Shown: piece after piece, positions 1 through 62,159 of the stretch
Layout: every line of letters begins with the position of its first letter
Position numbering within the stretch: the first letter of the stretch is position 1
The notes under the pieces: generated by a model
The model's input: only the letters and a program-made list of their open reading frames with translations
What the model was told of the DNA's origin: nothing
The model's database searches: none
Translations under genes and position numbers: made by a program
Assembly (NCBI GenBank): GCA_038063315.1
Contig: JBBTVI010000008.1
Coordinates: 1 to 62,159 of the forward strand
Length of the DNA: 62,159 nucleotides
DNA from: Patescibacteria group bacterium
GTDB taxonomy: Bacteria > Patescibacteriota > Minisyncoccia > Sungbacterales > HO2-52-23
Reading direction: 5' to 3'

Positions 1-87
1 TTGTTTCGTCGGTGCTGCTCCTCGCGATGACAATCGAAATGGATTGCCGCGCGCCACCTCGAGGGACTCGGTGTCGCTCGCAATGAC
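1..87. repeat. REP-1 modular palindromic intergenic element, copy 1 (cut by window edge)
   Basis: CTCCTCGCGATGAC - AATCGAAAT - GGATTGCCGCGCGCC...GTCGCTCGCAATGAC; same unit sequences recur at 13 other loci. Confidence 0.85.
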
Positions 88-105
88 ATCTGTCTGGGGC
101 TTCTT

Positions 106-468
106 CTATTCTTCTTTGCGTGACGCGCGCAAACAGTCCGTAAGGCGCGGGGTCTCGGTCCAGCCGCAGGCGCCGTCCGGTTGGCGCGCGCAAACCGCGT
201 CTTTATAACAGGCGTATTCGGGCCGGAATTCGCAGGTTGTGATAACCTCCTCATCGGCACAGATATTGCCGCTGCATCCGGTGACAACGCATCCTCCGGA
301 TGGTTGAGATGTCGCTGTGTTGCCTTTTTGTTCAGGCAGAGGGGGAGGGGCCGTGCTTCGTTTGAGGACGATGACGGCGGCGGCAACGCCGGCTAGAAGG
401 AAAACAAAACCGGCGATAATGCACACAATGCAGGACTTTTTTTGTGCGTGTATATCTATCCTACTCAT
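106..468 (-). CDS. small membrane-anchored Cys-rich protein, function unknown
   Basis: 120-aa ORF; TM helix CIVCIIAGFVFLLAGVAAAVIVL, Pro-rich linker, 8-Cys C-terminal module (GGCVVTGCSGNICAD..TCEF..ACYKDAVCARQPDGACGW). Confidence 0.6.
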   Translation of the reverse strand: MSRIDIHAQKKSCIVCIIAGFVFLLAGVAAAVIVLKRSTAPPPLPEQKGNTATSQPSGGCVVTGCSGNICADEEVITTCEFRPEYACYKDAVCARQPDGACGWTETPRLTDCLRASRKEE

Positions 469-483
469 AGAGATGTGCTCATT

Positions 484-498
484 GGAGGTTAAACCTCC
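484..498. repeat. GGAGGTTAAACCTCC palindrome (short motif family, see 3781-3821 and 48128-48146)
   Basis: perfect 15-nt palindrome 16 nt upstream of the 106..468 start codon. Confidence 0.6.
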
Positions 499-560
499 TC
501 AGATTCCGCCGTCGGCTTGTTTCTCGGGCGTCTCAAGAAAATTGGCTAAAGTTCGGTTGT

Positions 561-1097
561 TTATTGTATCTCGGTTCCGTCCCATGCGAACGGGACGAAA
601 AAGACGTCAACTGAGGCGTTCTGTTTTACATCGGTGAACCATGCGTCGAAATCCTTTTTTTGAGCGGTCAGTTCTTCTTCAAGGATCTCGCGCATGGCCT
701 GCGGAATGAGAATGAATTTCTCAAAGTCGCGGCGGTTGAGTCCGAACGTCATCTCCGCGGATTGTCCGAGCGTGGACGCTTCTCTCGTGGCGTCGCGGAC
801 CCGCGCCCGGCTTTTTGCGGCAAGATCCGGCACAATGGTCTTCCCTTCGGAGGCGATCAGGATATTTTCAATGAGAAATGTGAGGGTGTTTCTTTGAGCC
901 TCGGCCACGGCAGTACCGGCGCCTCCGGTAGATTGAGCGTCAATCGAGGCCATGCGCGTTGCGGCCGACTCAAGCCGCGTCCAGCGCGCATAGGTGATGA
1001 TCCGCCCGTTGACGCGCGCGACCGGATACCAGCCGGTGATGACCAGGACGGCAAGGCATCCGAGAAGCAGGGCAAAAAAGAGATATGATTTTTTCAT
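561..1097 (-). CDS. membrane-anchored SurA-N-terminal-domain-like protein (putative chaperone-like)
   Basis: ORF trimmed to MKKSYLFFALLLGCLAVLVI (signal anchor); helical body resembling SurA_N-type domains; ATGA overlap with upstream gene stop at 1094-1097. Confidence 0.5.
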   Translation of the reverse strand: MKKSYLFFALLLGCLAVLVITGWYPVARVNGRIITYARWTRLESAATRMASIDAQSTGGAGTAVAEAQRNTLTFLIENILIASEGKTIVPDLAAKSRARVRDATREASTLGQSAEMTFGLNRRDFEKFILIPQAMREILEEELTAQKKDFDAWFTDVKQNASVDVFFVPFAWDGTEIQ

Positions 1098-1477
1098 TGT
1101 TCGGTTTTCATCTCTTGGGATTGGAAGAACGCGCTGATAAGGCGTCGCCACCACGGCATTGCGCCTGTCGCGGCCTCTCCCGCAATCGGCGCGCTTGTGG
1201 CGCGTGGCTCCGCCACGATGACCACCTGTTCACCCGGTCGTTTCAGGCCGAGGTCGCTTTTTATTTTGCGCTCGATCGTCGCCGGATATTTCCATTCTCT
1301 CAGCCGTTCCGATAGTTCCGCTTTTTTCGCCTCAAGAGCGGCGATCTGCTCCCGGACGTTTTGCGTTTCTCGGCGGAGGTCGAATGCGCGCAGAGAGGTT
1401 TTCACCGCGCCGTAGCCGATAATTGCGGCGACGGCGATAACGAGGACATTAAGAAGCGCGGCTTTAAGGGGTTGCAT
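1094..1477 (-). CDS. FtsB/DivIC-family septum formation initiator-like protein
   Basis: N-terminal TM helix, coiled coil (QNVREQIAALEAKKAELSERL), IERKIKSDLGLKRPGEQVV motif typical of the family. Confidence 0.6.
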   Translation of the reverse strand: MQPLKAALLNVLVIAVAAIIGYGAVKTSLRAFDLRRETQNVREQIAALEAKKAELSERLREWKYPATIERKIKSDLGLKRPGEQVVIVAEPRATSAPIAGEAATGAMPWWRRLISAFFQSQEMKTEQ

Positions 1478-1490
1478 GATTCGGCAAAAA

Positions 1491-1530
1491 TTAGGTATTA
1501 TGGGATATGAAGTATGTATTATGGGGAATT
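1491..1530. repeat. AT-rich palindromic element (TATTATG/CATAAT family), copy a
   Basis: TTAGGTATTATGGGATATGAAGTATGTATTATGGGGAATT; lies 13 nt upstream of the minus-strand start at 1477. Confidence 0.6.
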
Positions 1531-1681
1531 TTAGAAACTGTTGAAAAAGTCATTGCGAGGAGCAGCAGCGACGAAGCAATCCATAACGCAGAAATTCTGG
1601 ATTGCTTCGCTTTCGGCTCGCAATGACGGTCGAAATGGATTGCCGCGCTCCCCCTCGCAGCTCGGGGTCGCTCGCAATGAC
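1531..1681. repeat. REP-1 element, copy 2 (with degenerate outer arm TTAGAAACTGTTGAAAAA)
   Basis: GTCATTGCGAGGAGCAGCAGCGACGAAGCAATCC ... GGATTGCTTCGC..CTCGCAATGAC ... GGATTGCCGCGCTCCCCCTCGCAGCTCGGGGTCGCTCGCAATGAC. Confidence 0.85.
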
Positions 1682-1834
1682 GACTGTGAGGGATTACTTC
1701 ATCTATGTTTCGTCACCAAAAAAAATTGCGCGCGGTCTGGATTGTTATCACGATCATCGGCGTCTTGGCGATGGTCGCGTTTACCGTTGCGCCCGCGCTA
1801 TACTGATTGTTGAGATCATCATACCGCCGCGCGG

Positions 1835-3637
1835 TCATTTCTTCAACATCTGAAAAAAAACCTCCTGCGGGATTTCCACGCGCCCGCGGGTTTTTAATTT
1901 TTTCTTTCCCTCCTTCTGTTTTTTCCAGAGTTTCATTTTGCGCGTCCTGTCGCCTCCGTAGAGATACCCGGTTACGTCTTTTTTGAGCGCGGGAATCGTC
2001 TCGCGCGCGACAATGCGGCCGCCTGTTTCGGCCTGGATGGAAACAGCGAAGAGTTCGCGCGGGAGAAGTTCTTTGAGGCGCCCGACCGCGTTCCGGCCAC
2101 GGCGCTCGGCCTCATCCTTCGGGACGATTTCTGAAAACGCGGACACTTCTTCTCCGGCAACGAGGATATTGAGGCGCGCGAGCTCGCCCGGCCTGTATCC
2201 GATGAGCTCATACGCGAGCGACGCATATCCCCTGGTCAGGCCCTTGATGCGGTCGTAGAAATCAACGATGATCTCGCCGAGGGGCGTTTCGCATTGCATC
2301 AATATGCGCGTTCCTCCGGCGAGTGTCGCGGTATCGGTCATGTATCCGCGGCGTTCATGCACCGCACCAGTCAGGGCGCCGATGAATTCCGGAGGCGTTA
2401 TGATATCGAGCCGGCACCACGGTTCCTCAATCGCCGTGATCACGTGCGCGGGCGGCATTTTATGCGCCGCAAAGACGGTCTGAGTCGGACCGGATCTGGT
2501 CGTGACGCGAAAGGCGACGGACGGACGGGAGAAGACGAGCTCAAGCGCGTATTCGCGGCGCAGGCGCTCGGCGACGATTTCCATATGCAGCATCCCGAGG
2601 AATCCGGCCCGGAATCCGCGACCGAGTGCTCCGGATTCTTCGGGTTCGAATGCGAGGGCGCTATCCTCAAGCCGCAGGCGCGTGAGCGCATCGCGCAAAT
2701 TTTCGTAAGAATCCTGGTCCGTGGGAAATATGGAGGCGAAGACCACCGGCTGCGGTTCTTTGTATCCGGCGAGGGGCACGATGTCTCCGGCTTCTTTTTC
2801 CCGTCTCTCGCCCGTCACGGTGTCGCCCACGCGCACTTTTTCCGGCTCTTTGACGCCGGTCGCGATATAGCCGATGTCGCCGGATTGGAGCATCGGGGAG
2901 GCGACGCGATGGGGCCGGAAGAATCCGACATCCATGGCTTCGCTCTTTGCGGCGGTTGCGATAAAACGCAGTTTGTCTCCTTTGCGGAGCGTTCCGTCCA
3001 CGATACGGACGTAGGCGATAACGCCCTGGTAGGCGTCGTAACTTGAGTCAAAAACGCGGGCCCGGAGCGGCGCATCGGGCAAAAGAGCCGTCTGGGAGAC
3101 CCGCCGGATAACTTCTGCGAGGAGCTCGGGAACTCCGGCGCCGGTCTTGCCCGAGCAGGCAAGAATATCGGACGGAGAGACGCCGACGAGGGCGGCGATC
3201 TCTTGTTTTGTCTCGGCAATGCGCGCCACGGGGAGATCTATTTTATTAACCACGGGAATGATCGTCAATTTTTCCGCGCGGGCAAGATGCAGGTTGGAGA
3301 CGGTCTGGGCCTGTACGCCTTGCGTCGCATCCACCAGGAGAATCGCGCCCTCAACGCAGGCCAGCGCCCTGGACACCTCGTATGAAAAATCAACGTGCCC
3401 GGGAGTGTCAATGAGATTGAGTTGGTAGTTTATCGTCCCCAATTTGTAGGACATGCGCACCGGCTGCATTTTGATCGTAATCCCCTTTTCCTGTTCGAGT
3501 TCCATCTGGTCGAGGAATTGCGCGTGCATTTTTCGTTTCTCGACCGTTCCGGTCAATTCCAAAAAACGGTCCGCAAGCGTGGACTTTCCATGATCAATAT
3601 GTGCGAGGATGCAGAAATTACGGATGTTGTTGAGCAT
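1835..3637 (-). CDS. lepA: translation elongation factor 4 (LepA)
   Basis: NIRNFCILAHIDHGKSTLADR, DTPGHVDF, NKIDL GTPase motifs; LepA C-terminal domain; start trimmed to MLNNIRNF. Confidence 0.95.
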   Translation of the reverse strand: MLNNIRNFCILAHIDHGKSTLADRFLELTGTVEKRKMHAQFLDQMELEQEKGITIKMQPVRMSYKLGTINYQLNLIDTPGHVDFSYEVSRALACVEGAILLVDATQGVQAQTVSNLHLARAEKLTIIPVVNKIDLPVARIAETKQEIAALVGVSPSDILACSGKTGAGVPELLAEVIRRVSQTALLPDAPLRARVFDSSYDAYQGVIAYVRIVDGTLRKGDKLRFIATAAKSEAMDVGFFRPHRVASPMLQSGDIGYIATGVKEPEKVRVGDTVTGERREKEAGDIVPLAGYKEPQPVVFASIFPTDQDSYENLRDALTRLRLEDSALAFEPEESGALGRGFRAGFLGMLHMEIVAERLRREYALELVFSRPSVAFRVTTRSGPTQTVFAAHKMPPAHVITAIEEPWCRLDIITPPEFIGALTGAVHERRGYMTDTATLAGGTRILMQCETPLGEIIVDFYDRIKGLTRGYASLAYELIGYRPGELARLNILVAGEEVSAFSEIVPKDEAERRGRNAVGRLKELLPRELFAVSIQAETGGRIVARETIPALKKDVTGYLYGGDRTRKMKLWKKQKEGKKKLKTRGRVEIPQEVFFQMLKK

Positions 3638-3652
3638 ATAGTTATAAATTTT

Positions 3653-3682
3653 CCCCCTTTGGAAAAGGGGGATCAAGGGGGA
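3653..3682 (-). promoter_or_regulatory. C5T3/A3G5 hairpin plus second GGGGGA tract immediately upstream of lepA
   Basis: CCCCCTTTGGAAAAGGGGG ATCAAGGGGGA; a near-identical arrangement precedes trxB at 35128-35159. Confidence 0.35.
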
Positions 3683-3691
3683 TTTTGGGAT

Positions 3692-3739
3692 GATTTGCCG
3701 CGCGCCCCCCTCGCGAGACTCGGGGTCGCTCGCAATGAC
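3692..3739. repeat. REP-1 element, copy 3 (single B-type unit, reverse orientation)
   Basis: GATTTGCCGCGCGCCCCCCTCGCGAGACTCGGGGTCGCTCGCAATGAC. Confidence 0.8.
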
Positions 3740-3780
3740 AGCCGTGGGAGGATCATCAATCGAGAAGACATTTACTCATT

Positions 3781-3821
3781 GGAGGTTTAACCTCGTAAGC
3801 GGCTTACGAGGTTAAACCTCC
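3781..3821. repeat. 41-nt perfect palindrome (20-nt arms) built on the GGAGGTTTAACCTC motif
   Basis: GGAGGTTTAACCTCGTAAGC-G-GCTTACGAGGTTAAACCTCC, between lepA start and ndk stop. Confidence 0.8.
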
Positions 3822-3874
3822 TCATGCGCGTTCGTCAGCGCGATTGAAGATACAGCAAGAAAATTTGCCAAAGT

Positions 3875-4465
3875 TCAAAACATAATATCCTCTTCCGCGC
3901 GTTTGTAGCCGTGGAGATCATCGGCTCCGAACCAAAAAGCGAGTTCGTGGGCGGCCTCCTCCGGGGTTTCTGAGGCGTGGATGAGATTGTGCACCGCGCG
4001 CTTTCCGGCATTGGCGAGCGCCGGGGAATCCACGGAGTAGTCGCCGCGAATCGTCCCCATTTCCGCCATGTTGGGAAGGGTGTGGCCGCAGAGTTTACGC
4101 ACCATGTCCACGGCATGAATTCCCTCAATGGCCATTTTGATAATCGGGCCGGAAACCATAAAATCCACGATCCAACCGCGCACCATTTTTCCGATTTGCT
4201 CCGGGTCGTCGGTGCCGAGAACTTCTTTGGCGTCAATGCTGTATTTTTCGTATGTGGCCATGGTTTTGCCGCCGAGGCGCCGGATCCATTCGGGATTTTT
4301 CGGGTAGTGCTCGTCAATGTGTTCGCGCGAGGCCAGAATCATTTTGAGGGCAATAATCTTAAGCCCGCGTTGTTCGATGCGCCGGATGATTTCGCCGACA
4401 AGACCGCGTTTGACGCCGTCGGGCTTGATGAGGACCAGTGTTTTTTCTTCGTTGGGGTGAGACAT
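3875..4465 (-). CDS. ndk: nucleoside diphosphate kinase (long form with internal insertion)
   Basis: TLVLIKPDGVKRGLVGEIIRRIEQRGL, active-site region NLIHASE; start trimmed to MSHPNEEK to avoid overlap with the upstream kinase gene. Confidence 0.88.
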   Translation of the reverse strand: MSHPNEEKTLVLIKPDGVKRGLVGEIIRRIEQRGLKIIALKMILASREHIDEHYPKNPEWIRRLGGKTMATYEKYSIDAKEVLGTDDPEQIGKMVRGWIVDFMVSGPIIKMAIEGIHAVDMVRKLCGHTLPNMAEMGTIRGDYSVDSPALANAGKRAVHNLIHASETPEEAAHELAFWFGADDLHGYKRAEEDIMF

Positions 4466-4475
4466 GGGATAGACG

Positions 4476-5402
4476 TTATGCGGAGGATCGAGGCAGGCGG
4501 ACGGAGAATGTGCTGCCGGATCCGGAGTCGGATACGAACCAAATGGATCCCTGCATATTCTCGACAAGGCACTTGACGATAAAAAGGCCCAGGCCAGTTC
4601 CTTCTATATCATCTTTTTCGCGCGCGCGCCAGAATTTTTCAAAAACGCGTTTTTGATCCGCTGGCTTGATGCCGATGCCCGTATCCTTGACGTGCACAAC
4701 GACATTTTTGGGTTCAACATCGGCCCAGATCGTAACAGTCCCGTTCAAGCGGTTATATTTGACGGCATTAGTGAGGAGATTGACGAGCGTTTCTTTAAGC
4801 CGCGGGGGGTCGGCCATCACAGGAGGGAGATTGGGCGTGAGCTGATTGTATATCTCCACTTTTTCGCTTGCCGCAAGATGCGCGACTTCCGCGACGGCCT
4901 CGTTCGCCGACGCCTGAAGCGCAACGGGTACAAACGCGTATTTGACGGCCGCGTGTTCAATGCGCGCCACCTCAAGGAGGTCTTCGACGAGTCCGAGCAG
5001 GCGCTCGCTGCTTTTTTGCGCGGTATTGAAAAGGGTGACGCCGGATTTCTGCTGAAACATTTTTTGCAATTCGTCCACGGCCCAACGGATGGCAGTGGCG
5101 GGCGCGCGGAGTTCGTGCGCCGCGACAAAGACGAATTGATCCTTCAGCCGGAGAATGGCCTGAGCGTGTTTTCGCTCACGGTCGCGCGCGACGAGATAGG
5201 AGACAATCGTCATCTCCGTCGTGAGGAGCAATAATATAAAGAGGCCGATTTCGCGCGCCATGGCGCCGGTCGCGACGCGGTATGTGATAAAAGCGATGGC
5301 TCCGACGGAGGCGCCGACGATGCCGAGAAGCATCGGAATATAGAGGCGGCCCGAGGCGCCTTTTTGCGTATCAGCGGCGGAAGGTGTTGAAATCTGTTCC
5401 AT
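4476..5402 (-). CDS. sensor histidine kinase (two TM helices, HisKA + HATPase_c)
   Basis: H-box AAHELRAPATAI, N-box NLLTNAVKYN, DTGIGI, GTGLGL. Confidence 0.85.
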   Translation of the reverse strand: MEQISTPSAADTQKGASGRLYIPMLLGIVGASVGAIAFITYRVATGAMAREIGLFILLLLTTEMTIVSYLVARDRERKHAQAILRLKDQFVFVAAHELRAPATAIRWAVDELQKMFQQKSGVTLFNTAQKSSERLLGLVEDLLEVARIEHAAVKYAFVPVALQASANEAVAEVAHLAASEKVEIYNQLTPNLPPVMADPPRLKETLVNLLTNAVKYNRLNGTVTIWADVEPKNVVVHVKDTGIGIKPADQKRVFEKFWRAREKDDIEGTGLGLFIVKCLVENMQGSIWFVSDSGSGSTFSVRLPRSSA

Positions 5403-5472
5403 AATACCCTGCTTCCATTAAAGCACACTTGCGATAAAAATTCAATCAACAATTTGGTAACTCATCGCAGCT

Positions 5473-5620
5473 GTCATTGCGAGGAGTCCTGCTGCAGGAC
5501 GACGAAGCAATCCAGCATTTCTGCCTTTACGGATTGTTTCGTCGCTGCTGCTCCTCGCGATGACGATCGAAATGGATTGCCGCGCGCCCCCTCGACAGAC
5601 TCGGGGTCGCTCGCAATGAC
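5473..5620. repeat. REP-1 element, copy 4 (three units)
   Basis: GTCATTGCGAGGAGTCCTGCTGCAGGACGACGAAGCAATCC ... CTCCTCGCGATGAC ... GGATTGCCGCGCGCCCCCTCGACAGACTCGGGGTCGCTCGCAATGAC. Confidence 0.9.
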
Positions 5621-5632
5621 ACCCGTGAGAGG

Positions 5633-7018
<1,386 letters not shown>

Positions 7019-7085
7019 AATGTGTGTGAATCGTAAAACGGAAATCGTCAATAGGCAAGTTTTCGCTCTGTAATGTTTTACATCC

Positions 7086-7185
7086 GTCATTGCGAGGAGT
7101 CCTGCTGCAGGACGACGAAGCAATCCAGCAGAAATACTGGATTGCCGCGCTCCCCCTCGATAGACTCGGGGTCGCTCGCAATGAC
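7086..7185. repeat. REP-1 element, copy 5 (unit A + reversed unit B)
   Basis: GTCATTGCGAGGAGTCCTGCTGCAGGACGACGAAGCAATCCAGCAGAAATACTGGATTGCCGCGCTCCCCCTCGATAGACTCGGGGTCGCTCGCAATGAC. Confidence 0.9.
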
Positions 7186-7237
7186 GGCTGTGAGCGTTTA
7201 CGTCTCTCTGTCTCGCTTTCTCTTTACTCTTGACTTT

Positions 7238-8878
7238 TTACTCGTTACTCTTAACTTCCACCTTCTTTCGTATCGGCAGTTCAATTGTAAACGTACTCCC
7301 CTTTCCCGGGCCCTTTGATTCGGCGCGCGCGGTTCCGTCGTGATCTTCCATGACGCGCCGGACAAAGTAAAGGCCGATACCCATGCCGCCCGGGTCAACG
7401 CGGCGGGCTGATTCGCTTCGCGCGAATTTCTCAAACGCCTGCGCCGTATCGTTCGCGCTCATGCCGATTCCGTTGTCTTGCACTGAGAGGCGGATGCGGC
7501 CCGCGCGCGCCTCAAGCATGACGGTGATTTCTCCTTCGGGAGTGTATTTTACGGCATTATCGAGAAGGTTCGTCACAACCTCACGCATCTTGTCTGCGTC
7601 AAAAACAGTCGAAGGGACGGCGCCCTGCTTATTGTAGCGGAGCGCAAGGTGCTTTTCCGCCGCGCGCGGGCCGAACGCATCAACGAGTTTTTGGACGATG
7701 CCGCCGAGATCTCCGGGCGTCATCTCGTACCGGATTTTTCCTGATTCAATGCGCGAGAGGTTGAGTAAACTATTGATCAGACCGACCATCTGCTCGGTAG
7801 AGGAGGCGACGCGCTCCATGGCCTCTTTGCCTTTTTTTGCCGCCGGCTTGATCGTCCCGTCGCGGAGCAATGAGATGTAGCCCTTGATGATGGTGAGCGG
7901 CGCCCGCAACTGGTGCGACGCAATGGAGATAAATTCGGATTTTGTGCGGTCAATCTGTTGCAGTGCGTGATTGGATTTGGCTAATTCCTGCGTCATCCGT
8001 TCAAGTTCGCGGCGCTGCGTTACTTCTTTTCTGACGCTGCGGATCAGCATATAGCCGAAGACGGATGTCAGGAAAAAAATAAACGAGTCAATTGTTGCTT
8101 GCGTCGGAGATATGAAGGAAAAAATCTTGGTGAAGAGAACAATGGCGAGCACGGAGACGAACATTTGGGTCGCGAAGATCTGAATACTGAAAAGATTATG
8201 CTTGACAATCGCATACGCGATAAACGTAATGAGAATGACGGGGAAGATGGGACCGAGAAAGACGAATGCGGATGTCCGGAGAATAACGACGAAGATGACC
8301 GTCGAGATCCCCATGAGGGAGAAAGAGGCAATGACGCCGGCAAGGAGATGGCGGAGTTTCATCTTCTCCTCGCCCTGGGCTCTGCGATGTTTGAGGATAA
8401 GGATGATAAAGCTGAGAATAAAAAGTCCGATGAAATCCAGGAAGAAAACCGGCATTCCGGGGCCGGGGACGGGGATGGGCTCGCCTTCCGGATAATGGAT
8501 TGATTGAAACACAAAAGGCATAAGCGATGCGGCCGCAGATGCGATCATGAGGAACAATAGGAGCGCGATAAAACGGCGGCGCATCGTTATGCGGTGTCCG
8601 GGAAACGTATGGACGAGAAGAACGAGAATAGGGCCGATGAATGACGTGACGAACATGACGGCGCGTATCCAGAAGAGTTGATCGTCAGGAGTTTGGCGTG
8701 GCGGGTGAAGCGACAGGAAATTGACGATAATGTAGAAGTCAATGGCAATAGCGAGCAATAAAAAGAGCCGGTGCGTCCAGCTTTTTGGATTGCGGATATG
8801 GATGATGGCGCCCAGCGCGGATGTCGCCGTCAGGGCCAGAACGCCGAGGAGGATTTCAATGGTGAGGAAGGGCGACAT
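7238..8878 (-). CDS. sensor histidine kinase HK-A (multi-TM N-terminal sensor, HisKA + HATPase_c)
   Basis: about 7 hydrophobic helices, H-box IASHQLRAPLT, NLLDNAVKYT, DNGIGM, GMGIGL. Confidence 0.85.
   Translation of the reverse strand: MSPFLTIEILLGVLALTATSALGAIIHIRNPKSWTHRLFLLLAIAIDFYIIVNFLSLHPPRQTPDDQLFWIRAVMFVTSFIGPILVLLVHTFPGHRITMRRRFIALLLFLMIASAAASLMPFVFQSIHYPEGEPIPVPGPGMPVFFLDFIGLFILSFIILILKHRRAQGEEKMKLRHLLAGVIASFSLMGISTVIFVVILRTSAFVFLGPIFPVILITFIAYAIVKHNLFSIQIFATQMFVSVLAIVLFTKIFSFISPTQATIDSFIFFLTSVFGYMLIRSVRKEVTQRRELERMTQELAKSNHALQQIDRTKSEFISIASHQLRAPLTIIKGYISLLRDGTIKPAAKKGKEAMERVASSTEQMVGLINSLLNLSRIESGKIRYEMTPGDLGGIVQKLVDAFGPRAAEKHLALRYNKQGAVPSTVFDADKMREVVTNLLDNAVKYTPEGEITVMLEARAGRIRLSVQDNGIGMSANDTAQAFEKFARSESARRVDPGGMGIGLYFVRRVMEDHDGTARAESKGPGKGSTFTIELPIRKKVEVKSNE
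8205..8867. repeat. 663-bp segment identical to 10914-11576 (encodes the membrane sensor module of HK-A)
   Basis: line-by-line comparison found no mismatch; flanks unrelated. Confidence 0.9.
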
Positions 8879-8968
8879 ACGAGGACGTTGAAAATTTTAC
8901 CCGGGCGCTTACGCCTTATGGCGTGTGCAACAGGACGAAAAAGCGTCGCAGCCGCTAGAGAGCGCGGG

Positions 8969-9370
8969 TTATATTGCGCCGTCAGGACGATATAAGAGCT
9001 GAATGATGCGCTCGACGATTTCATGAAGTTTAAGTTCGGATTTGACCAAATAATCCAGGACGCCAAGACGCCGCGCATGTTCTTCCGCCTCCGCTCTCGC
9101 GACAATGGTCAGCACGACAATTTTCAGTTCTTTGGTCGTCGGATCGTCGCGCAACCGTTTCAAGATTTCCAAACCGTCCATGCCGGGCATCAAGAGGTCC
9201 AAAACGATCAGGTCCGGCGTTTGTTCTTTTGCGAGCGTGAGCCCCTTTTCGCCGTCGTGAGCAAGGAGCACATCAATGCCCGCTTTTTCAAAGGCGGCTT
9301 TATACATTCCGATGAGTAGCGGGTTATCCTCGATCAGAAGAAGCAATTTCTTAAGCGGTTGTTCGGTCAT
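8969..9370 (-). CDS. single-domain response regulator (CheY-like receiver)
   Basis: LLLIEDNP, LIVLDLLMPGMDG, KIVVLT; start trimmed to MTEQPLKK. Confidence 0.85.
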   Translation of the reverse strand: MTEQPLKKLLLLIEDNPLLIGMYKAAFEKAGIDVLLAHDGEKGLTLAKEQTPDLIVLDLLMPGMDGLEILKRLRDDPTTKELKIVVLTIVARAEAEEHARRLGVLDYLVKSELKLHEIVERIIQLLYRPDGAI

Positions 9371-9412
9371 AGTCCATAATATAAACAACGCTCAGTCTTT
9401 CTATACCCTTAA

Positions 9413-11599
9413 TTATACCGGAAGCGGCAGGGAAAAGGAAAATGTGGAACCCTTGCCTTTGGTGGATGTGAAGAAGAGTTTGCCACCCATTTTTTCAACA
9501 AGCATCCGCGATATGAAGAGCCCAAGTCCGGTTCCCAGGACATCCTGCGTTTCTCGCGTCGTGGCGCGGAAGAACTTTTGGAAAATGTCCTTTTGTTGCG
9601 CCTCTGGGATTCCGTAGCCCGTATCCCGGACTTCGATGATACACGATGCGTCCGCGACAAAGGCGGTAATGTCCACCTTCCCCCTTTTTCGGTTATATTT
9701 GATGGCATTGGACGTCAGATTCGTGAGTATTTCCTTAAGCCAATGCGGATCTGCCGGAAAATGCGGAAGCGGTCCGCCTGTATGTACTTTTATCGCGACG
9801 CTGCGCTCATCAGCCAAGGGCTGCAATTCCGCAACGACATCATTGATTATCGGCATGATATCAACATCGCGGCGGTCAATCTTGAGCGCTCCGGTCTCGG
9901 ACCGCGCGACGCTCAAGAGATCATTGACCAGCTGTCTGAGGTGGTCGCTTGCCATAGCGATGGCGCGCAGATGCTCCTTGACATCGGCGGGAAAAGATGC
10001 GGTTGATTCGGAGACGAGTTCAAGGAAGCCGCGGATTGCGGTGATGGGCGTACGCAGGTCATGCGCGGCTACGAAAACGAATTCATCCTTCAGGCGGGCA
10101 ACCTCGCGGGCCTGGGCTAATTCCCTTTCTTGAACTGCCACAAGATCGCGTGTGCGCTCTTCAACGCGCGCCTCCAGCTCCTTGCTGAATTTTTTTATCT
10201 CATCAAACGCTTTGGCATTCTGCAAAGCGATTCCGGCCTCGACCGCGAAAATATTTAAAAATTGAAGATCGTATATATAGTAGGCCCCTCCGGAGCGCTT
10301 CGATCCGAGAAGGAGAATAGCCACCTCGCGGTTTTCCACGCGGATGGGTACGGCGACGGCAATATCGGCGGATCGGAAAAATTGCTTGAGGGGATTTTCC
10401 GGCAATTCCTCAAAAAGGAAGAATTGGCGTTCGCTGACGGGATTGTGGAAGAGCTTCTCGAAATCCGGTTTTGTCGTGAGTAGTTCGTCGGTAAATCCGG
10501 TTTGGAAAGTTTGGGTGACGACGTGTTTATCCACAATGAGAAGCGCGGAGCGGTTAATGCGCAGTTCGTCGGCCAGATTTTGCACAATCAGCATCGCGAT
10601 TTTTTCGAGATCGGTTGTTTCGGCCATCGCATGGGTCAGGCGGGACAGCAATTCTCCCGTGTCGTAGCGTCCCTTATAGAAGATGCGGTCGCTCACGCGG
10701 CCGGTAACGGCGCGCAGGGTATCGAAGGTCAGCGCGACGAGAGTGGTTAAGAGGACTCCGGCGAGCAGTACTTCCAACTCCGGCACAATGCCGAAGAAGA
10801 ACGTCACGACGGAAAAGAAGGTCAGGGCATAGATCGTCGCGACAATGCCGATGAGTATGGAATAAAGAAAGGCGCGCGCGACAATCAGGCGGATATCGAG
10901 AAAGCCATGCCGTACAATCGCATACGCGATAAACGTAATGAGAATGACGGGGAAGATGGGACCGAGAAAGACGAATGCGGATGTCCGGAGAATAACGACG
11001 AAGATGACCGTCGAGATCCCCATGAGGGAGAAAGAGGCAATGACGCCGGCAAGGAGATGGCGGAGTTTCATCTTCTCCTCGCCCTGGGCTCTGCGATGTT
11101 TGAGGATAAGGATGATAAAGCTGAGAATAAAAAGTCCGATGAAATCCAGGAAGAAAACCGGCATTCCGGGGCCGGGGACGGGGATGGGCTCGCCTTCCGG
11201 ATAATGGATTGATTGAAACACAAAAGGCATAAGCGATGCGGCCGCAGATGCGATCATGAGGAACAATAGGAGCGCGATAAAACGGCGGCGCATCGTTATG
11301 CGGTGTCCGGGAAACGTATGGACGAGAAGAACGAGAATAGGGCCGATGAATGACGTGACGAACATGACGGCGCGTATCCAGAAGAGTTGATCGTCAGGAG
11401 TTTGGCGTGGCGGGTGAAGCGACAGGAAATTGACGATAATGTAGAAGTCAATGGCAATAGCGAGCAATAAAAAGAGCCGGTGCGTCCAGCTTTTTGGATT
11501 GCGGATATGGATGATGGCGCCCAGCGCGGATGTCGCCGTCAGGGCCAGAACGCCGAGGAGGATTTCAATGGTGAGGGTGTTGGCGGTCATCGTCTGCAT
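9413..11599 (-). CDS. sensor histidine kinase HK-B (same multi-TM sensor as HK-A, extra TM/GAF-like region, HisKA + HATPase_c)
   Basis: residues 9-229 identical to HK-A residues 5-225; H-box AAHDLRTPIT, TSNAIKYN, DTGYGI, GTGLGL. Confidence 0.85.
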   Translation of the reverse strand: MQTMTANTLTIEILLGVLALTATSALGAIIHIRNPKSWTHRLFLLLAIAIDFYIIVNFLSLHPPRQTPDDQLFWIRAVMFVTSFIGPILVLLVHTFPGHRITMRRRFIALLLFLMIASAAASLMPFVFQSIHYPEGEPIPVPGPGMPVFFLDFIGLFILSFIILILKHRRAQGEEKMKLRHLLAGVIASFSLMGISTVIFVVILRTSAFVFLGPIFPVILITFIAYAIVRHGFLDIRLIVARAFLYSILIGIVATIYALTFFSVVTFFFGIVPELEVLLAGVLLTTLVALTFDTLRAVTGRVSDRIFYKGRYDTGELLSRLTHAMAETTDLEKIAMLIVQNLADELRINRSALLIVDKHVVTQTFQTGFTDELLTTKPDFEKLFHNPVSERQFFLFEELPENPLKQFFRSADIAVAVPIRVENREVAILLLGSKRSGGAYYIYDLQFLNIFAVEAGIALQNAKAFDEIKKFSKELEARVEERTRDLVAVQERELAQAREVARLKDEFVFVAAHDLRTPITAIRGFLELVSESTASFPADVKEHLRAIAMASDHLRQLVNDLLSVARSETGALKIDRRDVDIMPIINDVVAELQPLADERSVAIKVHTGGPLPHFPADPHWLKEILTNLTSNAIKYNRKRGKVDITAFVADASCIIEVRDTGYGIPEAQQKDIFQKFFRATTRETQDVLGTGLGLFISRMLVEKMGGKLFFTSTKGKGSTFSFSLPLPV
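10914..11576. repeat. 663-bp segment identical to 8205-8867
   Basis: see 8205-8867. Confidence 0.9.
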
Positions 11600-11613
11600 A
11601 GTATGATAGTATA

Positions 11614-12771
11614 ATGGATATGAAACACTCTCAAGATAGCGCTATCCCCATGGGAGCGAATTACGCGTGCTGGCATCTTCCGGTTCTTTCGCAAAGAGAA
11701 TTCAATGGGCTGTCTTCGGGTGAACGGCTGCTTTATTTTGCGCGTCTCGCCCATCTTGCTCCGAGTACGCATAACACCCAGCCGTGGCGTTTTTTTCTGG
11801 ACGAAGGACAGAATTCCATCGCGGTCTATCTGGATCGCGCGGCGGTCCTGCCTGCATCGGACGTCAAAGGGCGGCAAGCCACAATCAGCGCCGGGGCGGC
11901 CATGGCGCATCTTGTTATTGCGGCGGAACAGTATGGGTTATCTGTTGAGATGGCCATTGAGGCGGCGCGGAACGTCGTGCTCACGGCGGCGGGCCGTTCG
12001 GTAGCGGAGCGTTATGCCCGCCTCGGGGCGATGCGTTTCGCCGCGTCCCAAAAAGCGTCCCGAGGCGGTGATTGTTTTTTGGCAATCTGGAAACGAAAAG
12101 TGATGCGCGCGGAATTTGATATGGTTACGCCGGTCCCCGCGGACATCCTGCGGTCGCTTGAAAAGATGGCGGATGGAAAGGAAGTAAAATTATACGCGGT
12201 CACGGACACGGCGCGCCGTTACAGTGTTGCCGAATTTCAGGCGCAGGCCGACGGTTTCGTCATCAATTCGAAAAAATTCAGCCGCGAGCTCGGCGACTGG
12301 CTTTTGCCCAACGATTCACGTTCCGGCCTCGGGATGCCTGGAAGCGGTTTCGGGCTGGGCGATGCGGAGGCGCGGCGCATGCATAAGGGCCTGATGGGCG
12401 AGACGCCCCTGGAGCCGGAAGACGGCTTAAAATTCTCCTTGGGAGGGAAGCGGGGAATTGAGACCTCGCCGTTACTTTGTTTTCTCACGATTGCCAAAGA
12501 CGACCCTCCGCATTGGGTGCGCGCGGGCATTGCATTTGAAAAAATGTTTTTGGGGCTCACGGCCGCAGGATGCTATGTCGCGGTTCACGCGGGGATCGTT
12601 GAAGTCGGTCTTATCAATCGCATGTTCAGCGCGACATTGGGTACGCTACGCCCGCTCGCGGTATTTTTCCGCGCGGGGCATCTGAAAGACGCGCGGTACG
12701 CGGCGCGTCCACACTCTCCTCGGCGCCCGATCGAAGAAGTGCTTCTGGCAGTGCTGCCGGATTCCGCCTGA
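11614..12771 (+). CDS. nitroreductase-fold flavoprotein (two-lobed, Acg-like size class)
   Basis: LAHLAPSTHNTQPWRF nitroreductase signature; 385 aa; start could be M3 or M13. Confidence 0.65.
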   Translation: MDMKHSQDSAIPMGANYACWHLPVLSQREFNGLSSGERLLYFARLAHLAPSTHNTQPWRFFLDEGQNSIAVYLDRAAVLPASDVKGRQATISAGAAMAHLVIAAEQYGLSVEMAIEAARNVVLTAAGRSVAERYARLGAMRFAASQKASRGGDCFLAIWKRKVMRAEFDMVTPVPADILRSLEKMADGKEVKLYAVTDTARRYSVAEFQAQADGFVINSKKFSRELGDWLLPNDSRSGLGMPGSGFGLGDAEARRMHKGLMGETPLEPEDGLKFSLGGKRGIETSPLLCFLTIAKDDPPHWVRAGIAFEKMFLGLTAAGCYVAVHAGIVEVGLINRMFSATLGTLRPLAVFFRAGHLKDARYAARPHSPRRPIEEVLLAVLPDSA

Positions 12772-12801
12772 TATGACGGCTTGCGCAGCTTTTCGGATGG
12801 A

Positions 12802-14079
12802 TCATCGAAAAATCCGCACGCGGAAGGTTTTTTTGTTGATGATGGCGCGCGGCGGGTATGTGTGGCCCAGGCGTATTCGTGCGATCGTCTCTGCCGCAAT
12901 CGCGCCAGCCATGGCAACGGTGGATCCGAGTTGCGGGATAAGCGTGGAGGTGGGAATCTCGGTTTTTCCCGCGATGATCCGGGCGAGTTCATCCGTTCTG
13001 TATGTTTTTCCGATGAGCGCATCAACGAAGCGGAAAAAAGCAGCGCGGTCCGCGGGGTGATCGTGCGCGTCTTCGAGGCGGAGGCGGATTGTTTGATCAT
13101 CATTGCCGTATGTCAGCGGGAGCATGCGGTCTTTGTCGTAACGGAGGACGTCGAGCTGGACCGCGGAGCCGATATCCGTGAGCATGAGAACGGGAATCCC
13201 GCGCTTGCGCGCTTCTTCTCTGATAACAATTTTGAGGCGTGGGTCGTCCATCTCTTCTACGATAACATCGGCCTTCGGTTCTTTCGCTCGTCCGTCCAAA
13301 AACAGAGCAATCGTTTCTTCGATGATTCCTTCCGGATAGGCATAGACGGAAATGAACGGGTCCGTTGCGTAGATTTGTTCCGCGGTGACCAGCGCTTTGT
13401 TGCGGAGCAGCATCTGGGCCGGATCGGTTCTTTTCGCGTTCGATTCCACCAGGTCACCGTAGCCGAGCCGCACGCGATTGATATTTTCCATTTTGTACAT
13501 TCCCTTATCCGCGATTTTGACTGCAAAGGGCCTGAGATCCATAGCGATTGTATGGAGGATGGAATTGCCGACGCTCCCTCCGGCAACGGCGACGGCGGTT
13601 TGAGCAAGGATTTTGCGGATTTGCCGCCATCCGAGCTTGCCTTTGGGGTCGGTGATAAGCATTGAGTTGCTTGCGGTCGCGACAACGCGGTGCCAGTACG
13701 GAGGGCAGAAGCGGACGAGATGGTTGGGCGCCACGTAATAGGCATATACTCCGTAATCGAATTCCGGTCCGCGCGCGTTCTCCAGCGCCGCGGAGTAACG
13801 GCGCCACTCCGCGTTGAAAACATCCCGCAGCGTTTTGCCAAGATTGTCCGCGACGGGAGATGTCGCCGCTTGCGTCAGGCGCTCATTGAGGCCGAATATC
13901 GTCGCCTGCGTCAGATCGAATTGATTCGCGGGCGGAATAAGGGCATTTTTTGCCGGCGTGATTCGAAGGACGGCTGAACCGTCTTTTTGATAGCGCAGGC
14001 GGCCTGTCCGGTGGGCGCGCGTGACATCAAGAAGCAGGGGTTTTCCGGCCAGACGCTTCGCTGTTTTGACGGTTGTCAT
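12802..14079 (-). CDS. E1-like (ThiF/MoeB/HesA superfamily) adenylyltransferase with about 170-aa N-terminal extension
   Basis: Rossmann loop VAVAGGSVGNS, KIADKGMYKMENINRV (D..N-x-N-R), EEARKRGIPVLMLTDIG; start trimmed to MTTVKTAK (14079) to remove 106-nt overlap with upstream gene. Confidence 0.65.
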   Translation of the reverse strand: MTTVKTAKRLAGKPLLLDVTRAHRTGRLRYQKDGSAVLRITPAKNALIPPANQFDLTQATIFGLNERLTQAATSPVADNLGKTLRDVFNAEWRRYSAALENARGPEFDYGVYAYYVAPNHLVRFCPPYWHRVVATASNSMLITDPKGKLGWRQIRKILAQTAVAVAGGSVGNSILHTIAMDLRPFAVKIADKGMYKMENINRVRLGYGDLVESNAKRTDPAQMLLRNKALVTAEQIYATDPFISVYAYPEGIIEETIALFLDGRAKEPKADVIVEEMDDPRLKIVIREEARKRGIPVLMLTDIGSAVQLDVLRYDKDRMLPLTYGNDDQTIRLRLEDAHDHPADRAAFFRFVDALIGKTYRTDELARIIAGKTEIPTSTLIPQLGSTVAMAGAIAAETIARIRLGHTYPPRAIINKKTFRVRIFR

Positions 14080-14132
14080 GTTGATCGTATCATAACAAAA
14101 AACCGTACCAATGGGTACGGTCGGGATGCGGT

Positions 14133-15263
14133 TCACGTCATTTGGGTTATGCGTCCGGGGGAAACGAAAAACCGTTCTATGCTGTTTTTCCATGACGCGA
14201 CATTCATGATTTGCAATTGCGGACCGTCGGCGACGCATACATCAATGAAGAGACGGAGCATTTCGCCGGTGCAGCGCGTATGGGGCAGCTTGCCGCGGCG
14301 CGCCAGCAATTTCCCCAGATGTCGGAGTCGCGGGATTGCATTGCCGATGTCTTCGAGCAAAAGAACGAAGTCGCGGTCGCAAGCGACGGGGATGGCGCCG
14401 TCGAGGGTCGCGTAGGTAATAATTTTTTTTGCGATCAGGCGGCGCAGCAGTTGAAGCAGTTGTTTGACGTCGAGGAAGTAGGCGGGAAATTCGTAGGCGG
14501 AGACGGGACGGTTCACGACGATGTCGCGCTCCGGGCAGTCGAGGAGGAGATACGCGGGCGTAAAGCGCGGAAGGCGCTGGCCATCCGTCAGAGATCTCAT
14601 GGTGAGTGATTTCTCAATGAGTTCCTGGCGGAATAGGCCGGACAAAAATCGAAATGCGCTTGCTGCGGCATCGCAAAAGAAATGGCGATTGATCAGCGCG
14701 AAACAGGCGGCGCTGTACCGATGATGCCGCGAGAGCGCCGTCAGTCCGGCGCCATCGCCGTCGGCCATGTACGGATGAATGCCGCAGATTTTGGAGACGG
14801 TGACGATTTTTTCGATCTTTGCGGCCCGTCCGTTCAGTAATTTCTCAGCGACGCGGCAGACAAGCGATCCGTTTCGGTACGTGCATTCCGCAAAATCAGG
14901 CGTCAACGGCGGTTGCGGGACGGCGGGGACGAAACGCGCGCTGAACCATTCCTCAACGCGTTTTGCGCCGGACCGGCGCGGGAAGTGCATTGTGTAGCGT
15001 ACACGAATGAGGTAGATCCACGATTTATAGTCGTATTCATCAAAGAGAGGCACATTTCCGTAGCGGGCGTACGACATCCGCGCTTCTAACAACAACCGAT
15101 AGAGCACCCCGTATTTCCATTGTCTGTCATCGCCGTCTTTGACGGGATATAGGTCAAAGCAGACATCATCGAGCCTGTATGTCTCCGCAGGATGGGGAAG
15201 GCGCCTGCTCAACGAGAGAATTTCCTGCGGCGTGAGCCGCGCGTGCTGTTCGTGCGGCTTCAT
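14133..15263 (-). CDS. hypothetical protein, 376 aa (N-terminal half faintly GNAT/FeeM-LuxI-like)
   Basis: long ORF co-directional with and 53 nt upstream of the E1-like gene; pattern FDEYDYKSWIYLIRV..WFSARFVP..IVTVSKICGIHPY is only a weak resemblance. Confidence 0.55.
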   Translation of the reverse strand: MKPHEQHARLTPQEILSLSRRLPHPAETYRLDDVCFDLYPVKDGDDRQWKYGVLYRLLLEARMSYARYGNVPLFDEYDYKSWIYLIRVRYTMHFPRRSGAKRVEEWFSARFVPAVPQPPLTPDFAECTYRNGSLVCRVAEKLLNGRAAKIEKIVTVSKICGIHPYMADGDGAGLTALSRHHRYSAACFALINRHFFCDAAASAFRFLSGLFRQELIEKSLTMRSLTDGQRLPRFTPAYLLLDCPERDIVVNRPVSAYEFPAYFLDVKQLLQLLRRLIAKKIITYATLDGAIPVACDRDFVLLLEDIGNAIPRLRHLGKLLARRGKLPHTRCTGEMLRLFIDVCVADGPQLQIMNVASWKNSIERFFVSPGRITQMT

Positions 15264-15481
15264 AAGCGTTATTTCCTTTTCAAAAAGCGGTTATCGCAAT
15301 TGCATTGCGGTTTCCTGCAGGATAAACGAAATCCATATATTCCGCAAGAAAAATTGCATCGGTGCGATTTTCTGCTATAATAACTCCGTTTGGTGGCGAG
15401 TCCACGACTGCGGTTGGTTTTGATTTTGAGGGATAAATAGCGCGACGCTCATACAGTACAATGATGGTGTGATTTGCTTTC

Positions 15482-15552
15482 CCCCCTATAGCTCAATGGT
15501 AGAGCAGCGGCCTTTTAAGCCGTTGATCAAGGTTCGAATCCTTGTGGGGGGA
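15482..15552 (+). tRNA. tRNA-Lys (anticodon UUU)
   Basis: hand-folded cloverleaf: acceptor CCCCCTA/TGGGGGG, D arm GCTC-AATGGTA-GAGC, anticodon arm GCGGC-CTTTTAA-GCCGT, T arm CAAGG-TTCGAAT-CCTTG, discriminator A; no encoded CCA. Confidence 0.8.
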
Positions 15553-15590
15553 CACTTTAGAAAAGCGCAAGCCAAAGAAAGTCGCAGCTA

Positions 15591-15830
15591 CTACTTCGGG
15601 TGTGCAATAAGGTCAAGGAGGATGTACGCGTCTCCCTCGATACGGAAGTAGAAACGCCAGTCACGGGTTACCCGCGCTTGCCAACGCTCGGCATCGTATT
15701 TCTTGGCGCGGAGCGAGGGGTGTTGGATATCATGGCGAAGAAAAGCCACCTGCTTGAGCAACGCTCGTTTGATCGCAGGTGGCGCTTTGGCGTAGGCCCG
15801 ATCAAAGTGTCTGGTGGCGAGAATCTGCAT
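15591..15830 (-). CDS. ParE/RelE-superfamily toxin
   Basis: 79 aa; WQARVTRDWRFYFRIEGDAYILLDLIAHPK C-terminal signature; TAATG overlap with upstream antitoxin. Confidence 0.8.
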   Translation of the reverse strand: MQILATRHFDRAYAKAPPAIKRALLKQVAFLRHDIQHPSLRAKKYDAERWQARVTRDWRFYFRIEGDAYILLDLIAHPK

Positions 15831-16132
15831 TATTCGCGCACCGCATCAAGATGTCGTTTGAGTTCATCGACCGTGGCAAACGGACCGCTCACCCGACCGG
15901 CCCGGATATCCTCCTCTGCCTCGGCAAGGCGGCGATCAATCTCAGGATGCTTCTCGACAAGCTGCTTTGGGGTGAGCACCAATTTGCTTCCCTGGCGCTC
16001 GACATCAACGTAATCACCCGGGGCGAGTTCCAGTTCATCATAGAGTTTTTTCGGAATCACAATCTGGCGGCTTGCGCCCACCTTGACTGTCGGCGTAACC
16101 GCACCCTTCCGTTGCATGAGTTGTAGATTCAT
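15830..16132 (-). CDS. AbrB/MazE/SpoVT-type antitoxin
   Basis: SRQIVIPKKLYDELELAPGDYVDVERQGSKLVLTPK swapped-hairpin motif; start chosen at MNLQLMQRKG (16132), M at 16117 equally possible. Confidence 0.7.
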   Translation of the reverse strand: MNLQLMQRKGAVTPTVKVGASRQIVIPKKLYDELELAPGDYVDVERQGSKLVLTPKQLVEKHPEIDRRLAEAEEDIRAGRVSGPFATVDELKRHLDAVRE

Positions 16133-16336
16133 ATATTTGTATATTATAACTTCTCCGCACATCGTCAAGGGTTTATGGGGTAACCGCTCACCAGTCAAGG
16201 AAGGATTTGGCTTATTAAGGGCATTTTCGTGCATTCCCATGGCTTTATCCATAATGAAACGGTAACGAAAAATGGCTTATCCAAGGGGTTTGGGCGTGCG
16301 AAACCCTCAACCGGTGAGCGCTTACATGAGTTTCTC

Positions 16337-16365
16337 TTGCTTTTTAAGCATAATTATGCTATAAT
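16337..16365 (+). promoter_or_regulatory. sigma70-like promoter TTGCTT-17 nt-TATAAT
   Basis: -10 box ends 6 nt before the GTG start at 16372, implying a leaderless or near-leaderless mRNA. Confidence 0.35.
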
Positions 16366-16371
16366 TTAGAC

Positions 16372-16713
16372 GTGAAAAAGTTTTCAAAATTCGCGGGATG
16401 GGTGCTTGTTGGCGCGTTACTTTTAATTTATGCCGTTTTGTACTTTAGTGGCAATACCGACCCTTCGCCATCTGTCCGCACTAGTGTCCAGGAATATCAG
16501 CAATCTGGATTTGCGAATTCTCTTTATTCCGTTCAAGACAAAGAAAACTGTGTAATAAAGGGGAACATCAGCTATAAAACTGGAGAAAAAATTTATCATT
16601 TACCCAGTGATGCCTACTACGATCGCACGGTCATAAACGAAGCATACGGAGAACGCTGGCTCTGTACTGAAGCCGAAGCGCGAGCTGCGGGTTGGCGTCA
16701 TACATATCGTTAA
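16372..16713 (+). CDS. membrane-anchored sunset-domain-like protein
   Basis: signal anchor; CVIKGNISYKTGEKIYHLPSDAYYDRTVINEAYGERWLCTEAEARAAGWR matches the C-x-IKGNIS..GEKIYH.P....Y..T......E.WFCTE.EA..AGWR pattern; GTG start. Confidence 0.7.
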   Translation: MKKFSKFAGWVLVGALLLIYAVLYFSGNTDPSPSVRTSVQEYQQSGFANSLYSVQDKENCVIKGNISYKTGEKIYHLPSDAYYDRTVINEAYGERWLCTEAEARAAGWRHTYR

Positions 16714-16764
16714 TAGTGGATTAAACCCCAGAATTAACAAGTGTTGATAAATACAAATTTGTTG

Positions 16765-16945
16765 ATGGTATAGCCCCCGCAAAACAAAATGTCCCTTTTA
16801 TTTCTGTCATTCCCGCGAAGGCGGGAATCCAGGTTTTTCCTTTTAGATGAGGCAGAACCTGGGCCCCCGCCTGCGCGGGGGCGACAACCGGAGAGAATTA
16901 TTGCGTTATTGAAACGGTCATTTTGTTTTGCAGGGGCTATATCAT
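16765..16945. mobile_element. 181-bp MITE-like element with 27-bp terminal inverted repeats
   Basis: left ATGGTATAGCCCCCGCAAAACAAAATG, right CATTTTGTTTTGCAGGGGCTATATCAT (25/27 complementary); interior has the hairpin GTCATTCCCGCGAAGGCGGGAATCC (16806-16830) and CCCCCGCCTGCGCGGGGG. Confidence 0.5.
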
Positions 16946-16950
16946 AATCT

Positions 16951-18618
16951 TTACAGGAAAAGGCGGGCAAGGCGTAATTCGTCAAATGTGACGTCGCCTC
17001 CGAGAATCTCATACGCGGGCGAAAGCGCCATCCTCCCCTCTTTTATCGTAACGGCTTCAAATGCCGTTTTGATTTTTTCAAAGCGGCCAGCTTCGGGCCT
17101 CAGATGCAAAAGCTCATGTCGGGGATCAAGGCGTTTTGCGGCGACCAGTTTTTCAAGGTGGCTTATGATGGTTCCCGGCGTCAGATTGCGGTGCTGGGTG
17201 ATTTGTGTAACAGACAGCTTTTTGAGCGCGAGTTCCCGCGTGGTCTCGTATGTTGAGGGATGCGTTGGCGAATGAGAGTCGTCTCGTGCGACCGAAACCT
17301 GCCCGCCGCACCGGCGGATAAATTGCGTTTGGCGGAATGTGATGTCTTCTGCGCTGAGCCCCCGGAGATGCTCTTCTGTTTTTTCCGATTGAACGCGGAA
17401 CTGGACATCGCGGCGCGCGACGTCAGGGTGCGTCTCCAGCGCGCGGCCGTTGATGCCGAGAAGATACAGGCCCGCGAGATTGCGGACGCGCGAGAGCGCC
17501 ACATACCCCTGGCCGTATTCAAATGCGGCCGCCAGATCCATGACGGCCGCGTCCATGCTCATTCCTTGGCTTTTGTGGATGGTGATCGCCCAGGCGAGGC
17601 GCAACGGAATTTGCGCCACCCGCGCGCGCGTCTTCCCTCCTTCTTCGATGGCCCACTCCATCGGCGTGGCAATCAGGCGTTGTCGCTCGCGCGTCCGGAC
17701 AATAGGGTACCCGGTTGCGCGGTCAAACCCGACGACAAAGCCCAGGGTTCCGTTCACGAATTGCCGTTCGGTGCTGTTTTTGGTAAACATCACCGCGGCG
17801 CGGGTTTTTAATTCAAGCAATTCCGGAGAGAGGCAACTTTTTTTGAGAAATTCCACCAGATCCTGCGGACCGTGGGCTTCCATCACAAATGGAACGGCCG
17901 GACCGGGCAGTTTGGCGAGCTTCCCCGCGTTGATGCGATCCACGTCCGCGTTATGGGGAAAAAGTCGGGGAATGTTTTCCGGCGCGTTTGGTGTTTCGCA
18001 CAGGCGTTGTTTGAGTGTCGCGTGCTCCGCCGCGCCGCATGCATTGCGTCGGATCGCGCCAAGCAGCGACAGAAAGACGGGATCGTCTTGGCGGTGCTGT
18101 TCACCGAGATAGCAGACGACGGGATTGAGCCGTTGCCATGCGTCGGATTCGTACGCAAACGGCGCCTTTTCTCCGTTCGGCGCGACCGGAGGAAGCTGGA
18201 AGAAATCGCCGACGACAATAACCTGCAAACCGCCGAACGGAATCAAACTTTCCCGGATTTTGCGGCAGACGAGGTCCACCATGGAAAATGTGGCGGCCGA
18301 GAGCATGGAGACCTCGTCAATGATAAGAACGCCGGCCGCGGCCACTCTTTTGCGGACCTTCTGCCGTCCGGCGATTGCGGCGAGGTCATCGGGAGACAAG
18401 GCCGTACTGACGCCGATGCCGCTCCATGAGTGCACCGTCATGCCGCCGATATGCGTGGCCGCAATTCCGGTGGAGGCGGTGATCGCGGGCTGAATACTGT
18501 GTTCTCTCAGCCATGCAATGTAACGGTTGACCGTGTGCGTCTTGCCGGATCCGGGCTCACCGGTGAGGAAAACGCTTTTGCCCGTTTTTAGGATTGTGAG
18601 TGCTTGATTCTGAGTCAT
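16951..18618 (-). CDS. Pif1/RecD-family (SF1B) DNA helicase with C-terminal helix-turn-helix-like domain
   Basis: Walker A GEPGSGKTHTV, Walker B LIIDEVSML, GDFFQLPPV, TIHKSQGMS. Confidence 0.85.
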   Translation of the reverse strand: MTQNQALTILKTGKSVFLTGEPGSGKTHTVNRYIAWLREHSIQPAITASTGIAATHIGGMTVHSWSGIGVSTALSPDDLAAIAGRQKVRKRVAAAGVLIIDEVSMLSAATFSMVDLVCRKIRESLIPFGGLQVIVVGDFFQLPPVAPNGEKAPFAYESDAWQRLNPVVCYLGEQHRQDDPVFLSLLGAIRRNACGAAEHATLKQRLCETPNAPENIPRLFPHNADVDRINAGKLAKLPGPAVPFVMEAHGPQDLVEFLKKSCLSPELLELKTRAAVMFTKNSTERQFVNGTLGFVVGFDRATGYPIVRTRERQRLIATPMEWAIEEGGKTRARVAQIPLRLAWAITIHKSQGMSMDAAVMDLAAAFEYGQGYVALSRVRNLAGLYLLGINGRALETHPDVARRDVQFRVQSEKTEEHLRGLSAEDITFRQTQFIRRCGGQVSVARDDSHSPTHPSTYETTRELALKKLSVTQITQHRNLTPGTIISHLEKLVAAKRLDPRHELLHLRPEAGRFEKIKTAFEAVTIKEGRMALSPAYEILGGDVTFDELRLARLFL

Positions 18619-18716
18619 GAAAAGATTGGGTCTTCCCCTTTTTGAACTTGTAAGAATTCTTTACAAATTGCCGTTTGTTTTCTTGGCCATGGTGTGGAAT
18701 TCCGCGACTGCGGATA

Positions 18717-20000
18717 TTAATGCATATCTGGTTTATTAAAGCGGATAATTTTTTCCAATAATGCCGGAAATTCTTCCGTTCCCATATCATCAAGCGTGTA
18801 GTGTCCGTGCCCCTTCAATTCGATAATTTCGCCGCCCAATGCCTGGTGAAAAATTTTCAAACTTTCTTTGCCCCTACCTTCCTCGTCATCGGCAGTAAAC
18901 AGGATTATCTCGCCCACGCGCGATTTTATGCTTTCATCTATCGGGTAAGTATAAAATTCCTTTCTGAACTCATCATCCGTATCGGGAATTTTCCACGGCG
19001 CCACGAGGATGAGTTTTGAAATTTTTCTTTTTGTCTCTCCGAGCCACCGGACCAAAAAAGCGGCGCCGCAACTATGCCCGACTAAAATCGAATTTTGGCC
19101 GACTTCACATTTTTCAAATTCGGCTTTGAATTGTTGATAATTCGGCTGCCACGGATCCGGCATAAGGGGCGTTTCGGTCTTTATTCCGGCGGCGATGAGA
19201 TTTTTCTTGAGCCATGGAATCCAGTGTTTGTCATAAGTCCGGGTTTTGGGATCCATCGCCTTTTCCACATCCGAGGGGCAGCCATGAATAATTATACAGT
19301 TTGCGTTTTCGTTACTCGTGGCAGATGTTTCGATGACGCATTTCTCGTAGAGTTTTTTGAGCGTCTTGTATGCGGATTCCGTTTCTTCGATAAGGGTGAG
19401 AGGTTTTTCCGCATGGGTGCCTTGCGCCGCATCTCTTAAGGTTTGCCGCGTTTGCTCCTTGATTTTGCCCTCGATCTGGCCGCGGAGGTCGGTCAGCTCC
19501 CTCAGTTTTTCTTCCATGCGCTTTTTTATGTCAAAACAGCGCGCCTTATCTTTTTCGCCTTCTCTGTCTTTGGTTTTTCTGCTCTTCAGTGATTGCGCGA
19601 TACCGAAGCCCGCCATGAGGCCTGCGAGCGCTGCGGCGCCGGGCCAAAATAGTGCGTTATTATTTTTGCGTTCATTCGAAATTGAGGGTTCAATCGCGGG
19701 CTTGGCAACGGGTGGCGGCGTCGGGGGAGGCGCGGGCGTCGCGGGTTTGACGGGTTGAGGCCGCGGCCGGACAACGGCTCCTTCCGGAGGCGGCGCTGTG
19801 GCCGGAGGCGTTACGACGGACGGTGCCGTGTTTGTAGCGCTTTCCGCCTGCGGCGGCGCGGCTGTTGCGGTAGCGGACTCCGCGTTTGTCGAGACGGCGC
19901 GCGGCGCAGCAATACGTCCGTCTTGCGCAAGAACGAATAGTGAAGGGAGAACAAAAAACATTGTGACGACCGCCACCCGCAGAAAAAATGCTCTGTTCAT
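18717..20000 (-). CDS. bitopic protein: signal peptide + Pro/Ala-rich region + TM + coiled coil + YdeN/RBBP9-like serine hydrolase domain
   Basis: IIIHGCPS, HWIPWLKK, nucleophile elbow LVGHSCGA, LILVAPW; APPPTPPPVAKP low-complexity N-terminal part. Confidence 0.7.
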   Translation of the reverse strand: MNRAFFLRVAVVTMFFVLPSLFVLAQDGRIAAPRAVSTNAESATATAAPPQAESATNTAPSVVTPPATAPPPEGAVVRPRPQPVKPATPAPPPTPPPVAKPAIEPSISNERKNNNALFWPGAAALAGLMAGFGIAQSLKSRKTKDREGEKDKARCFDIKKRMEEKLRELTDLRGQIEGKIKEQTRQTLRDAAQGTHAEKPLTLIEETESAYKTLKKLYEKCVIETSATSNENANCIIIHGCPSDVEKAMDPKTRTYDKHWIPWLKKNLIAAGIKTETPLMPDPWQPNYQQFKAEFEKCEVGQNSILVGHSCGAAFLVRWLGETKRKISKLILVAPWKIPDTDDEFRKEFYTYPIDESIKSRVGEIILFTADDEEGRGKESLKIFHQALGGEIIELKGHGHYTLDDMGTEEFPALLEKIIRFNKPDMH

Positions 20001-20180
20001 ATGGTTTCAACTAACGCCACGCGATTGATGCCACGATAGCATATTTGCCATCAATAGAAAAAGAGGCGCTGTTTGACGTCCCACGGCGTTATTTTACGTC
20101 GGTAAATGCGCGAGCTTGGCATCTGATCATATCAGATATATAATGCGTATCTCGTTTCATTGACAACTAAAGGAGGCAAC

Positions 20181-20741
20181 ATGCCTGCCAAAAAGCCGTA
20201 TTGGAACCTCGTCACAGAAGCCGAAGCGTTTGCGCGAACGGTTCACGCGGATCAAATCCGTCCCAACCGTGCTCAGGAACCCTATGTGGCGCATCTTCAG
20301 GAAGTTGCGGAATTGGTGAGAACTTCCGGTGGCTCTGATGAAGAAGTCGCCGCAGCATGGCTCCATGACAGCGTAGAAGATACTTCCGTGACCATCGAAG
20401 AAGTTATTGCCAGATTCGGCGAAGAAGTAGCGAATATCGTCGATGGTATGACCGATCCGCCGGAATTCGATGGATTGCCGACTCTCGAACGGAAAACGCG
20501 GCAAGCAGAACGGGTACGCGTCAAAATCTTCGGGGTCAAGCGGGTAAAGATCGCTGATCAAACGTCGAACCTGCGTTCGGTCGCCGTTGATCCCCCGGTC
20601 AAATGGGATCGCCAGAAGTGCCTTGACTATATCGAGGGTGCAAGACGGATCGCCGTTGGATGTTACGGCATCAGCGCCTATCTCGATTTGGAGTTTCAAA
20701 AAGCATACCGCCGGGCATTTCAGGAGCATGCGCCGCAATGA
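20181..20741 (+). CDS. HD-domain (RelA/SpoT-type) small alarmone hydrolase-like protein
   Basis: PYVAHLQEVAELV and AAWLHDSVEDT (H..HD motifs), IVDGMTD; AAGGAGG Shine-Dalgarno 6 nt before ATG at 20181. Confidence 0.8.
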   Translation: MPAKKPYWNLVTEAEAFARTVHADQIRPNRAQEPYVAHLQEVAELVRTSGGSDEEVAAAWLHDSVEDTSVTIEEVIARFGEEVANIVDGMTDPPEFDGLPTLERKTRQAERVRVKIFGVKRVKIADQTSNLRSVAVDPPVKWDRQKCLDYIEGARRIAVGCYGISAYLDLEFQKAYRRAFQEHAPQ

Positions 20742-20812
20742 AGGAGGCGAAAATGTCCCGATTAAGAGCACCAGCTTCAAGCGGCGCCGCTGTGCGTAAG
20801 TAAGACAAAGTG

Positions 20813-20850
20813 AAAATCCGTCCTTCGGCTATGCTCAAGGCGGATTTTTT
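20813..20850 (+). terminator. intrinsic terminator-like hairpin after the HD gene
   Basis: AAAATCCG(T)CCTT-11 nt loop-AAGGCGGATTTTTT. Confidence 0.5.
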
Positions 20851-20854
20851 GTAC

Positions 20855-21640
20855 TCACCTTCTTTCGCCCGCATCAATCCGGTACCAATCGATATTTCTT
20901 GTGAGATACATTGTTAGCGCAAGAAGCGCAAAAAGCAGGATTGAACCATAAAAGAGAGCGAGGTCCTCAAGCTGAACGATGACATAGAGATAAGAGTACA
21001 AGAGGGCCAAAAGCGCGGAGACGATGGATGCCTTTTTATTCGCCTTCAATACTTTTGCGCTGTAACTTGCGATCAAGCCGATCGTGGCCATGGTCGAAAT
21101 GACATACGCAGGCAGGAAGCCGAATCTTTCCGAGAAAGACAGCAGAAGCAGATAAAAGAGCGCAAGCGCAAAACCGACGAGCAGGTACTGAAACGGATGA
21201 ATTTTTATTTTGCTTAGAATTTCAAATAGGAAGAATGCCAGAAAAGTTATCGCAATAAACATAACGGCATATTTTATCGTCCGGTCTATCTTTGTATAGA
21301 AATCAACGCTTTGGATGAGCGAGACCCCGAATCGCGCATTGAGAATGGTTTGCTGATCCGTTTCTCCGTCAACCCATTGCTGCGGATATGAGCGGCCGAA
21401 GGACGAAATAGACCAGTTTGCGGAAAAACCATCCGTGACCTCTCGCGTATTGGGGAGATAGGCGCCGGTAAAACTCGGAGAACTCCAGCGCGATTTAATA
21501 TCCACTTTTGTTTCGCCTCCGAGAGGCAAAAATTCCAATTGCTCGCTCCCTTGCAAATTAAGCGCATATGAAAAATCAAATGTTTTTTTCGCTGGATCAA
21601 AAGGAACAAATGCGTGAATTCCGTTTAAATATTAAAACCC
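20855..21640 (-). pseudogene. creD: 5'-truncated creD-like gene (C-terminal about 260 codons only)
   Basis: SPSFTGAYLP, TIKYAVMFIAITFLAFFLFE, HPFQYLLVGFALALFYLLLLSFSE match the C-terminal half of CreD; frame stays open upstream to a TAA at about 21641 with no plausible start. Confidence 0.6.
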
Positions 21641-21780
21641 CTACCGTGATCAGCTTTGCGTAGTGGAGTGTTGTGGTTTGAAAGACAGGTTGTTGAGCGT
21701 ATTCATCTTGCATAATCTGGAACGATTTTGGGCGGGATTGGGTTACTTACTGTACGATAGAGGGGCATAACAACGATGAA

Positions 21781-21800
21781 GGCCGCCGTTTACGGCGGCC
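21781..21800 (-). terminator. GC-rich hairpin downstream of the tail-tube-like gene
   Basis: GGCCGCCG-TTTA-CGGCGGCC; weak T tract on the minus strand. Confidence 0.4.
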
Positions 21801-21825
21801 TCTCGGCGTGCATCTCGTTGGTTTT

Positions 21826-22362
21826 TTACCGCCTCTCCCAGTACTCAATACACAGCTCGATTTCTTCCTCGAGCGCGTCGTTGCTTGTGCTGTTCAGCGA
21901 TGGTCCCTTCCAGCGGCATGGCCACGCCTCGAAGAAATTATAACGGACAACTTCCTCCATGTTTGCGCCGATGACGATGATGGAACCGCTCTTTCGTTCG
22001 GTGATGCCCTCAACTACTTTTTTTCGCCACTCCCATAGTTCCGGCGTGTGAAGATTGCCGCGACGGAGGATGATGTTTGAGTAATTCGTCTTGCCCGGCC
22101 GTTTATGCATAATCCGCTCGTTGCCTTCCTGGTATTCTATAACTTCGGTCTTCGATTCGAGGCCGTCAACCTCCTTGAAACCGCCGACGACAACGCCGTC
22201 AATCTCGACGTTGAAATTGTGGATTGTGGTGTAATCGCTCCGATCACTCCCCATTGCTGCGGCTTCCTCGTGAGGATAGAGGGTTCCCGCATAAAAGAGG
22301 AGAGCGCTCATCCCGAGGAGACCTGTGCATAGTACGGCCGTGTGATTTTTTAAGACAATCAT
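21826..22362 (-). CDS. phage tail-tube-like protein (T4 gp19 / contractile-injection-system tube family) with N-terminal hydrophobic anchor
   Basis: FNVEIDGVVVGGFKEVDGLESKTEVIEYQEGNERIMHKRPGKTNYSNIILRRG..ELWEWRKKV..NFFEAWPCRWKGPSLNS...EEIEL matches the family consensus; preceded by a 45-aa segment with TM-like AVLCTGLLGMSALLFYAG. Confidence 0.8.
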   Translation of the reverse strand: MIVLKNHTAVLCTGLLGMSALLFYAGTLYPHEEAAAMGSDRSDYTTIHNFNVEIDGVVVGGFKEVDGLESKTEVIEYQEGNERIMHKRPGKTNYSNIILRRGNLHTPELWEWRKKVVEGITERKSGSIIVIGANMEEVVRYNFFEAWPCRWKGPSLNSTSNDALEEEIELCIEYWERR

Positions 22363-22707
22363 GTTTTTGATGGCAAATTTTTAGCTACTGCCCGCGACCT
22401 TTCACAGATATTTGTATAGCCAAAAATCGGCCGCGTCAAGGAAATGAACAAAACCGGGTTTTTATATAGTGTAGATTCGGACTTAGACCGTTCAACTATT
22501 CGTATTTTTACACCGACTTTGACACGCGAGTGGGATAAAAAAGAAAAGGTATCAGAAAACGATGCAGAGAAAAACGGGGAGCGGGTAACCCCTCACTGAT
22601 GTCATTCTTGCGTCATGCCAAAGGCAGATCCCCGTCTTCGCCTGGCTCCGGCCGGGCAGGTGCCTCCGGCGGAAAAGCGGGAAGCTCGTGTATAATCCAC
22701 AACGCAT

Positions 22708-22733
22708 GGATTCCCGATCAAGTCGGGAATGAC
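22708..22733. repeat. GTCATTCCCG..CGGGAATCC hairpin (HP-3 family), reverse orientation
   Basis: GGATTCCCGATCAAGTCGGGAATGAC. Confidence 0.6.
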
Positions 22734-22809
22734 AATCAGAGCGGTGTGGTTGTTTGCCATCCGGCCAGCTCAGGTAGACATTTCTTCAGGAACTGGCAAG
22801 ATACACGAT

Positions 22810-23466
22810 ATGGAACGGAAACAAAACCTTCGTCTGCTCGGCTCAATATTCGTTATTGCGGTACTCTCATTTTTTCTAAGCTTCGTACTTGCGCCTCTCT
22901 TGGGTTCAGAATCCGTTCGGCGCGCGATCGACTCGCTCGGCTCGTGGGGTCCGCTTGCGCTCGTCGGTTACACAATCCTCGCCCATGTGGTCGCCCCGCT
23001 CGCTGGATCGGTCGGATTTCTCGTCGGCGCGAGCGCATTCGGCGTTCCTCGCGCGGTCCTATATATTTTCCTCGGTAGTATGGTAAGCGCGGTCATTAAT
23101 TTTTCCATCAGCCGGCGCTTCGGCAGGCCATTGGTGCTCCGGTTCGTCGGGCGCAAAACAATGCGCAAGATCGATGAAATCGTCGACATCGCGGGACTTG
23201 GCACGCTTACTACCCTGCGTCTTTTTGGCGTTGCGATTTTTGAACAAACGTCCTATGCCGCAGGACTCACGAATATGCGTTTTCGAACCTTCATGGCAGC
23301 GACCGTTTTTGGAAGCGCCCCACCGCACATCGCGATTGCGTTTTTTTTCGCCAACACCGACTTCGCACTTGGCGGTAATCTTGTATTTCTGCTCGGCGTT
23401 CTTGCGGCTCTTGGCGTCGCAAGCACCTGGCTCGTGAGTGGCCTCCTAAAAAAGAAACCGGTATGA
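22810..23466 (+). CDS. TVP38/TMEM64 (DedA-related) family membrane protein
   Basis: VAPLAGSVGFLVGASAFG, NFSISRRFGRPLV; start trimmed to MERKQNLRLL. Confidence 0.8.
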   Translation: MERKQNLRLLGSIFVIAVLSFFLSFVLAPLLGSESVRRAIDSLGSWGPLALVGYTILAHVVAPLAGSVGFLVGASAFGVPRAVLYIFLGSMVSAVINFSISRRFGRPLVLRFVGRKTMRKIDEIVDIAGLGTLTTLRLFGVAIFEQTSYAAGLTNMRFRTFMAATVFGSAPPHIAIAFFFANTDFALGGNLVFLLGVLAALGVASTWLVSGLLKKKPV

Positions 23467-23490
23467 TATACTTACAGTAAGAAATATACC

Positions 23491-23850
23491 ATGGCAGTCC
23501 TCAATCACACCATCAACACAATACCGAGAGAATCTGCGCCGATCGCCCGTATTGGTCCCAAGCACCAGGTGACGATTCCGAAAGAAATCTTTGACAAGCT
23601 TTGCCTCGATGTCGGCGACTACCTCGACGTGCAGGCAACCGGAGCGACAATTGTCATGACTCCGAAGAAGCTAATCCCGAAGGATCAGGAATGGTTTTAC
23701 ACGAAAGAGTGGCAGGTAAAAGAGCGCGAAGCGGACGAGGCGATTGCCCGAGGTAAGGTCTCCGGTCTATTCACCACTGCTGATCAACTCATGGCGCATC
23801 TGAACTGCGCGTTGGCCCCGCGACCCAACCGCAAGCAAAAACAACGATGA
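23491..23850 (+). CDS. AbrB/MazE/SpoVT-type antitoxin (paralog of 15830..16132)
   Basis: HQVTIPKEIFDKLCLDVGDYLDVQATGATIVMTPKK; C-terminal ARGKVSGLFTTADQLMAHL parallels RAGRVSGPFATVDELKRHL. Confidence 0.75.
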   Translation: MAVLNHTINTIPRESAPIARIGPKHQVTIPKEIFDKLCLDVGDYLDVQATGATIVMTPKKLIPKDQEWFYTKEWQVKEREADEAIARGKVSGLFTTADQLMAHLNCALAPRPNRKQKQR

Positions 23851-24104
23851 GGATTCAGACGACCGCACCCTTTGACCGGGATTTTGCTGTGCTTCCTGTT
23901 ACGATTCAGCAGCGTGTGGAGAAGCAATTCCGTCTCTTGACTGAGAATCCTCGCCATTCGTCTTTGCGGCTCAAAAAGATGGAAGATCCCCGTGATATCT
24001 GGGAAGGACGCGTGACGCAATCCTATCGCTTCACCTTTCAGATTGTCGGCGATCTCTATCTCCTCCGCCGCATTGGCACGCACGACATTCTCCGGCGGCC
24101 GTGA
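23847..24104 (+). CDS. ParE/RelE-superfamily toxin (paralog of 15591..15830)
   Basis: HSSLRLKKMEDPRDIWEGRVTQSYRFTFQIVGDLYLLRRIGTHD; ATGA overlap with antitoxin. Confidence 0.8.
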   Translation: MRIQTTAPFDRDFAVLPVTIQQRVEKQFRLLTENPRHSSLRLKKMEDPRDIWEGRVTQSYRFTFQIVGDLYLLRRIGTHDILRRP

Positions 24105-24163
24105 TACGTTCCGCGCACTTCTCCGATTGCTATAGCCATATTAAAAAAATGCCTCTTTTTTCT

Positions 24164-24188
24164 GTCATTCCCGCGCAGGCGGGAATCC
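24164..24188. repeat. GTCATTCCCGCGCAGGCGGGAATCC hairpin (HP-3 family)
   Basis: near-identical to 16806-16830; upstream flank TATAGCC..AAAAATGCCTCTTTTTTCT resembles the left arm of the 16765 element. Confidence 0.7.
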
Positions 24189-24326
24189 AGGTTTTCTGCG
24201 TCCAAGAGGTGCTCGCATTTTGAATTTCAGGAACTGGAAGTAAAGGAAATATCCGAACACCAAGATTGTAAAAATCAGCAGGACAAATTTGAGGACAAGA
24301 GACGAATAAAAAGTGACAATGTTCAT
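24165..24326 (-). CDS. possible 53-aa hydrophobic peptide (very tentative)
   Basis: hand translation MNIVTFYSSLVLKFVLLIFTILVFGYFLYFQFLKFKM...; its 3' end runs into the HP-3 repeat, so it may be spurious. Confidence 0.2.
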   Translation of the reverse strand: MNIVTFYSSLVLKFVLLIFTILVFGYFLYFQFLKFKMRAPLGRRKPGFPPARE

Positions 24327-24487
24327 TCTATGTTGCGAATTCCAAATCTGTATGGACTGCTGGCATATTTCGCTATTACGCCCATTCTGCTCGCAAATTG
24401 ACCGTAATGCCTTTATACGATAGGTTAAATCACGCTGTAATTAGTTCATACGCGAGAATCGAAAAACTCCTTCATATATTTGCGGGA

Positions 24488-25126
24488 TTAAAAAATCGGC
24501 CGGGTCAGTTCGTGCAAGAATTTATGCATTATTCCCAAAGCAAAAGAGCAATATTCCTTGCTTAATCGTAAGTTATCATTATATATGCGAATTCCATTTT
24601 TCGATGATTTTGCGATATAATTTCTCAGTTTTTTATTGTTGGTCCCCAGTTCGCCACCAGCGTGTGCCAGACAATTACGCACGAGCCCAATCGCGACCAC
24701 TTCATTCCATAGCTCTTCATTTGGCATGACCTTGTTGCACGCTTTCTCTAAATAAATTCGAGCGCGGTGTATACCACTCCCTCTGATATCTTCAAGGTTG
24801 ATTTTGACGGCATTTTTTGCGCACCATTTCCGGCATAATCGATTCATCTTGTGTTCCAAATAACTGAAAAGGGCGATGACAAAAGAAGAGTAAAAAATGT
24901 CATAGCGCTCGCCGAGAAGGTACTTGCTTTCGGATAGTGCATCGTCCGACCGTTGTTTTTCGTCTAGCGACAACTGCTGATCTTCATAACGCTGGTCTGT
25001 GTCCGATTGCTCATTGTCAATTTCGTCGCCGTCGTTGTTCAGTATGGCTTCCAAATCATCCAGATAGGATTCAAAATGATTGAGTTCAAATGAGATTTTT
25101 TCCGAATCAATTTCTATATAAGGCAT
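24488..25126 (-). CDS. HEPN-like protein (putative RNase) with acidic N-terminal region
   Basis: R150-N-C-L-A-H155 (nt 24662-24679) is the R-x4-H / R-N-x-x-x-H HEPN signature in a helical C-terminal half; low-GC gene. Confidence 0.55.
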   Translation of the reverse strand: MPYIEIDSEKISFELNHFESYLDDLEAILNNDGDEIDNEQSDTDQRYEDQQLSLDEKQRSDDALSESKYLLGERYDIFYSSFVIALFSYLEHKMNRLCRKWCAKNAVKINLEDIRGSGIHRARIYLEKACNKVMPNEELWNEVVAIGLVRNCLAHAGGELGTNNKKLRNYIAKSSKNGIRIYNDNLRLSKEYCSFALGIMHKFLHELTRPIF

Positions 25127-25173
25127 ATCACAACCCGTTGAATCAATAATCTGGATGGTAGCCCATCATCGTC

Positions 25174-25261
25174 GTCATTGCGAGCGCCTCCGAGTTTGAC
25201 GAGGTGGCGCGCGGCAATCCAGCATTTTGGATTGCTTCGTCGTCTGACTCCTCGCAATGAC
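25174..25261. repeat. REP-1 element, copy 6
   Basis: GTCATTGCGAGCGCCTCCGAGTTTGACGAGGTGGCGCGCGGCAATCCAGCATTTTGGATTGCTTCGTCGTCTGACTCCTCGCAATGAC. Confidence 0.9.
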
Positions 25262-25526
25262 GTATAGAAGGGCGGTGTTGGAAGGAGCTATGAGGGGGGT
25301 CTAACTCCATAGAAGTTTCATCAGACGACTTTGTTTTTACTAAAAAAATTTCTTTTTCTTCATCGGCATTCGCGGCATGCTGGTGATAATCAATATGACG
25401 AATTTGGTTGGCTGGCGGTATTATAAGCGATGTTAGAATCCTTGTCTTGCACGGAATACGGAATATCGTTGTTTATCGTTTTTCAAAATATTCCCGCCGA
25501 ACTTTTTTGTGGATAATGGACACGGA

Positions 25527-25730
25527 TCAAAGCCCTAAATTGGTATACGTGCTATAGATACCGATAAATTGAGGAACGAGAACTATGAGTCCGATGAGAG
25601 GGAAAACAATCACCGCAACGGAAATCGTGAGGGTCCAGAAAAAGTACCGCCGCATCTGTCGGCTTATTTTCATCTGTTCATCGAATTTCTTTTCAATGGT
25701 GTCTAATTTTTGCAGAATTTCTTGGTCCAT
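25527..25730 (-). CDS. small membrane protein, 67 aa
   Basis: N-terminal charged helix (QKLDTIEKKFDEQMKISRQMRR) then TM hairpin; very AT-rich. Confidence 0.45.
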   Translation of the reverse strand: MDQEILQKLDTIEKKFDEQMKISRQMRRYFFWTLTISVAVIVFPLIGLIVLVPQFIGIYSTYTNLGL

Positions 25731-25745
25731 AGTGTGTGGCTTAAT

Positions 25746-26201
25746 CTAGTTTTTAATTGTTGCTAAAAGGACTAATGCAAAAAGATTTAAAATAACCATT
25801 CTCGCGACCAAATGATTTCTTTGAGTATCTAGAAAATCTATATAGTCTCCGAAACCATGCCTATGGCTATCGTAGTGCGGTTTCGCTCCGCCTTCGGTAA
25901 CTCCTCGCCCCTTAAAACTCTCACTTAAATATTTTTCTCCCAATACAAGATATTGTTTCGCGGTGATAATTTTCCCCTCAACCTGTTTAACTTTAAACCA
26001 GTAAAAAAGAATTAAAGCTACTATAAACACTACTTTAAAACCGATAGGTGAAAATAAGAACACAAGAAGCCCAATAAGTATAAAAACTATCTCCTCAAGA
26101 TCTATCAAACTAGCACGAACAGAAAAATCCTTATTCCAATCTTCTTTGTACTTGATTACTTTTTCAATGGAATATTCTTTGTATTGATCTTGTTGCTCCA
26201 T
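25746..26201 (-). CDS. membrane protein, 151 aa, three predicted TM helices
   Basis: IVFILIGLLVFLFSPIGFKVVFIVALILFYWF and C-terminal MVILNLFALVLLATI; very AT-rich. Confidence 0.55.
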   Translation of the reverse strand: MEQQDQYKEYSIEKVIKYKEDWNKDFSVRASLIDLEEIVFILIGLLVFLFSPIGFKVVFIVALILFYWFKVKQVEGKIITAKQYLVLGEKYLSESFKGRGVTEGGAKPHYDSHRHGFGDYIDFLDTQRNHLVARMVILNLFALVLLATIKN

Positions 26202-26238
26202 AAAATACTCTTCGGAGTCCGAACTTATCTTAGGCTAA

Positions 26239-26311
26239 CTGCCGGGCTAGGGCTCGAACCTAGAGTTTCCTGCTCCAAAGGCAGGCGTGTTGCCAATTAC
26301 ACTACCCGGCA
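26239..26311 (-). tRNA. tRNA-Gln (anticodon UUG), copy A
   Basis: hand fold: TGCCGGG/CCCGGCA acceptor (U1-A72), GTGT-AATTGGCA-ACAC, CCTGC-CTTTGGA-GCAGG, CTAGG-TTCGAGC-CCTAG, discriminator G; identical to 31743-31815. Confidence 0.85.
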
Positions 26312-26321
26312 ATAATGCGCT

Positions 26322-26661
26322 TTACGCGGATAATTTTTCTTGCGGCGATTGTTCGGACTGATCCGCCAGGATTTCCAAAATCGTTATCTCAAGAGGGAGT
26401 TGGGGAATGGGAGAGGCGCGGAAGCGCTGGAGGTTGTCGGTGATCGTAAGCACCGCGCGGGTAAGGATGGGTTCGTCCAAATGAGGGAGATTTTTTGCGA
26501 TGCAGTCGCGCTCCGCAGGCAGCATATCCTCCGCAAACCGCGGAGCCGCTGCGGCATCGAGGTGCAGAAGGAGTGCGTGGCGGAAATAGCGGAGGAGCAG
26601 GCGGAGAAGCGCTGTGGTGTCGCTACCCGCGTCGGCAAGTTCCTGAACAAGCGCGAGCGCT
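26322..26661 (-). pseudogene. dnaX: dnaX 3' fragment (last about 113 codons, no 5' part)
   Basis: translates to ALALVQELADAGSDTTALL...MLPAERDCIAKNLPHLDEPILTRAVL...QEKLSA, matching the C-terminus of 31826..32947; upstream in-frame stop 5 codons beyond the repeat edge. Confidence 0.8.
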
Positions 26662-26723
26662 GGGGTATTTTTGTTCTATCGTTCCGTTATCGGGTGATCC
26701 AACGCTTCTTATTTTTGCGTGGG

Positions 26724-28847
26724 TTAGGATGCAATCGGAAGCGTAAAATGAAACGTTGTCCCCTGGCCTTCTTTCGATTCAAACCAAATTGTTCCGCCGT
26801 GCGCTTTCACAATATTGTTTGCAATAAACAAGCCAAGACCCGATCCATTCGGTTCGATCTTTATCGCATTTTTTCCTCGAAAGAATTTCGTGAAAATGCG
26901 TTCTTGCTGGTTTTCGGGTATGCCGATGCCGGTATCGTGCACCGAAACGGTTATCTGCTCTTGCGCCTGAATTGCCCGGATTTTAGTCGTGCCTTTCGAC
27001 GTATAGCGCATCGCATTGTCGAGTAAATTCTTCAGAACCATCTCGATGGCTTCCGTGTCGATGAGAACGTCCGGCAACGTTTCCTTCGGCGCTTCAAAGA
27101 ACAATCGTCTTTGGCCCTTGTGGTGTCCGCCCTCCGAGAGGTTTTTTACTACCGATGCAATAAGATTGGTTATACTTGTCTTTACCGGCTTGTATACGTA
27201 TCGGCCCTCTTCAAGCCGTGCTACGTCAAGTAGATTGCTGACCAACGACACCATTTTTTCAATAGAGCTGAACGCGGTTTTTATCATGCGCGCCTGTTCG
27301 GAATTCAGGGCTCCCGCTTCTCCGGAATCAAGAATATGTATGCTCCATTTCAACGCGGTCAATGGAGTGCGGAGTTGATGCGCCGCAATGGAAACAAATT
27401 CTATTTTTGAGCGCTCAAGGTGTTTTTCTCGCGTAATATCATGCAGTATGATCATCAGGCGTTTTTGCTCCTGGCCAAATTCAACGGGTACCGCAGTAAT
27501 TTCCACGGTCATGTCGTCGCGCATGGGGAATTCCTTTCGGAATACGGCTTCCGGGTTGGTTCCGAGCAGTCGAACGAGGTTCCCAAATAACGGCAGGGAT
27601 GTGAGCGTTGCAATCTCTTTTCCGGCAATGTTGCGTTCTTCAATGCCAAAGATTTTTACGACTTGCGGATTTATCAGTTCTATTTTCCCCCGTTGATCAA
27701 ATACCAATAATCCGTCGCCAATGGCATGAATAATACTCTCGGGAAGTTTACGCGCTTCAACCAAACCGTCGGTCATGGCATTAAAGTTTTCGGCCAATTT
27801 CCCGATTTCGTCTTTAGACGAAACTTGAGCGCGGCGAGTAAGTTCTCCCCTTGCAATAACGCCCGCGGTTTGAGTCAATAAGGCGACCGGTCGTATCACG
27901 TTGCGATTGATGATGATAAAAATTGCCAATGCGGCCAAGATACTCAGGATGACCGATACGAGCGCAAGATCCCGTGCTTCTCTGAGTGCCGGCGTAAAAG
28001 CAATATCCGTGGGCGTTTCTATGACGAGTCTCCATCCGTCCCCTTTATAGTTCAGGTATCCGAGTTGTCGCGTATGAGAGGCCAAAATTGAAACACTTGT
28101 TTTTGACGAAGGGAATATGCCGGACGTCTCACGCTCTTTTAATGCACTCTGGACAACCGGATCAAGCCGGTCGTCCCGCAATAAATCATTCCTGTTTTCG
28201 TCGGCATCCGAAGATCCGATCAGAAATCCTTCGGCGTTGTACAGGCGGGCTTTTTCAACGAGTTCCTCGAGAATTTCGGACACCACCGCCCAGCTGAAAT
28301 TTCCAATAACCACCCCCACAACGGGACGACCAAGTTCTCGACTTCGCACCGGCGCAGCAAACAAAATCGTGGGTTTGCCCGTTTCGTCGGCCATGACGAG
28401 ATCGGAGTAGTACACTTTTCTTTGTAGCGCCTGTTCAATGACCGTGTTTCTCTGCAGATACTCTGAGACGAATTTCCCGATCTCCTCTTTTTTAGTAGAG
28501 ACGACTACGACGCCGCTCGTATTCACCGCGTATAAAAGATCCCAGGGGCCGGTAAGGATGGTATTCTCATGAAATTCGCGCGCCAAATTTTCGTTGACGA
28601 CGGATTCTCCCTTCATAAAAAAGGACTCCAAGCTGTCATTCGCCGCAATAGTTGAGATGTCGAGATACCGCTCGTACAACAAGCGGTCAATTTTATCCAT
28701 GGTTTGGCGGGTGACTTCCAGCTGGTTATCTCCAATGGCCGTTTCGAGGCCTGATTTAGCGGTGGTAAACACAAAAAATCCTATGGCCCCGGCGGTAAGG
28801 ATCGCGGTAACAAAAATGCTTAACGAGATCTTCTGCGTTAGCATCAT
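26724..28847 (-). CDS. sensor histidine kinase (extracytoplasmic Cache-like domain, HAMP, PAS, HisKA, HATPase_c)
   Basis: two TM helices flanking about 270 aa; HAMP KDEIGKLAENFNAMTDGL; H-box AAHQLRTPLTAL; LLDNAMRYT, DTGIGI, GSGLGL. Confidence 0.85.
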   Translation of the reverse strand: MMLTQKISLSIFVTAILTAGAIGFFVFTTAKSGLETAIGDNQLEVTRQTMDKIDRLLYERYLDISTIAANDSLESFFMKGESVVNENLAREFHENTILTGPWDLLYAVNTSGVVVVSTKKEEIGKFVSEYLQRNTVIEQALQRKVYYSDLVMADETGKPTILFAAPVRSRELGRPVVGVVIGNFSWAVVSEILEELVEKARLYNAEGFLIGSSDADENRNDLLRDDRLDPVVQSALKERETSGIFPSSKTSVSILASHTRQLGYLNYKGDGWRLVIETPTDIAFTPALREARDLALVSVILSILAALAIFIIINRNVIRPVALLTQTAGVIARGELTRRAQVSSKDEIGKLAENFNAMTDGLVEARKLPESIIHAIGDGLLVFDQRGKIELINPQVVKIFGIEERNIAGKEIATLTSLPLFGNLVRLLGTNPEAVFRKEFPMRDDMTVEITAVPVEFGQEQKRLMIILHDITREKHLERSKIEFVSIAAHQLRTPLTALKWSIHILDSGEAGALNSEQARMIKTAFSSIEKMVSLVSNLLDVARLEEGRYVYKPVKTSITNLIASVVKNLSEGGHHKGQRRLFFEAPKETLPDVLIDTEAIEMVLKNLLDNAMRYTSKGTTKIRAIQAQEQITVSVHDTGIGIPENQQERIFTKFFRGKNAIKIEPNGSGLGLFIANNIVKAHGGTIWFESKEGQGTTFHFTLPIAS

Positions 28848-28860
28848 GAATGTTGGATTG

Positions 28861-29886
28861 TCATTTCAAAAATTTTCGTGTAAATACCTTGTTGACGTCA
28901 AACTCGGTTTCGAGCAATCCGTTTGAGCGCATGGCCTCGTATAACGTTTGCCACCGAACAAACTGTATGTTTCCGAGTTTCTCCGGGCCGGAGGGTTGAA
29001 TCAAGGGAATGCTTTTCTCCAGGATAAATTTTTCAAGCTCCCGATCCTTATACGTTTCGTTTGTCACATACCGCATGGTAATGTCGACCGCTTCGTCGGG
29101 GTAGGCGATCGCGTGTCTCCAGCCTTTGAGCGTCGCCTCTACAAACCTCAGTACGACATTCGGGTCCTCGTCAATGAGACGCTGCGTCGTTGCCAAGAGA
29201 TCTCCGTTCATTGCAAAGCCAAAATTTTCAGGGAAAATGAGGTTGTACTTCAGACCGCGCTTGTCGAATAAATATACCTGGTCGGTGCGGTAAAGATTGA
29301 TTACGTCGGCGCGCTTGGCGACGACATCGTCTACCTCGGGGCCGGTTTCAAATCCAATGGGCTTTATCGTGACTTCGCTTTTATCGATCCCGAAGGTTTT
29401 GAGCAGCGCGGGGTAAATAATTTTTCCGTCATCCGTGTCTCCTTTAATGCCCAGCACCTTGCCCCGGAAATCCGCGGGAGTTTTGATGCCGCTTTCTTGC
29501 AGGGTAAGCATGGCCCACGAAGCGTCCTGATAGATCACCGCGAGCGCCCGGAAATCGAGTCCCCTGTCGACCGCTTTTAACAATTCAATGGGATTTAACA
29601 TGGCAAAATCGTCTTTTCGTTCGGCAAAATCCTTTTCCTGATTTCCCGCAAAATCCCACTCGCGAATCGTAACGTCCAAACCGGCATCCCGGTAAAACCC
29701 CTTGTCTTTGGCAACATACAGCCCGGCAAATTGCGTTTGGCCAAGCCATTTTAAGCTGATGCTTACTTTCTTGAGTTCTGTGGGTACGCGCTGATCTCCC
29801 CTTCCCGTATTGTTTTGCCGCCATACCAATAGCATCCCTCCAACCACCAGGACGAGAAAAACCCCGATAAGAATTTTTTTGTTCAT
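28861..29886 (-). CDS. NMT1/THI5-like (NitT/TauT-type) periplasmic substrate-binding protein
   Basis: signal anchor; SLKWLGQTQFAGLYVAKDKGFYRDAGLDVTI. Confidence 0.8.
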   Translation of the reverse strand: MNKKILIGVFLVLVVGGMLLVWRQNNTGRGDQRVPTELKKVSISLKWLGQTQFAGLYVAKDKGFYRDAGLDVTIREWDFAGNQEKDFAERKDDFAMLNPIELLKAVDRGLDFRALAVIYQDASWAMLTLQESGIKTPADFRGKVLGIKGDTDDGKIIYPALLKTFGIDKSEVTIKPIGFETGPEVDDVVAKRADVINLYRTDQVYLFDKRGLKYNLIFPENFGFAMNGDLLATTQRLIDEDPNVVLRFVEATLKGWRHAIAYPDEAVDITMRYVTNETYKDRELEKFILEKSIPLIQPSGPEKLGNIQFVRWQTLYEAMRSNGLLETEFDVNKVFTRKFLK

Positions 29887-29934
29887 ATGCGTTATTGCTC
29901 TTACGAATAAACCGTCGACTTTTTTAGATGATCA

Positions 29935-30933
29935 CTACCGCAAAAATTCCGTAGTGTATGTGGCGCTGATGTCCTTATCTTTGGAAATGACCCCGTACTG
30001 ACGCAATAGGGCGTAGGTGCGGTTCCATTTCGAAAAGTTAATCTGACCGATTTTCGTTGCCGAGGAGCGTTTCACCAATACCGCCGTCTCTTCGAGCATG
30101 TCCTGCTGAATTTCTCGCGTTGAATCCTCTACGTATTGCATGGTTATGTCCACCGCTTCTTCCTGATTGGCTACTGCCCATTCCCAGCCCTTTAAGGTTG
30201 CTTGCACAAATGCGCGTACCAGCTCATGCTTTTCATCAATCGTCCTCTGCCTCGCGATGAGCACATCCGCATAAATATCCACGCCGAATTCTTCAGGTTT
30301 TATGAGGTTGACCGCGTATCCCATTCGTTCTGCCGCCTTGGGTTCATTCGTTCTGAAGCCTGGCCATACGTCAACTGCTTTTTCAAGTAAGGGAGTAATT
30401 TCAGAAGTGTCGGCCGGCACTTCAATAATGTTCTTTTGATCAATGCCTAAGTTACGAAGCATCGCAATATATGTGTAGTAGGTCCCGGTGCCCTTTCGTA
30501 CACCGACCCTTTTACCGATAAAGTCCTGAGGCGTCTCGATGCCGGATGATTTGAGTGCAAAGTAGACGACCGGATTTTCTTGATAAATTGCTGCGATCGC
30601 CTTAATCGGTTTTCCTTCCGAAACGGCAACCAGTAGATCATCGGCTCCGGCGACGCCAAATTCCGCTTGTCCGCCGAGGACGTTGGCGATAGGGGGTCGA
30701 TCCGGTCCGCCGCGTTCAATGTGTACATCCAAACCCGCAGCTTTATAGAAGCCCTTTTCTTTCGCCGCATAAATTCCGGCAAACTGCGCCTGATGCTTCC
30801 ACTTTAATTGAACGGTGACCTTTTTTGGCTCGCGTGCATAGTGAGCGCGTTGCCGTTGCAACGTAAAGGAAATAATGAATGCGAGTATGGCCGAACATCC
30901 TATGATGAGTACCCAAAGAGTTTTTTTATGCAT
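29935..30933 (-). CDS. NMT1/THI5-like substrate-binding protein (paralog)
   Basis: QLKWKHQAQFAGIYAAKEKGFYKAAGLDVHI. Confidence 0.8.
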   Translation of the reverse strand: MHKKTLWVLIIGCSAILAFIISFTLQRQRAHYAREPKKVTVQLKWKHQAQFAGIYAAKEKGFYKAAGLDVHIERGGPDRPPIANVLGGQAEFGVAGADDLLVAVSEGKPIKAIAAIYQENPVVYFALKSSGIETPQDFIGKRVGVRKGTGTYYTYIAMLRNLGIDQKNIIEVPADTSEITPLLEKAVDVWPGFRTNEPKAAERMGYAVNLIKPEEFGVDIYADVLIARQRTIDEKHELVRAFVQATLKGWEWAVANQEEAVDITMQYVEDSTREIQQDMLEETAVLVKRSSATKIGQINFSKWNRTYALLRQYGVISKDKDISATYTTEFLR

Positions 30934-30954
30934 AGTATATTGACGATAGTTTTA

Positions 30955-31707
30955 TTATACCACACGCGTTTGTTTGGCGAGAGTAAATACCGCTTTTCCC
31001 AGTGCGAAGCAATCACGGTAGATATACCCCTGGGGTATGGCTATACCAACGGGAGCAAAGCATTTTTCATCTTGTATGTTCAGGCGGCTCGTTTCAAAAG
31101 CGGCCTTGAACTGTGGCATCGTTTGAACCGCGTTTTCGGTAGACATGAGTTCGTCTCCGAATCCAAGCTGTAGAGGAACAATTTCATTCTTGAGCTTTTC
31201 GAACGCATTCGAGTTTTCTTCCCGTAAATAAACGATATTCGTCGCGATATAGAAACTTCCGCCGAATCTCAAAATTCGAGCGACCTCGTGCACGATGTGA
31301 CGTAACTCGTTCTCTCGAAAATACATGATGCTGAAGCTGGAAAGCGCCAGATCGAATGATTCGTCCGGAAAAGGCAAGTCCCTCATATCTCCTTTATGGA
31401 TGGATAGGCGCCGTGACCTTGTGCGTCGCTCTTCTGCTTTTGCGAGCTTAATCATATCGCTGCTTGAATCAAGGCCCACAACATTTCGAGCTCCGCGCGC
31501 GTAAAGATTTTTGCTCCATCGCGCATCTCCGCAGCCGATTTCAATCGCATCTTTTCCTTTCAAGCATTTGGGCAGTATCATTCGGAGGTATTCCAACACT
31601 TCGGCGTCAATCCCTCCGGTTGCATCCTTCTTACCGCGTTTGGCTCGTTTATAGTATTGAGCAATTTTATCGCTCGCGTAAAGGCCCGCGAGGTGTTTGT
31701 TTTTCAT
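30955..31707 (-). CDS. class I SAM-dependent methyltransferase
   Basis: motif I AIEIGCGDARW, VVGLDSSSDMI, post-I/II acidic residues. Confidence 0.8.
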   Translation of the reverse strand: MKNKHLAGLYASDKIAQYYKRAKRGKKDATGGIDAEVLEYLRMILPKCLKGKDAIEIGCGDARWSKNLYARGARNVVGLDSSSDMIKLAKAEERRTRSRRLSIHKGDMRDLPFPDESFDLALSSFSIMYFRENELRHIVHEVARILRFGGSFYIATNIVYLREENSNAFEKLKNEIVPLQLGFGDELMSTENAVQTMPQFKAAFETSRLNIQDEKCFAPVGIAIPQGYIYRDCFALGKAVFTLAKQTRVV

Positions 31708-31742
31708 AGCATTAACTCCTCTCGGTAGGGGTCACAGTTTTT

Positions 31743-31815
31743 CTGCCGGGCTAGGGCTCGAACCTAGAGTTTCCTGCTCCAAAGGCAGGCGTGTTGCCAA
31801 TTACACTACCCGGCA
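31743..31815 (-). tRNA. tRNA-Gln (anticodon UUG), copy B
   Basis: identical to copy A. Confidence 0.85.
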
Positions 31816-32165
31816 ATAATGCGCTTTACGCGGATAATTTTTCTTGCGGCGATTGTTCGGACTGATCCGCCAGGATTTCCAGGATCGTTATCTCAAGTGG
31901 AAGCTGGGGAATGGGAGAGGCGCGGAAGCGCTGGAGATTGTCGGTGATCGTGAGCACCGCGCGGGTGAGGATGGGCTCGTCTAAATGCGGGAGATTTTTT
32001 GCGATGCAGTCGCGCTCCGCGGGCAGCATATCCTCCGCAAACCGCGGAGCAGCGGCGGCGTCCAGACGCAGAAGGAGCGCGTGGCGGAAATAGCGGAGGA
32101 GCAGGCGGAGAAGCGCTACGGTGTCGCTACCCGCGTCGGCAAGTTCCTGAACAAGCGCGAGCGCT
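31743..32165. repeat. 423-bp direct repeat, copy B (tRNA-Gln + 3' end of intact dnaX)
   Basis: see 26239-26661. Confidence 0.9.
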
Positions 32166-32947
32166 CCGGCCGGGTTTTTCTCTGCAATGAGGGAAAACAA
32201 TTTTTGCGCGGCCTCGCTTTTGGGAAGGCCGAGGATATCCTCCACTTCCGTTGAGGTTATTTTTTTGTCTTCCGCGGCCATGATTTGCCCGAGAATGCTT
32301 TCCGCGTCGCGGAGGGACCCCTCTCCGGCGCGCGCGATCAGATGCGCGGCCTCGGGCGCGAGCGCAACTTTTTCTTTTTTCGCGATTGCGCCGAGGCGGG
32401 AGGCGACCGCGGAAATCGGCGGTCGGCGGAACGTATAATGCTGGGTGCGCGAGACGATTGTCGCGGGCATTTTTTCAATCTCGGTTGTGGCGAGGATGAA
32501 GACCACATGCGTCGGGGGCTCTTCCAGCGTTTTGAGGAGCGCATTGAAGGCCTCTTTGGTCAGCATGTGGCATTCGTCCACGATATATGTTTTGAAGGAG
32601 CCGCCTGGGGGAGCGAAGCGCGCGGATTCGCGGAGCGCCCGGATTTCGTCAATGCCGCGGTTGGAGGCCGCGTCAATCTCGATCACGTTGAGAGCGCGAT
32701 TGCCGTTGAACTCTGCGCACGAGGCGCAGGAATTGCAGGGTCTCACTGCACCAGTACAGTTGAGCGATTTTGCGATGAGGCGAGCAATCGTGGTCTTGCC
32801 TACGCCGCGTGGCCCCGCGAAAAGATACGCGTGCGCGACGCGGTTCGTCTTGATGGCGTTGGTGATTGGCCGGACGATATGGTCCTGCCCGACGATATCG
32901 TCAAATGCCATCGGGCGATATTTCCGGTAAAGGACGAGATGGTTCAT
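31826..32947 (-). CDS. dnaX: DNA polymerase III subunit gamma/tau
   Basis: Walker A GPRGVGKTT, Zn module CNSCASCAEF, YIVDECHMLT, SRTQ. Confidence 0.9.
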   Translation of the reverse strand: MNHLVLYRKYRPMAFDDIVGQDHIVRPITNAIKTNRVAHAYLFAGPRGVGKTTIARLIAKSLNCTGAVRPCNSCASCAEFNGNRALNVIEIDAASNRGIDEIRALRESARFAPPGGSFKTYIVDECHMLTKEAFNALLKTLEEPPTHVVFILATTEIEKMPATIVSRTQHYTFRRPPISAVASRLGAIAKKEKVALAPEAAHLIARAGEGSLRDAESILGQIMAAEDKKITSTEVEDILGLPKSEAAQKLFSLIAEKNPAGALALVQELADAGSDTVALLRLLLRYFRHALLLRLDAAAAPRFAEDMLPAERDCIAKNLPHLDEPILTRAVLTITDNLQRFRASPIPQLPLEITILEILADQSEQSPQEKLSA

Positions 32948-32993
32948 AATGGGATATTCCGCTTCCTCTCGATGAGAATAACACGAAAAAGCG

Positions 32994-33030
32994 CGAAAAA
33001 AAAGCCCGTCCGGCGCTGGGTCGGACGGGC
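32994..33030 (-). terminator. intrinsic terminator after gap
   Basis: minus strand: GCCCGTCCG-9 nt-CGGACGGGC followed by TTTTTTTT. Confidence 0.65.
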
Positions 33031-33047
33031 TTTATCGGTCGCTTCCG

Positions 33048-34061
33048 TCAATTTAAGAATTGTGCCACTCGCCTGACATGCTCTATGAGCGTGGCGGTGT
33101 ATCCCGCTTCGTTGTCGTACCAGGAGAAAACAGTCGCGAGATTGCCGATGGTATCGGTGAGTGTCAGGTCAATGATTGCGCCATGGGGCTCGCCCACGAT
33201 ATCGGAGGAGACGATCGGGTCTTCACAGATTTTGACGATTGGCGCCCAGCGCGGCTCCGCGGCTTTTTGGCGGAAAAAATTATTGATGTCCCCGGTTGAG
33301 GCCGGACGCGCGAGCACGGCCGTCGTGATGCTGAGCGATCCGGTGAGCACGGGAACACGGAGAGCGGTCCCCGTAAATTTTCCCTCCAGTTCCGGCAGCG
33401 CTTTTGTGACGGATTCCGCAGCTCCGGTGGAGGTGGGGATGATATTGGCTGCGGCAGCCCTGCCGCGGCGCATGTCTTTTTCATCCGGCCCGTCCACTAG
33501 TTTTTGCGTCGCGGTGTAGCCGTGCACCGTTGTCATTGCGGCACGCTCAATTCCGAAACCCTCGTTGAGGAGCGCGAGCACCGGGACAACGGAGTTGGTG
33601 GTGCAGGAGGCGTTGGACGTGATGGGATGCGCGGATTGAAAGCGGTCGTCATTTGCGCCGACAAGCGCGGTTGTAACGCGTTCGCCTTTTGCGGGCGCCG
33701 TGATGACAACGCGTCGCGCTCCGGCATCAAGATGGGCCTGCGCTTTTTCGTCGCTTGCGAAAAAACCGGTTGATTCAATGACGATATCAATTCCACGGTC
33801 GCGCCACGGCAGGGCCGCGGGGTCTTTTTCGGAAAGAATTTCGACTTCTTTCCCGTCTATCACGAGGGAGCGTTCACGCGTCTCCACCTTTTTGTCGTAT
33901 CGGCCGTAGGCCGTATCGTATTTGAGGAGGTAGCAAAGATTCTCGGGGCTTGTCAGGTCGTTGACCGCGACAATATCGAAATCCGGATGACCGAACGCCG
34001 CCCGAAAAAAGGAGCGCCCGATGCGTCCGAACCCGTTGATGGCAATTTTGGGGATAGTCAT
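33048..34061 (-). CDS. gap: type I glyceraldehyde-3-phosphate dehydrogenase
   Basis: KIAINGFGRIGR, catalytic SNASCTTNS; start trimmed to MTIPKIAING (ORF-track extension crosses the AT-rich palindrome). Confidence 0.92.
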   Translation of the reverse strand: MTIPKIAINGFGRIGRSFFRAAFGHPDFDIVAVNDLTSPENLCYLLKYDTAYGRYDKKVETRERSLVIDGKEVEILSEKDPAALPWRDRGIDIVIESTGFFASDEKAQAHLDAGARRVVITAPAKGERVTTALVGANDDRFQSAHPITSNASCTTNSVVPVLALLNEGFGIERAAMTTVHGYTATQKLVDGPDEKDMRRGRAAAANIIPTSTGAAESVTKALPELEGKFTGTALRVPVLTGSLSITTAVLARPASTGDINNFFRQKAAEPRWAPIVKICEDPIVSSDIVGEPHGAIIDLTLTDTIGNLATVFSWYDNEAGYTATLIEHVRRVAQFLN

Positions 34062-34070
34062 TCCTGAGAA

Positions 34071-34146
34071 ATGAATTATGGGATATGTATTATGAATTAT
34101 GGAAAATTCCGAACCCATAATTCATAATTCAGGCTCCATACTTCAT
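34071..34146. repeat. AT-rich palindromic element, copy b
   Basis: ATGAATTATGGGATATGTATTATGAATTATGGAAAATTCCGAACCCATAATTCATAATTCAGGCTCCATACTTCAT; 9 nt upstream of gap start. Confidence 0.8.
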
Positions 34147-34148
34147 GC

Positions 34149-35120
34149 CTATGCCGCCGCAGGCGGCTGTTTGTCGCGTTTCTGGAGATAGGCGTATGCG
34201 GCGAGCGCGGCTTTGACCGCGTCTCCGGCTGAGATGTTGTTTTGCTTATACGGATCGTCGGTGATGTCACCAGCAGCGAATATGCCCGGAAGCGACGTGG
34301 ACGCGTGTTTGGAATCAATCACCACCTGTCCGTATTTATCCAGTTCCACCAGGTCTTTGACGATCTCAGAGTTCGGCACCGATCCAATCTCCACGAAAAC
34401 GCCTTCTACGTCCAGCGTTTTCGTCTTGTTCGTCGCGCGGTCCAGATAGTCGAGATGCTCCACAAATGTGCTGCCGCGGATTGTCTGTGTCGCGGCATTA
34501 AAGATGATCTCAACTTTTGGATCTTGCCGGATGCGCTCCTGGGTGACGGGATCGCCCTTGAGCGCATCGCCGTATTCCATGAGGTAAATTTTGGTCGCGT
34601 ACGGGATGAGATCAAGGGTTGCCTCAAGTCCGGCGTTGCCCCCGCCGACCACCACGACGCGCTTGCCGCCGAAAAGCGGCGCATCGCATGTGGAGCAGTA
34701 GGCAACCCCTTTGCCGTTGAATTTTTCCTCCCCGGGGACATTGAGTTTTCGGCGGCGGGCGCCGATCGCAAGAATGAGCGTCTTGCCCGTATACGTGCCG
34801 CAATGGTCGGTCTGGACCTCAAAATCATATTCGCGACCGCCGTTATTTTGCGCGGCAATTTTCCGCACGGCTGCGGCGCGTTCGGGCATGCGGACTTCTA
34901 CCATATCGGGAAAAGCGCGCGCGTGCTCCTCAAATTTCTTTGCGAGATCAAACCCGGAAATGGTTTTTTCGCCGATCCAGTTCTGGATATCGGCGGATAC
35001 TATGGACTGCCCTCCGAAGGATTCGGTGATGAGGAGGGTTTTTAATTGCTTGCGGGCGGTATAGACCGCGGCCGCGCATCCTGCCGGGCCGCCGCCCAGA
35101 ATAATGACGTCGTAGAGCAT
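34149..35120 (-). CDS. trxB: thioredoxin-disulfide reductase
   Basis: ILGGGPAGCAAAVY, redox CSTCDA, VVVGGGNAGLE, AAGDITD. Confidence 0.9.
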   Translation of the reverse strand: MLYDVIILGGGPAGCAAAVYTARKQLKTLLITESFGGQSIVSADIQNWIGEKTISGFDLAKKFEEHARAFPDMVEVRMPERAAAVRKIAAQNNGGREYDFEVQTDHCGTYTGKTLILAIGARRRKLNVPGEEKFNGKGVAYCSTCDAPLFGGKRVVVVGGGNAGLEATLDLIPYATKIYLMEYGDALKGDPVTQERIRQDPKVEIIFNAATQTIRGSTFVEHLDYLDRATNKTKTLDVEGVFVEIGSVPNSEIVKDLVELDKYGQVVIDSKHASTSLPGIFAAGDITDDPYKQNNISAGDAVKAALAAYAYLQKRDKQPPAAA

Positions 35121-35127
35121 GAAAAAA

Positions 35128-35159
35128 TCCCCCTTTAATTCCCCCTTTGATAAAGGGGG
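35128..35159 (-). promoter_or_regulatory. C5T3/A3G5 hairpin plus GGGGGA tract immediately upstream of trxB
   Basis: minus-strand sense: CCCCCTTTATCAAAGGGGG AATTAAAGGGGGATTTTTTC ATG. Confidence 0.35.
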
Positions 35160-35186
35160 AAATCACCTCTCTTTATGGGCGAGATG

Positions 35187-35420
35187 TCAGAGATTCAATA
35201 ATTCCTTGATCCGCGGCTGGTCGAATCCGATGGTGAGTTTGCCGTCTATGTCTATTACGGGAACGCCCATCTGGCCGGATTTGGCGATCATGGCGTCACG
35301 CGCGGCAGAGTCGGCCACAACATCCTTTTCGGTATAGGGGACGTTATTTTTATCAAAAAAGTCCTTCGCCATCTTGCAGTAAACGCAGGTCGGAGTTGTG
35401 TAGATGGTAACGTTGGCCAT
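35187..35420 (-). CDS. glutaredoxin/NrdH-like small redoxin
   Basis: 77 aa; TPTCVYCKMAKDFF (CxxC), GVPVI. Confidence 0.8.
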   Translation of the reverse strand: MANVTIYTTPTCVYCKMAKDFFDKNNVPYTEKDVVADSAARDAMIAKSGQMGVPVIDIDGKLTIGFDQPRIKELLNL

Positions 35421-35449
35421 GAAGATAGAGTAAAGAAACTATTCCCGGT

Positions 35450-35544
35450 GTCATTGCGAGCGCCCCGAGTCTGTCGAGGGCGCGTGCGGCAATCCAGGGT
35501 TTCTGCGTATGGATTGCTTCGTCGCTGCTGCTCCTCGCAATGAC
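35450..35544. repeat. REP-1 element, copy 7
   Basis: GTCATTGCGAGCGCCCCGAGTCTGTCGAGGGCGCGTGCGGCAATCC...GGATTGCTTCGTCGCTGCTGCTCCTCGCAATGAC. Confidence 0.9.
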
Positions 35545-35583
35545 GACTACGACGTGTTACGCTACCTTTAAGATATTCGTATT

Positions 35584-36339
35584 TTACTTCAATGCCGCGT
35601 CAATCGCTTGCTGGAAGACGCTGAAGGGCTGGGCGCCCGATATTTCCGTTTTGTTGACGTAGGAGGCCGGAGTGCCGCGGACGCCAAGGCGGATTCCTTC
35701 CTGATAGTCGTTTTCCACGGAATCGGCGATGGCTTTGTCGCCGAGGCAGCGCGTAAATTGCGCGTCGTTGAGTCCGATTTCGCGCGCAAGCGCCGTAAAA
35801 TCGAGCGTTACCAGTTCGGCCTGGCGGCTGAAAAGAAGATCATGGTATTTCCAAAATTGTCCCTGCGCATGCGCGCATTGGGCGGCGATGGCCGCGGGCC
35901 GCGCGCGTTTATGGATTTCGTCCAAAGGAAAATCGCGATAAATCAATTTCGCCTTTCCCGTCTTGATATATTGATCTATGATTTGGCGCTCGGCAGTGTC
36001 GAAAAATCTCTTGCAAAACGGGCATTGAAAATCGCTGAACTCGACAATGGTTACGGGCGCATTAGGATTGCCCAGGACCGGATCTTTCGGATCAGTGAGG
36101 AGTTCGTCCGTGATAACCGCGGCACCCGCCGCAGCCGCGCCTGACGGGGCTGGTGCCTGGGCCGACGGGGCCGGACCTTTGCCGTAATTGGAGTAGATAA
36201 TGGCTCCGGCAACTAACACCCCCGCGAGTAGAATGGAGCCGGGAATGGTCTTATTGGAAGACGTCCCGCTATCGCGCGGTTCGGGGCGCGGCCATGTTGT
36301 ATTGTGCTCTGTGGATTGTGTTGGTGTTGTATCGTCCAT
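35584..36339 (-). CDS. membrane-anchored DsbA-family thiol:disulfide oxidoreductase
   Basis: TM anchor; EFSDFQCPFCKRF (CxxC). Confidence 0.8.
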   Translation of the reverse strand: MDDTTPTQSTEHNTTWPRPEPRDSGTSSNKTIPGSILLAGVLVAGAIIYSNYGKGPAPSAQAPAPSGAAAAGAAVITDELLTDPKDPVLGNPNAPVTIVEFSDFQCPFCKRFFDTAERQIIDQYIKTGKAKLIYRDFPLDEIHKRARPAAIAAQCAHAQGQFWKYHDLLFSRQAELVTLDFTALAREIGLNDAQFTRCLGDKAIADSVENDYQEGIRLGVRGTPASYVNKTEISGAQPFSVFQQAIDAALK

Positions 36340-36350
36340 AATATGGAATT

Positions 36351-37583
36351 TTACGGCGCAATGGAGCTGATGTCAAATGCGTCGTCCCGAAGGGCGGAAG
36401 CGGCATCCCCGAGATGCGTTTGGCGCTCGATCAGGCGCGTCAAGGGAATTTTATCACGGAAGGCGTTGATCAGGAAAGCCCCGGCCAAAATATCGTCCTT
36501 GAGGAAAAAACGTTCGTATAAAAATTTATCCGGCGAGCGACGCGTCATGGTCGTCGTTCCTTCGGGGTTGCAGTCGCCGACCATTGTGATGTTCCATCCG
36601 AAGTTGGTAATGGTATAGGAGGGTATCGCGCGGAATTCTTGCTTATTCTTTTTATGTAGCATGTTGTGCCCCGCGATTTTTCCCTGCAGGACCGCGTTGG
36701 TCCAGTTCCCCACTCTGCGGCTCACGCGGGTAACGGGGTCCAAAAAATAGGCGATATCGCCAGCGGCAAAGACGTTTGGATGGTTGGTTTCTAAAAACGC
36801 GTCGGCGTTGACGCCGCCTGCAAAGTGTTCAATGTCGGATCCGGCAAGGAAAGCGACGTTCGGCTGAATGCCGATGCCGACGGCGACAGTGTTGGTTTTG
36901 AGCATGTCGCCCCGGCGCGTGGTGATGTCCGCGTCATCGTCCTGGACGATCATTTCTGCGATGCCGTCATTGAAATGAAGCGTGATGCCGCGGCGTTGGA
37001 GATGGTCGGCTATCATTGCGCCGCCTTCGTCGTCCAGGGCGGCGTCGAAATATCGCGACGCCTGAGAAAGAAGCGCGGGGGTAAGGCCGTTCTCGGCGAA
37101 AATTTCGAGAAATTCGAGCGCGATAAACGACGAGCCCACGACAACTGGCGTTCTCGCGCGGGGCATATTTTTGCGGATCCGGTCCGCGTCGTCAATGGTC
37201 TGGAGCCGGTAGATGACGGATTGGTCCTCCGCGTTGCCCCAGGGCATGACCCGGCCGCCGGATGCAATGAGGAGGGATGTCCAGTATGCTTTTTGGCCGC
37301 TTGCGAGCACGGTAACGCCGCGTATTGTATCAAGGGAGACGGCTTCTTCATTCATCAGAAGATCAATTCTTTTTTTGATGAAGTCGTCGGCAGAGCGCAA
37401 AAAAACCGCCTCGCGGTTCACGCGTCCCTTAAGATAGGAGGGCAGGAGGACGCGCGAATAGAGTGGATGCGGTTCAACCGAGACAATGCCGATTGTGGCG
37501 CGTTCGTCCCCGGCCCGTATGGTCTCGGCCGCGGTCACGCCCGCGACTCCACCGCCGATAATAAGATAGTCGTAGCGTTTCAT
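36351..37583 (-). CDS. FAD-dependent pyridine nucleotide-disulfide oxidoreductase family protein
   Basis: YDYLIIGGGVAGVTAAE, second Rossmann VVVGSSFIALE, AAGDIA. Confidence 0.8.
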   Translation of the reverse strand: MKRYDYLIIGGGVAGVTAAETIRAGDERATIGIVSVEPHPLYSRVLLPSYLKGRVNREAVFLRSADDFIKKRIDLLMNEEAVSLDTIRGVTVLASGQKAYWTSLLIASGGRVMPWGNAEDQSVIYRLQTIDDADRIRKNMPRARTPVVVGSSFIALEFLEIFAENGLTPALLSQASRYFDAALDDEGGAMIADHLQRRGITLHFNDGIAEMIVQDDDADITTRRGDMLKTNTVAVGIGIQPNVAFLAGSDIEHFAGGVNADAFLETNHPNVFAAGDIAYFLDPVTRVSRRVGNWTNAVLQGKIAGHNMLHKKNKQEFRAIPSYTITNFGWNITMVGDCNPEGTTTMTRRSPDKFLYERFFLKDDILAGAFLINAFRDKIPLTRLIERQTHLGDAASALRDDAFDISSIAP

Positions 37584-37593
37584 CTCCGCCGTC

Positions 37594-38697
37594 TTACGGC
37601 AAAAACATTTTTATTCCATCCCAAATGCGCGGGCCGTTTTTGAGGATGTCGTGGTATGTGGCAAAGAGCATGATGCTTGCGAGAAACGCGATGCCTCCGG
37701 CAAGGATCCGGCGCTCGGTGCTTTCGGAAAGGCGCGCGCCGCGGATTTTTTCGATTGCAAGAAAAAGCACCCATCCGCCGTCGAGAACCGGAATCGGAAG
37801 GAGATTGATGATGGCGAGGTTGACCGAGATAATTCCGGCAAACTGGAGGAAGTATGAGGCGCCGATCAGGAAAAGATCATAGCCGAAAAAAAATATTCCC
37901 ACGGGGCCGGAGAGTTCCGCAGGCGCGCGGCCCTCGGTAAAGATCGTCGCAATGAGCGAACCGAAACCCTGGAATGTGGCGATGGTCGTGCGATACAGGG
38001 TTTTTGCTCCCTCGATGGGCGCAAGATAGAGGGGCACGCGTTCAATGGTGAGGCGCGCGAGAGAAACGCCGAGCGGCCCTTCGCCTTCCGGCGGGGTTGC
38101 GCGCGGCGTGATAGCGATATTTGTTGTTGTTTCCCCTCGCGCAATGACGATGGTGATTTCTTCACCGCGGTAAGCATCCATGAATTCAATGACGTCTTCT
38201 TCGGTGTCCACGGCGATTGTCATATCGTCCGCGCGGAGCTCGCGGATGCGGTCGCCAAATCGGAGTCCGGCCTGCTCAGCCGGACTGTCGGGCGAGACCG
38301 CAATGATGGAGACGGGAACGGCGCTGTCGGTTTCGCCCGCAAGAGTCGGTATGCCGATGGCGGCCGATGCCGAAAAGAGAAGCCAGCCCGCGATGATGTT
38401 CATGGAGACGCCAGCCACAAGGATGACAAAACGCTTTCGCGCCGGTTGCGCGCTGAAACTCTGGGGATCATCGCTGACTCTTTTTTCCTCGCCGTACATG
38501 CGTACGAACCCCCCGAAGGGAAGAAGCCGGAGGGAATATTGGACGCCGTTACGAATGCGCGCGGTGAGAACTTTACCGAACCCGATGCTGAATTCCTCCA
38601 CGCGTACACCCATGAGGCGCGCGGCAAAAAAATGCCCGGCTTCGTGGACGAGAATGAGGAGGGCGATGAGGACAACGATGAGGAAAAATATGAGCAT
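37594..38697 (-). CDS. rseP: RIP metalloprotease RseP (M50 site-2 protease with PDZ)
   Basis: HEAGHFFAARL (HExxH), PDZ-like SPAEQAGLRFGDRI, NLLPIPVLDGG. Confidence 0.88.
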   Translation of the reverse strand: MLIFFLIVVLIALLILVHEAGHFFAARLMGVRVEEFSIGFGKVLTARIRNGVQYSLRLLPFGGFVRMYGEEKRVSDDPQSFSAQPARKRFVILVAGVSMNIIAGWLLFSASAAIGIPTLAGETDSAVPVSIIAVSPDSPAEQAGLRFGDRIRELRADDMTIAVDTEEDVIEFMDAYRGEEITIVIARGETTTNIAITPRATPPEGEGPLGVSLARLTIERVPLYLAPIEGAKTLYRTTIATFQGFGSLIATIFTEGRAPAELSGPVGIFFFGYDLFLIGASYFLQFAGIISVNLAIINLLPIPVLDGGWVLFLAIEKIRGARLSESTERRILAGGIAFLASIMLFATYHDILKNGPRIWDGIKMFLP

Positions 38698-38698
38698 A

Positions 38699-39454
38699 TT
38701 ATTGAGCCATTTTTTCTAAATTTTCCTTGAGGGTAAGGTAAAAAAGATATTCAATGTTCCCTTTGGAGCCGCGGATGGGAGATGGGGTTTGGCGGAGGAT
38801 TGTCCAATGATTCTCGCGGAGCCAGCCGGTGAATTGACGGAGCAGTTCGTCGCGGATGTCGTCGTTGCGAATGATGCCGCCCCTCAGATGCGCAGGATCG
38901 CGCGTCTCGTATTGCGGTTTGAAAAGCGCAAGGACGATTGTTTTTAAGGTGAAGAATTGCGCGCGCGCCAAATGCGCGAGGATGTGGCGGAGGGAGACGA
39001 GCGAGACGTCAATTGCGATAACGTCAATGGCGTCCTGCAGCGAGATGACGTCCCTGATGTCTGTTTTTTCCATGACGATCACTCTCGGGTCGCGTCGGAT
39101 TATGTCCGCGAGTTTTCCTCTTGTCGTGTCTACGGCATATACTTTTTTTGCGCCGCGTTGAAGCAGTACTTGTGTAAAACCGCCGGTGGCCGCGCCGACG
39201 TCCAGGCATATTTTGCCGTCGGGTGAGACGTGGAAACTATTCAGCGCATACGCGAGTTTTTCCGCTCCCCTGCCGACATTCGGGGGCAATCCGCGGACAT
39301 CAACGTGCGCGCCGTCCGGAATCATCTGACTGCCTGAGACGGCTTTTTGGCCGTTTGCGAGCACGCGGCCGGATGTGATAAGGACGAATGCGTTTTCCCT
39401 GTTTTTTGCCTGTCCTCTTGTGATGAGGATGTCGTCTAAACGCTGTTTGGGCAT
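38699..39454 (-). CDS. tlyA: TlyA-family rRNA (cytidine-2'-O)-methyltransferase
   Basis: S4-like RLDDILITRGQAKNRENA, FtsJ motif LDVGAATGGFTQVLL. Confidence 0.85.
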   Translation of the reverse strand: MPKQRLDDILITRGQAKNRENAFVLITSGRVLANGQKAVSGSQMIPDGAHVDVRGLPPNVGRGAEKLAYALNSFHVSPDGKICLDVGAATGGFTQVLLQRGAKKVYAVDTTRGKLADIIRRDPRVIVMEKTDIRDVISLQDAIDVIAIDVSLVSLRHILAHLARAQFFTLKTIVLALFKPQYETRDPAHLRGGIIRNDDIRDELLRQFTGWLRENHWTILRQTPSPIRGSKGNIEYLFYLTLKENLEKMAQ

Positions 39455-39465
39455 CCTTCTTTATC

Positions 39466-40008
39466 TTATACGGTCATTATTTCTTTTTCTTTGTTTTCCC
39501 GCAGCGCGTCAATTTCTTTGTTTACGGTATCAACGGATTTTTGGACACTCTCGCGCGCGCGGAATTTTTCATCCTCCGACATGTCGCCCGCTTTTTCGCG
39601 GCGGTCAATATTTTTCATCTCGTCTTCGCGGACGCGCCGGACCAGTATGCGCGCCTCTTCGGTCGCGGCACCGAGGAGTCGGACAAGTTCTTTGCGCCGT
39701 TCTTCGGTCAGCGACGGAATCGTAATGCGGATTTGCGTCCGTTCGGTGACGGGGTTGATGCCGAGGGGCGAGGTCTGAATCGCTTTTTCGATATTCTGTA
39801 CGACCCCTTTATCCCATGGTTGGATGAGGAGCTGGCGGGGCTCCGGGTTGGAAATGGCCGCAACGGCCTTCAGGGGTGTCGGCGTTCCGTAATAGTCAAT
39901 GACAATATCCTCAACAAGCGCGGGCGTTGCGCGCCCGGTGCGGAACTGTTGGATGCGGATTTTGAATTTATCCACGGCGTCTTTTAGTTGGTCGTCTATG
40001 CTTGCCAT
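39466..40008 (-). CDS. frr: ribosome recycling factor
   Basis: FRTGRATPALVEDI, ISNPEPRQLLIQPWD, IPSLTEERRKELV; start trimmed to MASIDDQL. Confidence 0.92.
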   Translation of the reverse strand: MASIDDQLKDAVDKFKIRIQQFRTGRATPALVEDIVIDYYGTPTPLKAVAAISNPEPRQLLIQPWDKGVVQNIEKAIQTSPLGINPVTERTQIRITIPSLTEERRKELVRLLGAATEEARILVRRVREDEMKNIDRREKAGDMSEDEKFRARESVQKSVDTVNKEIDALRENKEKEIMTV

Positions 40009-40049
40009 TGCTTTGAGTATAGCGGGTTGGCCCGCTTGGTGCAATGGCA

Positions 40050-41261
40050 TTACTCCCCGACCAGGGCAAAAAAGATGTCCGGCTGGAGCGGATGGACGAA
40101 GATGCGGCGGAGACCCGGGATGCCGGGGATTTGCTTATGCGCCCAGGTTTTGCCGCCGTCTTTTGTTTCGTGGAGCTGGCCGTTGGCAACGGCGAAGAGC
40201 GAACTGGAGTCGCGGGGGCTGACGGCAATGTCGCGGACATCAGGAGACGTGCCCGGCGGAATCAGAGTATCAATGGTTTTCCAGGTTTTTCCAGCATCCG
40301 CCGAATGGGAAATCCCGTTTGCGGATGTCGTATAGAGGGAGGTGAAGTCATCGGGATCGGCGATGATCCGCTGGCCCGTTGCTGGCGTGATGGATGCTCC
40401 GCCAAAGAGAGAATATTGGACGCGCGGCCGTCCCATTGCGGATTTTGCGAAGGTGGTGGTCACATCTTTCCATTTTTCTTCCGGTTTATCCGGCTGGTCG
40501 TTGGGCTCAAATATTTTTCCCTCCGCGGTCGTGATATACATTTGGTCGAAGTCATCCGGCGCCATAAAAAAATTGGTGATAGCGCCGCCAAACCATTTCT
40601 CAGTCGCCCATGTGCTGCCGCCGTCCGCGGTTTCAATGAGGCCGCCTTGTCCGGTGCCGATTCGGACATGATCGGAATCGTGCGGATCAACGGCGAGCGC
40701 CGGGATGCCGACCTCCGGGGCCGGAGTGAAGAAGACCTCGCGGAATGTTTGTCCCGCGTCAATGCTTTTCAGAACGCGGCCGCGATGATTCTGGAAGACC
40801 GCGAGATACACGATGCCCGGGCGCGACGGGCTGATCGCGATCCGATACACCGTGCTTGTGGCGCGGAGGCCATTTGGATCGTCGAGGGTATGCCGCCATT
40901 GGCTGCCCGCGTCGGCACTTTTCCAAAGTCCGGCGTCCTTTGTGCCGATGAACACGATACTCGGATCGGATGGGTGGAAAATGACATCAATAATCTGCGT
41001 AGCTCTGAGGAGCGCGAGGTCAGATGGCGTCGGAGACGGCGCCGGGGAACTCTTTTTGGCGGTTGGTTGAGCGGCGCGCGCATACGACCATGTTTGACCC
41101 TGATCGCGGGATCGGATGAGCAACGGTATGCGGTTATCCTCTGCTTTTTGCGTCTCCGGGTTTCGGTCATTCCCAAAGCCGCCGATGCCAAGCGCCATCG
41201 GAATGACGAAAAGAAGTATGATTCCAAGTATGAGAATACCGAGAAAGATTTTGGCTTTCAT
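40050..41261 (-). CDS. membrane-anchored BNR/Asp-box repeat beta-propeller protein (Ycf48/sialidase-like fold)
   Basis: six SxDxGxTW-type boxes (SRDQGQTWS, SADAGSQWR, SIDAGQTF, TADGGSTWA, SADAGKTWK, TKDGGKTWA). Confidence 0.75.
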   Translation of the reverse strand: MKAKIFLGILILGIILLFVIPMALGIGGFGNDRNPETQKAEDNRIPLLIRSRDQGQTWSYARAAQPTAKKSSPAPSPTPSDLALLRATQIIDVIFHPSDPSIVFIGTKDAGLWKSADAGSQWRHTLDDPNGLRATSTVYRIAISPSRPGIVYLAVFQNHRGRVLKSIDAGQTFREVFFTPAPEVGIPALAVDPHDSDHVRIGTGQGGLIETADGGSTWATEKWFGGAITNFFMAPDDFDQMYITTAEGKIFEPNDQPDKPEEKWKDVTTTFAKSAMGRPRVQYSLFGGASITPATGQRIIADPDDFTSLYTTSANGISHSADAGKTWKTIDTLIPPGTSPDVRDIAVSPRDSSSLFAVANGQLHETKDGGKTWAHKQIPGIPGLRRIFVHPLQPDIFFALVGE

Positions 41262-42240
41262 TTGTTTTCTGCGCCTCTGTCAGGAGAACCTCCATTGCGA
41301 GACGCCGGTTGATCGCCGTTCGATCCATCATGTGTCGTACGCTTTCAATGCGCTTGAGCGAGTCAGTAATAGAAATTATTTTACCATAAGATGAAAAATA
41401 TTGCAAGAGACGGGCGCGAAGAGACAAAATGACGTCCTCGGTCAGACGTCGCGTCTCGGCCGGGTCCTGCCAGACCGCAGCGGAAATCGCGAGCGCATCA
41501 AGCGTGTCGCCACTGAGCAGCAGAGAGATCTGTTTTGCACGTTGGGCCACGCGTTGTCGCTCTTTCGGATCGGTGAGAAAGGATATAAGTCGTCCGGGAC
41601 GGCCCGTTGCGTGGCGGACCGCCTCTTGGATGAGTTCGGGATCGGAGGCGTATTGTTTTGCCGATGAGGCAAGGATCGCATCGGGAACGAGGTGGAAATT
41701 GAGCGTTGCGGAGCGCGATGCAATAGTCGGAGGGATGGCGTCGGGTTGGCTTGTGGTGAGGAGAAAAAGCGTCCCCGGATGGGGTTCCTCAAGGGTCTTG
41801 AGAAGGGCGTTTGCCGCCTCGCGCGTGAGGCGTTCCGCCCCGTCGAAAATAAATACGCGCCACCGGCCCGCTGCGGCCATTATGGTTAGTTGCTTTCTGA
41901 TATTGCGGACGTCGTCAATGCTGATCGCAAACGATTTGTCCGGGACGGATTTTTTTGAGGCCTGGCTTTGGTCACTGCCGAGAACAATAACGTTCGGATG
42001 GACGGAACGCGCGATGCGGCTGCAATCCGGACAGAGTTTCTTTGCTTTTTCGAGACCCCCCAAATGGCAGACAGACAAAATCTTATCACCATGCTCGCAA
42101 TAAAATGCTTGCGCGAGCGCCAGCGCAACTTTATGCTTCCCGATGTGCTCCGGTCCGTGAAAAAGATACGCATGCGCGAGCTTGCCGTTTTTTCGAACCC
42201 GTTCCAGATACGCAATTTGCCGTTCGTGCCCGATGAGCAT
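41167..42240 (-). CDS. holB: DNA polymerase III subunit delta'
   Basis: LAHAYLFHGPEHIGKH, Cys cluster, LLKTLEEPHPGTLFLLTT; start trimmed to MLIGHERQ; 3' end overlaps next gene by 95 nt. Confidence 0.75.
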   Translation of the reverse strand: MLIGHERQIAYLERVRKNGKLAHAYLFHGPEHIGKHKVALALAQAFYCEHGDKILSVCHLGGLEKAKKLCPDCSRIARSVHPNVIVLGSDQSQASKKSVPDKSFAISIDDVRNIRKQLTIMAAAGRWRVFIFDGAERLTREAANALLKTLEEPHPGTLFLLTTSQPDAIPPTIASRSATLNFHLVPDAILASSAKQYASDPELIQEAVRHATGRPGRLISFLTDPKERQRVAQRAKQISLLLSGDTLDALAISAAVWQDPAETRRLTEDVILSLRARLLQYFSSYGKIISITDSLKRIESVRHMMDRTAINRRLAMEVLLTEAQKTNESQNLSRYSHTWNHTSFRHSDGAWHRRLWE

Positions 42241-42241
42241 A

Positions 42242-44017
42242 TTACGCCACTTCACTATTATAACACGCTTCGCAATACACAATTTCCTTCCGGTCGGGGG
42301 CATACGAGGTTTCAAATTCATTTGGACAATGGGCAGAACCGTGAGCATGCGGAGTTTGATTGGTATAGACGCCGTTGTCGGAATTCTTCCCCGAGCAGTG
42401 ACAAGTTCGTTGCCATCGGCGTATGGGGTGCGGCTGTTCTTTGAGCACTGCGTCTATCCGACAATAGAAACATTCACGCGGTATGGGTACGTTCATTTTC
42501 TTATAGAACGCGATCTCTTGCGGGATAACACGATATGCCCTGTTGCATCGTGCGCATCCGATGATTTGTCGCAAAAGGGAATCATCCGCGTCCTTGATAT
42601 GATCGGGCAGATCACGCGCCGGGAGGGTCACCGTGTGCGACGCGCGTTCAACGGGTTTCCAGCTATATCCTTCTTCATTGATTTCTTTCTCGGATAATGG
42701 AAAATATGCCTGCGCGATTGTTTCATTATATGAGAAAGGACAAAGTTCAATCGGAAAAAATTCCCCATAGCGATACTCTCTCCCTCGTGTATCGCGATAA
42801 GGTACATCGTTCATCTGCCGGATTATTTTGGGCACCAGCGCTTCATACGCTTCTTTCGTATATTGTTTATTTAGAATGCAATACGATTTCTTCCGTACCC
42901 CGATGCACCCGAAAAGATTCGAACCCCCGATGCAGAGCTTCGTGTAATCGGCATCGTATAAATTGATGCCGGTCTCTTCGCCGAATTTCACATTGTGCGC
43001 ATTCTCGCCCGCCACCAGGCATTCATACATCAATTCCGCATTCGCTCCCCAACTGGTGTAGTCGTAGCTGTCTTTTACGGTGGGACCGAGTATGAAGGAG
43101 ACGTATTTGCAATTCTCCGCACCGATCACCTCGAAACATTGCTTGCAATTTTTCGATTGGAACACAAAGAGACCGCTCACGTCGCGCGAGAATTCCTGCC
43201 AGAATGTCTTGACTGGAAATTTCAGCCGATGCGCGCGTCCTTCCTCCTGCAATCGGGTGTATGCCCGATAAGAACCCAGGTCGTATTCCTTCATCTTCCG
43301 GCGATATTCCTCGGGCGAGTACGGCGTATTCAAGATATAGTATTTTTTGTTTCGGAGATTGGCAGAAAGAAAACAGTTTTGGCAATTTGCGCATTGCCAA
43401 AGAAATGCGCAATCGTGGGAGGAAACCGTATATTGGGAGGAAATAACGCGATAATCCTTGTAACAGTGAAACAGATCGTGTGAAAATTCGCATGCATTGA
43501 TGAAGCTGGAGTTGCTGCAGTCCTTGCACTGGGCCAGGATATAGCCGTAGAAGCAATTCTCGTTGTAGTCTGCGGAGAATATGAGATAGCATTGTTTGAG
43601 ATGACCAACGTGATTCGTGTACGGCGACTCGATGGCGCTCTGGAGATCAATGGAAAGGCCCAGCAGCGGGACATCGTGCCAAAGCTCGTTGAATTGCGTA
43701 AAGAACGGCCGGGAAAAGTCATATTCGCGCCCGTATTCGAGCGCGTCCCATTTGTCCGACCACCAGCATTGCGGACAAAACACCCGGTACGTTTTATCAG
43801 GTGAATAGCGCGATAGCACTTCTTTACCGCAAAGATCGCACGTGCGCTTGTACAAAGAAAAGGCGTTGCTAAACGCCAACCTCCTTTGTAGCCGACAACC
43901 CGGGCAAAACGTCGGTGGGGGGACCTTGATCTTTTCGTAAAACACAAAATCCTCCGGCGCGATGGCAAATCCCCGTTCACAGTTTTGACAGATTTTTTGA
44001 TCCATATTTTGCGCCAC
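42242..44017 (-). CDS. large Cys-rich protein with matching N- and C-terminal zinc-ribbon-like modules, function unknown
   Basis: N-terminal CQNCERGFAIAPEDFVFYEKIKVPPPTFCPGCR and C-terminal CARCNRAYRVIPQEIAFYKKMNVPIPRECFYCR; many C-x2-C / NC-x-x-C repeats between. Confidence 0.7.
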   Translation of the reverse strand: MAQNMDQKICQNCERGFAIAPEDFVFYEKIKVPPPTFCPGCRLQRRLAFSNAFSLYKRTCDLCGKEVLSRYSPDKTYRVFCPQCWWSDKWDALEYGREYDFSRPFFTQFNELWHDVPLLGLSIDLQSAIESPYTNHVGHLKQCYLIFSADYNENCFYGYILAQCKDCSNSSFINACEFSHDLFHCYKDYRVISSQYTVSSHDCAFLWQCANCQNCFLSANLRNKKYYILNTPYSPEEYRRKMKEYDLGSYRAYTRLQEEGRAHRLKFPVKTFWQEFSRDVSGLFVFQSKNCKQCFEVIGAENCKYVSFILGPTVKDSYDYTSWGANAELMYECLVAGENAHNVKFGEETGINLYDADYTKLCIGGSNLFGCIGVRKKSYCILNKQYTKEAYEALVPKIIRQMNDVPYRDTRGREYRYGEFFPIELCPFSYNETIAQAYFPLSEKEINEEGYSWKPVERASHTVTLPARDLPDHIKDADDSLLRQIIGCARCNRAYRVIPQEIAFYKKMNVPIPRECFYCRIDAVLKEQPHPIRRWQRTCHCSGKNSDNGVYTNQTPHAHGSAHCPNEFETSYAPDRKEIVYCEACYNSEVA

Positions 44018-44024
44018 CTTTTTC

Positions 44025-45035
44025 TTACCGCTTCGTCATGATGCTTCTCTTGTAGACCTCTAAATGTTCAAGCGCGATTCCGGTGCCGCGCGCAACGCAG
44101 AGGAGCGGTTCCTCGGCAACGTGCGCAGGCACGCCTGTTTCCTGGACAATGAGCGCGTCAATGTTGCGGAGAAGCGCGCCGCCGCCGGTGAGCACAATCC
44201 CTTTATCCATGATGTCGGCGGAGAGTTCCGGCGGCGTCTCGTGGAGGACGGTTTTAATCGCGCGGATGATTTCGTCCAATTCTTCCGCAATTGCCGTCGC
44301 GGTCTCGTTTGCCGTGATTTCGATGACTTGGGGAAGGCCGGTCATGAAATTCCTTCCCTTTATTTCCATGACGAGGTGCTTATTGTCCACGGGAATTGCG
44401 GTGCCGATCTGGATTTTAATGTCTTCGGCGGTGCGATCGCCGATGGCGAGGTTATACGTTTTCTTGATATAGTCCGCGATGGCCTGATCCAGTTTGTCTC
44501 CCGCGACTTTGACGGACGTTGCGGTGACGATCCCGCCGAGAGAAATGACGGCCACATCCGTCGTTCCTCCGCCGATGTCCACGACCATGTGTCCGACGGG
44601 CTCGTTGATGGGGATGCCAGCGCCGATTGCGGCGAGGACCGGCTCTTTTACGGGATATACGGCTTTTGCGCCCGCGTGGAGCGCGGCCTCGATGACGGCG
44701 CGTCGCTCGGTTGATGTGACGCCCGCGGGAACCGAGATCATGACGTCCGGACGGAAGAGCCGCACGCGGCCGCCCGCTTTGTCAATAAAGTAGCGGAGCA
44801 TCGCTTCGGTAACGCGGTAGTCCGCAATGACGCCGTCGCGGAGCGGACGGTAGGCGACAATGGTTTCGGGTGTGCGTCCGATCATCTCGCGCGCCTCAAG
44901 TCCGACCGCGAGCACGCGGTTGTCGTCCTGCGAGACCGCAACGACCGACGGCTCGTTTGCGGCCACGCCTTTTTTCGGCACAAAAACGATTGTATTTGCC
45001 GTGCCGAGATCAATTCCGATTTTGCGGATGAACAT
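44025..45035 (-). CDS. mreB: rod shape-determining protein MreB
   Basis: IGIDLGTANTIVF, DIGGGTTDVAV, LTGGGALLRNID. Confidence 0.95.
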   Translation of the reverse strand: MFIRKIGIDLGTANTIVFVPKKGVAANEPSVVAVSQDDNRVLAVGLEAREMIGRTPETIVAYRPLRDGVIADYRVTEAMLRYFIDKAGGRVRLFRPDVMISVPAGVTSTERRAVIEAALHAGAKAVYPVKEPVLAAIGAGIPINEPVGHMVVDIGGGTTDVAVISLGGIVTATSVKVAGDKLDQAIADYIKKTYNLAIGDRTAEDIKIQIGTAIPVDNKHLVMEIKGRNFMTGLPQVIEITANETATAIAEELDEIIRAIKTVLHETPPELSADIMDKGIVLTGGGALLRNIDALIVQETGVPAHVAEEPLLCVARGTGIALEHLEVYKRSIMTKR

Positions 45036-45069
45036 GGTGAGAAGGAGTAAAGAAAGAAATCCTGTTTAT

Positions 45070-45250
45070 GTCATTGCGAGCGACCCCGAGTCTGTCGAGG
45101 GGGAGCGCGGCAATCCATTTTAATCGTCATTGCGAGCCGAAATGGATTGCTTCGTCGTCCTGCAGCAGGACTCCTCGCAATGACGACTCCCTCTGGATTG
45201 CGGAGCCTGTCCCGAGGGAAGCGAGGGATCGTCTGACTCCTCGCAATGAC
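45070..45250. repeat. REP-1 element, copy 8 (four units: B, short, A', C')
   Basis: GTCATTGCGAGCGACCCCGAGTCTGTCGAGGGGGAGCGCGGCAATCC ... GTCATTGCGAGCCGAAATGGATTGCTTCGTCGTCCTGCAGCAGGACTCCTCGCAATGAC ... GGATTGCGGAGCCTGTCCCGAGGGAAGCGAGGGATCGTCTGACTCCTCGCAATGAC. Confidence 0.9.
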
Positions 45251-45254
45251 GATA

Positions 45255-46526
45255 CTACTCGTTACTCTTTACTCGCTCGATGTCCGCGCCCAATGCGCGG
45301 AGACGGCCGTCAATATTTTCGTAGCCGCGATCAATATGATTGATATGCGCGATTGTTGATTCGCCGTCCGCGACAAGGGCGGCGATAACGAGGGTCATGC
45401 CGGAGCGGATGTCCAGACTGTCAATAGGGCAGCCGAAAAGGACTGTGGGTCCGGTGATACGCGCGCGGTGCGGATCCAGAATTTCGCAATTGGCGCCCAT
45501 TTTCTGAAGTTCCTGAAGGTAGCGGAGCCGGTGTTCATACATCCAGTCGTGGATGAGGGACGTTCCCTCGGCCTGCGTTGCGAGGACCGCAAACGGCGGC
45601 AGGTGGTCGGAACCGAGTTTCGGGTACAGGCCCGACTGGATGCGAAATCCTTTGTATCCGGCCGACGGCTTATGGATGCGCATTTCATCATCCGCGAGTG
45701 TGAATTGGACGCCCATTTTTGCAAGTTGGAGAAGTACCGCGTCAAGGTAGTCGCGTCGGATTCCGCGGATGGCCATCTCGGAGCGCGTTGCACCCGCAAG
45801 CGCGGCAAATCCCGATATTTCAAGTTCATCCGGATTGATCCGGTGCGTTGCTCCGTGTAGGCGTGGGACTCCCGCGATTTCAATCCGCGCGATATGCGAC
45901 CACCGGATATCCGCGCCCATCTTTTGGAGGAATAAAATGAGTTCCTGCACGTGCGGTTCGAGCGCTCCGAGAGAGATGACGGTGCGTCCCGGAGCCAGGA
46001 CTGCGGCGAGAATGATGTTTTCCGTTGCGGTTACGCTGGGTTCTGCCATCAGTACGTTGTTTCCTTTGAGTTCTCTCCCGTCCAATTCAATGACGCGTTC
46101 TTCGGAGATTTTCACGCCGAGCGCTTCAAATGCGGCCAGATGCGCGCCGACGGGTCGCGCGCCGATGGCGTCTCCTCCAGGGTAGGGCAATGCGGTCTTT
46201 CGCAATCTGCCCAAAAGCGCGCCCGCAAACAGAATTGATCCGCGTAATTTCCGGGAAAGTGTTTCATCCGGCGCATATCCGGTAAGGTGTTTTGCGGCAA
46301 TCGTTAGGTGGTGTTTGGAGGCGTTCCAGGAAATATCGGCGCCCAGTCCGGCGGCGATGTCCTGCATGGTTTTGACATCGGAAATCGCCGGAACATTTTC
46401 GAGCGTGCATGGTTCATCGGTCAGGAGGCATGCCGCGATAAACGGAAGCGCGGCGTTTTTGGACCCGCGGATTTCAATACTCCCGTTGAGCGGCTTCCCG
46501 CCACGAATAATAAAATGCTCGTCCAT
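45255..46526 (-). CDS. murA: UDP-N-acetylglucosamine 1-carboxyvinyltransferase
   Basis: full-length EPSP-synthase-fold enzyme; GSKNAALP, PGGDAIGARP, DIRSGM. Confidence 0.93.
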   Translation of the reverse strand: MDEHFIIRGGKPLNGSIEIRGSKNAALPFIAACLLTDEPCTLENVPAISDVKTMQDIAAGLGADISWNASKHHLTIAAKHLTGYAPDETLSRKLRGSILFAGALLGRLRKTALPYPGGDAIGARPVGAHLAAFEALGVKISEERVIELDGRELKGNNVLMAEPSVTATENIILAAVLAPGRTVISLGALEPHVQELILFLQKMGADIRWSHIARIEIAGVPRLHGATHRINPDELEISGFAALAGATRSEMAIRGIRRDYLDAVLLQLAKMGVQFTLADDEMRIHKPSAGYKGFRIQSGLYPKLGSDHLPPFAVLATQAEGTSLIHDWMYEHRLRYLQELQKMGANCEILDPHRARITGPTVLFGCPIDSLDIRSGMTLVIAALVADGESTIAHINHIDRGYENIDGRLRALGADIERVKSNE

Positions 46527-46597
46527 ATCTTATGATAACCCGCGTGTTGTGTTAACCGGTTTCTTAAGCACACTATACGCGGCGATAGGTGCGAAGG

Positions 46598-46640
46598 CAA
46601 GAAAAATAAACCACCCTGTACCGGAAGCGCAGGGTGGTTT
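46598..46640 (-). terminator. intrinsic terminator after vapC
   Basis: minus strand: AAACCACCCTG-11 nt-CAGGGTGGTTT followed by ATTTTTCTT. Confidence 0.55.
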
Positions 46641-46673
46641 ATCCTCTTTGATCTTGGTCAAGAGCCAGTTGTG

Positions 46674-47045
46674 TCAAATGTCAATGACTTCCAGTCCGTT
46701 CACTTTTTTGAAGTCGCGGACATTTCGCGTTATCAAAGGAATTTTCTTCATCAACGCACACGCGGCAATGATGCTGTCACCAAGTTTCAGCCGATACGTT
46801 TTTCGCACTGTTGCCGCTTCCAATGTAGTAGAATAATCAAGCGATACAATGACGAAGTAATTCAGCAAGGACTTGAATACGCGCTCCGCTTCCGGAGTTA
46901 GTGCGGGAAATGAGAAGAATTCAACCAAGACCACTGCCGGAAGGAAGAGAGGGGCCTCGCGCGCAAACTGCGCCGTAAGAAAATCCACGACTTTCTTGTC
47001 ACCATTGGCATGATAAATGAGAATGTTGGTATCAACGGTGTACAT
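46674..47045 (-). CDS. vapC: PIN-domain toxin (VapC-like)
   Basis: MYTVDTNILIYH (first acidic residue), later D/E positions, 123 aa. Confidence 0.8.
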   Translation of the reverse strand: MYTVDTNILIYHANGDKKVVDFLTAQFAREAPLFLPAVVLVEFFSFPALTPEAERVFKSLLNYFVIVSLDYSTTLEAATVRKTYRLKLGDSIIAACALMKKIPLITRNVRDFKKVNGLEVIDI

Positions 47046-47304
47046 GAAGCCGAGGAAGAGGCCGATCCCATTCTTTACGAATTTTACGTTGCCACCTCAC
47101 AGGGTCAGGAATCTTCCCTTTTAATATGCCAGCCGCGGCTTTTAGTGAGGCGAGCGCTTTTTTCCGCCTTTCGGGAATAGAACGTTCCAAAATAATCCGA
47201 TTTTGATTGTATTCATGAATTTCGATTTCTGCATTTCTCCACGGAGCAGGAATATACCCAGGTAATATTATTTTCCCGTCCTTAATTTTTAGTGGTGTTG
47301 CCAT
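47032..47304 (-). CDS. putative VapB-type antitoxin
   Basis: 90-aa ORF overlapping vapC start by 14 nt; position is the main evidence. Confidence 0.55.
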   Translation of the reverse strand: MATPLKIKDGKIILPGYIPAPWRNAEIEIHEYNQNRIILERSIPERRKKALASLKAAAGILKGKIPDPVRWQRKIRKEWDRPLPRLHVHR

Positions 47305-47335
47305 GGTTTTCTACTGCTTATGGTGTTTTATCTAG

Positions 47336-47938
47336 TTATCGTTTTCGCCACTGCGGGGCGCGGCGGGCTTTTTTGAGGCCCGGTTTTTTGCGCTCCTTCA
47401 TGCGGGGGTCGCGCGTGAGAAAGCCCGCGCGGCGGAGGCGTTTGCGGAAATCGGGATTGAATTTTGTGAGGCAGCGCGACAGGCCGTGGCGGAACGCTTC
47501 GGCTTGGGCGTGGATTCCGCCCCCGCTGATTTTCGCCGTCACCTTGAATTTGCCCCATAATTTCATTTTCTGCATCGCGTCCTCCACGATTTTCTGGAGT
47601 TCGATGGTGGGGAAATAGACGGTGTGCGGGCGGTCGTTGACGACAAGATCTCCGGGTCTTGTAAAAAGGCGGACGCGGGCAACGGCTGTTTTGCGCCGTC
47701 CGACACCTTCAAAATAGCGTTCGGGTTTCGCGGGCGCGGATTTTTCCGCCGCGCCTGCGACACGTCGCGGGGATTTTGCCGCTACGGGCGCCTTTTCTGG
47801 CTCGCGCTCCTGCGTCTCGCCGCTTGGCGCCGTCTCGGGCTTTGCTGTTTTTTTGCGCGGCGCATCCGCGGTTTTGGTCGCGACCTTACGCTTTCGCGCG
47901 GGTTTTTCCTTTGGATTTTCCGGGGTTTCGTCGTTCAT
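47336..47938 (-). CDS. rpsI: 30S ribosomal protein S9 with about 70-aa Lys/Ala/Pro-rich N-terminal extension
   Basis: GVGRRKTAVARV, GGGIHAQAEAFRHGLSRCL, C-terminal RRAPQWRKR. Confidence 0.9.
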   Translation of the reverse strand: MNDETPENPKEKPARKRKVATKTADAPRKKTAKPETAPSGETQEREPEKAPVAAKSPRRVAGAAEKSAPAKPERYFEGVGRRKTAVARVRLFTRPGDLVVNDRPHTVYFPTIELQKIVEDAMQKMKLWGKFKVTAKISGGGIHAQAEAFRHGLSRCLTKFNPDFRKRLRRAGFLTRDPRMKERKKPGLKKARRAPQWRKR

Positions 47939-47969
47939 GGATGTTGATTATTCGGCTTGGACAAATTTT

Positions 47970-48113
47970 TTAGAAACCGTCTAAAAAGCCTCTTATCCGT
48001 CATTGCGAGCGACCCCGAGTCTGTCGAGGGGGAGCGCGGCAATCCAGTATTTCTGCTGGATTGCTTCGTCGTCCTGCAGCAGGACTCCTCGCAATGACTT
48101 TTTAGACGGTTTA
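47970..48113. repeat. REP-1 element, copy 9, nested inside outer inverted repeat TTAGAAACCGTCTAAAAA / TTTTTAGACGGTTTATTA
   Basis: core 47999-48098 = unit B + reversed unit A. Confidence 0.9.
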
Positions 48114-48127
48114 TTAGCAGCTGGTCT

Positions 48128-48146
48128 GGTGGTTAAACCTCCTCAG
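48128..48146. repeat. GGTGGTTAAACCTCCTCAG motif copy
   Basis: related to 484-498 and 3781-3821. Confidence 0.5.
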
Positions 48147-48155
48147 CTCCATCCG

Positions 48156-48503
48156 TTAGTGCGCATCGCGAAAAATAAGATGACGCAGAAATACTTTGCG
48201 CGATTTGTTTTTCGGAAGCATGCCGCTGACCGCATGGCGCAGAACCGCCGTGGGATCGCGCTTGAGAAGCGATGCGAGCGCCTCCTCTTTCAGCCCACCC
48301 GGATAGCCGGAGTGCCTGCGATAAAGCTTTTGGCGCATTTTGTCGCCTGTCACGCGGATTTTGTTGGCGTTGATCACCGTGACGGTATTGTCCGCCCTTT
48401 TTGCGGGGTCAAACGCGGGCTTATCTTTTCCGCGGAGGACGACGGCAATTTCAGTTGCAAGGCGCCCCAATATTTTGTTTTCGGCATCAAAGGTGTAGTT
48501 CAT
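48156..48503 (-). CDS. rplM: 50S ribosomal protein L13 (short)
   Basis: ILGRLATEIAVVLRGKDKPAFDP, GYPGGLK; start trimmed to MNYTFDAE. Confidence 0.9.
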   Translation of the reverse strand: MNYTFDAENKILGRLATEIAVVLRGKDKPAFDPAKRADNTVTVINANKIRVTGDKMRQKLYRRHSGYPGGLKEEALASLLKRDPTAVLRHAVSGMLPKNKSRKVFLRHLIFRDAH

Positions 48504-48507
48504 CAAG

Positions 48508-48585
48508 ATATGGGGTATGGGGCTTGTATTATGAATTATGGATTGGAGGAATTCCCATAATACATAATACAAAATCCATACTTCA
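48508..48585. repeat. AT-rich palindromic element, copy c
   Basis: GATATGGGGTATGGGGCTTGTATTATGAATTATGGATTGGAGGAATTCCCATAATACATAATACAAAATCCATACTTC; 4 nt upstream of rplM start. Confidence 0.8.
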
Positions 48586-48588
48586 AGG

Positions 48589-48936
48589 TTATTTTACTAG
48601 TTCAATCCTGGCCATTCGCGCGCCGTCGCTTGGACGCGCGTCCATTTTGATAATGCGCGTGTATCCCCCGGGACGTCCGGCCGCGGCCTCGGCGCTCTGA
48701 AAAATTTTTTCAACGACCGCGGATGAAAACCGCGCAATGAGTATTCGTCGGGCCTGCAGCGTTCCGGCTTTGGCGCGGGTGATTGCGCGCTCAACGACCG
48801 GGCGCATTTCTTTGGCTTTGGCCTCGGTGGTGACAATCGCGCCATGGATAAAAAATGAGGAGCCGAGCCCCTTCATCAATGCTGTGCGCTGTTTGGCAAC
48901 GCGCCCGAATTTTCGTCCGCTTTTCCTGTGTCGCAT
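48589..48936 (-). CDS. rplQ: 50S ribosomal protein L17
   Basis: MRHRKSGRKFGR, GGYTRIIK. Confidence 0.92.
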   Translation of the reverse strand: MRHRKSGRKFGRVAKQRTALMKGLGSSFFIHGAIVTTEAKAKEMRPVVERAITRAKAGTLQARRILIARFSSAVVEKIFQSAEAAAGRPGGYTRIIKMDARPSDGARMARIELVK

Positions 48937-48945
48937 GCTTGGGTT

Positions 48946-49920
48946 TTATTGTTTGAGCGTGACTCCGAGGTGTCCGAGCGCTTTCTTGATTTCTTGTATC
49001 GCCTTGTCGCCCACTCCGTCAAGCTCGCGGAGGGTTTCTTCGCGTTTGCGCGCGATCCCCCCGACGGTTTTGATGCCCGCATCAGAAAGAACCTTGAGGA
49101 CGCGTGGTGAAATTTTGAGATCCTCCAGTTTAATTTTTGCCGTATCCGTTTCTTCAGCGGCTTTTTCCGGCTCGGGTTCTCTGGTGTCGGTTTTTTCACG
49201 CGTCGGGATTTTTGCGGCGCGTTCGGGCATGTCGGGCGCGACAACGCGCTCGGTCAGGATTTGAAATTGTTCGACGAGAATGAGCGCCGCGCGCTGGAAT
49301 GCGTCTTCCGGCGTGAGAGATCCGTCCGTCTCAATGGTCAGGCGGACGGTATTATAATCCGTCCGGTCCCCGACGCGCATGTTGTCCACTTCATAATTGA
49401 CGTATCGGACCGGCGAGAATGACGCGTCAAGCGCGACCGTTCCCACCCCGACTTTTTCCTTTGTCCGCGCCTCTGCGGGGACATAGCCAAGTCCTGATTC
49501 GACGACGGCCTCGATCTCAAGGCGCGCGTCTTTTTTTGTCAGCGTCGCGATGTGCGCATCCGGCGTGATGAGCTCGGCCGGAGACGGAATCTTAAAGTCG
49601 CGCGCGGTCACGCTCTTGTCTCCTTTTGCGGTCAGGGTGATCACGACCGGTTCTTCGCCGGGCATCCGGAAACGCAATTGCTTGAGATTAAGCATAATCT
49701 CAATGGCGTCTTCCTGTATACCCTCCATCGCGGAAAATTCATGCTTAACGCCTTCCATCTTAAAAGAAGTGATGACGGCCCCTCTGAGAGACGACAAAAG
49801 AACGCGCCGGAGGCCGTTGCCGATCGTGTGTCCATAGCCGGGATAGAGCGCCTCAATTTCGAAAACGGCGCGATTGCCGGTTTTTTCGATGATACGGGGA
49901 GCGAGTGGAAGAGGAATCAT
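48946..49920 (-). CDS. rpoA: DNA-directed RNA polymerase subunit alpha
   Basis: GYGHTIGNGLRRVLLSS, C-terminal domain LKISPRVLKVLSDAGIKTVG. Confidence 0.95.
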   Translation of the reverse strand: MIPLPLAPRIIEKTGNRAVFEIEALYPGYGHTIGNGLRRVLLSSLRGAVITSFKMEGVKHEFSAMEGIQEDAIEIMLNLKQLRFRMPGEEPVVITLTAKGDKSVTARDFKIPSPAELITPDAHIATLTKKDARLEIEAVVESGLGYVPAEARTKEKVGVGTVALDASFSPVRYVNYEVDNMRVGDRTDYNTVRLTIETDGSLTPEDAFQRAALILVEQFQILTERVVAPDMPERAAKIPTREKTDTREPEPEKAAEETDTAKIKLEDLKISPRVLKVLSDAGIKTVGGIARKREETLRELDGVGDKAIQEIKKALGHLGVTLKQ

Positions 49921-49963
49921 AAGGAGAATGAAAAAGTAAACTTGTTGGACGATTTATTTAATC

Positions 49964-50135
49964 GTCATTGCGAGCGACCCCGAGTCTGCTCGCCTCGCTG
50001 ACGCTATGGCGAAGCGGGTCGAGGGGGAGCGCGGCAATCCATTTCGACCGTCATTGCGAGCCGAAGGTGAAGCAATCCAGAGTTTTTGCGTTATGGATTG
50101 CTTCGTCGTCCTGCAGCAGGACTCCTCGCAATGAC
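49964..50135. repeat. REP-1 element, copy 10 (between rpoA and rpsD)
   Basis: extended unit B, then GTCATTGCGAGCCGAAGGTGAAGCAATCC, spacer, reversed unit A. Confidence 0.9.
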
Positions 50136-50169
50136 ACCTGTGATGGGCTACGCGTGTGCGCGCACATTC

Positions 50170-50787
50170 TTACCGGAAATAAAATTCCTTGATTTTGGCA
50201 AGGTCAGCTCCGAGTTCGGTTGCCTCCATATCGGGGAGGCGCGTCACGGTTCCGGTCCGCGCCTGGGGATCGGCGGACAACCACTGGGGCGGTTCCGGAG
50301 CGCGCCGCGGCTTCATGGCGGCGGCGTCGGTTTTACGCACACGCGCCTTCAGCGCGATCGTGTCCTTGACGCGGACAAGGTAAGAAGCAATGTTGACCTT
50401 GCGGCCGTTGACCAGGACGTTTCCGTGGCTGACGAGCTGGCGCGCATGAGAACGCGAGAGCGCAAGACCCAGGCGGAAGACGATGTTGTCGAGCCGACGT
50501 TCCAGAATCTGAATGAAATTTTTGCCGAATACCCCGCCCTGTTCTGCAGCCGTTTTAGTATACCTCTCAAGGGCTTTATCGTCAAGCCGGTACAGATACC
50601 GGATTTTTTGCTTGGTTCTCGCAAGATCCGAAAATTCGGACGGACTTTTCCTTCCGTGTTTTGTTGCGCGGGGTCCCGGCGGGTAGTTTCTCCGCACGGA
50701 AGCGCATTTCGGCCCAAGACAACGTTCCCCTTTCAGAAAGAGCCGTTCCCCGAGCCGGCGTTCTTTTTTTTCTTTGAGTTGAAGCAT
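50170..50787 (-). CDS. rpsD: 30S ribosomal protein S4
   Basis: LERRLDNIVFRLGLA, ARQLVSHGNVLVNGRKV (S4 domain). Confidence 0.92.
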   Translation of the reverse strand: MLQLKEKKERRLGERLFLKGERCLGPKCASVRRNYPPGPRATKHGRKSPSEFSDLARTKQKIRYLYRLDDKALERYTKTAAEQGGVFGKNFIQILERRLDNIVFRLGLALSRSHARQLVSHGNVLVNGRKVNIASYLVRVKDTIALKARVRKTDAAAMKPRRAPEPPQWLSADPQARTGTVTRLPDMEATELGADLAKIKEFYFR

Positions 50788-50792
50788 TGTAA

Positions 50793-51218
50793 TTACACCC
50801 GTCTCACTTTCTTCGGTCTCGGGCCGTTGTGCGGAACAGGGGTAACGTCTTTGATGGAGGCGATGGGAAAACCGTGGTTTGCGAGCGCGCGTATCGCCGA
50901 GTCGCGTCCGGACCCGACTCCGCTGACCCGGATATTCATCCTCTCAAATTGCATTTTTTTCGTTTTTTCCACAAGGGCTTCGACAACGCGCGCCGCAGCG
51001 AACGGGGTTGCTTTTTTGGCGCCGGAAAACCCTAGAGCGCCCGCAGAAGACCACGCGACAAGACCGCCCTTATCGTCGGTAATGGAGATTTTTGTGTTAT
51101 TGTAGGTGGCCTGGATATGCGCGATGGCGTACGGCACAGCGCCACGCGCTTTTGTCGCGGTGCTTTTTTGTTGCCCGGTCGTATCTCCGCTTTTTTGTAT
51201 GACGCGTTTTTTACCCAT
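50793..51218 (-). CDS. rpsK: 30S ribosomal protein S11
   Basis: IAHIQATYNNTKISITD, GFSGAKKATPFAA, DVTPVPHNG. Confidence 0.95.
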   Translation of the reverse strand: MGKKRVIQKSGDTTGQQKSTATKARGAVPYAIAHIQATYNNTKISITDDKGGLVAWSSAGALGFSGAKKATPFAAARVVEALVEKTKKMQFERMNIRVSGVGSGRDSAIRALANHGFPIASIKDVTPVPHNGPRPKKVRRV

Positions 51219-51251
51219 AAGTTAAAAATTCAAAAGTGACGCATTCCATGC

Positions 51252-51339
51252 GTCATTGCGAGGAGTCCTGCTGCGGGACGACGAAGCAATCCAGAAACAT
51301 CAGTGGATTGCTTCGCTCCCTGCGGTCGCTCGCAATGAC
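51252..51339. repeat. REP-1 element, copy 11 (between rpsK and rpsM)
   Basis: GTCATTGCGAGGAGTCCTGCTGCGGGACGACGAAGCAATCCAGAAACATCAGTGGATTGCTTCGCTCCCTGCGGTCGCTCGCAATGAC. Confidence 0.9.
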
Positions 51340-51359
51340 GGAAGGAAGGGGCTTTACCG

Positions 51360-51746
51360 TTACGTCGGCGATGAGGCCGGTTTTCTTCCCGATCCCATTG
51401 TTTTTCTCACGTTGCCCCGCCGCGTCCGGGAATTGGTGCGCGTGCGTTGCCCTCTGACGGGAAGTCCGCGCATGTGGCGCGTCCCGCGGTTGGTTCCGAG
51501 TTCCCGCAGCCGCTTGATATTTGCCGTAATCTCGCGGCGCAGATCGCCCTCTATTTTATATTTTTTTTCAATCGCCTCGCGAAGACGGTTGGTTTCTTCC
51601 GGCGTCAGGTCGCGGCTGCGCTTTTCCGGATCGATCCCCGTCGCGGCAAGGATGCTTTTGGCGGACGTCAAACCGACGCCGTAGATGTACGGCAGGGCGT
51701 ATGCGATTTTCTTGTTATCGGGAATGTTGATGCCGACGATGCGCAT
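51360..51746 (-). CDS. rpsM: 30S ribosomal protein S13
   Basis: MRIVGINIP, YIYGVG, RGLPVRGQRTRTN. Confidence 0.95.
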   Translation of the reverse strand: MRIVGINIPDNKKIAYALPYIYGVGLTSAKSILAATGIDPEKRSRDLTPEETNRLREAIEKKYKIEGDLRREITANIKRLRELGTNRGTRHMRGLPVRGQRTRTNSRTRRGNVRKTMGSGRKPASSPT

Positions 51747-51751
51747 GCTGA

Positions 51752-51832
51752 TAAGATGGAAGTATGGGGTCTGTATTATGTATTATGGGAATTCTTCCAA
51801 TCCATAATTCATAATACAAGCCCCATAATTCA
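51752..51832. repeat. AT-rich palindromic element, copy d
   Basis: TAAGATGGAAGTATGGGGTCTGTATTATGTATTATGGGAATTCTTCCAATCCATAATTCATAATACAAGCCCCATAATTCA; 5 nt upstream of rpsM start. Confidence 0.8.
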
Positions 51833-51840
51833 CCGTCTTG

Positions 51841-51954
51841 TCATCCTTGTCTCTGCTTATGTTTCGGCGTAGAACAAATCACGCGGACGCGGCGCTTGCG
51901 CCGGACCACGATGCACTTGGCGCACATTTTTTTCACTGACGCGCGGACTTTCAT
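51841..51954 (-). CDS. rpmJ: 50S ribosomal protein L36
   Basis: hand translation [37 protein letters not shown]; below the ORF-track length cut-off. Confidence 0.9.
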
Positions 51955-51957
51955 TTT

Positions 51958-52185
51958 CTATTTATACCTCTTCACGATTCGTCCCCTGGTTTCGTCGTAG
52001 GGCGTCATCTCCACGCTGACGCGGTCGCCCGGCAGCACCTTGATATAATAGAGGCGCATCTTACCGGAGAGGTGCGCGAGCACCGTTCGTCCGTCGTCGA
52101 GCGCGACGCGAAAAAACGCGTTCGGCAGCCCTTCGGTTACCGTTCCTTCGGCAAAGGTCTTTCCCTTATCCTTTCCTTTATCCAT
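51958..52185 (-). CDS. infA: translation initiation factor IF-1
   Basis: [46 protein letters not shown]. Confidence 0.92.
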
Positions 52186-52242
52186 GGCGTATATTGGTCA
52201 ATAATAAATGAAGATTGGATATTCGTCAAGCGGAGGACTCAC

Positions 52243-53784
52243 TCAGACCCCGGCTTCATGTGGCAGATGAATACTAAAAGTGGAACCCACCCCACTTTCA
52301 CTTATCAGAGTGATAGTACCGCCGAGCGTCTTCATAATTTCTTTAGTAATCCAAAGACCGAGACCCGTTCCTTCTGTGACGGTGGTCTTCGCTCTCCAAA
52401 ATTTATTAAAAATTTTTTCCTTCTCCTCCGGCGAAAGACCTATGCCGGTATCCCGGACGTGAATGATGATTTCCCCCGCAGTATACTCTGCGCTCACCGT
52501 TACGCTGCCGTCGGGTCTGTTATATTTGATGGCATTAGTCAGTAAATTGTTGAGCACTTCTTTCAACCGCCCGCCGTCAGTAGAAAGTGGCGGCAGAGCC
52601 GTTAAGCCCTTTTCCTCTATAACCAATGCAATACTTTTGTCGTGAGCGAGCGATGTAACGCTGAGGACTGACTCGTGGATAATCGGAGTAATATTGGTGG
52701 GGCGTCGCTCCGCTTGTTGGGTTCGCGACTCGAGACGCGCGACATCCAAAAGGTCCCGTACGAGATCTTGCAGTCTCCGGCCGCTGATCGTCAGATCCTT
52801 CAAGATGGCTTTGTGCTGTGCGGATATTTTGTCTGAGGGCAAACCCGAAGACAAAAGTTCAGTATTGCCTACTATAGATAAGACGGGGGAGCGAAGCTCA
52901 TGCGCCGCAATGAACACAAATTCATCTTTGAGTTTAGCAATCTCTTCTGCTTGCTCAAGTTTTTTCTCTGTTTCCTCATGGAGTGCACGGGTACGCTCGC
53001 GTATTTTGGACTCCAGGTCGAGTGTGTACCCGGCCAATTGCTGTCCTTGTCGCTTGATGGTGCGTGACGCCCTCCATACAATAAACGAAAGAGTGGAAAA
53101 CACGAGCGCGAGGGAAAGAATGACACGAACATTGAATTGGTTCTGTACCTTTTTAATCTGCTCCTTGAGGAAACCGGAGCGACCGTAAACCTCAACAACT
53201 CCAAGGGCGTGAGGTGATTCGCTAAAGGTAATGGGTGCGTAAAACTCTATTCCTTCACCAAACTCCACTTCGTAGAGATCGTGAGGGTCACGCGGATCAA
53301 AGATTTTAATCCCAATCTCCGATTTCAGCGCGAGAGCGTTTTTTAGATCATCAGTCAAAGGGAAAACCCTTCCAATCAGCTGTTCCTCATCAGAATACAC
53401 AATGGTACCGCGAGGATTCCAGATCTTGATCCGGAAAAGTCCCGGAAATTGAAGATTGTCGGCAAAGCGTTCAAACCGGGCCTTACTTTCTCCGACCGCA
53501 GGTTGGACCAAATCTTCGGGCAGAAGCAGCTCTGCGGCAAGCCGGTTAAAAAATACCGAGGAGTTTAATTCCTGTTGCTTCAGAACAAAAGAGGTCAGTA
53601 AGGGGCCGACCAGCATTGAGAGAAAAATGCCGATGGCCAAAAATATGACAATGCCGAGAAGGACAAATTGGGAGAAGACACTCAGATGTTTCAACCCTTT
53701 TCTGGTCTTGATTTCGAATAACTTTAAACTCCAATACCACCTTGAGTTCCGAAACCCTTTTGTCGGCGTGTTGAAGAAATTCAT
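52243..53784 (-). CDS. sensor histidine kinase HK-C
   Basis: H-box AAHELRSPVLSI, LLTNAIKYN, DTGIGL, GTGLGL; true start uncertain (a TTG at about 53694 is possible). Confidence 0.8.
   Translation of the reverse strand: MNFFNTPTKGFRNSRWYWSLKLFEIKTRKGLKHLSVFSQFVLLGIVIFLAIGIFLSMLVGPLLTSFVLKQQELNSSVFFNRLAAELLLPEDLVQPAVGESKARFERFADNLQFPGLFRIKIWNPRGTIVYSDEEQLIGRVFPLTDDLKNALALKSEIGIKIFDPRDPHDLYEVEFGEGIEFYAPITFSESPHALGVVEVYGRSGFLKEQIKKVQNQFNVRVILSLALVFSTLSFIVWRASRTIKRQGQQLAGYTLDLESKIRERTRALHEETEKKLEQAEEIAKLKDEFVFIAAHELRSPVLSIVGNTELLSSGLPSDKISAQHKAILKDLTISGRRLQDLVRDLLDVARLESRTQQAERRPTNITPIIHESVLSVTSLAHDKSIALVIEEKGLTALPPLSTDGGRLKEVLNNLLTNAIKYNRPDGSVTVSAEYTAGEIIIHVRDTGIGLSPEEKEKIFNKFWRAKTTVTEGTGLGLWITKEIMKTLGGTITLISESGVGSTFSIHLPHEAGV
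53308..53679. repeat. 372-bp segment about 98% identical to 55798-56169 (N-terminal sensor module of HK-C/HK-D)
   Basis: 8 mismatches counted by eye, no gaps, offset 2490. Confidence 0.85.
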
Positions 53785-54341
53785 GGGGTTGCCGATTCCG
53801 TCCTATCTGCATTTGTACTATTGCGACCCTTTCGTTGCATTTCTATCTCTTGCGTTTTCTCCTCTAATTTTTCCAAAAGACGGTCGCTATGTATTTCCAA
53901 AAAGGCTGTCTTCTGAAAAGGCGGGTCGTCTGAGACCAATTTTTTCGCCAAAGCGTCCTGGAGAATTCCGGTCACCTCTTGGATTAAGGCCTGCGGCGTA
54001 ATCGGCTTACGGAGAAAGAGGTCCGCTCCGGTTTTCAGCGCCAACCATTCATCCTTTTTCTCAAGATACGTAGCCGTCAGGATGATGAAGGGAATAAATC
54101 TTAATTCCTCGTCCTGCTTCACCTTGTGGCACAATGTAAAACCATCCATCTCGGGCATGAGTATATCGGAGATGATAATGTCGGGTAATTCCTTCTGTAT
54201 CTTTTTCCATGCCTCCTCACCGTTAGAGGCCGTCATGACGTCATAATTCTGATGCTCAAAGATTGTCCTGAGCAACAGCACGCCCTCCTCTTTGTCGTCG
54301 ACGACGAGCATTTTAATTTTTCTCGCGGATTCTTGATTCAT
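53781..54341 (-). CDS. response regulator (receiver domain + about 60-aa helical C-terminal tail)
   Basis: MLVVDDKEEG, IIISDILMPEMDG, FIILTA, LRKP; start trimmed to MNQESARK. Confidence 0.75.
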   Translation of the reverse strand: MNQESARKIKMLVVDDKEEGVLLLRTIFEHQNYDVMTASNGEEAWKKIQKELPDIIISDILMPEMDGFTLCHKVKQDEELRFIPFIILTATYLEKKDEWLALKTGADLFLRKPITPQALIQEVTGILQDALAKKLVSDDPPFQKTAFLEIHSDRLLEKLEEKTQEIEMQRKGRNSTNADRTESATP

Positions 54342-54387
54342 GAGATTGGTGTTTAAGTCGGCGGGAACAGATTTTATCGCCAAGATA

Positions 54388-54783
54388 TTAGTTCTCACCG
54401 CCAAGGAAGTTCTGTAGCGTTTTTAAAACCTCTGTCGGATCAATGGGTTTAGGGATGTAATCATCGCAACCCGCAGCTTTGGCTTTTTCCCGGTCCCCCT
54501 GCATCGCATACGAGGTCAGCGCGATGATGGGAATTTTGTTCAAATCCGGGATCGCTTTAATCCTTTGCGTGGCCGTATAGCCGTCCAGTTTGGGGAGTTG
54601 TACGTCCATCAAAATAAGATCGGGTTTTTGCGTTTGGGCCTTCTCTATCCCGTCTAGTCCGTTATGAGCTCGGACTACCTCGTAACGATTGGCCTCCAAT
54701 AAAAATTTTATTAGATAGAAGTTATTCTCGTTGTCTTCAATCACTAAAATCTTTTTTTTAAATTTGTTTTCTTTATCCATCAT
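54388..54783 (-). CDS. single-domain response regulator (CheY-like receiver)
   Basis: ILVIEDNENN, LILMDVQLPKLDG, IIALTSYAMQGDREK, YIPKP. Confidence 0.85.
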   Translation of the reverse strand: MMDKENKFKKKILVIEDNENNFYLIKFLLEANRYEVVRAHNGLDGIEKAQTQKPDLILMDVQLPKLDGYTATQRIKAIPDLNKIPIIALTSYAMQGDREKAKAAGCDDYIPKPIDPTEVLKTLQNFLGGEN

Positions 54784-54789
54784 ATTGCT

Positions 54790-56193
54790 TTAGCTCTTGC
54801 TTCTATTTTGGGGAGGGACCTTAGGAAGAAAAATCGTAAAAGTAGAACCCTTGCCCGACTCACTGCTAAACTCCACTGTCCCGCCCATTAGTTCAATATT
54901 CTTCTTCACGATAACCAAACCAAGTCCCGTTCCTCCGAATTCACGGGTTATTCCCATGTCCGCCTGGCCGAAGGGTTTGAAGAGCTTCCCAAAATCTTCT
55001 TCTTTAATCCCGATACCAGTGTCGACCACACTAATACTGATTTTATCATCCAGTACATGACACTGCACATTCACGCTGCCCTGTTTTGTAAATTTCACAG
55101 CATTGTTGATCAGATTCAGCAGTATGACTTTAAAGCGTTGATGATCCGTTACTATCTCCTGATGGCAAGCGTCCGTCTTGCTCAATGCGATTCCCTTGAC
55201 CGCGGCCTGGGGTGTATGGCTAGAGATGATGTCCCCGATGACATCGCCAATATCAAAGGTCTTGGATACAAGTTCAGACTTACCGGCCTCAATCCGTGAC
55301 AGATCCAGCACGTCATTCACTAAATTAAGCAGATGTTCCCCGCTTTGCTCCACCACCCGGAGCTGTTTTTTCTGTTCCGGTTGAAGTTCACCTGTCAGTC
55401 CCATGAGTAAAATCTTGACAAACCCGATGATTGAATTTAAAGGAGTTCTCAATTCGTGGGACATGGTGGAAAGAAATTCCGATTTTGCCCGGGCAGCAGC
55501 CTGAGCGTCGAAAAGCGCCGCTTCCAAATTTTTGGTTCTCAACCGGATGGTTTCGGACGCCCTCCATACAATAAAGGAAAGAGTAATAAACATGAAGACA
55601 AGCGAAAGAGCAATTCGAACAATGAAATCGTTACGCACCTTGTCAATCTGTTGTATGAGGAAACCGGAACGTCCATATACCTCAACGACACCGACGGGCT
55701 TAACCTCTCCTCCAAAGGTGAGAGGCGTGTAAAATGCTATACCTTCTTTGAATTTTTTCTCATAGAGCGTCTGCGGATCGTTTGGGTCGAAACTGACAAT
55801 CCCAATCTCCGATTTCAGCGCGAGAGCGTTTTTTAGATCATCAGTCAAAGGGAAAACCCTTCCAATCAGCTGTTCCTCATCAGAATACACAATGGTACCG
55901 CGAGGATTCCAGATCTTGATCCGGAAAAGTCCCGGAAATTGAAGATTGTCGACAAAGCGTTCAAACCTGGCCTTGCTTTCTCCGACCGCAGGTTGGACAA
56001 AATCTTCGGGCAGAAGCAGTTCTGCAGCAAGCCGGTTAAAAAATACCGAGGAGTTTAATTCCTGCTGCTTCAGAACAAAAGAGGTCAGTAAGGGGCCGAC
56101 CAGCATTGAGAGAAAAATTCCGATGGCCAAAAATATGACAATGCCGAGAAGGACAAATTGGGAGAAGACGGAAAAATGTTTCATGGTTTTCAT
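54790..56193 (-). CDS. sensor histidine kinase HK-D
   Basis: H-box MSHELRTPLNSI, LINNAVKFT, DTGIGI, GTGLGL; N-terminal about 125 aa nearly identical to HK-C. Confidence 0.85.
   Translation of the reverse strand: MKTMKHFSVFSQFVLLGIVIFLAIGIFLSMLVGPLLTSFVLKQQELNSSVFFNRLAAELLLPEDFVQPAVGESKARFERFVDNLQFPGLFRIKIWNPRGTIVYSDEEQLIGRVFPLTDDLKNALALKSEIGIVSFDPNDPQTLYEKKFKEGIAFYTPLTFGGEVKPVGVVEVYGRSGFLIQQIDKVRNDFIVRIALSLVFMFITLSFIVWRASETIRLRTKNLEAALFDAQAAARAKSEFLSTMSHELRTPLNSIIGFVKILLMGLTGELQPEQKKQLRVVEQSGEHLLNLVNDVLDLSRIEAGKSELVSKTFDIGDVIGDIISSHTPQAAVKGIALSKTDACHQEIVTDHQRFKVILLNLINNAVKFTKQGSVNVQCHVLDDKISISVVDTGIGIKEEDFGKLFKPFGQADMGITREFGGTGLGLVIVKKNIELMGGTVEFSSESGKGSTFTIFLPKVPPQNRSKS
55798..56169. repeat. 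372-bp segment about 98% identical to 53308-53679
   Basis: see 53308-53679. Confidence 0.85.
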
Positions 56194-56900
56194 GGCAAAA
56201 CAGTAATAACTCCGTAGGTTGGCGGATCGTCCATTAAATGCTCATGGTACCCGTATGCGCCCGGTTTCCGAAAAGTGTACGAATAGGTCTGGCCATTGGA
56301 GATACCCCCGAGCGCATCAAATTGAGGGAGTGAACTATGCGTTGGATGGGGATCGGATCCCGGCCAATGGAGAGCATCATCATCGTTGATAAAAGTTAAG
56401 GTGTCTCGCACGTAGAGCGTGACATTAGCCGGTTGGGTGCGCGTATTGCTGTAGATGTGGATGATCACTTCTTGTGGTTCGCGTGGTGGCGAAGCCGTGA
56501 CCGTTGAAGAAGTCGGAGTCACATCGCCATTCGAAGGTTGTGGAGGAGGAGGAGGCGGTGGTTCGGGTAGCGAAGATGGTTGCGAAGGTGTTAGTGATGG
56601 TGGTGGTGGTGCGAGACGGAGAGGTGGCGGCGGAGGTGGTGCAAACACTTTCGGAGGCTGCAAAACGGAAGGTAGAGTCGTCGGTGTGTCTGAGGACATC
56701 ACCGGTGCGGGCTCATGAGGAGCAGTAACCGTCGTGGACGACGTGGATTGTTCTGTAACGTTCTGCTCAGAAGAAAGAACGGACGGGGATGGCCGGGAGG
56801 ATTCTATTTCTGTATCTCGAACTCTCAAAAAATCAACGCTGGCCAGACCCAGAGCAAGAAACAAAACTATAGCAAACAGAATCAAGATTTTGGTTTTCAT
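56190..56900 (-). CDS. membrane-anchored Pro-rich protein with C-terminal His-rich cupredoxin-like module
   Basis: signal anchor MKTKILILFAIVLFLAL, PPPPPPLRLAPPPPS linker, C-terminal TFINDDDALHWPGSDPHPTHS...GAYGYHEHL; start trimmed to MKTKIL. Confidence 0.65.
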   Translation of the reverse strand: MKTKILILFAIVLFLALGLASVDFLRVRDTEIESSRPSPSVLSSEQNVTEQSTSSTTVTAPHEPAPVMSSDTPTTLPSVLQPPKVFAPPPPPPLRLAPPPPSLTPSQPSSLPEPPPPPPPQPSNGDVTPTSSTVTASPPREPQEVIIHIYSNTRTQPANVTLYVRDTLTFINDDDALHWPGSDPHPTHSSLPQFDALGGISNGQTYSYTFRKPGAYGYHEHLMDDPPTYGVITVLP

Positions 56901-56945
56901 CAATAAAGCTCCCTGCATCAAAGGTGTAAACAACGCTCAGTATTC

Positions 56946-57127
56946 TTAGAAACCGTCTAAAAACCTCCCATCCGTCATTGCGAGCGACCCCGAGTTGTCG
57001 AGGGGGCGCGCGGCAATCCAGGAATTTTTCTGGATTGCGGAGCCTGTCCCGAGCCCTTCGACTGCACTCAGGATAAACTCCGCGAAGGATCGTCTGACTC
57101 CTCGCAATGACTTTTTAGACGGTTTCT
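56946..57127. repeat. REP-1 element, copy 12, nested inside outer inverted repeat TTAGAAACCGTCTAAAAA / TTTTTAGACGGTTTCT
   Basis: core 56974-57111 = unit B + extended reversed unit C. Confidence 0.9.
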
Positions 57128-57135
57128 TACACCAA

Positions 57136-59340
57136 TTATTTTACAATAATCCGACCGCGTTTCCGGACAAAAAGGTGATCATGATAATCCCAACTACCCT
57201 TCTCGGTAAAAATAAAGGTATAAGATTCGCCGGGTTTTATCCCGCGACACGCATCGAAAGCGCTTTGGAAACACCCGCCACCTTCGGGATAACCAGTATG
57301 AATAGGGTGAGGATCGGTTGCGGGCCACGAAAGATTTTGTGTGTTATTGATCCATCGAATCGTATCTCCGGCAGATATGTTTAATTGCTGAGAGGAGAAA
57401 CCATTCTCATCGATAAAGACAATGTTTTGTTTCTCCACCGGGGAAACCCGCAATACGACTCCGGGGATTTCCTTTTGGTTTGATGCCGCGTCGAGAAATG
57501 CATTAAGTTTTGCCCTGGTCTTTGGACCTACTATCCCAAGACCCGTATCGCGTTGGGTGCCCTCAGATATAATACCATATTGCCACTGGAAACGCTGCAC
57601 AGCCAATTGTGTCAGTGGTCCAAAATAACCAGTCCGTAATCCCTCGGGATACAGAATGGCATCTTGCGCCAACCACTCCTGAAGAATATAAACCTCTTCG
57701 TCGCGCATGCCGAATCGGAGCGTTTTCGTGACTACAAGACGCTTTTTTTCCTCTCCTTCATTAGATATGCCGAGCGGCATCGTCAACTCCAGGATCTTTC
57801 TTTGTACTTCTTTCAGTTGTGCTGTCATTTTTTCCAGGGTAACTGCGACGTCTTTTTTCTCCTCAACAATTGGGGTAATAGTGCTGTCGGTCATTGTCGA
57901 AGTTGCGGTCTCTCCCACCGGACCTTTGGAAATTTCAGGGAGAAGCGTCGCTGCCGACGTAAAAGAGGGATGGGTTGAAAATTCACCCTGCCACGCAAAA
58001 GGAAAAATACCATAAAAATATTTCTTCGCAGGCTCAAGCCCCTTGTCTTCAAATTCTTCGCTGCGTCCCCGGAAGATGACTTGCCCATCATGGGGGCCGG
58101 CAGGGAGAGCAAGTTCGTTACGCACAATCTGGACGCCCAAGAAATCTTCTTCTACGGGATTTTTCCATTGAAGAATCGTGGAGGTAGGGCGTGGATCCAA
58201 AGAGAGACGCGCCACCCGAAAAGTTGTCGTGGTAGCGGTTGCTATCTGGGGAAGAGGAACCGACGGAAGATCTTTTCGGGGAGTCAGCAGGATACGAATG
58301 GGGCCGACACTGAGACCGAGTCCATTTTGGCTGAAAATAGAATAATAATAGGTTACATCGTTTTTCGCATCGTCGTCATAGGCATAGCGGCCATCACGGC
58401 TCACCGCTATCAGGAACGCCTCCTCCTGAGGATTTTCGGCAAACCGGTCGGTCCTGCGTACTACCAATACTCGGGAGAAATTAATATCGACGGGGTTGAC
58501 CCAGGAAAGAATAACACCGTTTGATCCTGCGACGCCAAAGGCACTGGTGACGGTAAGTGGCGGCCTGTCGGAAAGAGTACGAAAAGGAACGGAGGGTTTC
58601 GAAGCGACGCTGTCGAAACCATGGGTAAATTCATAAGCCGCAATAAAATATTTCGCGTCGTACAGCGTATCGGGATTTAATCCGTTGACGGCAAACTCTA
58701 TGATCTCGCCATTGTCCACGATTCTATCCTGAAAATCGACTGATTGTATGATTCCTCCGGAATCTTCATAGAGCCTTATGCGATACATTTCTCTTTCCCA
58801 TGGAGATTTAAATTGAAAACGCGCTGAGTAAAACGAAGGTATGACATTAATAAACTCTGCGGGGGTCTCAAAACTCTGCGGTGCCGTCAAAATAACTGGT
58901 CCTTTTCTAACGACGGTCGTCGCGGCAGCACAACTTGCGCGGACGGCAAAATTCGCATTAGATTGATCCCAGACGTTGGTGGAATTATGATTATTATTGT
59001 GTGCCTCGACCCATATACGGCCTGTTTCGGATATATCGCCGCTACTGGGGGTCCAATCAAATGTTGTTTGTGTGAGCGGATGTTTAATGGCCGAAGAATC
59101 TATGTTTCCCCCTCCGGCGGCGGCAGCAGGTTGTGTGCCGTCGGTTTTATAATAAAGAGCCGCATGGTCCGTATCCCCTGACAGAGTCACCGTGACGGTG
59201 TAGGATTGCCCGACCGTCAGACATTCTGCTCCGTTGGGCAACGTCACAGAAACCGAAACGGCATTGGCATCAAAAGCAATGCCCAAAAATAATAGAATGA
59301 GAAAAAAAGTTATTTTCTTCACGTGGGGATGTAACGACAA
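57136..59340 (-). CDS. large secreted/cell-surface protein (Ig/FN3-like repeats, peptidoglycan-binding-like domain, C-terminal His-rich cupredoxin-like module)
   Basis: signal peptide KKITFFLILLFLGIAFDANA; PG_binding-like MRDEEVYILQEWLAQD..GYFGPLTQLAVQRFQ; C-terminal IRWINNTQNLSWPATDPHPIHT...GSWDYHDHL. Confidence 0.7.
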   Translation of the reverse strand: MSLHPHVKKITFFLILLFLGIAFDANAVSVSVTLPNGAECLTVGQSYTVTVTLSGDTDHAALYYKTDGTQPAAAAGGGNIDSSAIKHPLTQTTFDWTPSSGDISETGRIWVEAHNNNHNSTNVWDQSNANFAVRASCAAATTVVRKGPVILTAPQSFETPAEFINVIPSFYSARFQFKSPWEREMYRIRLYEDSGGIIQSVDFQDRIVDNGEIIEFAVNGLNPDTLYDAKYFIAAYEFTHGFDSVASKPSVPFRTLSDRPPLTVTSAFGVAGSNGVILSWVNPVDINFSRVLVVRRTDRFAENPQEEAFLIAVSRDGRYAYDDDAKNDVTYYYSIFSQNGLGLSVGPIRILLTPRKDLPSVPLPQIATATTTTFRVARLSLDPRPTSTILQWKNPVEEDFLGVQIVRNELALPAGPHDGQVIFRGRSEEFEDKGLEPAKKYFYGIFPFAWQGEFSTHPSFTSAATLLPEISKGPVGETATSTMTDSTITPIVEEKKDVAVTLEKMTAQLKEVQRKILELTMPLGISNEGEEKKRLVVTKTLRFGMRDEEVYILQEWLAQDAILYPEGLRTGYFGPLTQLAVQRFQWQYGIISEGTQRDTGLGIVGPKTRAKLNAFLDAASNQKEIPGVVLRVSPVEKQNIVFIDENGFSSQQLNISAGDTIRWINNTQNLSWPATDPHPIHTGYPEGGGCFQSAFDACRGIKPGESYTFIFTEKGSWDYHDHLFVRKRGRIIVK

Positions 59341-59355
59341 AAGTAAAATATTTTT

Positions 59356-59494
59356 TTAAGAAACCGTCTAAAAACCTCCCATCCGTCATTGCGAGCGACC
59401 CCGAGTCATCGAGGGGGCGCGCGGCAATCCAGGATTTTGGATTGCGGAGCCTGTCCCGAGCGAAGCGAGGGATCCATCCATTCCTCGCAATGAC
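59356..59494. repeat. REP-1 element, copy 13 (left outer arm only)
   Basis: TTAAGAAACCGTCTAAAAACCTCCCATCC + unit B + reversed unit C. Confidence 0.9.
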
Positions 59495-59512
59495 GGATAT
59501 GAAAATTTATTC

Positions 59513-61981
59513 TTATTCATCGGCCATCCCGCTTGCGGAGCCGCGCGATTGGTGGCGGGAGGCGATATCCGCTTCCACTTCCTCGCGCGGGCGGCCGTAC
59601 GTCATCCGGGACATTTCTTTGATGATCGCGGCGGTCTCGGGATTCCCTTTTTCGGGCGCAAATGTCTTCATGCTAAAGGGCTGGGATGTGGCTCCGCGGA
59701 CCAGGAGCTTGACTGCGGCATTGGCGTTTTCGATATTCAGGAGATCCTGCTCGGCGAAAACCGGAGCGAATTGTTTTGCCATGAATTCCGCATCGTCTGA
59801 GCCGATGCGGAATGCGGCCACGGAGCCGACATTGCCGAAGACGGCCTTTTTTATTTCGTCCGTGAGCTGGCCGATGAATTGGTGCGTGATCGTCATGTCC
59901 AATTTGTACTTACGCGCCTCGGAAAGAATGGTCGCGATGGACGGCGTTGTGACGTTCTGGAATTCGTCAATATAGAGATAAAAATCCGTTCTCTCCTGTT
60001 CGGGGATGTCAACGCGGGAGAACGCGGCCATGAGGAGCTTGCCCACGACGATGAGGCCGATGAAGGACGAATTGATCTCGCCCAGGCGCCCCTTCGAGAG
60101 ATTCACGAGAAGGATTTTTCGGTTATCAATAATGTCGCGGAAATTAAAAGCGGATTTCTGCTGGGCGATGATCGGCCGCATGATTTCGTTTGCGACGAAA
60201 TTGTCGGTCTTGGAGGTGATGTACGGGACCATGTTGCGGAGCTCCCCTTCTCCGCCGGCTTTTTCGGCGACCTCGGTCCAAAATTGGTTGACGACGATGT
60301 TTTGGCTCCGGCTGAGTTTGAGATCGCGGAAATTTTTCTCGGCGAGCACCCGGCCGATTTCCAGAATCGTGCTGCCGCTCGACGGGTCTTCAATGACAAG
60401 AAGGGTGGCGTTCCGGAAATACTGCTGGAACATCGGGCCGATCGCCTCGGGGACTTGCCCGAAGAGCTTGATAAAAATGCTCAAAAGCTCGTTAACGACG
60501 AATGTTTTCTGTTCGGGGAACCGCTCGTCGTATTCGAGCATGTTGAGGCCCATGGGCCGGGCCGTGTCGCCCGGATTGAAGTAAACGACGTCTGATGCGC
60601 GCTCGCGCGGGACAAATCCGAGAATGTCCTCTACCATGTCGCCGTGCGGATCAATGACGCAGACGCCCCTGCCGGCCGCAATGTCCTGGATGATCATGTT
60701 TTTCAGGAAGACCGATTTTCCGGTTCCGGTCTGGCCGATAATATAGAGGTGGCGCCTGCGGTCGTCGTCCTGGATATAGACGTTCCGGGTTTGCCCCCGG
60801 AAAACATTATAGCCGAGGAGCAGGCCTTCCGGGGCGAGAGTTGTCGGAGCTGGCGCCTCGCGCGCGCGGACGCGGCTGATGCGCGGGGTGCGTAGCGGGA
60901 CGTTTTCGAAATGGAAAAGCGATGTTAGTTCCTCGGTGCCGAGGAGGGCGATGTCGGTTTTGGCGAAGCTGCGAAAGGAAAATTGAAAAATGAGCCGTTC
61001 GAGCCTCTTACCGGAGAGTGTCGTCATGTTGAATCGGTTGAGGTTTGAATCCGCGAATTGTTCAAATGCAAGGCCGATCTCGCGGACAATGTCGGTCGCG
61101 CGGTTCGCGGTCGGGGCTGCGGCGATGATGCGGATATTGGTTTCAAAAAGCGTCTGATTGGCCTTGTGGTCAATGGCGCGCGCGAGCTCTTCTTCAAGAG
61201 GTGTCATTTTGCGCTGTGCGGCCTCGGCGGCCTTGTCCGGTTCCGCTGCCGGGGCCTTCATCGCGTCCACCGCCGCGACAGCCCCGCGGAGTGTTTTGAG
61301 AAACGCGTCGTCGCGCTCCGGCGGCCGCTTACCCGCGTAGAGGTCGCGAACGTATTCTTTCATTTTTTTGCGCCATTTATCGCGCGCCGGGCGCGCAACG
61401 ATCTGAAGCGCCGCTCCTTCGCCGGATGCGGCGAGCTTCATAAATGCATTGGTGATCGCGGCAATCGGATCGCCTTCGAGTTTTTGATACGTGCGGACCG
61501 GGAAATAATACGGGCGTTCAAGCCGCAGCACGGCTCCGCTTGCGGCACCTTGCGGCGCGAATATATTGTAGTCGTCGGACCGCTCGACATGCGCATCCGG
61601 AAAAATGCCCTGGATCGCCTTTTCGACCGCGGGCAGGAGGCGCCGCGAGACCGCGACGTAAAAGGCCAGTTCTTCGCCGACAACCGGAATGTTGAGTTCA
61701 AGCGCAAAGCTCGGTGGCCCGTAAAGCAGGGGCGCCCACCAGACAGTGTCGCGGATGGAGCCGAGATGCGCGTAGCATTGTTCCATGAGCGCGATTTTCT
61801 CGCGCATCTGTTGAAGTGGGAGGTCAGCCGGCGGTTGGTTCGGAAAGCGAATGGCGAGGAGCCCCATGTTAAGGGAGCGCTGTACTGTCCCTCGTCGTTG
61901 CATGCGGCGGCGGACAACGAAAAAGAGAGCCGCAATTGCGGCGCAGATGAAGATAACAATAGGAATTAAGAATTTTTCCAC
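59513..61981 (-). CDS. VirD4/TraG/TraD-family (type IV coupling protein-like) P-loop ATPase with N-terminal TM helix
   Basis: Walker A IIGQTGTGKS, VIDPHGD, Walker B FYLYIDEFQNV, TITHQFIGQL (TraG-D_C-like). Confidence 0.72.
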   Translation of the reverse strand: MEKFLIPIVIFICAAIAALFFVVRRRMQRRGTVQRSLNMGLLAIRFPNQPPADLPLQQMREKIALMEQCYAHLGSIRDTVWWAPLLYGPPSFALELNIPVVGEELAFYVAVSRRLLPAVEKAIQGIFPDAHVERSDDYNIFAPQGAASGAVLRLERPYYFPVRTYQKLEGDPIAAITNAFMKLAASGEGAALQIVARPARDKWRKKMKEYVRDLYAGKRPPERDDAFLKTLRGAVAAVDAMKAPAAEPDKAAEAAQRKMTPLEEELARAIDHKANQTLFETNIRIIAAAPTANRATDIVREIGLAFEQFADSNLNRFNMTTLSGKRLERLIFQFSFRSFAKTDIALLGTEELTSLFHFENVPLRTPRISRVRAREAPAPTTLAPEGLLLGYNVFRGQTRNVYIQDDDRRRHLYIIGQTGTGKSVFLKNMIIQDIAAGRGVCVIDPHGDMVEDILGFVPRERASDVVYFNPGDTARPMGLNMLEYDERFPEQKTFVVNELLSIFIKLFGQVPEAIGPMFQQYFRNATLLVIEDPSSGSTILEIGRVLAEKNFRDLKLSRSQNIVVNQFWTEVAEKAGGEGELRNMVPYITSKTDNFVANEIMRPIIAQQKSAFNFRDIIDNRKILLVNLSKGRLGEINSSFIGLIVVGKLLMAAFSRVDIPEQERTDFYLYIDEFQNVTTPSIATILSEARKYKLDMTITHQFIGQLTDEIKKAVFGNVGSVAAFRIGSDDAEFMAKQFAPVFAEQDLLNIENANAAVKLLVRGATSQPFSMKTFAPEKGNPETAAIIKEMSRMTYGRPREEVEADIASRHQSRGSASGMADE

Positions 61982-62066
61982 GACTTATGAATGACGTTGC
62001 TTTGACCGAAGAAAAAGAGTAATGAGTGCAATCCTTCACAGCCCTATTAAGATCATCATTACACGT

Positions 62067-62159
62067 GTCATTGCGAGGAGTGGAGGAATCCCTCACTTCG
62101 CTCAGGACAGGCTCCGCAATCCAGAGGGAGTCGTCATTGCGAGGAGTCCTGCTGCAGGA
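62067..62159. repeat. REP-1 element, copy 14 (unit C forward + unit A, cut by window edge)
   Basis: GTCATTGCGAGGAGTGGAGGAATCCCTCACTTCGCTCAGGACAGGCTCCGCAATCC AGAGGGAGTC GTCATTGCGAGGAGTCCTGCTGCAGGA. Confidence 0.85.

Follow-up and report, generated by a model that had tools for sequence, protein, structure and literature searches.

The palindromic repeats in the intergenic DNA of the window (the whole 62,159-nt stretch of patescibacterial DNA analyzed here) are best explained as non-coding, non-autonomous, REPIN-like mobile DNA that belongs to the CGTC REP superfamily and is moved in trans, a reading to which we assign a probability of roughly 0.7. On the evidence of their sequences, the repeats are REP-type units of the already described CGTC-tagged superfamily, whose defining marks they carry: an unpaired tag, A-T and T-A as the opening pairs of the stem, a CCA tail and HH (tag-outward) doublets. 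This superfamily comprises families CGTC-1 to CGTC-4 (Di Nocera, De Gregorio & Rocco 2013, BMC Genomics 14:522, PMC3733652) and includes Neisseria dRS3/NIME, where dRS3 is CGTC-1, and Rickettsia RPE-4 and RPE-6. Compared with the text description of the four published families, the ATTGCGAG type does not fit any of them, because its stem is interrupted. The first-pass annotation had held that a match to a catalogued REP family would remove the novelty; such a match exists for the superfamily marks but does not extend to the four families as the text describes them. An interrupted-stem type of CGTC REP and its patescibacterial host would be new, the CGTC-tagged superfamily itself being already known.

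Searching both strands of the window for GTCATTGCGAG with at most one mismatch returned 33 matches where 1.53 were expected (shuffle maximum 4), and GCAATCC was seen 39 times versus 14.6 expected. GTCATTGCGAG marks 31 hairpin units across the same 14 loci that were first reported (Table 1). One match, at 38138, is a chance occurrence unrelated to the elements. A covariance model drawn mostly from copies outside the window recovered 28 complete units at E < 0.05, missing the long C unit at 57032-57111 and two units cut by the window ends; applied to 21 kb of a relative, it returned 0 units. Together the 31 units occupy ~1.64 kb (2.6%) of the window, in line with the initial estimate of about 1.6 kb. 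The first-pass annotation distinguished three unit types, a number that is too low, as at least four to five are present (A, short A*, B, C and D/D2). Its locus at 3692-3739 is real, but the tail there is degenerate and does not end in GCAATCC, and its two edge loci are correctly placed but are pieces of four-unit clusters. The host is a tiny groundwater CPR (candidate phyla radiation) bacterium, in whose intergenic DNA the repeats are unusually dense.

Table 1. Repeat units, composites and associated modules in the window.
Positions	Strand	Feature	Context and remarks
1..87		4-unit cluster (B, short A*, A', C' with nested insert), right-hand part	cut by window start; whole cluster in source contig, L139 11391-11658
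1549..1681		trimer A*(+), spacer, D(-), linker ATTTCGACC, B(-)	between lepA and ftsL-like gene
1684..1697	-	GTAAYCNCTCACAG flank module	adjoins tag; more copies at 5623-5636, 7188-7201, 50138-50151
3687..3739	-	single B unit, degenerate tail GCAAATC	ndk/lepA spacer; adjoins CCCCCTTTGGAAAAGGGGG palindrome; covariance model 18.9 bits
5473..5620		trimer A(+), spacer, A*(-), linker, B(-)	begins 12 nt past aspS stop codon
7086..7185		HH doublet A(+)/B(-)	99/100 identity to 47999-48098, opposite orientation
16805..16831	+	canonical CGTC-1 (dRS3-type) unit TGTC-ATTCCCGC-GAAG-GCGGGAAT-CCA	fits PMC3733652 description
22707..22734	-	CGTC-1-like unit TGTC-ATTCCCGA-CTTGA-TCGGGAAT-CCA	from sequence
24163..24189	+	canonical CGTC-1 unit TGTC-ATTCCCGC-GCAG-GCGGGAAT-CCA	covariance model search and sequence
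25174..25261		HH doublet B(+)/short A(-)	covariance model and sequence comparison
35450..35544		HH doublet B(+)/A*(-)	between thioredoxin-like lipoprotein gene and glutaredoxin-like gene
45070..45250		4-unit cluster B, truncated D, A', C'	occupies murA-mreB spacer; begins 4 nt past murA stop codon
47999..48098		HH doublet B(+)/A(-)	rplM/rpsI spacer; outer inverted repeat AAACCGTCTAAAAA at 47974-47987 / 48099-48112
49964..50135		trimer B, linker, D, spacer, A'	rpsD/rpoA spacer; B apical loop with ~30-nt insertion
51252..51339		HH doublet A(+)/D2(-)	rpsM/rpsK spacer; dG -48.2, z -6.5
56974..57111		HH doublet B(+)/C(-)	nested palindromic module GTTTATCCTGAGTGCAGTCGAAG in C; outer inverted repeat 56950-56963 / 57112-57125
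59385..59494		HH doublet B(+)/C(-)	left copy only of outer repeat (59361-59374)
62067..62159		4-unit cluster (C, A, ...), left-hand part	cut by window end; whole cluster in L141 3914-4127

Inspection of the units reveals a common layout of YGTC, ATTGC, GA, variable hairpin, GNR, GCAAT and CCA. A 5-bp basal stem (ATTGC/GCAAT) leads into a conserved, asymmetric internal loop (GA facing GAA, GTG or GCG) and then into a covarying apical hairpin that retains its structure and is free in sequence and length. The unpaired tag YGTC is present in 24 of 26 window units and in 180 of 192 units from other loci, and the unpaired CCA tail in all 26 window units. Folding and apical covariation both bear out the initial description of the units as hairpins. 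Two-sided changes occur at 7/7 pairs of the apical helix, and the suggested check for compensatory substitutions among copies yielded 129 double-change cells versus 48 in shuffles (0/500). Apical pairing reaches 91.7%, versus 20-57% with slid partners, and the apical segments include 18 different stem halves, with 3.25 terminal pairs versus 0.45 when shuffled. Nearly every covarying pair is Watson-Crick, and only ~5 of ~390 cells in the covarying helix are G-U. Predicted folds are very stable (-48 to -69 kcal/mol, z near -6); that of 7086-7185 is a 4-way junction (dG -49.6 to -55 kcal/mol, z -6.5 to -6.8).

As the first reading had it, most units form inverted pairs with a short A/T-rich spacer between them, and in all doublets they stand tail-to-tail with the tags outside (HH, REPIN-like). 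Fixed 9-10-nt linkers attach extra units head-to-tail, giving trimers and tetramers, among which B-linker-X-spacer-A' and B-X-spacer-A'-C' recur. At the first five B-bearing loci (window start, 1549, 3692, 5473 and 7086) the B unit lies on the minus strand; at the next seven (25174 to 59385) it lies on the plus strand. The 100-bp B-spacer-A' doublet at 47999-48098 matches the inverted 7086-7185 at 99 of 100 positions, with unrelated flanks. Because of this pair and the recurring trimer and tetramer, whole composites are seen to be copied, and the earlier proposal of module shuffling rather than copying of a master element is not supported. A free-standing inverted pair of the GTAAYCNCTCACAG flank module lies at 16180-16193 / 16312-16325, and at locus L134 the module flanks a doublet on both sides as an inverted repeat.

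Presence of the elements is lineage-specific. Sungbacteria-like relatives that keep the gene order carry 0 units, and their corresponding spacers measure 24-46 bp; whole doublets are gained or lost between contigs ~80% identical. Filled and empty sites were compared at ~63% (RpoA) or ~80% (phage contigs) identity, which is too distant for exact junctions. The sibling comparison called for at the outset delivered unit-free relatives with the same operons. Target-site duplications are absent at 42 of 46 non-redundant doublets. The core and the doublet architecture recur on one Methylosinus and one Calothrix plasmid, and the core alone, at the level of a sequence match, in Methylocystis, Novosphingobium, Legionella, Halomonas and Nostocales plasmids. 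Further units occur in other Patescibacteria, a Planctomycetia MAG, a Gammaproteobacteria MAG and phage contigs, where they sit between portal and capsid genes, such that the core sequence spans Alpha- and Gammaproteobacteria, Cyanobacteria, a Planctomycetia MAG, Patescibacteria and phages. Among the functions originally listed, a non-autonomous mobile element is the best supported.

All 14 loci are intergenic, as first noted, lying 4-153 nt past the upstream stop and 15-85 nt ahead of the next start when measured at every locus. Placement of four copies within co-directional essential pairs (murA/mreB, rplM/rpsI, rpsD/rpoA and rpsM/rpsK) is confirmed, all on the minus strand, and spurious ORF starts and extensions do arise inside elements, as in the aspS ORF (5633..7123) with its TTG start within 7086-7185. 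REPs of E. coli shield upstream mRNA, and near a stop codon they stall ribosomes. A position past stop codons, between genes of the same direction, together with such stable folds, could suggest that the hairpins are mainly cis-acting RNA (mRNA stabilizers, processing sites or translation-coupling brakes) selected to tune operons such as rpsM-rpsK-rpsD-rpoA, and PMC3733652 makes the case that transcription of many REPs lets them work as RNA. We consider this unlikely, however, since neither orientation relative to transcription is reserved for the composites (7 versus 5 in the window) or for single units outside it (14 sense, 11 antisense), and the covarying pairs are nearly all Watson-Crick. 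The same operons exist in relatives without units, and the same sequence stands beside unrelated genes in unrelated phyla and phages. Rfam gave no match even at E <= 5 and no T-run was seen after the hairpins, which, with both orientations and few G-U pairs, speaks against the structured RNA, terminator and attenuator options raised initially.

Even less credence is due to multiplication through recombination instead of transposition, as proposed for Neisseria dRS3. This repeat of the same superfamily is a known integration site of filamentous phages (PMC1797815; PMC3733652), and the presence of units in phage contigs, the small palindromic modules nested in apical loops and the missing target-site duplications would all suit such a process. 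In contrast, no recombinase, integrase or prophage boundary adjoins any of the 14 loci, and a 99/100 doublet in two unrelated contexts resembles discrete insertion rather than flank exchange. Ordinary MITEs, derived by deletion from an insertion sequence that has a DDE transposase and the terminal inverted repeats CGTCATTGCGAG, are very improbable: doublets of 66-141 bp do carry perfect 11-12-bp terminal inverted repeats, but the missing duplications, the existence of single units and head-to-tail arrays, and the lack of any longer element with the same ends around a transposase in 1.2 Mb of loci already largely refute this origin. Least probable of all is a host signal read as double-stranded DNA (an uptake sequence, or a gyrase or nucleoid-protein binding site). 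The short motif is strongly over-represented, and CPR bacteria are believed to rely on taking up DNA, but the motif is confined to intergenic palindromes, common to unrelated phyla and phages and missing from sister genomes, with the apical part kept as structure and not sequence.

Under the preferred reading of non-autonomous mobile DNA, doublets or clusters would be copied whole into new intergenic sites without target-site duplication, through a putative transposition step catalyzed in trans by an enzyme encoded outside the window. Neither the window nor a further 13 kb of flanking DNA (~75 kb of a ~1-Mb genome) showed a transposase, and no RayT homologue was found across 1.2 Mb of unit-bearing loci; the latter agrees with the description of CGTC REPs as lacking a dedicated transposase in PMC3733652. 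The most likely route would be recognition and cleavage of a folded single-stranded hairpin in the style of HUH/Y1 enzymes (RAYT or IS200-like), with a site-specific recombinase as the alternative. Elements inside operons would be co-transcribed because of that location, folding into very stable RNA hairpins that may shield upstream mRNA from 3' exonucleases, and where a stop codon is at most ~15 nt away (4 nt for murA, 12 nt for aspS), a hairpin might hamper terminating ribosomes. These effects on mRNA and ribosomes are regarded as side effects and not as the reason the elements exist.

Comparison with the CGTC superfamily, as described in PMC3733652, reveals extensive likeness: the unpaired CGTC/TGTC tag, the A-T then T-A stem opening, the unpaired CCA tail, a majority of HH heterodimers with short spacers, intergenic sites where the neighboring genes are co-directional or convergent, cases of insertion into other palindromes and no linked transposase. 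Canonical CGTC-1 units share the window, and CGTC-1 HH doublets share its contig. In contrast to the published stems of 8-9 uninterrupted bp with a 4-5-nt loop, those of the window have 5 bp, a GA/GNR internal loop and an apical hairpin that varies from 2 to 8 bp or more. Trimers and tetramers with fixed linkers are common in the window, whereas that text calls such clusters rare; copies in phage contigs are a further difference, and Patescibacteria (CPR) are not among the five phyla it names.

Neisseria NIMEs (Parkhill 2000; Bentley 2007, PMC1797815) likewise combine several types of repeat into intergenic mosaics, and three units of the window are of their dRS3 kind (ATTCCC-N8-GGGAAT; CGTC-1). 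NIME arrays consist of long dRS3 runs split by 50-150-bp RS elements near surface-protein genes, whereas the main units of the window are of another family, paired over 8-20-nt spacers and spread throughout housekeeping operons. The REP/BIME and REPIN-RAYT systems of Enterobacteria and Pseudomonas are similar in several ways: their hairpin units carry a conserved, unpaired tetranucleotide at the 5' end, their inverted doublets fold as one long hairpin and spread as whole copies without target-site duplication, unit types alternate (compare Y and Z in E. coli), and sites lie inside operons. Their tag is GTAG, in contrast to CGTC in the type described here, near no copy of which a RAYT gene was found, and they are described as lineage-specific and vertically inherited, whereas the core of the window units is common to several phyla. 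Rickettsia RPE-4 and RPE-6 have been assigned to CGTC-4 and CGTC-1, respectively (PMC3733652). Many Rickettsia RPEs lie in frame inside genes, in contrast to the intergenic loci of the window, but they are alike in that repeats of such a kind can thrive in small, reduced genomes.

The repeat is far more frequent in the window than composition predicts. With up to one mismatch allowed on both strands of the 62,159-base window, GTCATTGCGAG occurs 33 times against 1.53 expected from shuffled sequences (maximum 4), and GCAATCC occurs 39 times against 14.6 expected. A covariance model of the unit, trained mainly on copies from outside the window, recovers 28 complete units at E < 0.05 and none in 21 kb of a related genome. 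It overlooks three more, namely the long C unit at 57032-57111 and one truncated unit at each window end, so that 31 units are present in total, covering ~1.64 kb or 2.6% of the window; a further GTCATTGCGAG match at 38138 is a chance occurrence and not a unit. Reading the sequence confirms units at all 14 loci listed by the first-pass annotation, and both the motif excess and the model matches uphold its observation of a repeat. Its interpretation survives in part: the hairpin structure and the intergenic placement hold, and the proposed shuffling of modules does not.

The window derives from a Hainich aquifer (well H51) metagenome, and the containing contig is 98.9 kb long (GCA_964492515.1, CAZBKK010000003.1). 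Because the RpoA protein is only 57-64% identical to its nearest proteins, of which those with organism names belong to Candidatus Sungbacteria or Parcubacteria, the host is a deep-branching CPR/Patescibacteria bacterium. Nearly all window genes lie on the minus strand, including lepA, ndk, aspS, several histidine kinases, mreB, murA and vapBC as well as rpsI, rplM, rplQ, rpoA, rpsD, rpsK, rpsM and infA. Every element is located 4-153 nt past the upstream stop codon and 15-85 nt ahead of the next start, which agrees with the claim of strictly intergenic placement; the four operon positions proposed (mreB-murA, rpsI-rplM, rpoA-rpsD and rpsK-rpsM) are likewise correct. ORFs that begin or extend within elements are artefacts, as had been suspected, with the TTG start of the 5633..7123 aspS ORF as an example. 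Logan contigs of the source samples (DNA runs) terminate at the elements, where depth is 15-85x that of adjacent single-copy sequence, and many copies must therefore exist within the community. The joints in these contigs were considered as empty sites and rejected, since they are repeat-mediated chimeras, and no precise empty-site joint was recovered from the Logan contigs. The repeats thus break metagenome assemblies, and they also give rise to false ORFs and wrongly extended N-termini in CPR annotations. A model of the family would clear many "hypothetical proteins" from annotation and flag contig ends.

Inspection of individual units yields the formula Y-GTC / ATTGC / GA / apical hairpin / G-N-R / GCAAT / CC-A. 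Of 26 window units, 17 carry C immediately 5' of GTCATTGCGAG, 7 carry T and 2 carry A; C or T fills this position in 180/192 units from other loci. In 46 doublets (pairs of units that meet at their tails, so that the tags face outward), C accounts for 73% and T for 18%. All 26 window units (26/26) continue from GCAAT into CCA; at other loci, 72 units have A after GCAATCC, 64 have G, 46 have C and 10 have T. ATTGC and GCAAT form the basal stem in all units and the closing stem in single-unit folds, where both belonged to the search pattern and the invariance of the stem outside the window consequently carries no weight.

The apical part was examined in an alignment of 64 distinct units from the window, phage contigs and other genomes. 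Changes on both sides are found in 7/7 apical pairs, double-change cells number 129 versus 48 in shuffles (a value reached in 0/500 shuffles), and 91.7% of apical cells pair, compared with 20-57% after the partner is shifted by 1-3 columns. The 155 distinct apical segments comprise 18 different 4-nt stem halves, and the mean terminal Watson-Crick run is 3.25 versus 0.45 in shuffles. Taken alone, the apical segments give weak thermodynamic z-scores (mean -0.8), as many of their stems span just 2-4 bp, and terminal-pair counts and covariation are more informative for them. That is to say, the structure of the apical part is conserved and its sequence is not. Folds and covariation together bear out the proposal that units are hairpins. 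G-U pairs are nearly absent (~5 cells in the 64-unit alignment), which is more in keeping with a palindrome that is read on both strands of the DNA than with a structure formed by RNA only.

The first-pass annotation had considered a terminator, and an intrinsic terminator is contradicted by the lack of an adjacent T-run at the flanks and of any unit among the terminator-like sites in 44000-60000. Nor does the possibility of an already catalogued RNA family hold, as the elements match no Rfam family even at E <= 5 and only three tRNAs reach gathering scores. Orientation relative to transcription is mixed: in composites, the B unit lies distal to the promoter at 7 loci and proximal to it at 5, and single units in other loci are sense in 14 cases and antisense in 11 by crude ORF calls. 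The elements are probably co-transcribed with their host operons, in which case their RNA hairpins could act as barriers to 3'-exonucleases, and those at distances of up to about 15 nt from a stop codon (murA, 4 nt; aspS, 12 nt) may impede ribosomes during termination. E. coli REPs are known to have both effects.

Doublets measure 88-138 bp, with tail-to-tail units, tags outside and an A/T-rich spacer of 8-20 nt. Their folds are four-way junctions (dG -48 to -69 kcal/mol, z about -6 to -6.8). Extra units are joined head-to-tail through the fixed linkers ATTTCGAYC or AGAGGGAGTC, yielding recurrent trimers and tetramers, and some elements are enclosed by outer palindromic layers. One such layer, GTAAYCNCTCACAG, flanks both sides of a doublet in a related MAG. 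A free-standing inverted pair of a flank module could be a palindromic element in its own right or an outer shell that is "empty". The apical loops of B at 49964 and C at 57032 contain smaller, nested palindromic modules, the CCTTCGACTGCGCTCAGGGTAAACTCC module also lies within CGTC-1 units immediately outside the window, and hairpin loops seem to be favoured insertion points for other mini-palindromes. The CCCCCTTTGGAAAAGGGGG-type palindrome may be another small repeat family or a terminator. The first five loci with a B unit (window start, 1549, 3692, 5473, 7086) have it on the minus strand, and the following seven (25174 to 59385) have it on the plus strand. Under random order, so clean a split would have a chance of ~2 in 792. 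Neither gene direction nor the sign of GC skew changes across the window to match, and the split could reflect local copying.

Palindromic units, composites and other repeated features. Positions refer to the window unless preceded by L126 or L128 (loci of Sungbacteria-like relatives) or by L139 or L141 (stretches of the source contig); a prime marks an inverted unit.
Feature	Position	Strand	Remark
CGTC-1 unit TGTCATTCCCGCGAAGGCGGGAATCCA	16805-16831	+	canonical dRS3 type
CGTC-1 unit TGTCATTCCCGCGCAGGCGGGAATCCA	24163-24189	+	canonical dRS3 type
CGTC-1 unit	22707-22734	-	dRS3 type
Trimer B-linker-X-spacer-A'	1549, 5473, 49964		recurrent
Tetramer B-X-spacer-A'-C'	45070 and both window edges		recurrent
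Outer palindromic layer AAACCGTCTAAAAA / TTTTTAGACGGTTT			5 copies; encloses some elements
Outer palindromic layer GTAAYCNCTCACAG	free-standing at 16180/16312		9 copies; encloses some elements
Flank module GTAACCGCTCACC... and complement	16180-16325		free-standing inverted pair around ~118 bp; no CGTC unit within
Nested palindrome CCTTCGACTGC(A/G)CTCAGG(A/G)TAAACTCC	57056-57078; L139 19322-19539; L141 3508-3600		C-unit apical loop in the window; CGTC-1 units in L139 and L141
Palindrome CCCCCTTTGGAAAAGGGGG	3653-3671		adjoins single B unit
Palindrome CCCCCTTTTGAAAAAGGGGG	L139 ~19990		similar to CCCCCTTTGGAAAAGGGGG
Palindrome GACACG...GCTAAGGGTCG...CCTCCCATTGTC, ~110 nt	L126 10970-11176, 20758-20940; L128 15250-15433		murA-mreB spacer; in L126 also rpoA-rplQ spacer
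663-bp direct repeat	8205-8867 and 10914-11576		100% identity; in histidine-kinase genes 7238-8878 and 9413-11599
423-bp duplication	26239-26661 / 31743-32165		95% identity; leaves short ORF fragment 26384-26650 at the 26.3-kb copy
629-bp repeat	53066-53693 / 55556-56183		85% identity; in two further histidine-kinase genes
CreD-like ORF and neighbouring gp19-like gene	20855-21556 / 21826-22362		one ORF matches CreD profile 203-428 of 428

The window holds other repeated sequence as well. A perfect 663-bp direct repeat spans the N-terminal 7TM regions of two neighbouring histidine-kinase genes; it stems from a very recent duplication or gene conversion, if it is not an assembly artefact. A 423-bp duplication comprises tRNA-Gln(TTG) and the 3' end of a dnaX-like clamp-loader gene, and a 629-bp repeat covers the N-terminal parts of two further histidine-kinase genes. 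Paralogous two-component genes are unusually numerous in the window by the standards of CPR genomes. One ORF shows a match to CreD in the C-terminal half alone and may be a truncated gene. It adjoins a T4 gp19-like tail-tube protein, which hints at a contractile injection system or prophage remnant.

Comparison of copies addresses how the elements spread. The doublet at 47999-48098 and the inverted doublet at 7086-7185 are identical at 99/100 positions including the spacer, with unrelated flanks. Whole composites are copied as units, which contradicts the earlier proposal of module shuffling rather than copying. Presence of the units is lineage-specific. Two relatives keep the gene order infA-rpmJ-rpsM-rpsK-rpsD-rpoA-rplQ-rplM-rpsI...murA-mreB and carry no unit, and one of the two, CP066690 (923 kb), has spacers of 24-46 bp. 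Phage-like contigs ~80% identical to each other differ in whether a given position holds a whole doublet. Sungbacteria relatives that lack CGTC units carry another conserved palindrome of ~110 nt in the murA-mreB spacer and, in L126, in the rpoA-rplQ spacer too, and the same spacers therefore hold other repeats in sister lineages.

Target-site duplication is absent in 42/46 non-redundant doublets from all sources, the remainder having duplications of 1 nt (3/46) or 3 nt (1/46). The lack of duplication speaks against a DDE-type MITE and fits hairpin-based (HUH/Y1) or recombinase mechanisms. No transposase is encoded in ~75 kb of contig (the window and 13 kb of extra flank). With E. coli RayT as the sole probe, phmmer found no RayT homologue among all ORFs in 1.2 Mb of unit-bearing loci, and no single-copy RAYT (Y1 HUH) gene flanked by REPs (a REPtron) was found in the window, the 13-kb flank or these loci. 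A search for an autonomous element, in the form of outward tags 0.3-4.5 kb apart around a gene, returned only phage structural genes or junk ORFs; the genes with units on both sides encode portal, capsid, DUF3164 and pilin-like proteins, and no transposase is among the genes so bracketed. The doublets would be non-autonomous elements moved in trans via a folded single-stranded intermediate, and the recognition site of the mobilising enzyme may comprise tag, basal stem and internal loop.

Units are distributed well beyond this host. Scanning IMG/VR with GTCATTGCGAG-N10-40-GCAATCC gives at least 120 loci, for which the 36-letter pattern space makes tens of chance matches possible. Among the matches listed, nearly all have a clean apical hairpin, many loci are multi-unit, and some belong to true phage genomes in which units flank portal and capsid genes. 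A plasmid of Methylosinus trichosporium OB3b has a complete doublet of the same unit, 33 nt long, between convergent genes, and core matches to this unit occur in plasmids of Methylocystis, Novosphingobium, Legionella and Halomonas and of Calothrix, Aulosira, Trichormus and Tolypothrix; none of the plasmid copies in cultured bacteria is annotated. For the B-type head, a scan of the genome collection gave only 8 loci, one of which (Kocuria) is a chance match within a gene. It is present in other Patescibacteria and Saccharibacteria MAGs, where one Hainich bin and one other MAG have the same composites and flank modules, and also in a Planctomycetia MAG and a Gammaproteobacteria MAG. Two architectures describe the units overall, namely the tag-outward doublet and a same-orientation array of single units, mostly of the TGTC...GTG-GCAATCC-G subtype.

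We put at roughly one in four the chance that CGTC doublets are copied by an unrecognised, non-RAYT enzyme or route that was recently active in this ~1-Mb CPR genome, and that they are carried between phyla by phages. Recent activity is suggested by the 99/100 identical copies, and carriage by phages would explain the identical 18-nt core common to Patescibacteria, Proteobacteria, Cyanobacteria and phage contigs. Were this so, the mobiliser of CGTC REPs, dRS3 and RPE could be sought within narrower limits, given the very small gene set of this bacterium and its phages; the question of the mobiliser dates from 2013 for CGTC REPs and from 2000 for dRS3. The main interest lies in this mobiliser and in the core sequence common to phyla and phages.

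Several known systems can be set aside on sequence, namely the hammerhead ribozyme, the kink-turn, CRISPR and dif/Xer sites. Integron attC sites (R''/R' cores RYYYAAC ... GTTRRRY, in cassette arrays beside intI) are rejected as well, given that the ends here are GTCATTGC ... GCAATCC, the neighbours are housekeeping genes and an integrase is absent. With the REPIN-RAYT system, the elements have in common inverted doublets that form a single hairpin and are copied whole (z -6 to -6.8; 99/100 pair). In contrast to its GTAG (GT[AG]G) 5' tetranucleotide, however, the tag here is C/T-GTC.

REP-type repeats are usually discussed for Proteobacteria, and the CPR group is known for small, streamlined genomes; here, a REP repeat makes up 2.6% of a CPR genome stretch and lies within the ribosomal-protein/rpoA operon. 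No literature linking REPs with CPR bacteria was found, and full-text searches with literal sequences and encoded peptides returned only chance primer matches. The closest likeness is to the CGTC-tagged REPs, defined by an unpaired terminal CGTC (TGTC or CCTC allowed) at one hairpin end, a stem opening with complementary A-T residues at positions 1-2, and a short unpaired 3' tail with CCA consensus (Di Nocera, De Gregorio & Rocco 2013, PMC3733652). CGTC REPs occur mostly as HH dimers (tags outside) with no transposase gene flanked by repeats, and no dedicated mobilising enzyme is known for them (PMC3733652). Among REP superfamilies, only this one lacks a known mobiliser. Units in the window end in an unpaired C/T-GTC tag (24/26, and 180/192 elsewhere), open their stem with A-T/T-A pairs (ATTGC/GCAAT, all units) and carry the CCA tail in 26/26 cases. 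All doublets have their tags outside, transposase is absent from ~75 kb of contig, and heterodimers, intergenic positions between co-directional genes and insertion within other palindromes are further points in common.

The stem sets the elements apart. In families CGTC-1 to CGTC-4, stems span 8-9 bp and loops 4-5 nt, and the authors state that bulged types may have been missed (PMC3733652). Relative to these families as described in the text of that paper, the stem of the window unit has 5 bp and leads through an internal loop to an apical hairpin whose length varies. ATTGCGAG is absent from the paper's text and supplements, its consensus Figure 2 aside, and on these descriptions the ATTGCGAG type departs from the four published families in its interrupted stem and variable apical hairpin. 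Neisseria dRS3 (ATTCCC-N8-GGGAAT, the NIME-array core) and Rickettsia RPE-6 are assigned to CGTC-1, and RPE-4 to CGTC-4 (PMC3733652). Three units of the dRS3 type, unlisted in the first-pass annotation, lie in the window itself. They have the form TGTC-ATTCCCGC-loop-GCGGGAAT-CCA with the 8-9-bp stem and 4-5-nt loop, and the two on the plus strand are followed by AGGTTTT(C/T)C, which resembles the spacers of CGTC-1 doublets also present elsewhere in the contig. Their occurrence in the same window and contig ties the CGTC-1 and ATTGCGAG types together through the common GTC-ATT...AAT-CCA. The elements add one more family to an established class of repeats, the CGTC-tagged REPs, in a host phylum that is new for them and at an unusually high density.

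Follow-up and report, generated by a model that had tools for sequence, protein, structure and literature searches.

A putative solo HEPN ribonuclease of an unnamed protein family, encoded in a low-G+C islet beside a tRNA-Gln gene of a Patescibacteria bacterium

Proteins of the HEPN superfamily are recognized by an R-x4-6-H motif that ends their third helix, a polar residue (N, D, or H) directly after the arginine, and an insert separating helix 2 from helix 3; within HEPN families, an acidic residue of helix 2 is often conserved (Anantharaman et al. 2013, PMC3710099). UG22 reverse transcriptases are accompanied by a HEPN-like protein (Mestre et al. 2022, PMC9226505), and HepS ("HEPN Solo"), an abortive-infection protein of prophage Gifsy-1, is a latent oligomer until a phage protein activates it as an anticodon nuclease (PMC13043305). 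How a solo HEPN protein can both sense and kill became clear only recently, with HepS, and a second, unrelated, and far more widespread solo HEPN family would offer a comparative test of enzyme latency. Here, we describe a candidate for such a family, found in a 62,159-nucleotide contig of a Patescibacteria group bacterium (hereafter, the window). At a probability of roughly 0.6 for the explanation as a whole, we read an AT-rich stretch of 2.1 kb in this window as accessory DNA in which three genes lie side by side without a functional connection, and the 212-aa product of one of them is best read, with the same confidence, as a putative solo HEPN RNase of the abortive-infection or toxin type.

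The gene lies on the minus strand at 24488..25126 and encodes a protein of 212 aa without any hydrophobic stretch by hydropathy analysis. The NCBI record starts it 24 codons later, giving 188 aa; homologue alignments, however, begin at residues 1-13, and 212 aa was also the outcome of an independent gene call. An earlier note on this DNA had read a HEPN signature at 24662..24679 (minus strand), and translation of these codons does give R150-N-C-L-A-H155, an R-x4-H motif. The AlphaFold (AF2) model is all-helical (pLDDT 95.9 for the entire protein; C-terminal domain, 95.3), and its predicted helices span residues 8-48, 54-105, 118-128, 137-156, and 190-207. In this model, helix 137-156 closes with R150 to H155 at its C-terminus, the long second helix 54-105 carries E91 (codon 24854..24856, minus strand), an acidic residue with at least 90% conservation among relatives, and the short helix 118-128 is inserted between the long hairpin and the motif helix. 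The predicted secondary structure thus reproduces the HEPN layout described above: an all-alpha domain whose motif ends a helix and has N after the arginine, preceded by a helix that bears a conserved acidic residue, with core helices 2 and 3 parted by an insert. Defense-related and mobile genomic contexts are a further feature shared with the superfamily.

Word-indexed homologue searches, whether with the 212-aa protein or with the family alignment, returned essentially the query itself, and it was an exhaustive HMMER search that revealed the family, with 1,531 cluster representatives at E<=1e-3 and a median length of ~220 aa among the best 150 of them. These ~1,500 clusters, defined at 50% identity, are distributed patchily over Bacillota, Pseudomonadota, Bacteroidota, Spirochaetota, Acidobacteriota, and candidate phyla, and members are also present on plasmids and in one phage. 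A related-locus search with a 10-sequence alignment of the family as query gave one locus in the metagenome scan; no relatives were found in a scan of viral contigs, nor any Pfam domain fusions in the longer relatives. The family is unnamed and widespread: in every record examined (one phage, 13 plasmids, and the metagenome-assembled genome itself), the annotation is "hypothetical protein," and a gene so labeled until now gains a family worthy of a name.

Conservation of the R-x4-H residues among homologues, which the earlier note had named as a check on its HEPN call, is complete, R150 and H155 being invariant among 61 and among 78 aligned relatives. N151, E91, C98, G118, K128, and G158 are each at least 90% conserved, and among the best 150 of the 1,531 representatives the motif is present in 148, with N (139), D (4), or H (3) as the residue after the arginine. 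Profile searches point in the same direction. The best and only significant model match of the 212-aa protein is PADLOC RTasHEPN (PDLC03820; E 6.3e-7, residues 134-207), a model also matched by 50 of 61 relatives (best E 8e-12) and whose own HEPN label is based on remote homology. No Pfam or NCBIfam model scored above threshold for the protein itself; 10 of the 61 relatives match Pfam HEPN_RiboL-PSP just short of its threshold (PF18735; best E 2.3e-4), the family consensus reaches E 1.3e-5 against this profile (25.6 bits versus a gathering cut-off of 28.4), and the relatives repeatedly give sub-threshold matches to three Pfam HEPN families as well as to Csm6, Csx1, and Cas13a models.

Comparisons with solved structures were less informative. 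Foldseek searches of the PDB with the full model and with the C-terminal domain retrieved no significant solved HEPN protein (best match Csm6, E ~2-4, probability ~0.1), and phmmer and family-profile searches of PDB sequences gave only chance coiled-coil matches. A single match was obtained in BFVD, to an uncharacterized Myoviridae protein that is probably a member of the same family. Together with the missing above-threshold Pfam match and a negative hhalign comparison of the family with one AbiJ neighbor, for which the single-sequence template gives low power, these results are what would be expected if the family were an unrelated helical one that happens to conserve R-N-x3-H. We consider this very improbable, given that the motif is invariant, stands at the position described for HEPN proteins, and is accompanied by a polar residue after the arginine and a conserved upstream acidic residue, and that significant matches to a HEPN-named model in most relatives are joined by the sub-threshold HEPN, Csm6/Csx1, and Cas13a matches. 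The HEPN call of the earlier note is therefore upheld by the invariant motif and by the profile matches. We regard membership of the HEPN superfamily as very likely, and the protein is likely to be an active RNase, which would make it a metal-independent endoribonuclease, a prediction that draws on the RTasHEPN match, the relatives, R150 and H155, and the AF2 model.

The locus departs from each of the described systems in a different way. HEPN_RiboL-PSP is the nearest curated profile; relative to it, the 212-aa family remains below the gathering threshold and has an unusually long and acidic first hairpin, and it showed no L-PSP-type partner, either fused to it or in an operon with it. The PADLOC RTasHEPN model belongs to the DRT set and probably represents the UG22-partner HEPN protein, yet no UG/Abi reverse transcriptase was found among the window neighbors of the 212-aa gene or beside 19 relatives, which is why we do not assign it to a DRT system. 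Only a single ORF among the 149 neighbors of those relatives matched an RT-named PADLOC model, and the reverse transcriptases beside relatives are of the group II intron type (L004, judged from the ORF sequence, and L031, ltrA). With HepS, the protein shares a modest size, a canonical R-x4-H motif, the lack of a conserved partner gene, and a location on mobile DNA; the motif lies at R100-H105 in HepS and at R150-H155 here. Neither PDB profile searches nor Foldseek revealed similarity to HepS, and the one tblastn match was a phage record other than Gifsy-1, the searched libraries being ones that may lack HepS. The resemblance between the two is a functional analogy only.

We surveyed the neighborhoods of relatives at 19 loci bearing a HEPN relative, comprising 149 neighbor ORFs. 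The relatives are single genes on mobile or accessory DNA, and no partner recurs across the 19 contexts except AbiJ (Pfam Abi_C, PADLOC PDLC02347), a protein absent from our window and encoded 12-18 nt upstream of the relative in Planococcus (L002) and Caballeronia (L032). Its presence in two unrelated bacteria hints at an occasional two-gene arrangement. Shedu SduA, Gabija GajB, AbiD, and a restriction endonuclease were also found near relatives, as were integrases, recombinases, and IS elements. In the one phage, Bacillus phage vB_BteM-A9Y, the relative lies between the genes for an HNH endonuclease and the small terminase; among culturable bacteria, homologues are carried by Planococcus donghaensis, Bacillus bombysepticus (pBb), and Vibrio alginolyticus (on a plasmid). 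These contexts lend support to the defense flavor that the earlier note had suggested. About one-third of the contexts (L001, L003, L005, L007, L008, and L009) hold no defense or mobility genes, and whether the 212-aa protein itself has a defense or abortive-infection role, judged from the positions of its relatives, is an evenly balanced call.

Established HEPN biochemistry suggests that two protomers would pair their R-x4-H motifs to form a metal-independent endoribonuclease site and that cleavage would leave 2',3'-cyclic phosphate ends. Judging from where the relatives are found, the protein may be made as a latent oligomer, an invader-derived cue may activate it, and the activated enzyme would then cut tRNA or mRNA and arrest the cell. 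A latent oligomer that is switched on by an invader cue and then cuts RNA would therefore be sensor and effector at once, two roles that HepS, a solo HEPN protein unrelated to this one, has been shown to combine. A more far-reaching version, in which the family is a new and widespread single-gene abortive-infection system whose long acidic first hairpin silences the basic RNase half until an invader signal arrives, is tentative, and we think it rather unlikely as it stands. Under that version, the gene would be among the few recognizable innate-immunity genes in a Patescibacteria (CPR) genome.

The charge distribution that this version invokes is marked. The N-terminal 70 residues contain 22 D/E against 5 K/R and have a pI of 4.05, whereas the remainder of the protein, including its basic C-terminal part, has a pI of 9.6, and among relatives the N-region is net acidic in 87% and the C-region net basic in 75%. 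The extreme acidity described by the earlier note is thus genuine, although the region is not a separate tail: the model folds it into the long helical hairpin with which the structure opens. A disordered tail and a separate inhibitor domain were both considered for it and rejected, the hairpin being predicted with a pLDDT of ~98 and continuous with the conserved core.

A charge pattern of this kind would also suit a toxin whose antitoxin has gone unrecognized, be it a small protein, an RNA from the 5' leader or the 3' spacer, or the protein's own acidic hairpin. HEPN-MNT (HepT/MntA) type VII systems offer the closest parallel, in that a small HEPN RNase is their toxic component and a toxin-antitoxin module adjoins the islet of the 212-aa gene. 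They differ in that no MNT nucleotidyltransferase is adjacent here, the flanks being occupied by a 67-aa membrane protein gene and a convergent MazE/ParE-like pair, and in that the 212-aa protein has an extended N-terminal hairpin. Minimal HepT toxins are about half its size. That an antidote is a common requirement of HEPN toxins, as the MNT antitoxin is in type VII HepT/MntA pairs (PMC13000451), is in keeping with such a role, and so are the long untranslated stretches on either side of the gene (25127-25526 and 24105-24487) and the bona fide toxin-antitoxin pair next door. However, there is no MNT or other antitoxin domain nearby, no small neighbor is conserved across relatives, and the acidic hairpin is predicted to be integral to the fold and not detachable. 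An RNA antitoxin or a riboswitch in the flanks was likewise rejected: the only Rfam match is the tRNA, tandem repeats of the type III antitoxin kind are absent, and the 400-nt upstream spacer folds marginally better than its shuffles (z -1.8), with a REP hairpin dominating the fold. Overall, we find the antitoxin-dependent toxin unlikely and keep the solo abortive-infection or toxin-type RNase as our preferred reading.

The adjoining toxin-antitoxin pair (23491..24104, plus strand) converges on the islet and is separate from it, with a G+C content of 54%. Its two genes overlap by 4 nt. The earlier note had called it a ParE module; the partner is a MazE/AbrB antitoxin that passes Pfam MazE_antitoxin at 27.5 bits, but the ParE call itself falls short, the toxin being only weakly ParE/RelE-like with a sub-threshold ParE_toxin match (E 0.0054, 17.7 bits versus a cut-off of 23).

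The islet in which the 212-aa gene resides (24105..26237, or to 26238 as first delimited) stands out by composition. No 2,134-bp window of the contig is lower in G+C than its 40.3%, which lies ~3.4 sd under the average for such windows (52.6%, with an sd of 3.6%); the whole contig is at 52.7%. Islet genes range from 34 to 41% G+C versus 48 to 59% in neighboring genes. The drop in composition reported by the earlier note was accordingly borne out, its hand counts of 13/60, 17/60, and 43/60 proving exact, and its four ORFs (24488..25126, 25527..25730, 25746..26201, and 24165..24326, all on the minus strand) lie where it had placed them. Also as the note had it, the islet starts at the 3' end of tRNA-Gln(UUG) copy A (ttg in DNA letters; 26238..26312, minus strand), identified by ARAGORN and by Rfam tRNA at 65.3 bits; a second tRNA-Gln copy lies at 31742-31816 (minus strand). 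Copy A is part of a 423-nt repeat (26239-26661, 95% identical to 31743-32165) that also contains a duplicated 3' fragment of dnaX (26313..26661, minus strand), the full-length dnaX being at 31826..32947.

Atypical composition abutting the 3' end of a tRNA gene is one mark of a tRNA island. A classical tRNA-integrated island was nevertheless rejected, with no integrase gene in the flanks of the islet within the window, the 22-nt tRNA 3' end present only in the two tRNA copies even with 3 mismatches allowed, and no direct repeat at the islet boundaries. The window also holds no other defense gene, reverse transcriptase, or MNT antitoxin. A REP element at about 25173..25262, between the 67-aa and HEPN genes, is an inverted pair of GTCATTGCGAG cores (at 25174-25261). 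With 30 copies of this 11-mer in the window where 0.04 would be expected, the REP copy proposed by the earlier note is real. Since host REP elements have colonized the islet, it is not a recent arrival. These features would fit a HEPN-fold protein with a non-defense role, such as housekeeping RNA processing or RNA binding, or a decaying passenger in an islet that has no function as a unit, and so would the unremarkable chromosomal contexts of some relatives (L003, L005, L007, and L009) and the lack of integrase, att, or other defense genes in the window. We assign this a low probability, as the ORF runs to full length and has lost none of its conserved residues, the family is scattered patchily over phyla with members on plasmids and in one phage, and defense genes recur beside relatives. 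Here again, the accessory patch with a putative solo HEPN RNase accounts better for the observations.

Besides the HEPN gene, the islet carries genes for a 151-aa protein with three transmembrane (TM) helices (25746..26201, minus strand) and a 67-aa small membrane protein (25527..25730, minus strand). Hydropathy agrees with the three helices predicted earlier for the former, as a TM hairpin plus a C-terminal TM helix. The latter, called in two assemblies, has one hydrophobic stretch (residues 28-61), and no relatives of it were detected in 35 fetched loci. The earlier note took these for membrane partners of the HEPN nuclease in what it read as the signature of an abortive-infection or defense cassette. 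In such a model, the three genes would form a single abortive-infection unit, and the membrane proteins would sense, anchor, or complement the nuclease. The shared strand and shared low-G+C patch speak for this arrangement, as do a 64-aa zinc-ribbon/TM protein encoded 100 nt upstream of the closest HEPN relative (L009), a 3-TM protein downstream of another (L010), and a small 2-TM protein that follows the closest 151-aa homologue after 14 nt (L034).

Against it, the co-occurrence by which the note proposed to check the partnership was not found: none of the 19 loci bearing a HEPN relative contains a relative of the 151-, 67-, or 53-aa proteins, and none of the six distinct other contexts of the 151-aa family contains a HEPN relative. 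TM segments appear in just 2 of ~16 immediate neighbors of HEPN relatives, and within the islet, G+C is unequal, at 34% for the 151-aa gene and 41% for the HEPN gene. Moreover, a 400-nt spacer (25127-25526) parts the HEPN gene from the membrane genes and holds both the REP pair and a sigma-70-like promoter match (25420..25448, minus strand; AAGACA-17-TATAAT, 10/12 to consensus), which is weak evidence since such sites are rarer in the region than in its shuffles. A single cassette is hence quite unlikely, and we are highly confident that the 151- and 67-aa proteins are neighbors, not partners, and that the 212-aa protein acts without them. For annotation, the case carries a lesson: a compositional islet beside a tRNA and a toxin-antitoxin pair resembled one cassette, and comparative context resolved it into three independent genes.

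The 53-aa hydrophobic ORF (24165..24326, minus strand) is probably not a gene. It is uncalled in the other assembly of the organism (L022), has no family matches, and has its 3' end inside a palindromic repeat (24164-24188), the second repeat type of the islet, with another copy at 16806. The 151-aa protein, in contrast, belongs to a conserved Patescibacteria family, with 36 homologues of 55-66% identity, all ~152 aa long, and 37 invariant columns. Elsewhere, this family is found among housekeeping genes, in three cases directly behind the gene for a DUF5667 surface protein. It is a separate conserved unknown of Patescibacteria that deserves its own study.

The public annotation of the minus-strand gene at 24488-25126 (AAB539_00655) gives a 188-aa hypothetical protein that starts at an internal TTG. 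Alignments with its relatives begin at residues 1-13, and in the organism's other assembly (L022) the gene is called at 212 aa, so we consider the ATG at 25126 the better start. The resulting 212-aa protein matched no Pfam, NCBIfam or PHROG model, and its single PADLOC match, over residues 134-207, was the profile for HEPN proteins accompanying reverse transcriptases (PDLC03820, "RTasHEPN"; E 6.3e-7). An exhaustive HMMER search returned 1,531 cluster representatives at E<=1e-3, of which 193 reached E<=1e-10; among the best 150 of the 1,531, nearly all consist of a single domain and the median length is about 220 aa. Every annotated relative is labelled "hypothetical protein." The R150-N-C-L-A-H155 motif proposed in the earlier note is present, nt 24662-24679 translating to RNCLAH, and R150 and H155 are the sole invariant columns in alignments of 61 and 78 homologues, in both of which each of N151, E91, C98, G118, K128 and G158 is shared by at least 90% of the sequences. 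Among the 150 best representatives, 148 carry R-x4-H and 139 have N after the R. When the 61 members were scanned, 50 matched RTasHEPN (best E 8e-12) and 10 matched Pfam HEPN_RiboL-PSP; others matched HEPN_Cthe2314 and HEPN_MAE_28990, and scattered members also hit Csm6, Csx1 and Cas13a HEPN models. The consensus of the C-terminal domain reached HEPN_RiboL-PSP at E 1.3e-5, its 25.6 bits falling short of the 28.4-bit cut-off.

An AlphaFold2 model built with the family alignment (pLDDT 95.9, pTM 0.90) predicts a long hairpin of helices 8-48 and 54-105, holding an acidic stretch and the conserved E91, followed by a short helix (118-128), a helix (137-156) terminating in R150..H155, another (165-173) leading into a small beta hairpin, and a last helix (190-207). 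The C-terminal domain modelled alone adopted the same helical layout. HEPN cores consist of two alpha-hairpins: helix 2 carries a conserved acidic residue, helix 3 ends in R-x4-6-H, whose R is followed by a polar residue, and inserts occur in the stretch linking these two helices (PMC3710099); as modelled, the 212-aa protein matches all of these features. The R-N-x3-H motif is conserved at a helix end of a confidently predicted helical protein. Foldseek searches with the full model and the C-terminal domain found no significant solved structure, Csm6 appearing only at E ~2-4, and the family profile matched no PDB sequence. Against BFVD there was a single match, an uncharacterised 215-aa Myoviridae protein (TM 0.72) that is probably a member of the same family. 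The earlier HEPN call therefore stands on motif, topology and HMM evidence, not on fold search, and on that basis we put membership of the HEPN superfamily at roughly 85%. The acidic N-terminus that had also been remarked on is typical of the family: 87% of members are net acidic there, and the 212-aa protein is an extreme case. The C-terminal part tends to be basic.

The family is large and distributed like accessory genes. In Planococcus donghaensis (L002), an AbiJ/Abi_C protein (5132-6576) is encoded 18 nt upstream of the relative, with Shedu SduA adjoining; on a Caballeronia plasmid (L032), an AbiJ/Abi_C protein (2910-4486) lies 12 nt upstream, and an integrase is present. AbiJ plus a solo HEPN protein in these two unrelated bacteria is a possible two-gene arrangement, of which we know no earlier description. 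A Chryseobacterium plasmid encodes a UvrD/GajB helicase, a recombinase, a restriction endonuclease and an AbiD-type protein beside its relative; two further loci, L010 (a metagenome contig) and L006, encode respectively a helicase-REase (MTES_1575) with a DUF4268 protein and a REase_MTES_1575 protein. IS3 or IS30 elements and an integrase accompany relatives on Vibrio and Paraburkholderia plasmids, an integrase, a recombinase and NucS occur on Bacillus pBb, and ImmA/IrrE on a Leptospira plasmid; in Bacillus phage vB_BteM-A9Y, the relative lies between HNH endonuclease and small terminase genes. About one third of the contexts have no such defence or mobility neighbours, and neither a UG/Abi reverse transcriptase nor an MNT gene lies beside the HEPN relatives in any context. 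The Vibrio alginolyticus plasmid also carries two HEPN-family paralogues (635-1336 and 3752-4402), about 2.4 kb apart with an IS3 element between them.

The gene belongs to an unnamed solo HEPN family for which a defence flavour, as the earlier note had it, is plausible from the relatives' contexts. Going by HEPN biochemistry, two protomers would join their motifs into a metal-independent RNase site (PMC3710099). The contexts, together with the precedent of HepS, the "HEPN Solo" abortive-infection protein of prophage Gifsy-1 and a functional analogy only, would fit a latent oligomer that is switched on by an invader product and cuts tRNA or mRNA, causing growth arrest (PMC13043305). More speculatively, the acidic hairpin opposite the basic catalytic half may be a latch.

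The earlier note had also joined the HEPN protein to membrane partners, and this part did not hold. None of the 19 loci with relatives of the 212-aa protein (L001-L010, L012, L025-L032) encodes relatives of the neighbouring 151-aa (25746-26201, minus strand), 67-aa (25527-25730, minus strand) or 53-aa (24165-24326, minus strand) proteins, and of about 16 genes directly next to HEPN relatives, only 2 encode TM segments. The 151-aa protein has 36 homologues of its own (55-66% identity, all about 152 aa, 37 invariant columns), one from a source named Candidatus Lloydbacteria. In six other distinct contexts (L013, L016, L019, L033, L034, L035), its relatives adjoin housekeeping genes (gyrA, ftsZ/ftsA, RNase Y, rpsR/ssb/rpsF, ruvA/murein ligase), with no HEPN relative nearby; a DUF5667-type secreted/surface protein gene directly precedes them in three of the six. 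No relative of the 67-aa protein was detected in the fetched loci, and the 62-aa two-TM protein encoded 14 nt downstream of the closest 151-aa homologue (L034) is unrelated to it. Between the 151-aa and 67-aa genes there are 15 nt; a 400-nt spacer, which holds a REP pair and a promoter-like match (10/12), then separates the 67-aa gene from the HEPN gene. The promoter-like match carries little weight, as the region is not enriched in such sites. Co-occurrence, spacing and neighbour TM data therefore do not support a three-gene cassette. The three-TM 151-aa family is highly conserved, with a mean column identity of 75% and an invariant C-terminal RNHLVARM..LNLF.

All ORFs of the earlier note were found at their coordinates, its three manual G+C counts are correct, and the low-G+C islet itself is real: 24105-26238 has 40.3% G+C, the minimum among all 2,134-bp windows of the contig (mean 52.6%, sd 3.6%; whole contig 52.7%). 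By gene, the values are 34% (151-aa), 41% (67-aa) and 41% (212-aa), against 48-59% for adjoining genes. A tRNA-Gln(UUG) at the islet edge (26238-26312, minus strand) has a second copy at 31742-31816 (minus strand), both within a 423-nt direct duplication (26239-26661 and 31743-32165, 95% identity) comprising the dnaX 3' end, left as a pseudogene fragment at 26313-26661, and a complete tRNA-Gln. Between the copies lies a 5-kb block with a methyltransferase, two NMT1-type binding proteins and a Cache-HAMP-PAS histidine kinase. This arrangement resembles what recombination or insertion at a tRNA would leave behind, but no integrase is present in the islet or its flanks; at the far boundary the tRNA 3' end is not repeated, and the islet contains no tandem repeats and no Rfam RNA besides the tRNA. 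On low-G+C metagenome contigs, a tRNA-Ser (L001, 5536-5621) lies just upstream of a HEPN-gene relative, and tRNA-Gly (L013, 4717-4788) and tRNA-Glu (L019, 3718-3792) lie just upstream of members of the Patescibacteria 151-aa family, a very small sample hinting that tRNA-distal sites may be collecting points for accessory genes in such small genomes.

The REP-1 element described earlier was recovered, its core GTCATTGCGAG having 30 copies in the window where 0.04 would be expected, mostly as inverted pairs in intergenic spacers (for example 77, 1549-1681, 5473-5620, 45070-45250 and 62067-62143). One inverted pair, at 25174-25261, sits inside the islet, which is thus not a very recent arrival since these repeats are of host type. 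A second palindrome, GTCATTCCCGCGCAGGCGGGAATCC, at 24164-24188 and also 16806, overlaps in its first copy the end of the 53-aa ORF; that ORF exists, but we regard it as spurious because the gene caller left it uncalled in the independent assembly L022.

Elsewhere in the window, a T4 gp19-type tail-tube/sheath-associated gene (21826-22362, minus strand; Pfam Phage_T4_gp19, E 1.4e-38) is isolated, with no other phage or contractile-injection genes among the scanned adjacent genes. For a 233-aa ORF (20855-21556, minus strand), the match to CreD is confined to the C-terminal half (profile positions 203-428 of 428); the gene has probably been truncated or split. Two direct repeats of at least 300 nt, 8198-8497/10907-11206 (99% identity) and 53270-53569/55760-56059 (92%), lie within large minus-strand ORFs, which suggests recently duplicated paralogous genes.

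Follow-up and report, generated by a model that had tools for sequence, protein, structure and literature searches.

A duplicated dnaX 3' end and tRNA-Gln flanking a sensor-kinase operon in a groundwater Patescibacteria genome: a candidate scar of recombination between related lineages

Anatomy of the locus

The window (the whole 62,159-nt stretch of DNA that was analysed) comes from an uncultivated groundwater Patescibacteria genome. Two direct copies of a 423-bp segment, each with a tRNA-Gln gene and the 3' end of dnaX, lie on either side of a four-gene operon. The features are listed below in order of position.

24105-26237, minus strand: low-GC left flank (40% GC) adjoining tRNA-Gln copy A; an alternative occupant of the position downstream of tRNA-Gln
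26211-26223, minus strand: terminator-like hairpin and T-rich tail (TTCGGACTCCGAA then GAGTATTTTA), just downstream of tRNA-Gln copy A
26239-26661, minus strand: repeat copy A; intact tRNA-Gln(UUG), 9-10 nt spacer and dnaX' (headless dnaX, final 112 codons and stop)
26239-26377 (copy A) and 31743-31881 (copy B), no strand assigned: identical block of 139 nt; tRNA, spacer, final 17 dnaX codons and stop
26378-26615, minus strand: divergent tract; 21 substitutions, giving 17 synonymous codons and 2 replacements
26661-26662, no strand assigned: putative illegitimate joint, where dnaX' residue 262 meets a 62-nt tail downstream of the kinase stop
26724-28847, minus strand: cargo gene 4, sensor histidine kinase of 707 aa (dCache-HAMP-PAS-HisKA-HATPase; Pfam)
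28861-29886, minus strand: cargo gene 3, NMT1/SsuA-like solute-binding protein of 341 aa (Pfam)
29935-30933, minus strand: cargo gene 2, NMT1/SsuA-like solute-binding protein of 332 aa (Pfam)
30955-31707, minus strand: cargo gene 1, class I SAM methyltransferase of 250 aa, starting 35 nt after tRNA-Gln copy B
31743-32165, minus strand: repeat copy B; intact tRNA-Gln(UUG), spacer and the 3' end of functional dnaX
31826-32947, minus strand: intact dnaX, short gamma/tau form, 373 aa (Pfam DNA_pol3_delta2, DNAX_ATPase_lid and DNA_pol3_gamma3)

In an ungapped comparison the copies were 95% identical over 423 bp with starts 5504 nt apart, reproducing the coordinates and gapless alignment of the preliminary description. 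Identity is bounded at 26239/31743 and 26661/32165, and the sequence beyond both bounds is unrelated between the copies. ARAGORN called an intact minus-strand tRNA-Gln(UUG) gene in each copy, at 26238-26312 and 31742-31816. Read by hand, the canonical 73-nt tRNA terminates at discriminator G73, which falls on 26239/31743, and CCA is not encoded; the 3' end of the tRNA is indeed the exact start of the repeat, as had been claimed. The inner edge corresponds to DnaX residue 262, in domain III and within Pfam DNA_pol3_gamma3 (230-371). This is an arbitrary breakpoint inside a domain and thus fits the expectation for an illegitimate joint. The headless dnaX' of copy A starts at this residue and contains a 67-aa ORF annotated by NCBI (MEK7560454.1).

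The methyltransferase gene is preceded by GAGAGGAG, and no terminator lies between the gene and tRNA-Gln copy B. The nearest homologues of the cargo kinase are 50% identical and of equal length. The four-gene operon, with its order kept, is found in other Parcubacteria, where it occupies unrelated places in the chromosome and has no repeats on its flanks; this indicates that the cargo is ordinary clade DNA rather than a self-mobile element. The low GC of the cargo described earlier was confirmed (48.3% against about 55% in the core); it does not serve as a mark of foreign DNA, since a kinase locus at 52-57 kb is also at 47%. Pfam scans of large ORFs covering most of the window gave no integrase, resolvase or transposase, and the precomputed Pfam lists for 15.7-42.9 kb gave no integrase or recombinase, in agreement with what had been noted before. 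Gaps between the cargo genes are at most 62 nt, and so leave no space for a decayed integrase.

On the other side of copy A, the left flank has three ORFs (151, 67 and 212 aa), none with a family match, and one copy of the REP-like element of this genome (25166-25280). No hairpin comparable to that downstream of tRNA-Gln copy A was seen at the equivalent position after copy B. The interval from tRNA-Lys to tRNA-Gln contains further broken genes, namely a CreD C-terminal half and a lone tail-tube gene. Two adjacent kinase paralogues in this genome share a 663-nt stretch at 100% identity.

Divergence between the copies

All 21 substitutions are confined to 26378-26615. The inner 46 nt (26616-26661) are identical between the copies, as is the block at the tRNA end, whose length, put earlier at about 138 nt, is corrected here to 139 nt. 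In the dnaX frame 19 codons differ, 17 of them synonymously and two by replacement (T/V at residue 277 and H/R at residue 294), a recount that agrees with the earlier hand translation. The substitutions split 2/2/17 over the three codon positions, far from the even spread that the preliminary description had named as evidence against its reading. By the Nei-Gojobori method dS was 0.24 for the full 112 codons and 0.29 when restricted to the 95 divergent ones, with dN of 0.012-0.014 and dN/dS of about 0.05. When the 21 substitutions were placed at random, none of 20,000 placements exceeded 14 synonymous changes (18 were observed).

A headless fragment cannot have felt such selection, and the divergence is therefore older than the junction. 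To judge from the substitution pattern, purifying selection was strong while the copies diverged; they must have been functional genes in distinct but closely related lineages at that time and have come together only recently. Divergence in different genomes while both genes were functional had already been argued, and the dN/dS bears this out. At most ~3 replacement-site changes in ~209 sites can have accumulated, which likewise points to a recent event.

Identity runs 66 nt past the tRNA, taking in the 9-10 nt spacer, the stop codon and the 17 codons before it. By our own arithmetic, the probability of such a run is roughly 0.002-0.03 at a pS of 0.24. A stretch this improbable suggests an exchange or conversion tract at the tRNA end, as a crossover inside the repeat predicts, and the 139-nt block is thus a candidate crossover or gene-conversion tract. 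The block may conceal one true difference, at 26295/31799, where the window has A at both positions and a second assembly of the same population has G at both.

Independent assemblies and related loci

Contigs from independent assemblies of this aquifer population break exactly at the edges of the repeat: L082 stops at 31743, L084 and L085 begin at 31772, L086 begins at 31797, and L088, L089 and L091 are similar. An independent metaSPAdes contig (L098) and a Logan contig (L091) each contain the kinase tail joined to dnaX', and both haplotypes were recovered in other assemblies (L098 and L082). Together, the independent breaks, the reproduced joint and the two haplotypes indicate that the repeat is real, and the assembly artefact that had been named as a possible objection is not what the independent assemblies show for the repeat itself. 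Gene order is identical in three long contigs. The 139-nt block is the sole node common to both copies at k=55; coverage is 5-6x (from the contig names), and assembly R2 left the block unresolved with all four arms unjoined. The path order through the block (copy A to the left flank, copy B to the operon) rests on the assemblers' choice.

The order dnaX then tRNA-Gln is kept in all six Patescibacteria loci scanned for tRNAs. In two other Sungbacteria (L099 and L100), DNA homology likewise goes no further than the 3' end of tRNA-Gln, and the accessory genes beyond it differ, so the lineages appear to carry differing accessory DNA downstream of the tRNA. None of 10 other dnaX loci from Patescibacteria shows the repeat-flanked arrangement. 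At 90% identity this DnaX clusters with nothing but the 67-aa fragment, and the next relative is 66% identical; the donor lineage is absent from public data, and the cluster search gave no fragment-only homologues of dnaX'.

Possible routes to the duplication

Homologous recombination on the dnaX'-tRNA-Gln segment is the most economical explanation of the locus. Our best reading, a tentative one at somewhat less than an even chance, is that this is an insertion-duplication scar from recombination between two closely related Sungbacteria-like lineages (dnaX dS about 0.25-0.3), with a circle integrated by a single crossover. One lineage would have carried the methyltransferase-NMT1-NMT1-kinase operon downstream of tRNA-Gln and the other the low-GC left flank. 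A circle of dnaX' (3' 340 nt), tRNA-Gln and the operon would have formed, closed by an illegitimate joint from 62 nt past the kinase stop to dnaX codon 262, and would have passed into a cell belonging to the other lineage. There, a single RecA-type crossover between the homologous dnaX'-tRNA-Gln segments (Campbell-type integration) would give the product dnaX-tRNA-Gln-operon-dnaX'-tRNA-Gln-left flank, the 139-nt identical block being left by the crossover and heteroduplex, or by later gene conversion. No site-specific recombinase would be involved, and recombination between the 423-bp repeats could release the operon again. We infer the circular vehicle, the resident side, the place of the crossover and any excision. 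Excision had been expected to leave an empty-site or a circular junction, and neither was present in any contig carrying the flanking proteins. The cargo had also been taken as the incoming piece, but the structure is symmetrical, and copy A with the left flank could equally be incoming. Patescibacteria have been shown to be naturally competent and to carry out homologous recombination (PMC10633639), and a Campbell-type circle has been published as a model for Rhs tips (PMC2935791).

Other readings were weighed as well. An assembly that misthreaded the 139-nt node, or that mixed strains, could have merged a dnaX(B)-tRNA-Gln-left flank arrangement with a separate operon-dnaX'(A)-tRNA-Gln molecule or strain. 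Coverage of merely 5-6x, a node longer than k=55, the four arms left unjoined in assembly R2 and the evident collapse of the node (both copies A in one assembly, G in another) are compatible with this, but we regard it as improbable: the joint of kinase tail and dnaX' occurs in independent assemblies under any path, so that a dnaX fragment attached to the operon exists in either case; the integrated order is common to three long contigs; the alternative adjacency is in no contig examined; and a 5.5-kb circle without a replication gene is unlikely to persist. Scarcely credible is that the segment was duplicated inside a single genome and the copies then diverged where they lie, with dnaX' kept by selection, e.g. 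as an expressed 67- or 88-aa peptide. The ATG-initiated, NCBI-annotated 67-aa ORF does persist in copy A, and the 663-nt kinase identity indicates that this genome duplicates or converts segments locally. However, the synonymous-only pattern continues upstream of the start codon of that ORF, a dS of about 0.27 beside an unchanged 139-nt block is unlike in-place divergence, and no fragment-only homologues are known; residue 294, K in 59 of 60 relatives, is H in copy A and R in copy B.

Site-specific integration of an element bearing a surrogate dnaX 3' end and tRNA-Gln, with the crossover in the 46-nt core at 26616-26661 and the integrase lost or supplied in trans (a CIME-like defective element), would account for the perfect 46-nt block at the inner edge; the anatomy resembles icd/icd' of e14 (PMC6379469), and tRNA genes are classic integration targets. 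It is nevertheless improbable, given that the scanned ORFs contain no integrase and the 5.1 kb has no space for a remnant, that other genomes carry the cargo, an operon of housekeeping type, at non-mobile sites without repeats, that the window holds no further partial tRNA-Gln att-like copy, and that none of the 10 other dnaX loci repeats the arrangement. A serious alternative, only a little less likely than the circle, is homology-facilitated illegitimate recombination (displacement) with linear DNA of a sister lineage, taken up e.g. by natural transformation. One end would be homologous (upstream, in or near dnaX, if the operon came in; in the left core if the left flank and copy A did) and the other joined illegitimately at 26661/26662. 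The 3' end of the resident dnaX, with tRNA-Gln and the island, would be pushed downstream rather than deleted. This gives the exact product observed, the arbitrary joint in dnaX domain III included, in a single event and with no circle. Natural competence and the recombination of linear DNA are known from Patescibacteria (PMC10633639). Experiments in several bacteria have demonstrated the mechanism, which has also been invoked for T6SS effector-immunity arrays of like anatomy (PMC5361080, PMC3240628), and the broken CreD half and lone tail-tube gene suggest that illegitimate joints are common in this interval. Against it, such events occurred in experiments at frequencies orders of magnitude below those of ordinary recombination (PMC5361080), and an exchange outside the repeat does not predict the 139-nt block, so that later gene conversion is needed, which is plausible given the 663-nt kinase identity. 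The identical block mildly favours the Campbell-type circle. A circle, for its part, has to be formed in an additional step and must find a way into the cell, and if the block arose by later gene conversion, as the kinase identity allows, the block would give no preference for a circle over linear DNA. Thus, of the Campbell integration first proposed, recombination on the homologous segment stands, and the circle does not stand as the sole vehicle, because a linear fragment yields an identical product.

By either vehicle the locus would be a fresh scar of integrase-free gene exchange, an event of known type, here in a little-studied group. In suicide-plasmid single crossovers and lambda dgal heterogenotes (the Campbell model), an insert lies between two homology arms, the arms are chimeric and the structure is unstable by recombination between them. 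The topology here is the same, but in a natural, uncultivated bacterium, with no plasmid backbone or replication genes and with a homeologous arm (95% identical). Genomic islands linked to tRNA genes, their tandem accretion and CIME-like defective elements are also similar, with an edge at the tRNA 3' end, two tRNA-containing direct repeats and variable low-GC DNA downstream. Classical tRNA islands, however, duplicate just the tRNA's 3' portion, in most cases tens of nucleotides long, and carry or borrow a tyrosine integrase, whereas here the whole tRNA and 340 nt of the upstream gene are duplicated and the copies are 5% diverged. The e14 and phage 21 insertions in icd likewise duplicate the 3' end of a host gene, one copy completing the gene and the other remaining as a pseudogene fragment at the far end of the insert; in e14 the 163-bp duplicated end is supplied by the element and brings a conservative amino-acid change (PMC6379469). 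Those prophages have their own integrase and a defined core, in contrast to the chromosomal-type operon here, for which no integrase was found and whose longer, 423-bp repeat includes a complete tRNA.

Also matching in anatomy are the 'C-terminal displacement' arrays of Rhs genes (Jackson et al. 2009, PMC2935791), where an intact gene and new module are followed by a displaced 3' fragment and the old module, and where a circle bearing a piece of the conserved gene was proposed to integrate by a single homologous crossover without an integrase. The duplicated ends there are polymorphic toxin tips, in an array with toxin/immunity pairs; here a tRNA and homologous alleles of an essential replication gene take their place, with one displacement and a sensor-operon payload. 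Orphan immunity-gene arrays of the Vibrio cholerae T6SS have been explained by homology-facilitated illegitimate recombination (Kirchberger et al. 2017, PMC5361080), the experimental basis of which is cited there and in PMC3240628. As in our linear alternative, DNA of a related strain enters without an integrase, anchored by homology in a conserved gene upstream and joined illegitimately at its other end, and the old module is moved downstream and not lost. The ancestral effector is replaced in Vibrio, whereas nothing is lost here, and the locus retains a 423-bp homeologous duplication with the whole tRNA and an identical block at one end of the repeat.

Two divergent copies of the dnaX–tRNA-Gln segment

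A repeat search of the window returned two direct repeats of 423 nt whose starts are spaced by 5504 nt. In a base-by-base comparison the ungapped identity runs from 26239/31743 to 26661/32165 and the sequence is unrelated on either side; local alignment past the inner joint gave a chance-level 21-nt match alone. The features are:

26239-26661, minus strand: copy A, a headless dnaX fragment (dnaX') followed by tRNA-Gln
31743-32165, minus strand: copy B, the end of the intact dnaX followed by tRNA-Gln
26238-26312 and 31742-31816, minus strand: intact tRNA-Gln(UUG) genes (ARAGORN)
31826-32947: intact dnaX, 373 aa, with Pfam domains DNA_pol3_delta2, DNAX_ATPase_lid and DNA_pol3_gamma3; its 3' end is copy B
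26661/26662: the joint at which dnaX' meets the tail of a kinase gene

As read from the sequence, the mature 73-nt tRNA ends at discriminator G73 (26239 or 31743) with an unencoded CCA, so the repeat edge is the exact mature 3' end of the tRNA. No other, partial copies of tRNA-Gln exist in the window. Copy A begins at residue 262 of DnaX, within the gamma3 domain (residues 230-371). The copies are 95% identical, with all 21 substitutions confined to 26378-26615 and perfect runs of 139 nt at the start and 46 nt at the end. Read in frame, the substitutions fall in 19 codons, 17 of them changed synonymously and two by replacement (T/V at residue 277, H/R at residue 294). The preliminary description of the repeat, i.e. 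its coordinates, the edge at the tRNA 3' end, the 21 substitutions and the 17 synonymous codons among 19, is correct in every element.

That description had called for an exact alignment with dN/dS. By the Nei-Gojobori method, dS is 0.24-0.29 and dN 0.012-0.014, giving a dN/dS of 0.05. An even spread over codon positions, which was named there as evidence against the reading, is not what we see (2/2/17), and the 18 synonymous changes observed compare with at most 14 in all 20,000 random placements of 21 substitutions. Purifying selection cannot act on a headless fragment, so the synonymous divergence (dS about 0.27) must have arisen in the working dnaX genes of two lineages; this bears out the earlier proposal that the copies diverged as functional genes in different genomes. 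Since then the fragment has gained no more than about 3 replacement-site changes, which makes the junction young relative to the lineage split. We also tried to polarise the copies by their two amino-acid differences. Residue 277 varies among relatives, whilst residue 294 is K in 59 of 60 relatives, R in copy B and H in copy A, a weak hint that copy A may be the relaxed copy.

The repeat in other assemblies of the population

The window proteins occur letter-for-letter in the metaSPAdes assemblies ERZ1292639 and ERZ1292634 (ENA) from Hainich groundwater well H51. Identical proteins are also present in an NCBI Patescibacteria MAG and in the Logan assemblies of two H51 runs, ERR3858130 and ERR3858132, and the window gene order is common to three long contigs. 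In the replicate assembly R2, the region is broken into four contigs that end at the repeat edges and overlap the repeat by k-1 or k bases. Across the assemblies the contig ends are:

31743: end of contig L082
31797 and 26293: starts of L086 and L088, respectively, 55 nt into the repeat
31772 (L084 and L085) and 26268 (L089), starts, and 26632 (L091), end, of Logan contigs: 30 nt into the repeat

Breaks at repeat edges are the behaviour of a true repeat in a de Bruijn graph. The R2 contig L098 independently contains the kinase, the joint and 252 nt of the A haplotype, and L082 contains the B haplotype; each haplotype is phased by k-mers, since the identical runs between substitutions are all <55 nt. 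The repeat edges and the joint between kinase tail and dnaX' are seen again in R2, in R3 (another assembly of the same aquifer population) and in the Logan assemblies. This reproduction in independent assemblies argues against the duplication being an assembly artefact, the objection that the preliminary description had raised against itself.

The pairing of arms across the shared 139-nt node (26239-26377, matched by 31743-31881) depends on the assembler; the junctions themselves are reproducible. In the window, copy A is paired with the left flank and copy B with the operon, as in an integrated unit. The opposite pairing would amount to an empty site plus a 5.5-kb circle, and neither the empty site nor the circle junction appears in any contig examined. 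Together with the joint in independent assemblies, this makes a mis-threaded assembly an unlikely source of the arrangement. At 26295 and again at 31799 the window reads A, whereas the R3 assembly (L081) reads G, and the node has visibly been collapsed; the site is D-loop position 17 of tRNA-Gln, U versus C. On the simplest reading, this position probably does differ between the tRNA copies, and one of the two alleles was retained in assembly. The 66-nt identity between the tRNA and 26377 is unaffected by such a collapse, because differences there would only shift the point at which the paths merge. The case illustrates how a short shared node can mask differences between copies and leave the order of repeats to the assembler.

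The cargo operon and the DNA beyond tRNA-Gln

Four co-oriented genes fill the cargo (26662-31741), with no gap above 62 nt; they encode a class I SAM methyltransferase, two NMT1/SsuA-like solute-binding proteins and a dCache-HAMP-PAS-HisKA-HATPase kinase. The methyltransferase gene starts 35 nt past the tRNA-Gln of copy B, with GAGAGGAG just before it and no terminator between; a terminator-like hairpin lies downstream of copy A only. A promoter scan, which is uninformative for this phylum, gave no consensus matches for a tRNA or operon promoter in the dnaX 3' end. The same four genes are found in the same order in other Parcubacteria, with a kinase of equal length and ~50% identity. These homologous operons occupy unrelated chromosomal sites (by recG in one genome, by NYN/TIM/PGK in another), and no flanking repeats or nearby tRNA-Gln were found at them. 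The cargo is thus an ordinary operon of the clade rather than a self-mobile element, and there is no sign of a recurrent cassette. The lower GC noted previously is real (48.3% versus about 55% for the core). As a sign of foreign origin, however, GC or GC skew is weak, since another kinase locus in the window (52-57 kb) is equally low at 47%; low GC here is a mark of accessory DNA in general and not of this insertion.

Pfam scanning of the cargo and of large ORFs covering most of the window returned no integrase, resolvase or transposase families. This agrees, for the ORFs scanned and including precomputed Pfam lists, with the preliminary statement that no integrase or recombinase is present. 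The locus therefore lacks, among those ORFs, the tyrosine or serine recombinase in or beside the element that defines integrase-type tRNA-linked islands. It does have an edge at a tRNA 3' end (G73) and a repeat of the tRNA 3' segment; however, where such islands repeat that 3' segment, the repeat here spans the whole tRNA and 340 nt upstream. The same element was not found at the same target elsewhere: at each of 10 other Patescibacteria dnaX loci there is one tRNA-Gln only and dnaX' is absent, these being the only informative loci in the survey because most non-Patescibacteria loci gave no tRNA.

On the other side of copy A, the left flank (24105-26237) has 40% GC, with a GC3 of 0.30 in the p151 gene, and its ORFs gave no family matches, including in PHROGs and NCBIfam searches. 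It carries one copy of the genome's REP-like palindromic element (25166-25280) and so did not come in very recently from a distant source. The interval from tRNA-Lys to tRNA-Gln is littered with accessory and broken genes:

15482-15553, plus strand: tRNA-Lys, left boundary of the accessory interval (15554-24104)
15830-16252: MazE-like antitoxin ORF
16951-18618: PIF1-type helicase with an HTH_40 domain
20855-21556: CreD, C-terminal half only (model positions 203-428)
21826-22362: lone T4 gp19-like tail-tube gene
23491-23850: second MazE-like antitoxin ORF
23847-24104: weak ParE-like ORF

The order dnaX then tRNA-Gln is conserved in 6/6 Patescibacteria loci scanned with the tRNA tool. In two other Sungbacteria (L099 and L100), which conserve the gene order upstream of dnaX, DNA homology stops at the tRNA-Gln 3' end and the genes that follow differ (NYN and patatin in one genome, HicA among others in the second). 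With this clade-wide synteny break, the outer repeat edge needs no special explanation, and the tRNA-Gln 3' end downstream of dnaX is marked as a clade-wide hotspot for variable DNA. A VirD4/TrwB-like coupling-ATPase ORF (T4SS-DNA_transf, DUF87) lies at 59513-61981 of the window; the homologous DUF8128/T4SS-like gene is 1.3-2.7 kb upstream of dnaX in L099 (2864-5281) and L100 (4266-6680), and the local gene order of this genome is thus a different one.

Among DnaX relatives the nearest come from Sungbacteria, at 57-66% identity (best match 60% among GTDB species genomes, 66% in a search of 5.8 billion proteins), and the 90% cluster holds the protein itself and a 67-aa fragment only. The nearest species genomes have kept only dnaX-tRNA-Gln and so lie too far off to tell which of the islands is ancestral. 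JGI metagenomes, scanned for exact patterns, and IMG/VR, scanned for the joint, gave nothing, and the parental or donor alleles, the empty site and the circle are absent from all collections searched.

Routes to the present arrangement

Every model would have to combine an illegitimate joint at 26661/26662 with a single homologous interaction, placed within dnaX-tRNA-Gln or beyond it. On the dnaX side the joint falls in domain III, and on the kinase side 62 nt after the stop; homology does not continue across it, and comparison with copy B, in place of the parental alleles, shows no bases shared immediately at it. The repeats are of arm length (423 nt), their 95% identity suits RecA and no recombinase is found in the ORFs scanned, all as expected of a single crossover. 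The 139-nt identical block could be the trace of a crossover or its heteroduplex, should the two arms be reciprocal donor/recipient chimeras. One homologous junction and one illegitimate junction at an arbitrary position are likewise what displacement produces.

We mildly favour, as a tentative choice, the Campbell-type integration put forward in the preliminary description, in which a circle would have carried dnaX'-tRNA-Gln-operon; a model of circle integration has been published for Rhs C-terminal displacement (PMC2935791). This model yields the exact product and the identical block fits it, but the product is not diagnostic, since homology-facilitated illegitimate recombination of a linear fragment (either operon plus copy B, or left flank plus copy A) gives exactly the same one. 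The linear route is a credible possibility: natural competence has been shown in the phylum (PMC10633639), and the mechanism has been put forward to explain T6SS effector-immunity arrays that share this anatomy (PMC5361080). The evidence that bears on the choice is the identical block, which reaches 66 nt past the tRNA (spacer, 17 codons and stop). Given the synonymous divergence measured, identity of this length would, by our arithmetic, arise with a probability of roughly 0.002-0.03. Exchange outside the repeat, as in the linear model, does not predict this tract, whereas a crossover with heteroduplex inside the repeat does, hence the preference for a circle. Later gene conversion would also yield the tract and has a possible precedent in this genome (a 663-nt stretch of 100% identity between two adjacent kinase paralogues), which keeps that preference mild.

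Site-specific integration that supplies a surrogate gene end, as for e14 at icd/icd' (PMC6379469), matches the anatomy but is quite improbable here, given no integrase in the ORFs scanned, no room for a remnant and no recurrence. Duplication in place, with selection acting on the fragment, sits badly with the histidine of copy A at residue 294, which is K in 59 of 60 relatives and R in copy B, and is very improbable. A bolder extension of the Campbell-type model, which we consider doubtful, is that the 5,504-bp unit (tRNA-Gln, methyltransferase, two NMT1 genes, kinase and dnaX') cycles as a live cassette that has a homology arm and no integrase. In this view the 423-bp repeats would let host RecA switch the unit between circle and integrated form, and natural transformation would spread it among Sungbacteria lineages. 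The assembly graph, in which two paths enter and two leave the 139-nt node, allows for circles and empty sites in the aquifer. If true, this would be direct evidence for circular intermediates, so far hypothesised for displacement arrays.

The locus thus has the testable features of both displacement arrays and insertion-duplication, which it resembles; it is not a new kind of system. What is unusual is a repeat that unites a whole tRNA with part of an essential replication gene, arms with a readable divergence clock, and the Patescibacteria host. It would not surprise a specialist and would make a good teaching example. Patescibacteria are almost entirely uncultivated and gene exchange in them is poorly documented; to our knowledge, natural recombination events in the group have rarely been recorded. 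Here there is a clean natural record in which an accessory sensor operon probably moved between lineages about 5-7% apart in DNA, by homologous plus illegitimate recombination alone, beside an essential gene and a tRNA. The 423-bp repeats also provide a concrete target for testing RecA-driven gain and loss in metagenomic reads.

Several other repeats are present in the window. Two adjacent HisKA_7TM kinase genes (7238-8878 and 9413-11599) flank a response regulator and share 663 nt at 100% identity (8205-8867 versus 10914-11576) over their N-terminal 7TM parts; the remainder of both genes is unalignable as DNA. Either this stretch was recently converted or duplicated, or it is a further node collapsed in assembly. 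A second kinase pair (52243-53784 and 54790-56193) shares ~630 nt at 85% identity (53066-53693 versus 55556-56183), with a near-identical core of ~360 nt (53323-53682). With 4476-5402 and the cargo kinase (26724-28847), there are six histidine-kinase genes in 62 kb, which seems dense for a Patescibacteria genome. A REP-like palindromic intergenic family (GTCATTGCGAG...GCAATCCA and relatives) occurs across the window in both orientations, often clustered, and the window repeat search placed none of its elements inside the cargo. A second, short AT-rich family (ATTATGGGATATGTATTATGAATTATGG and its inverted copy) forms hairpin-capable intergenic pairs, one of them just upstream of GAPDH.

REP-like copies: 1-100, 1570-1700, 3706-3754, 5457-5635, 7078-7215, 25166-25280, 35419-35562, 45064-45250, 47968-48116, 49958-50153, 51242-51354, 56943-57129, 59354-59512, 62067-62159
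AT-rich repeats: 1489-1525, 34067-34146, 48506-48592, 51751-51832

In Parcubacteria bacterium Gr01-1014_48 (L095), three tandem 39-nt repeats (ATCCCTCCCACCCTCCCTTTATTAAAGGGAGGAGTCCAT) at 12181-12347 lie downstream of the homologous kinase, with a related copy 3.5 kb off at 15806-15892.
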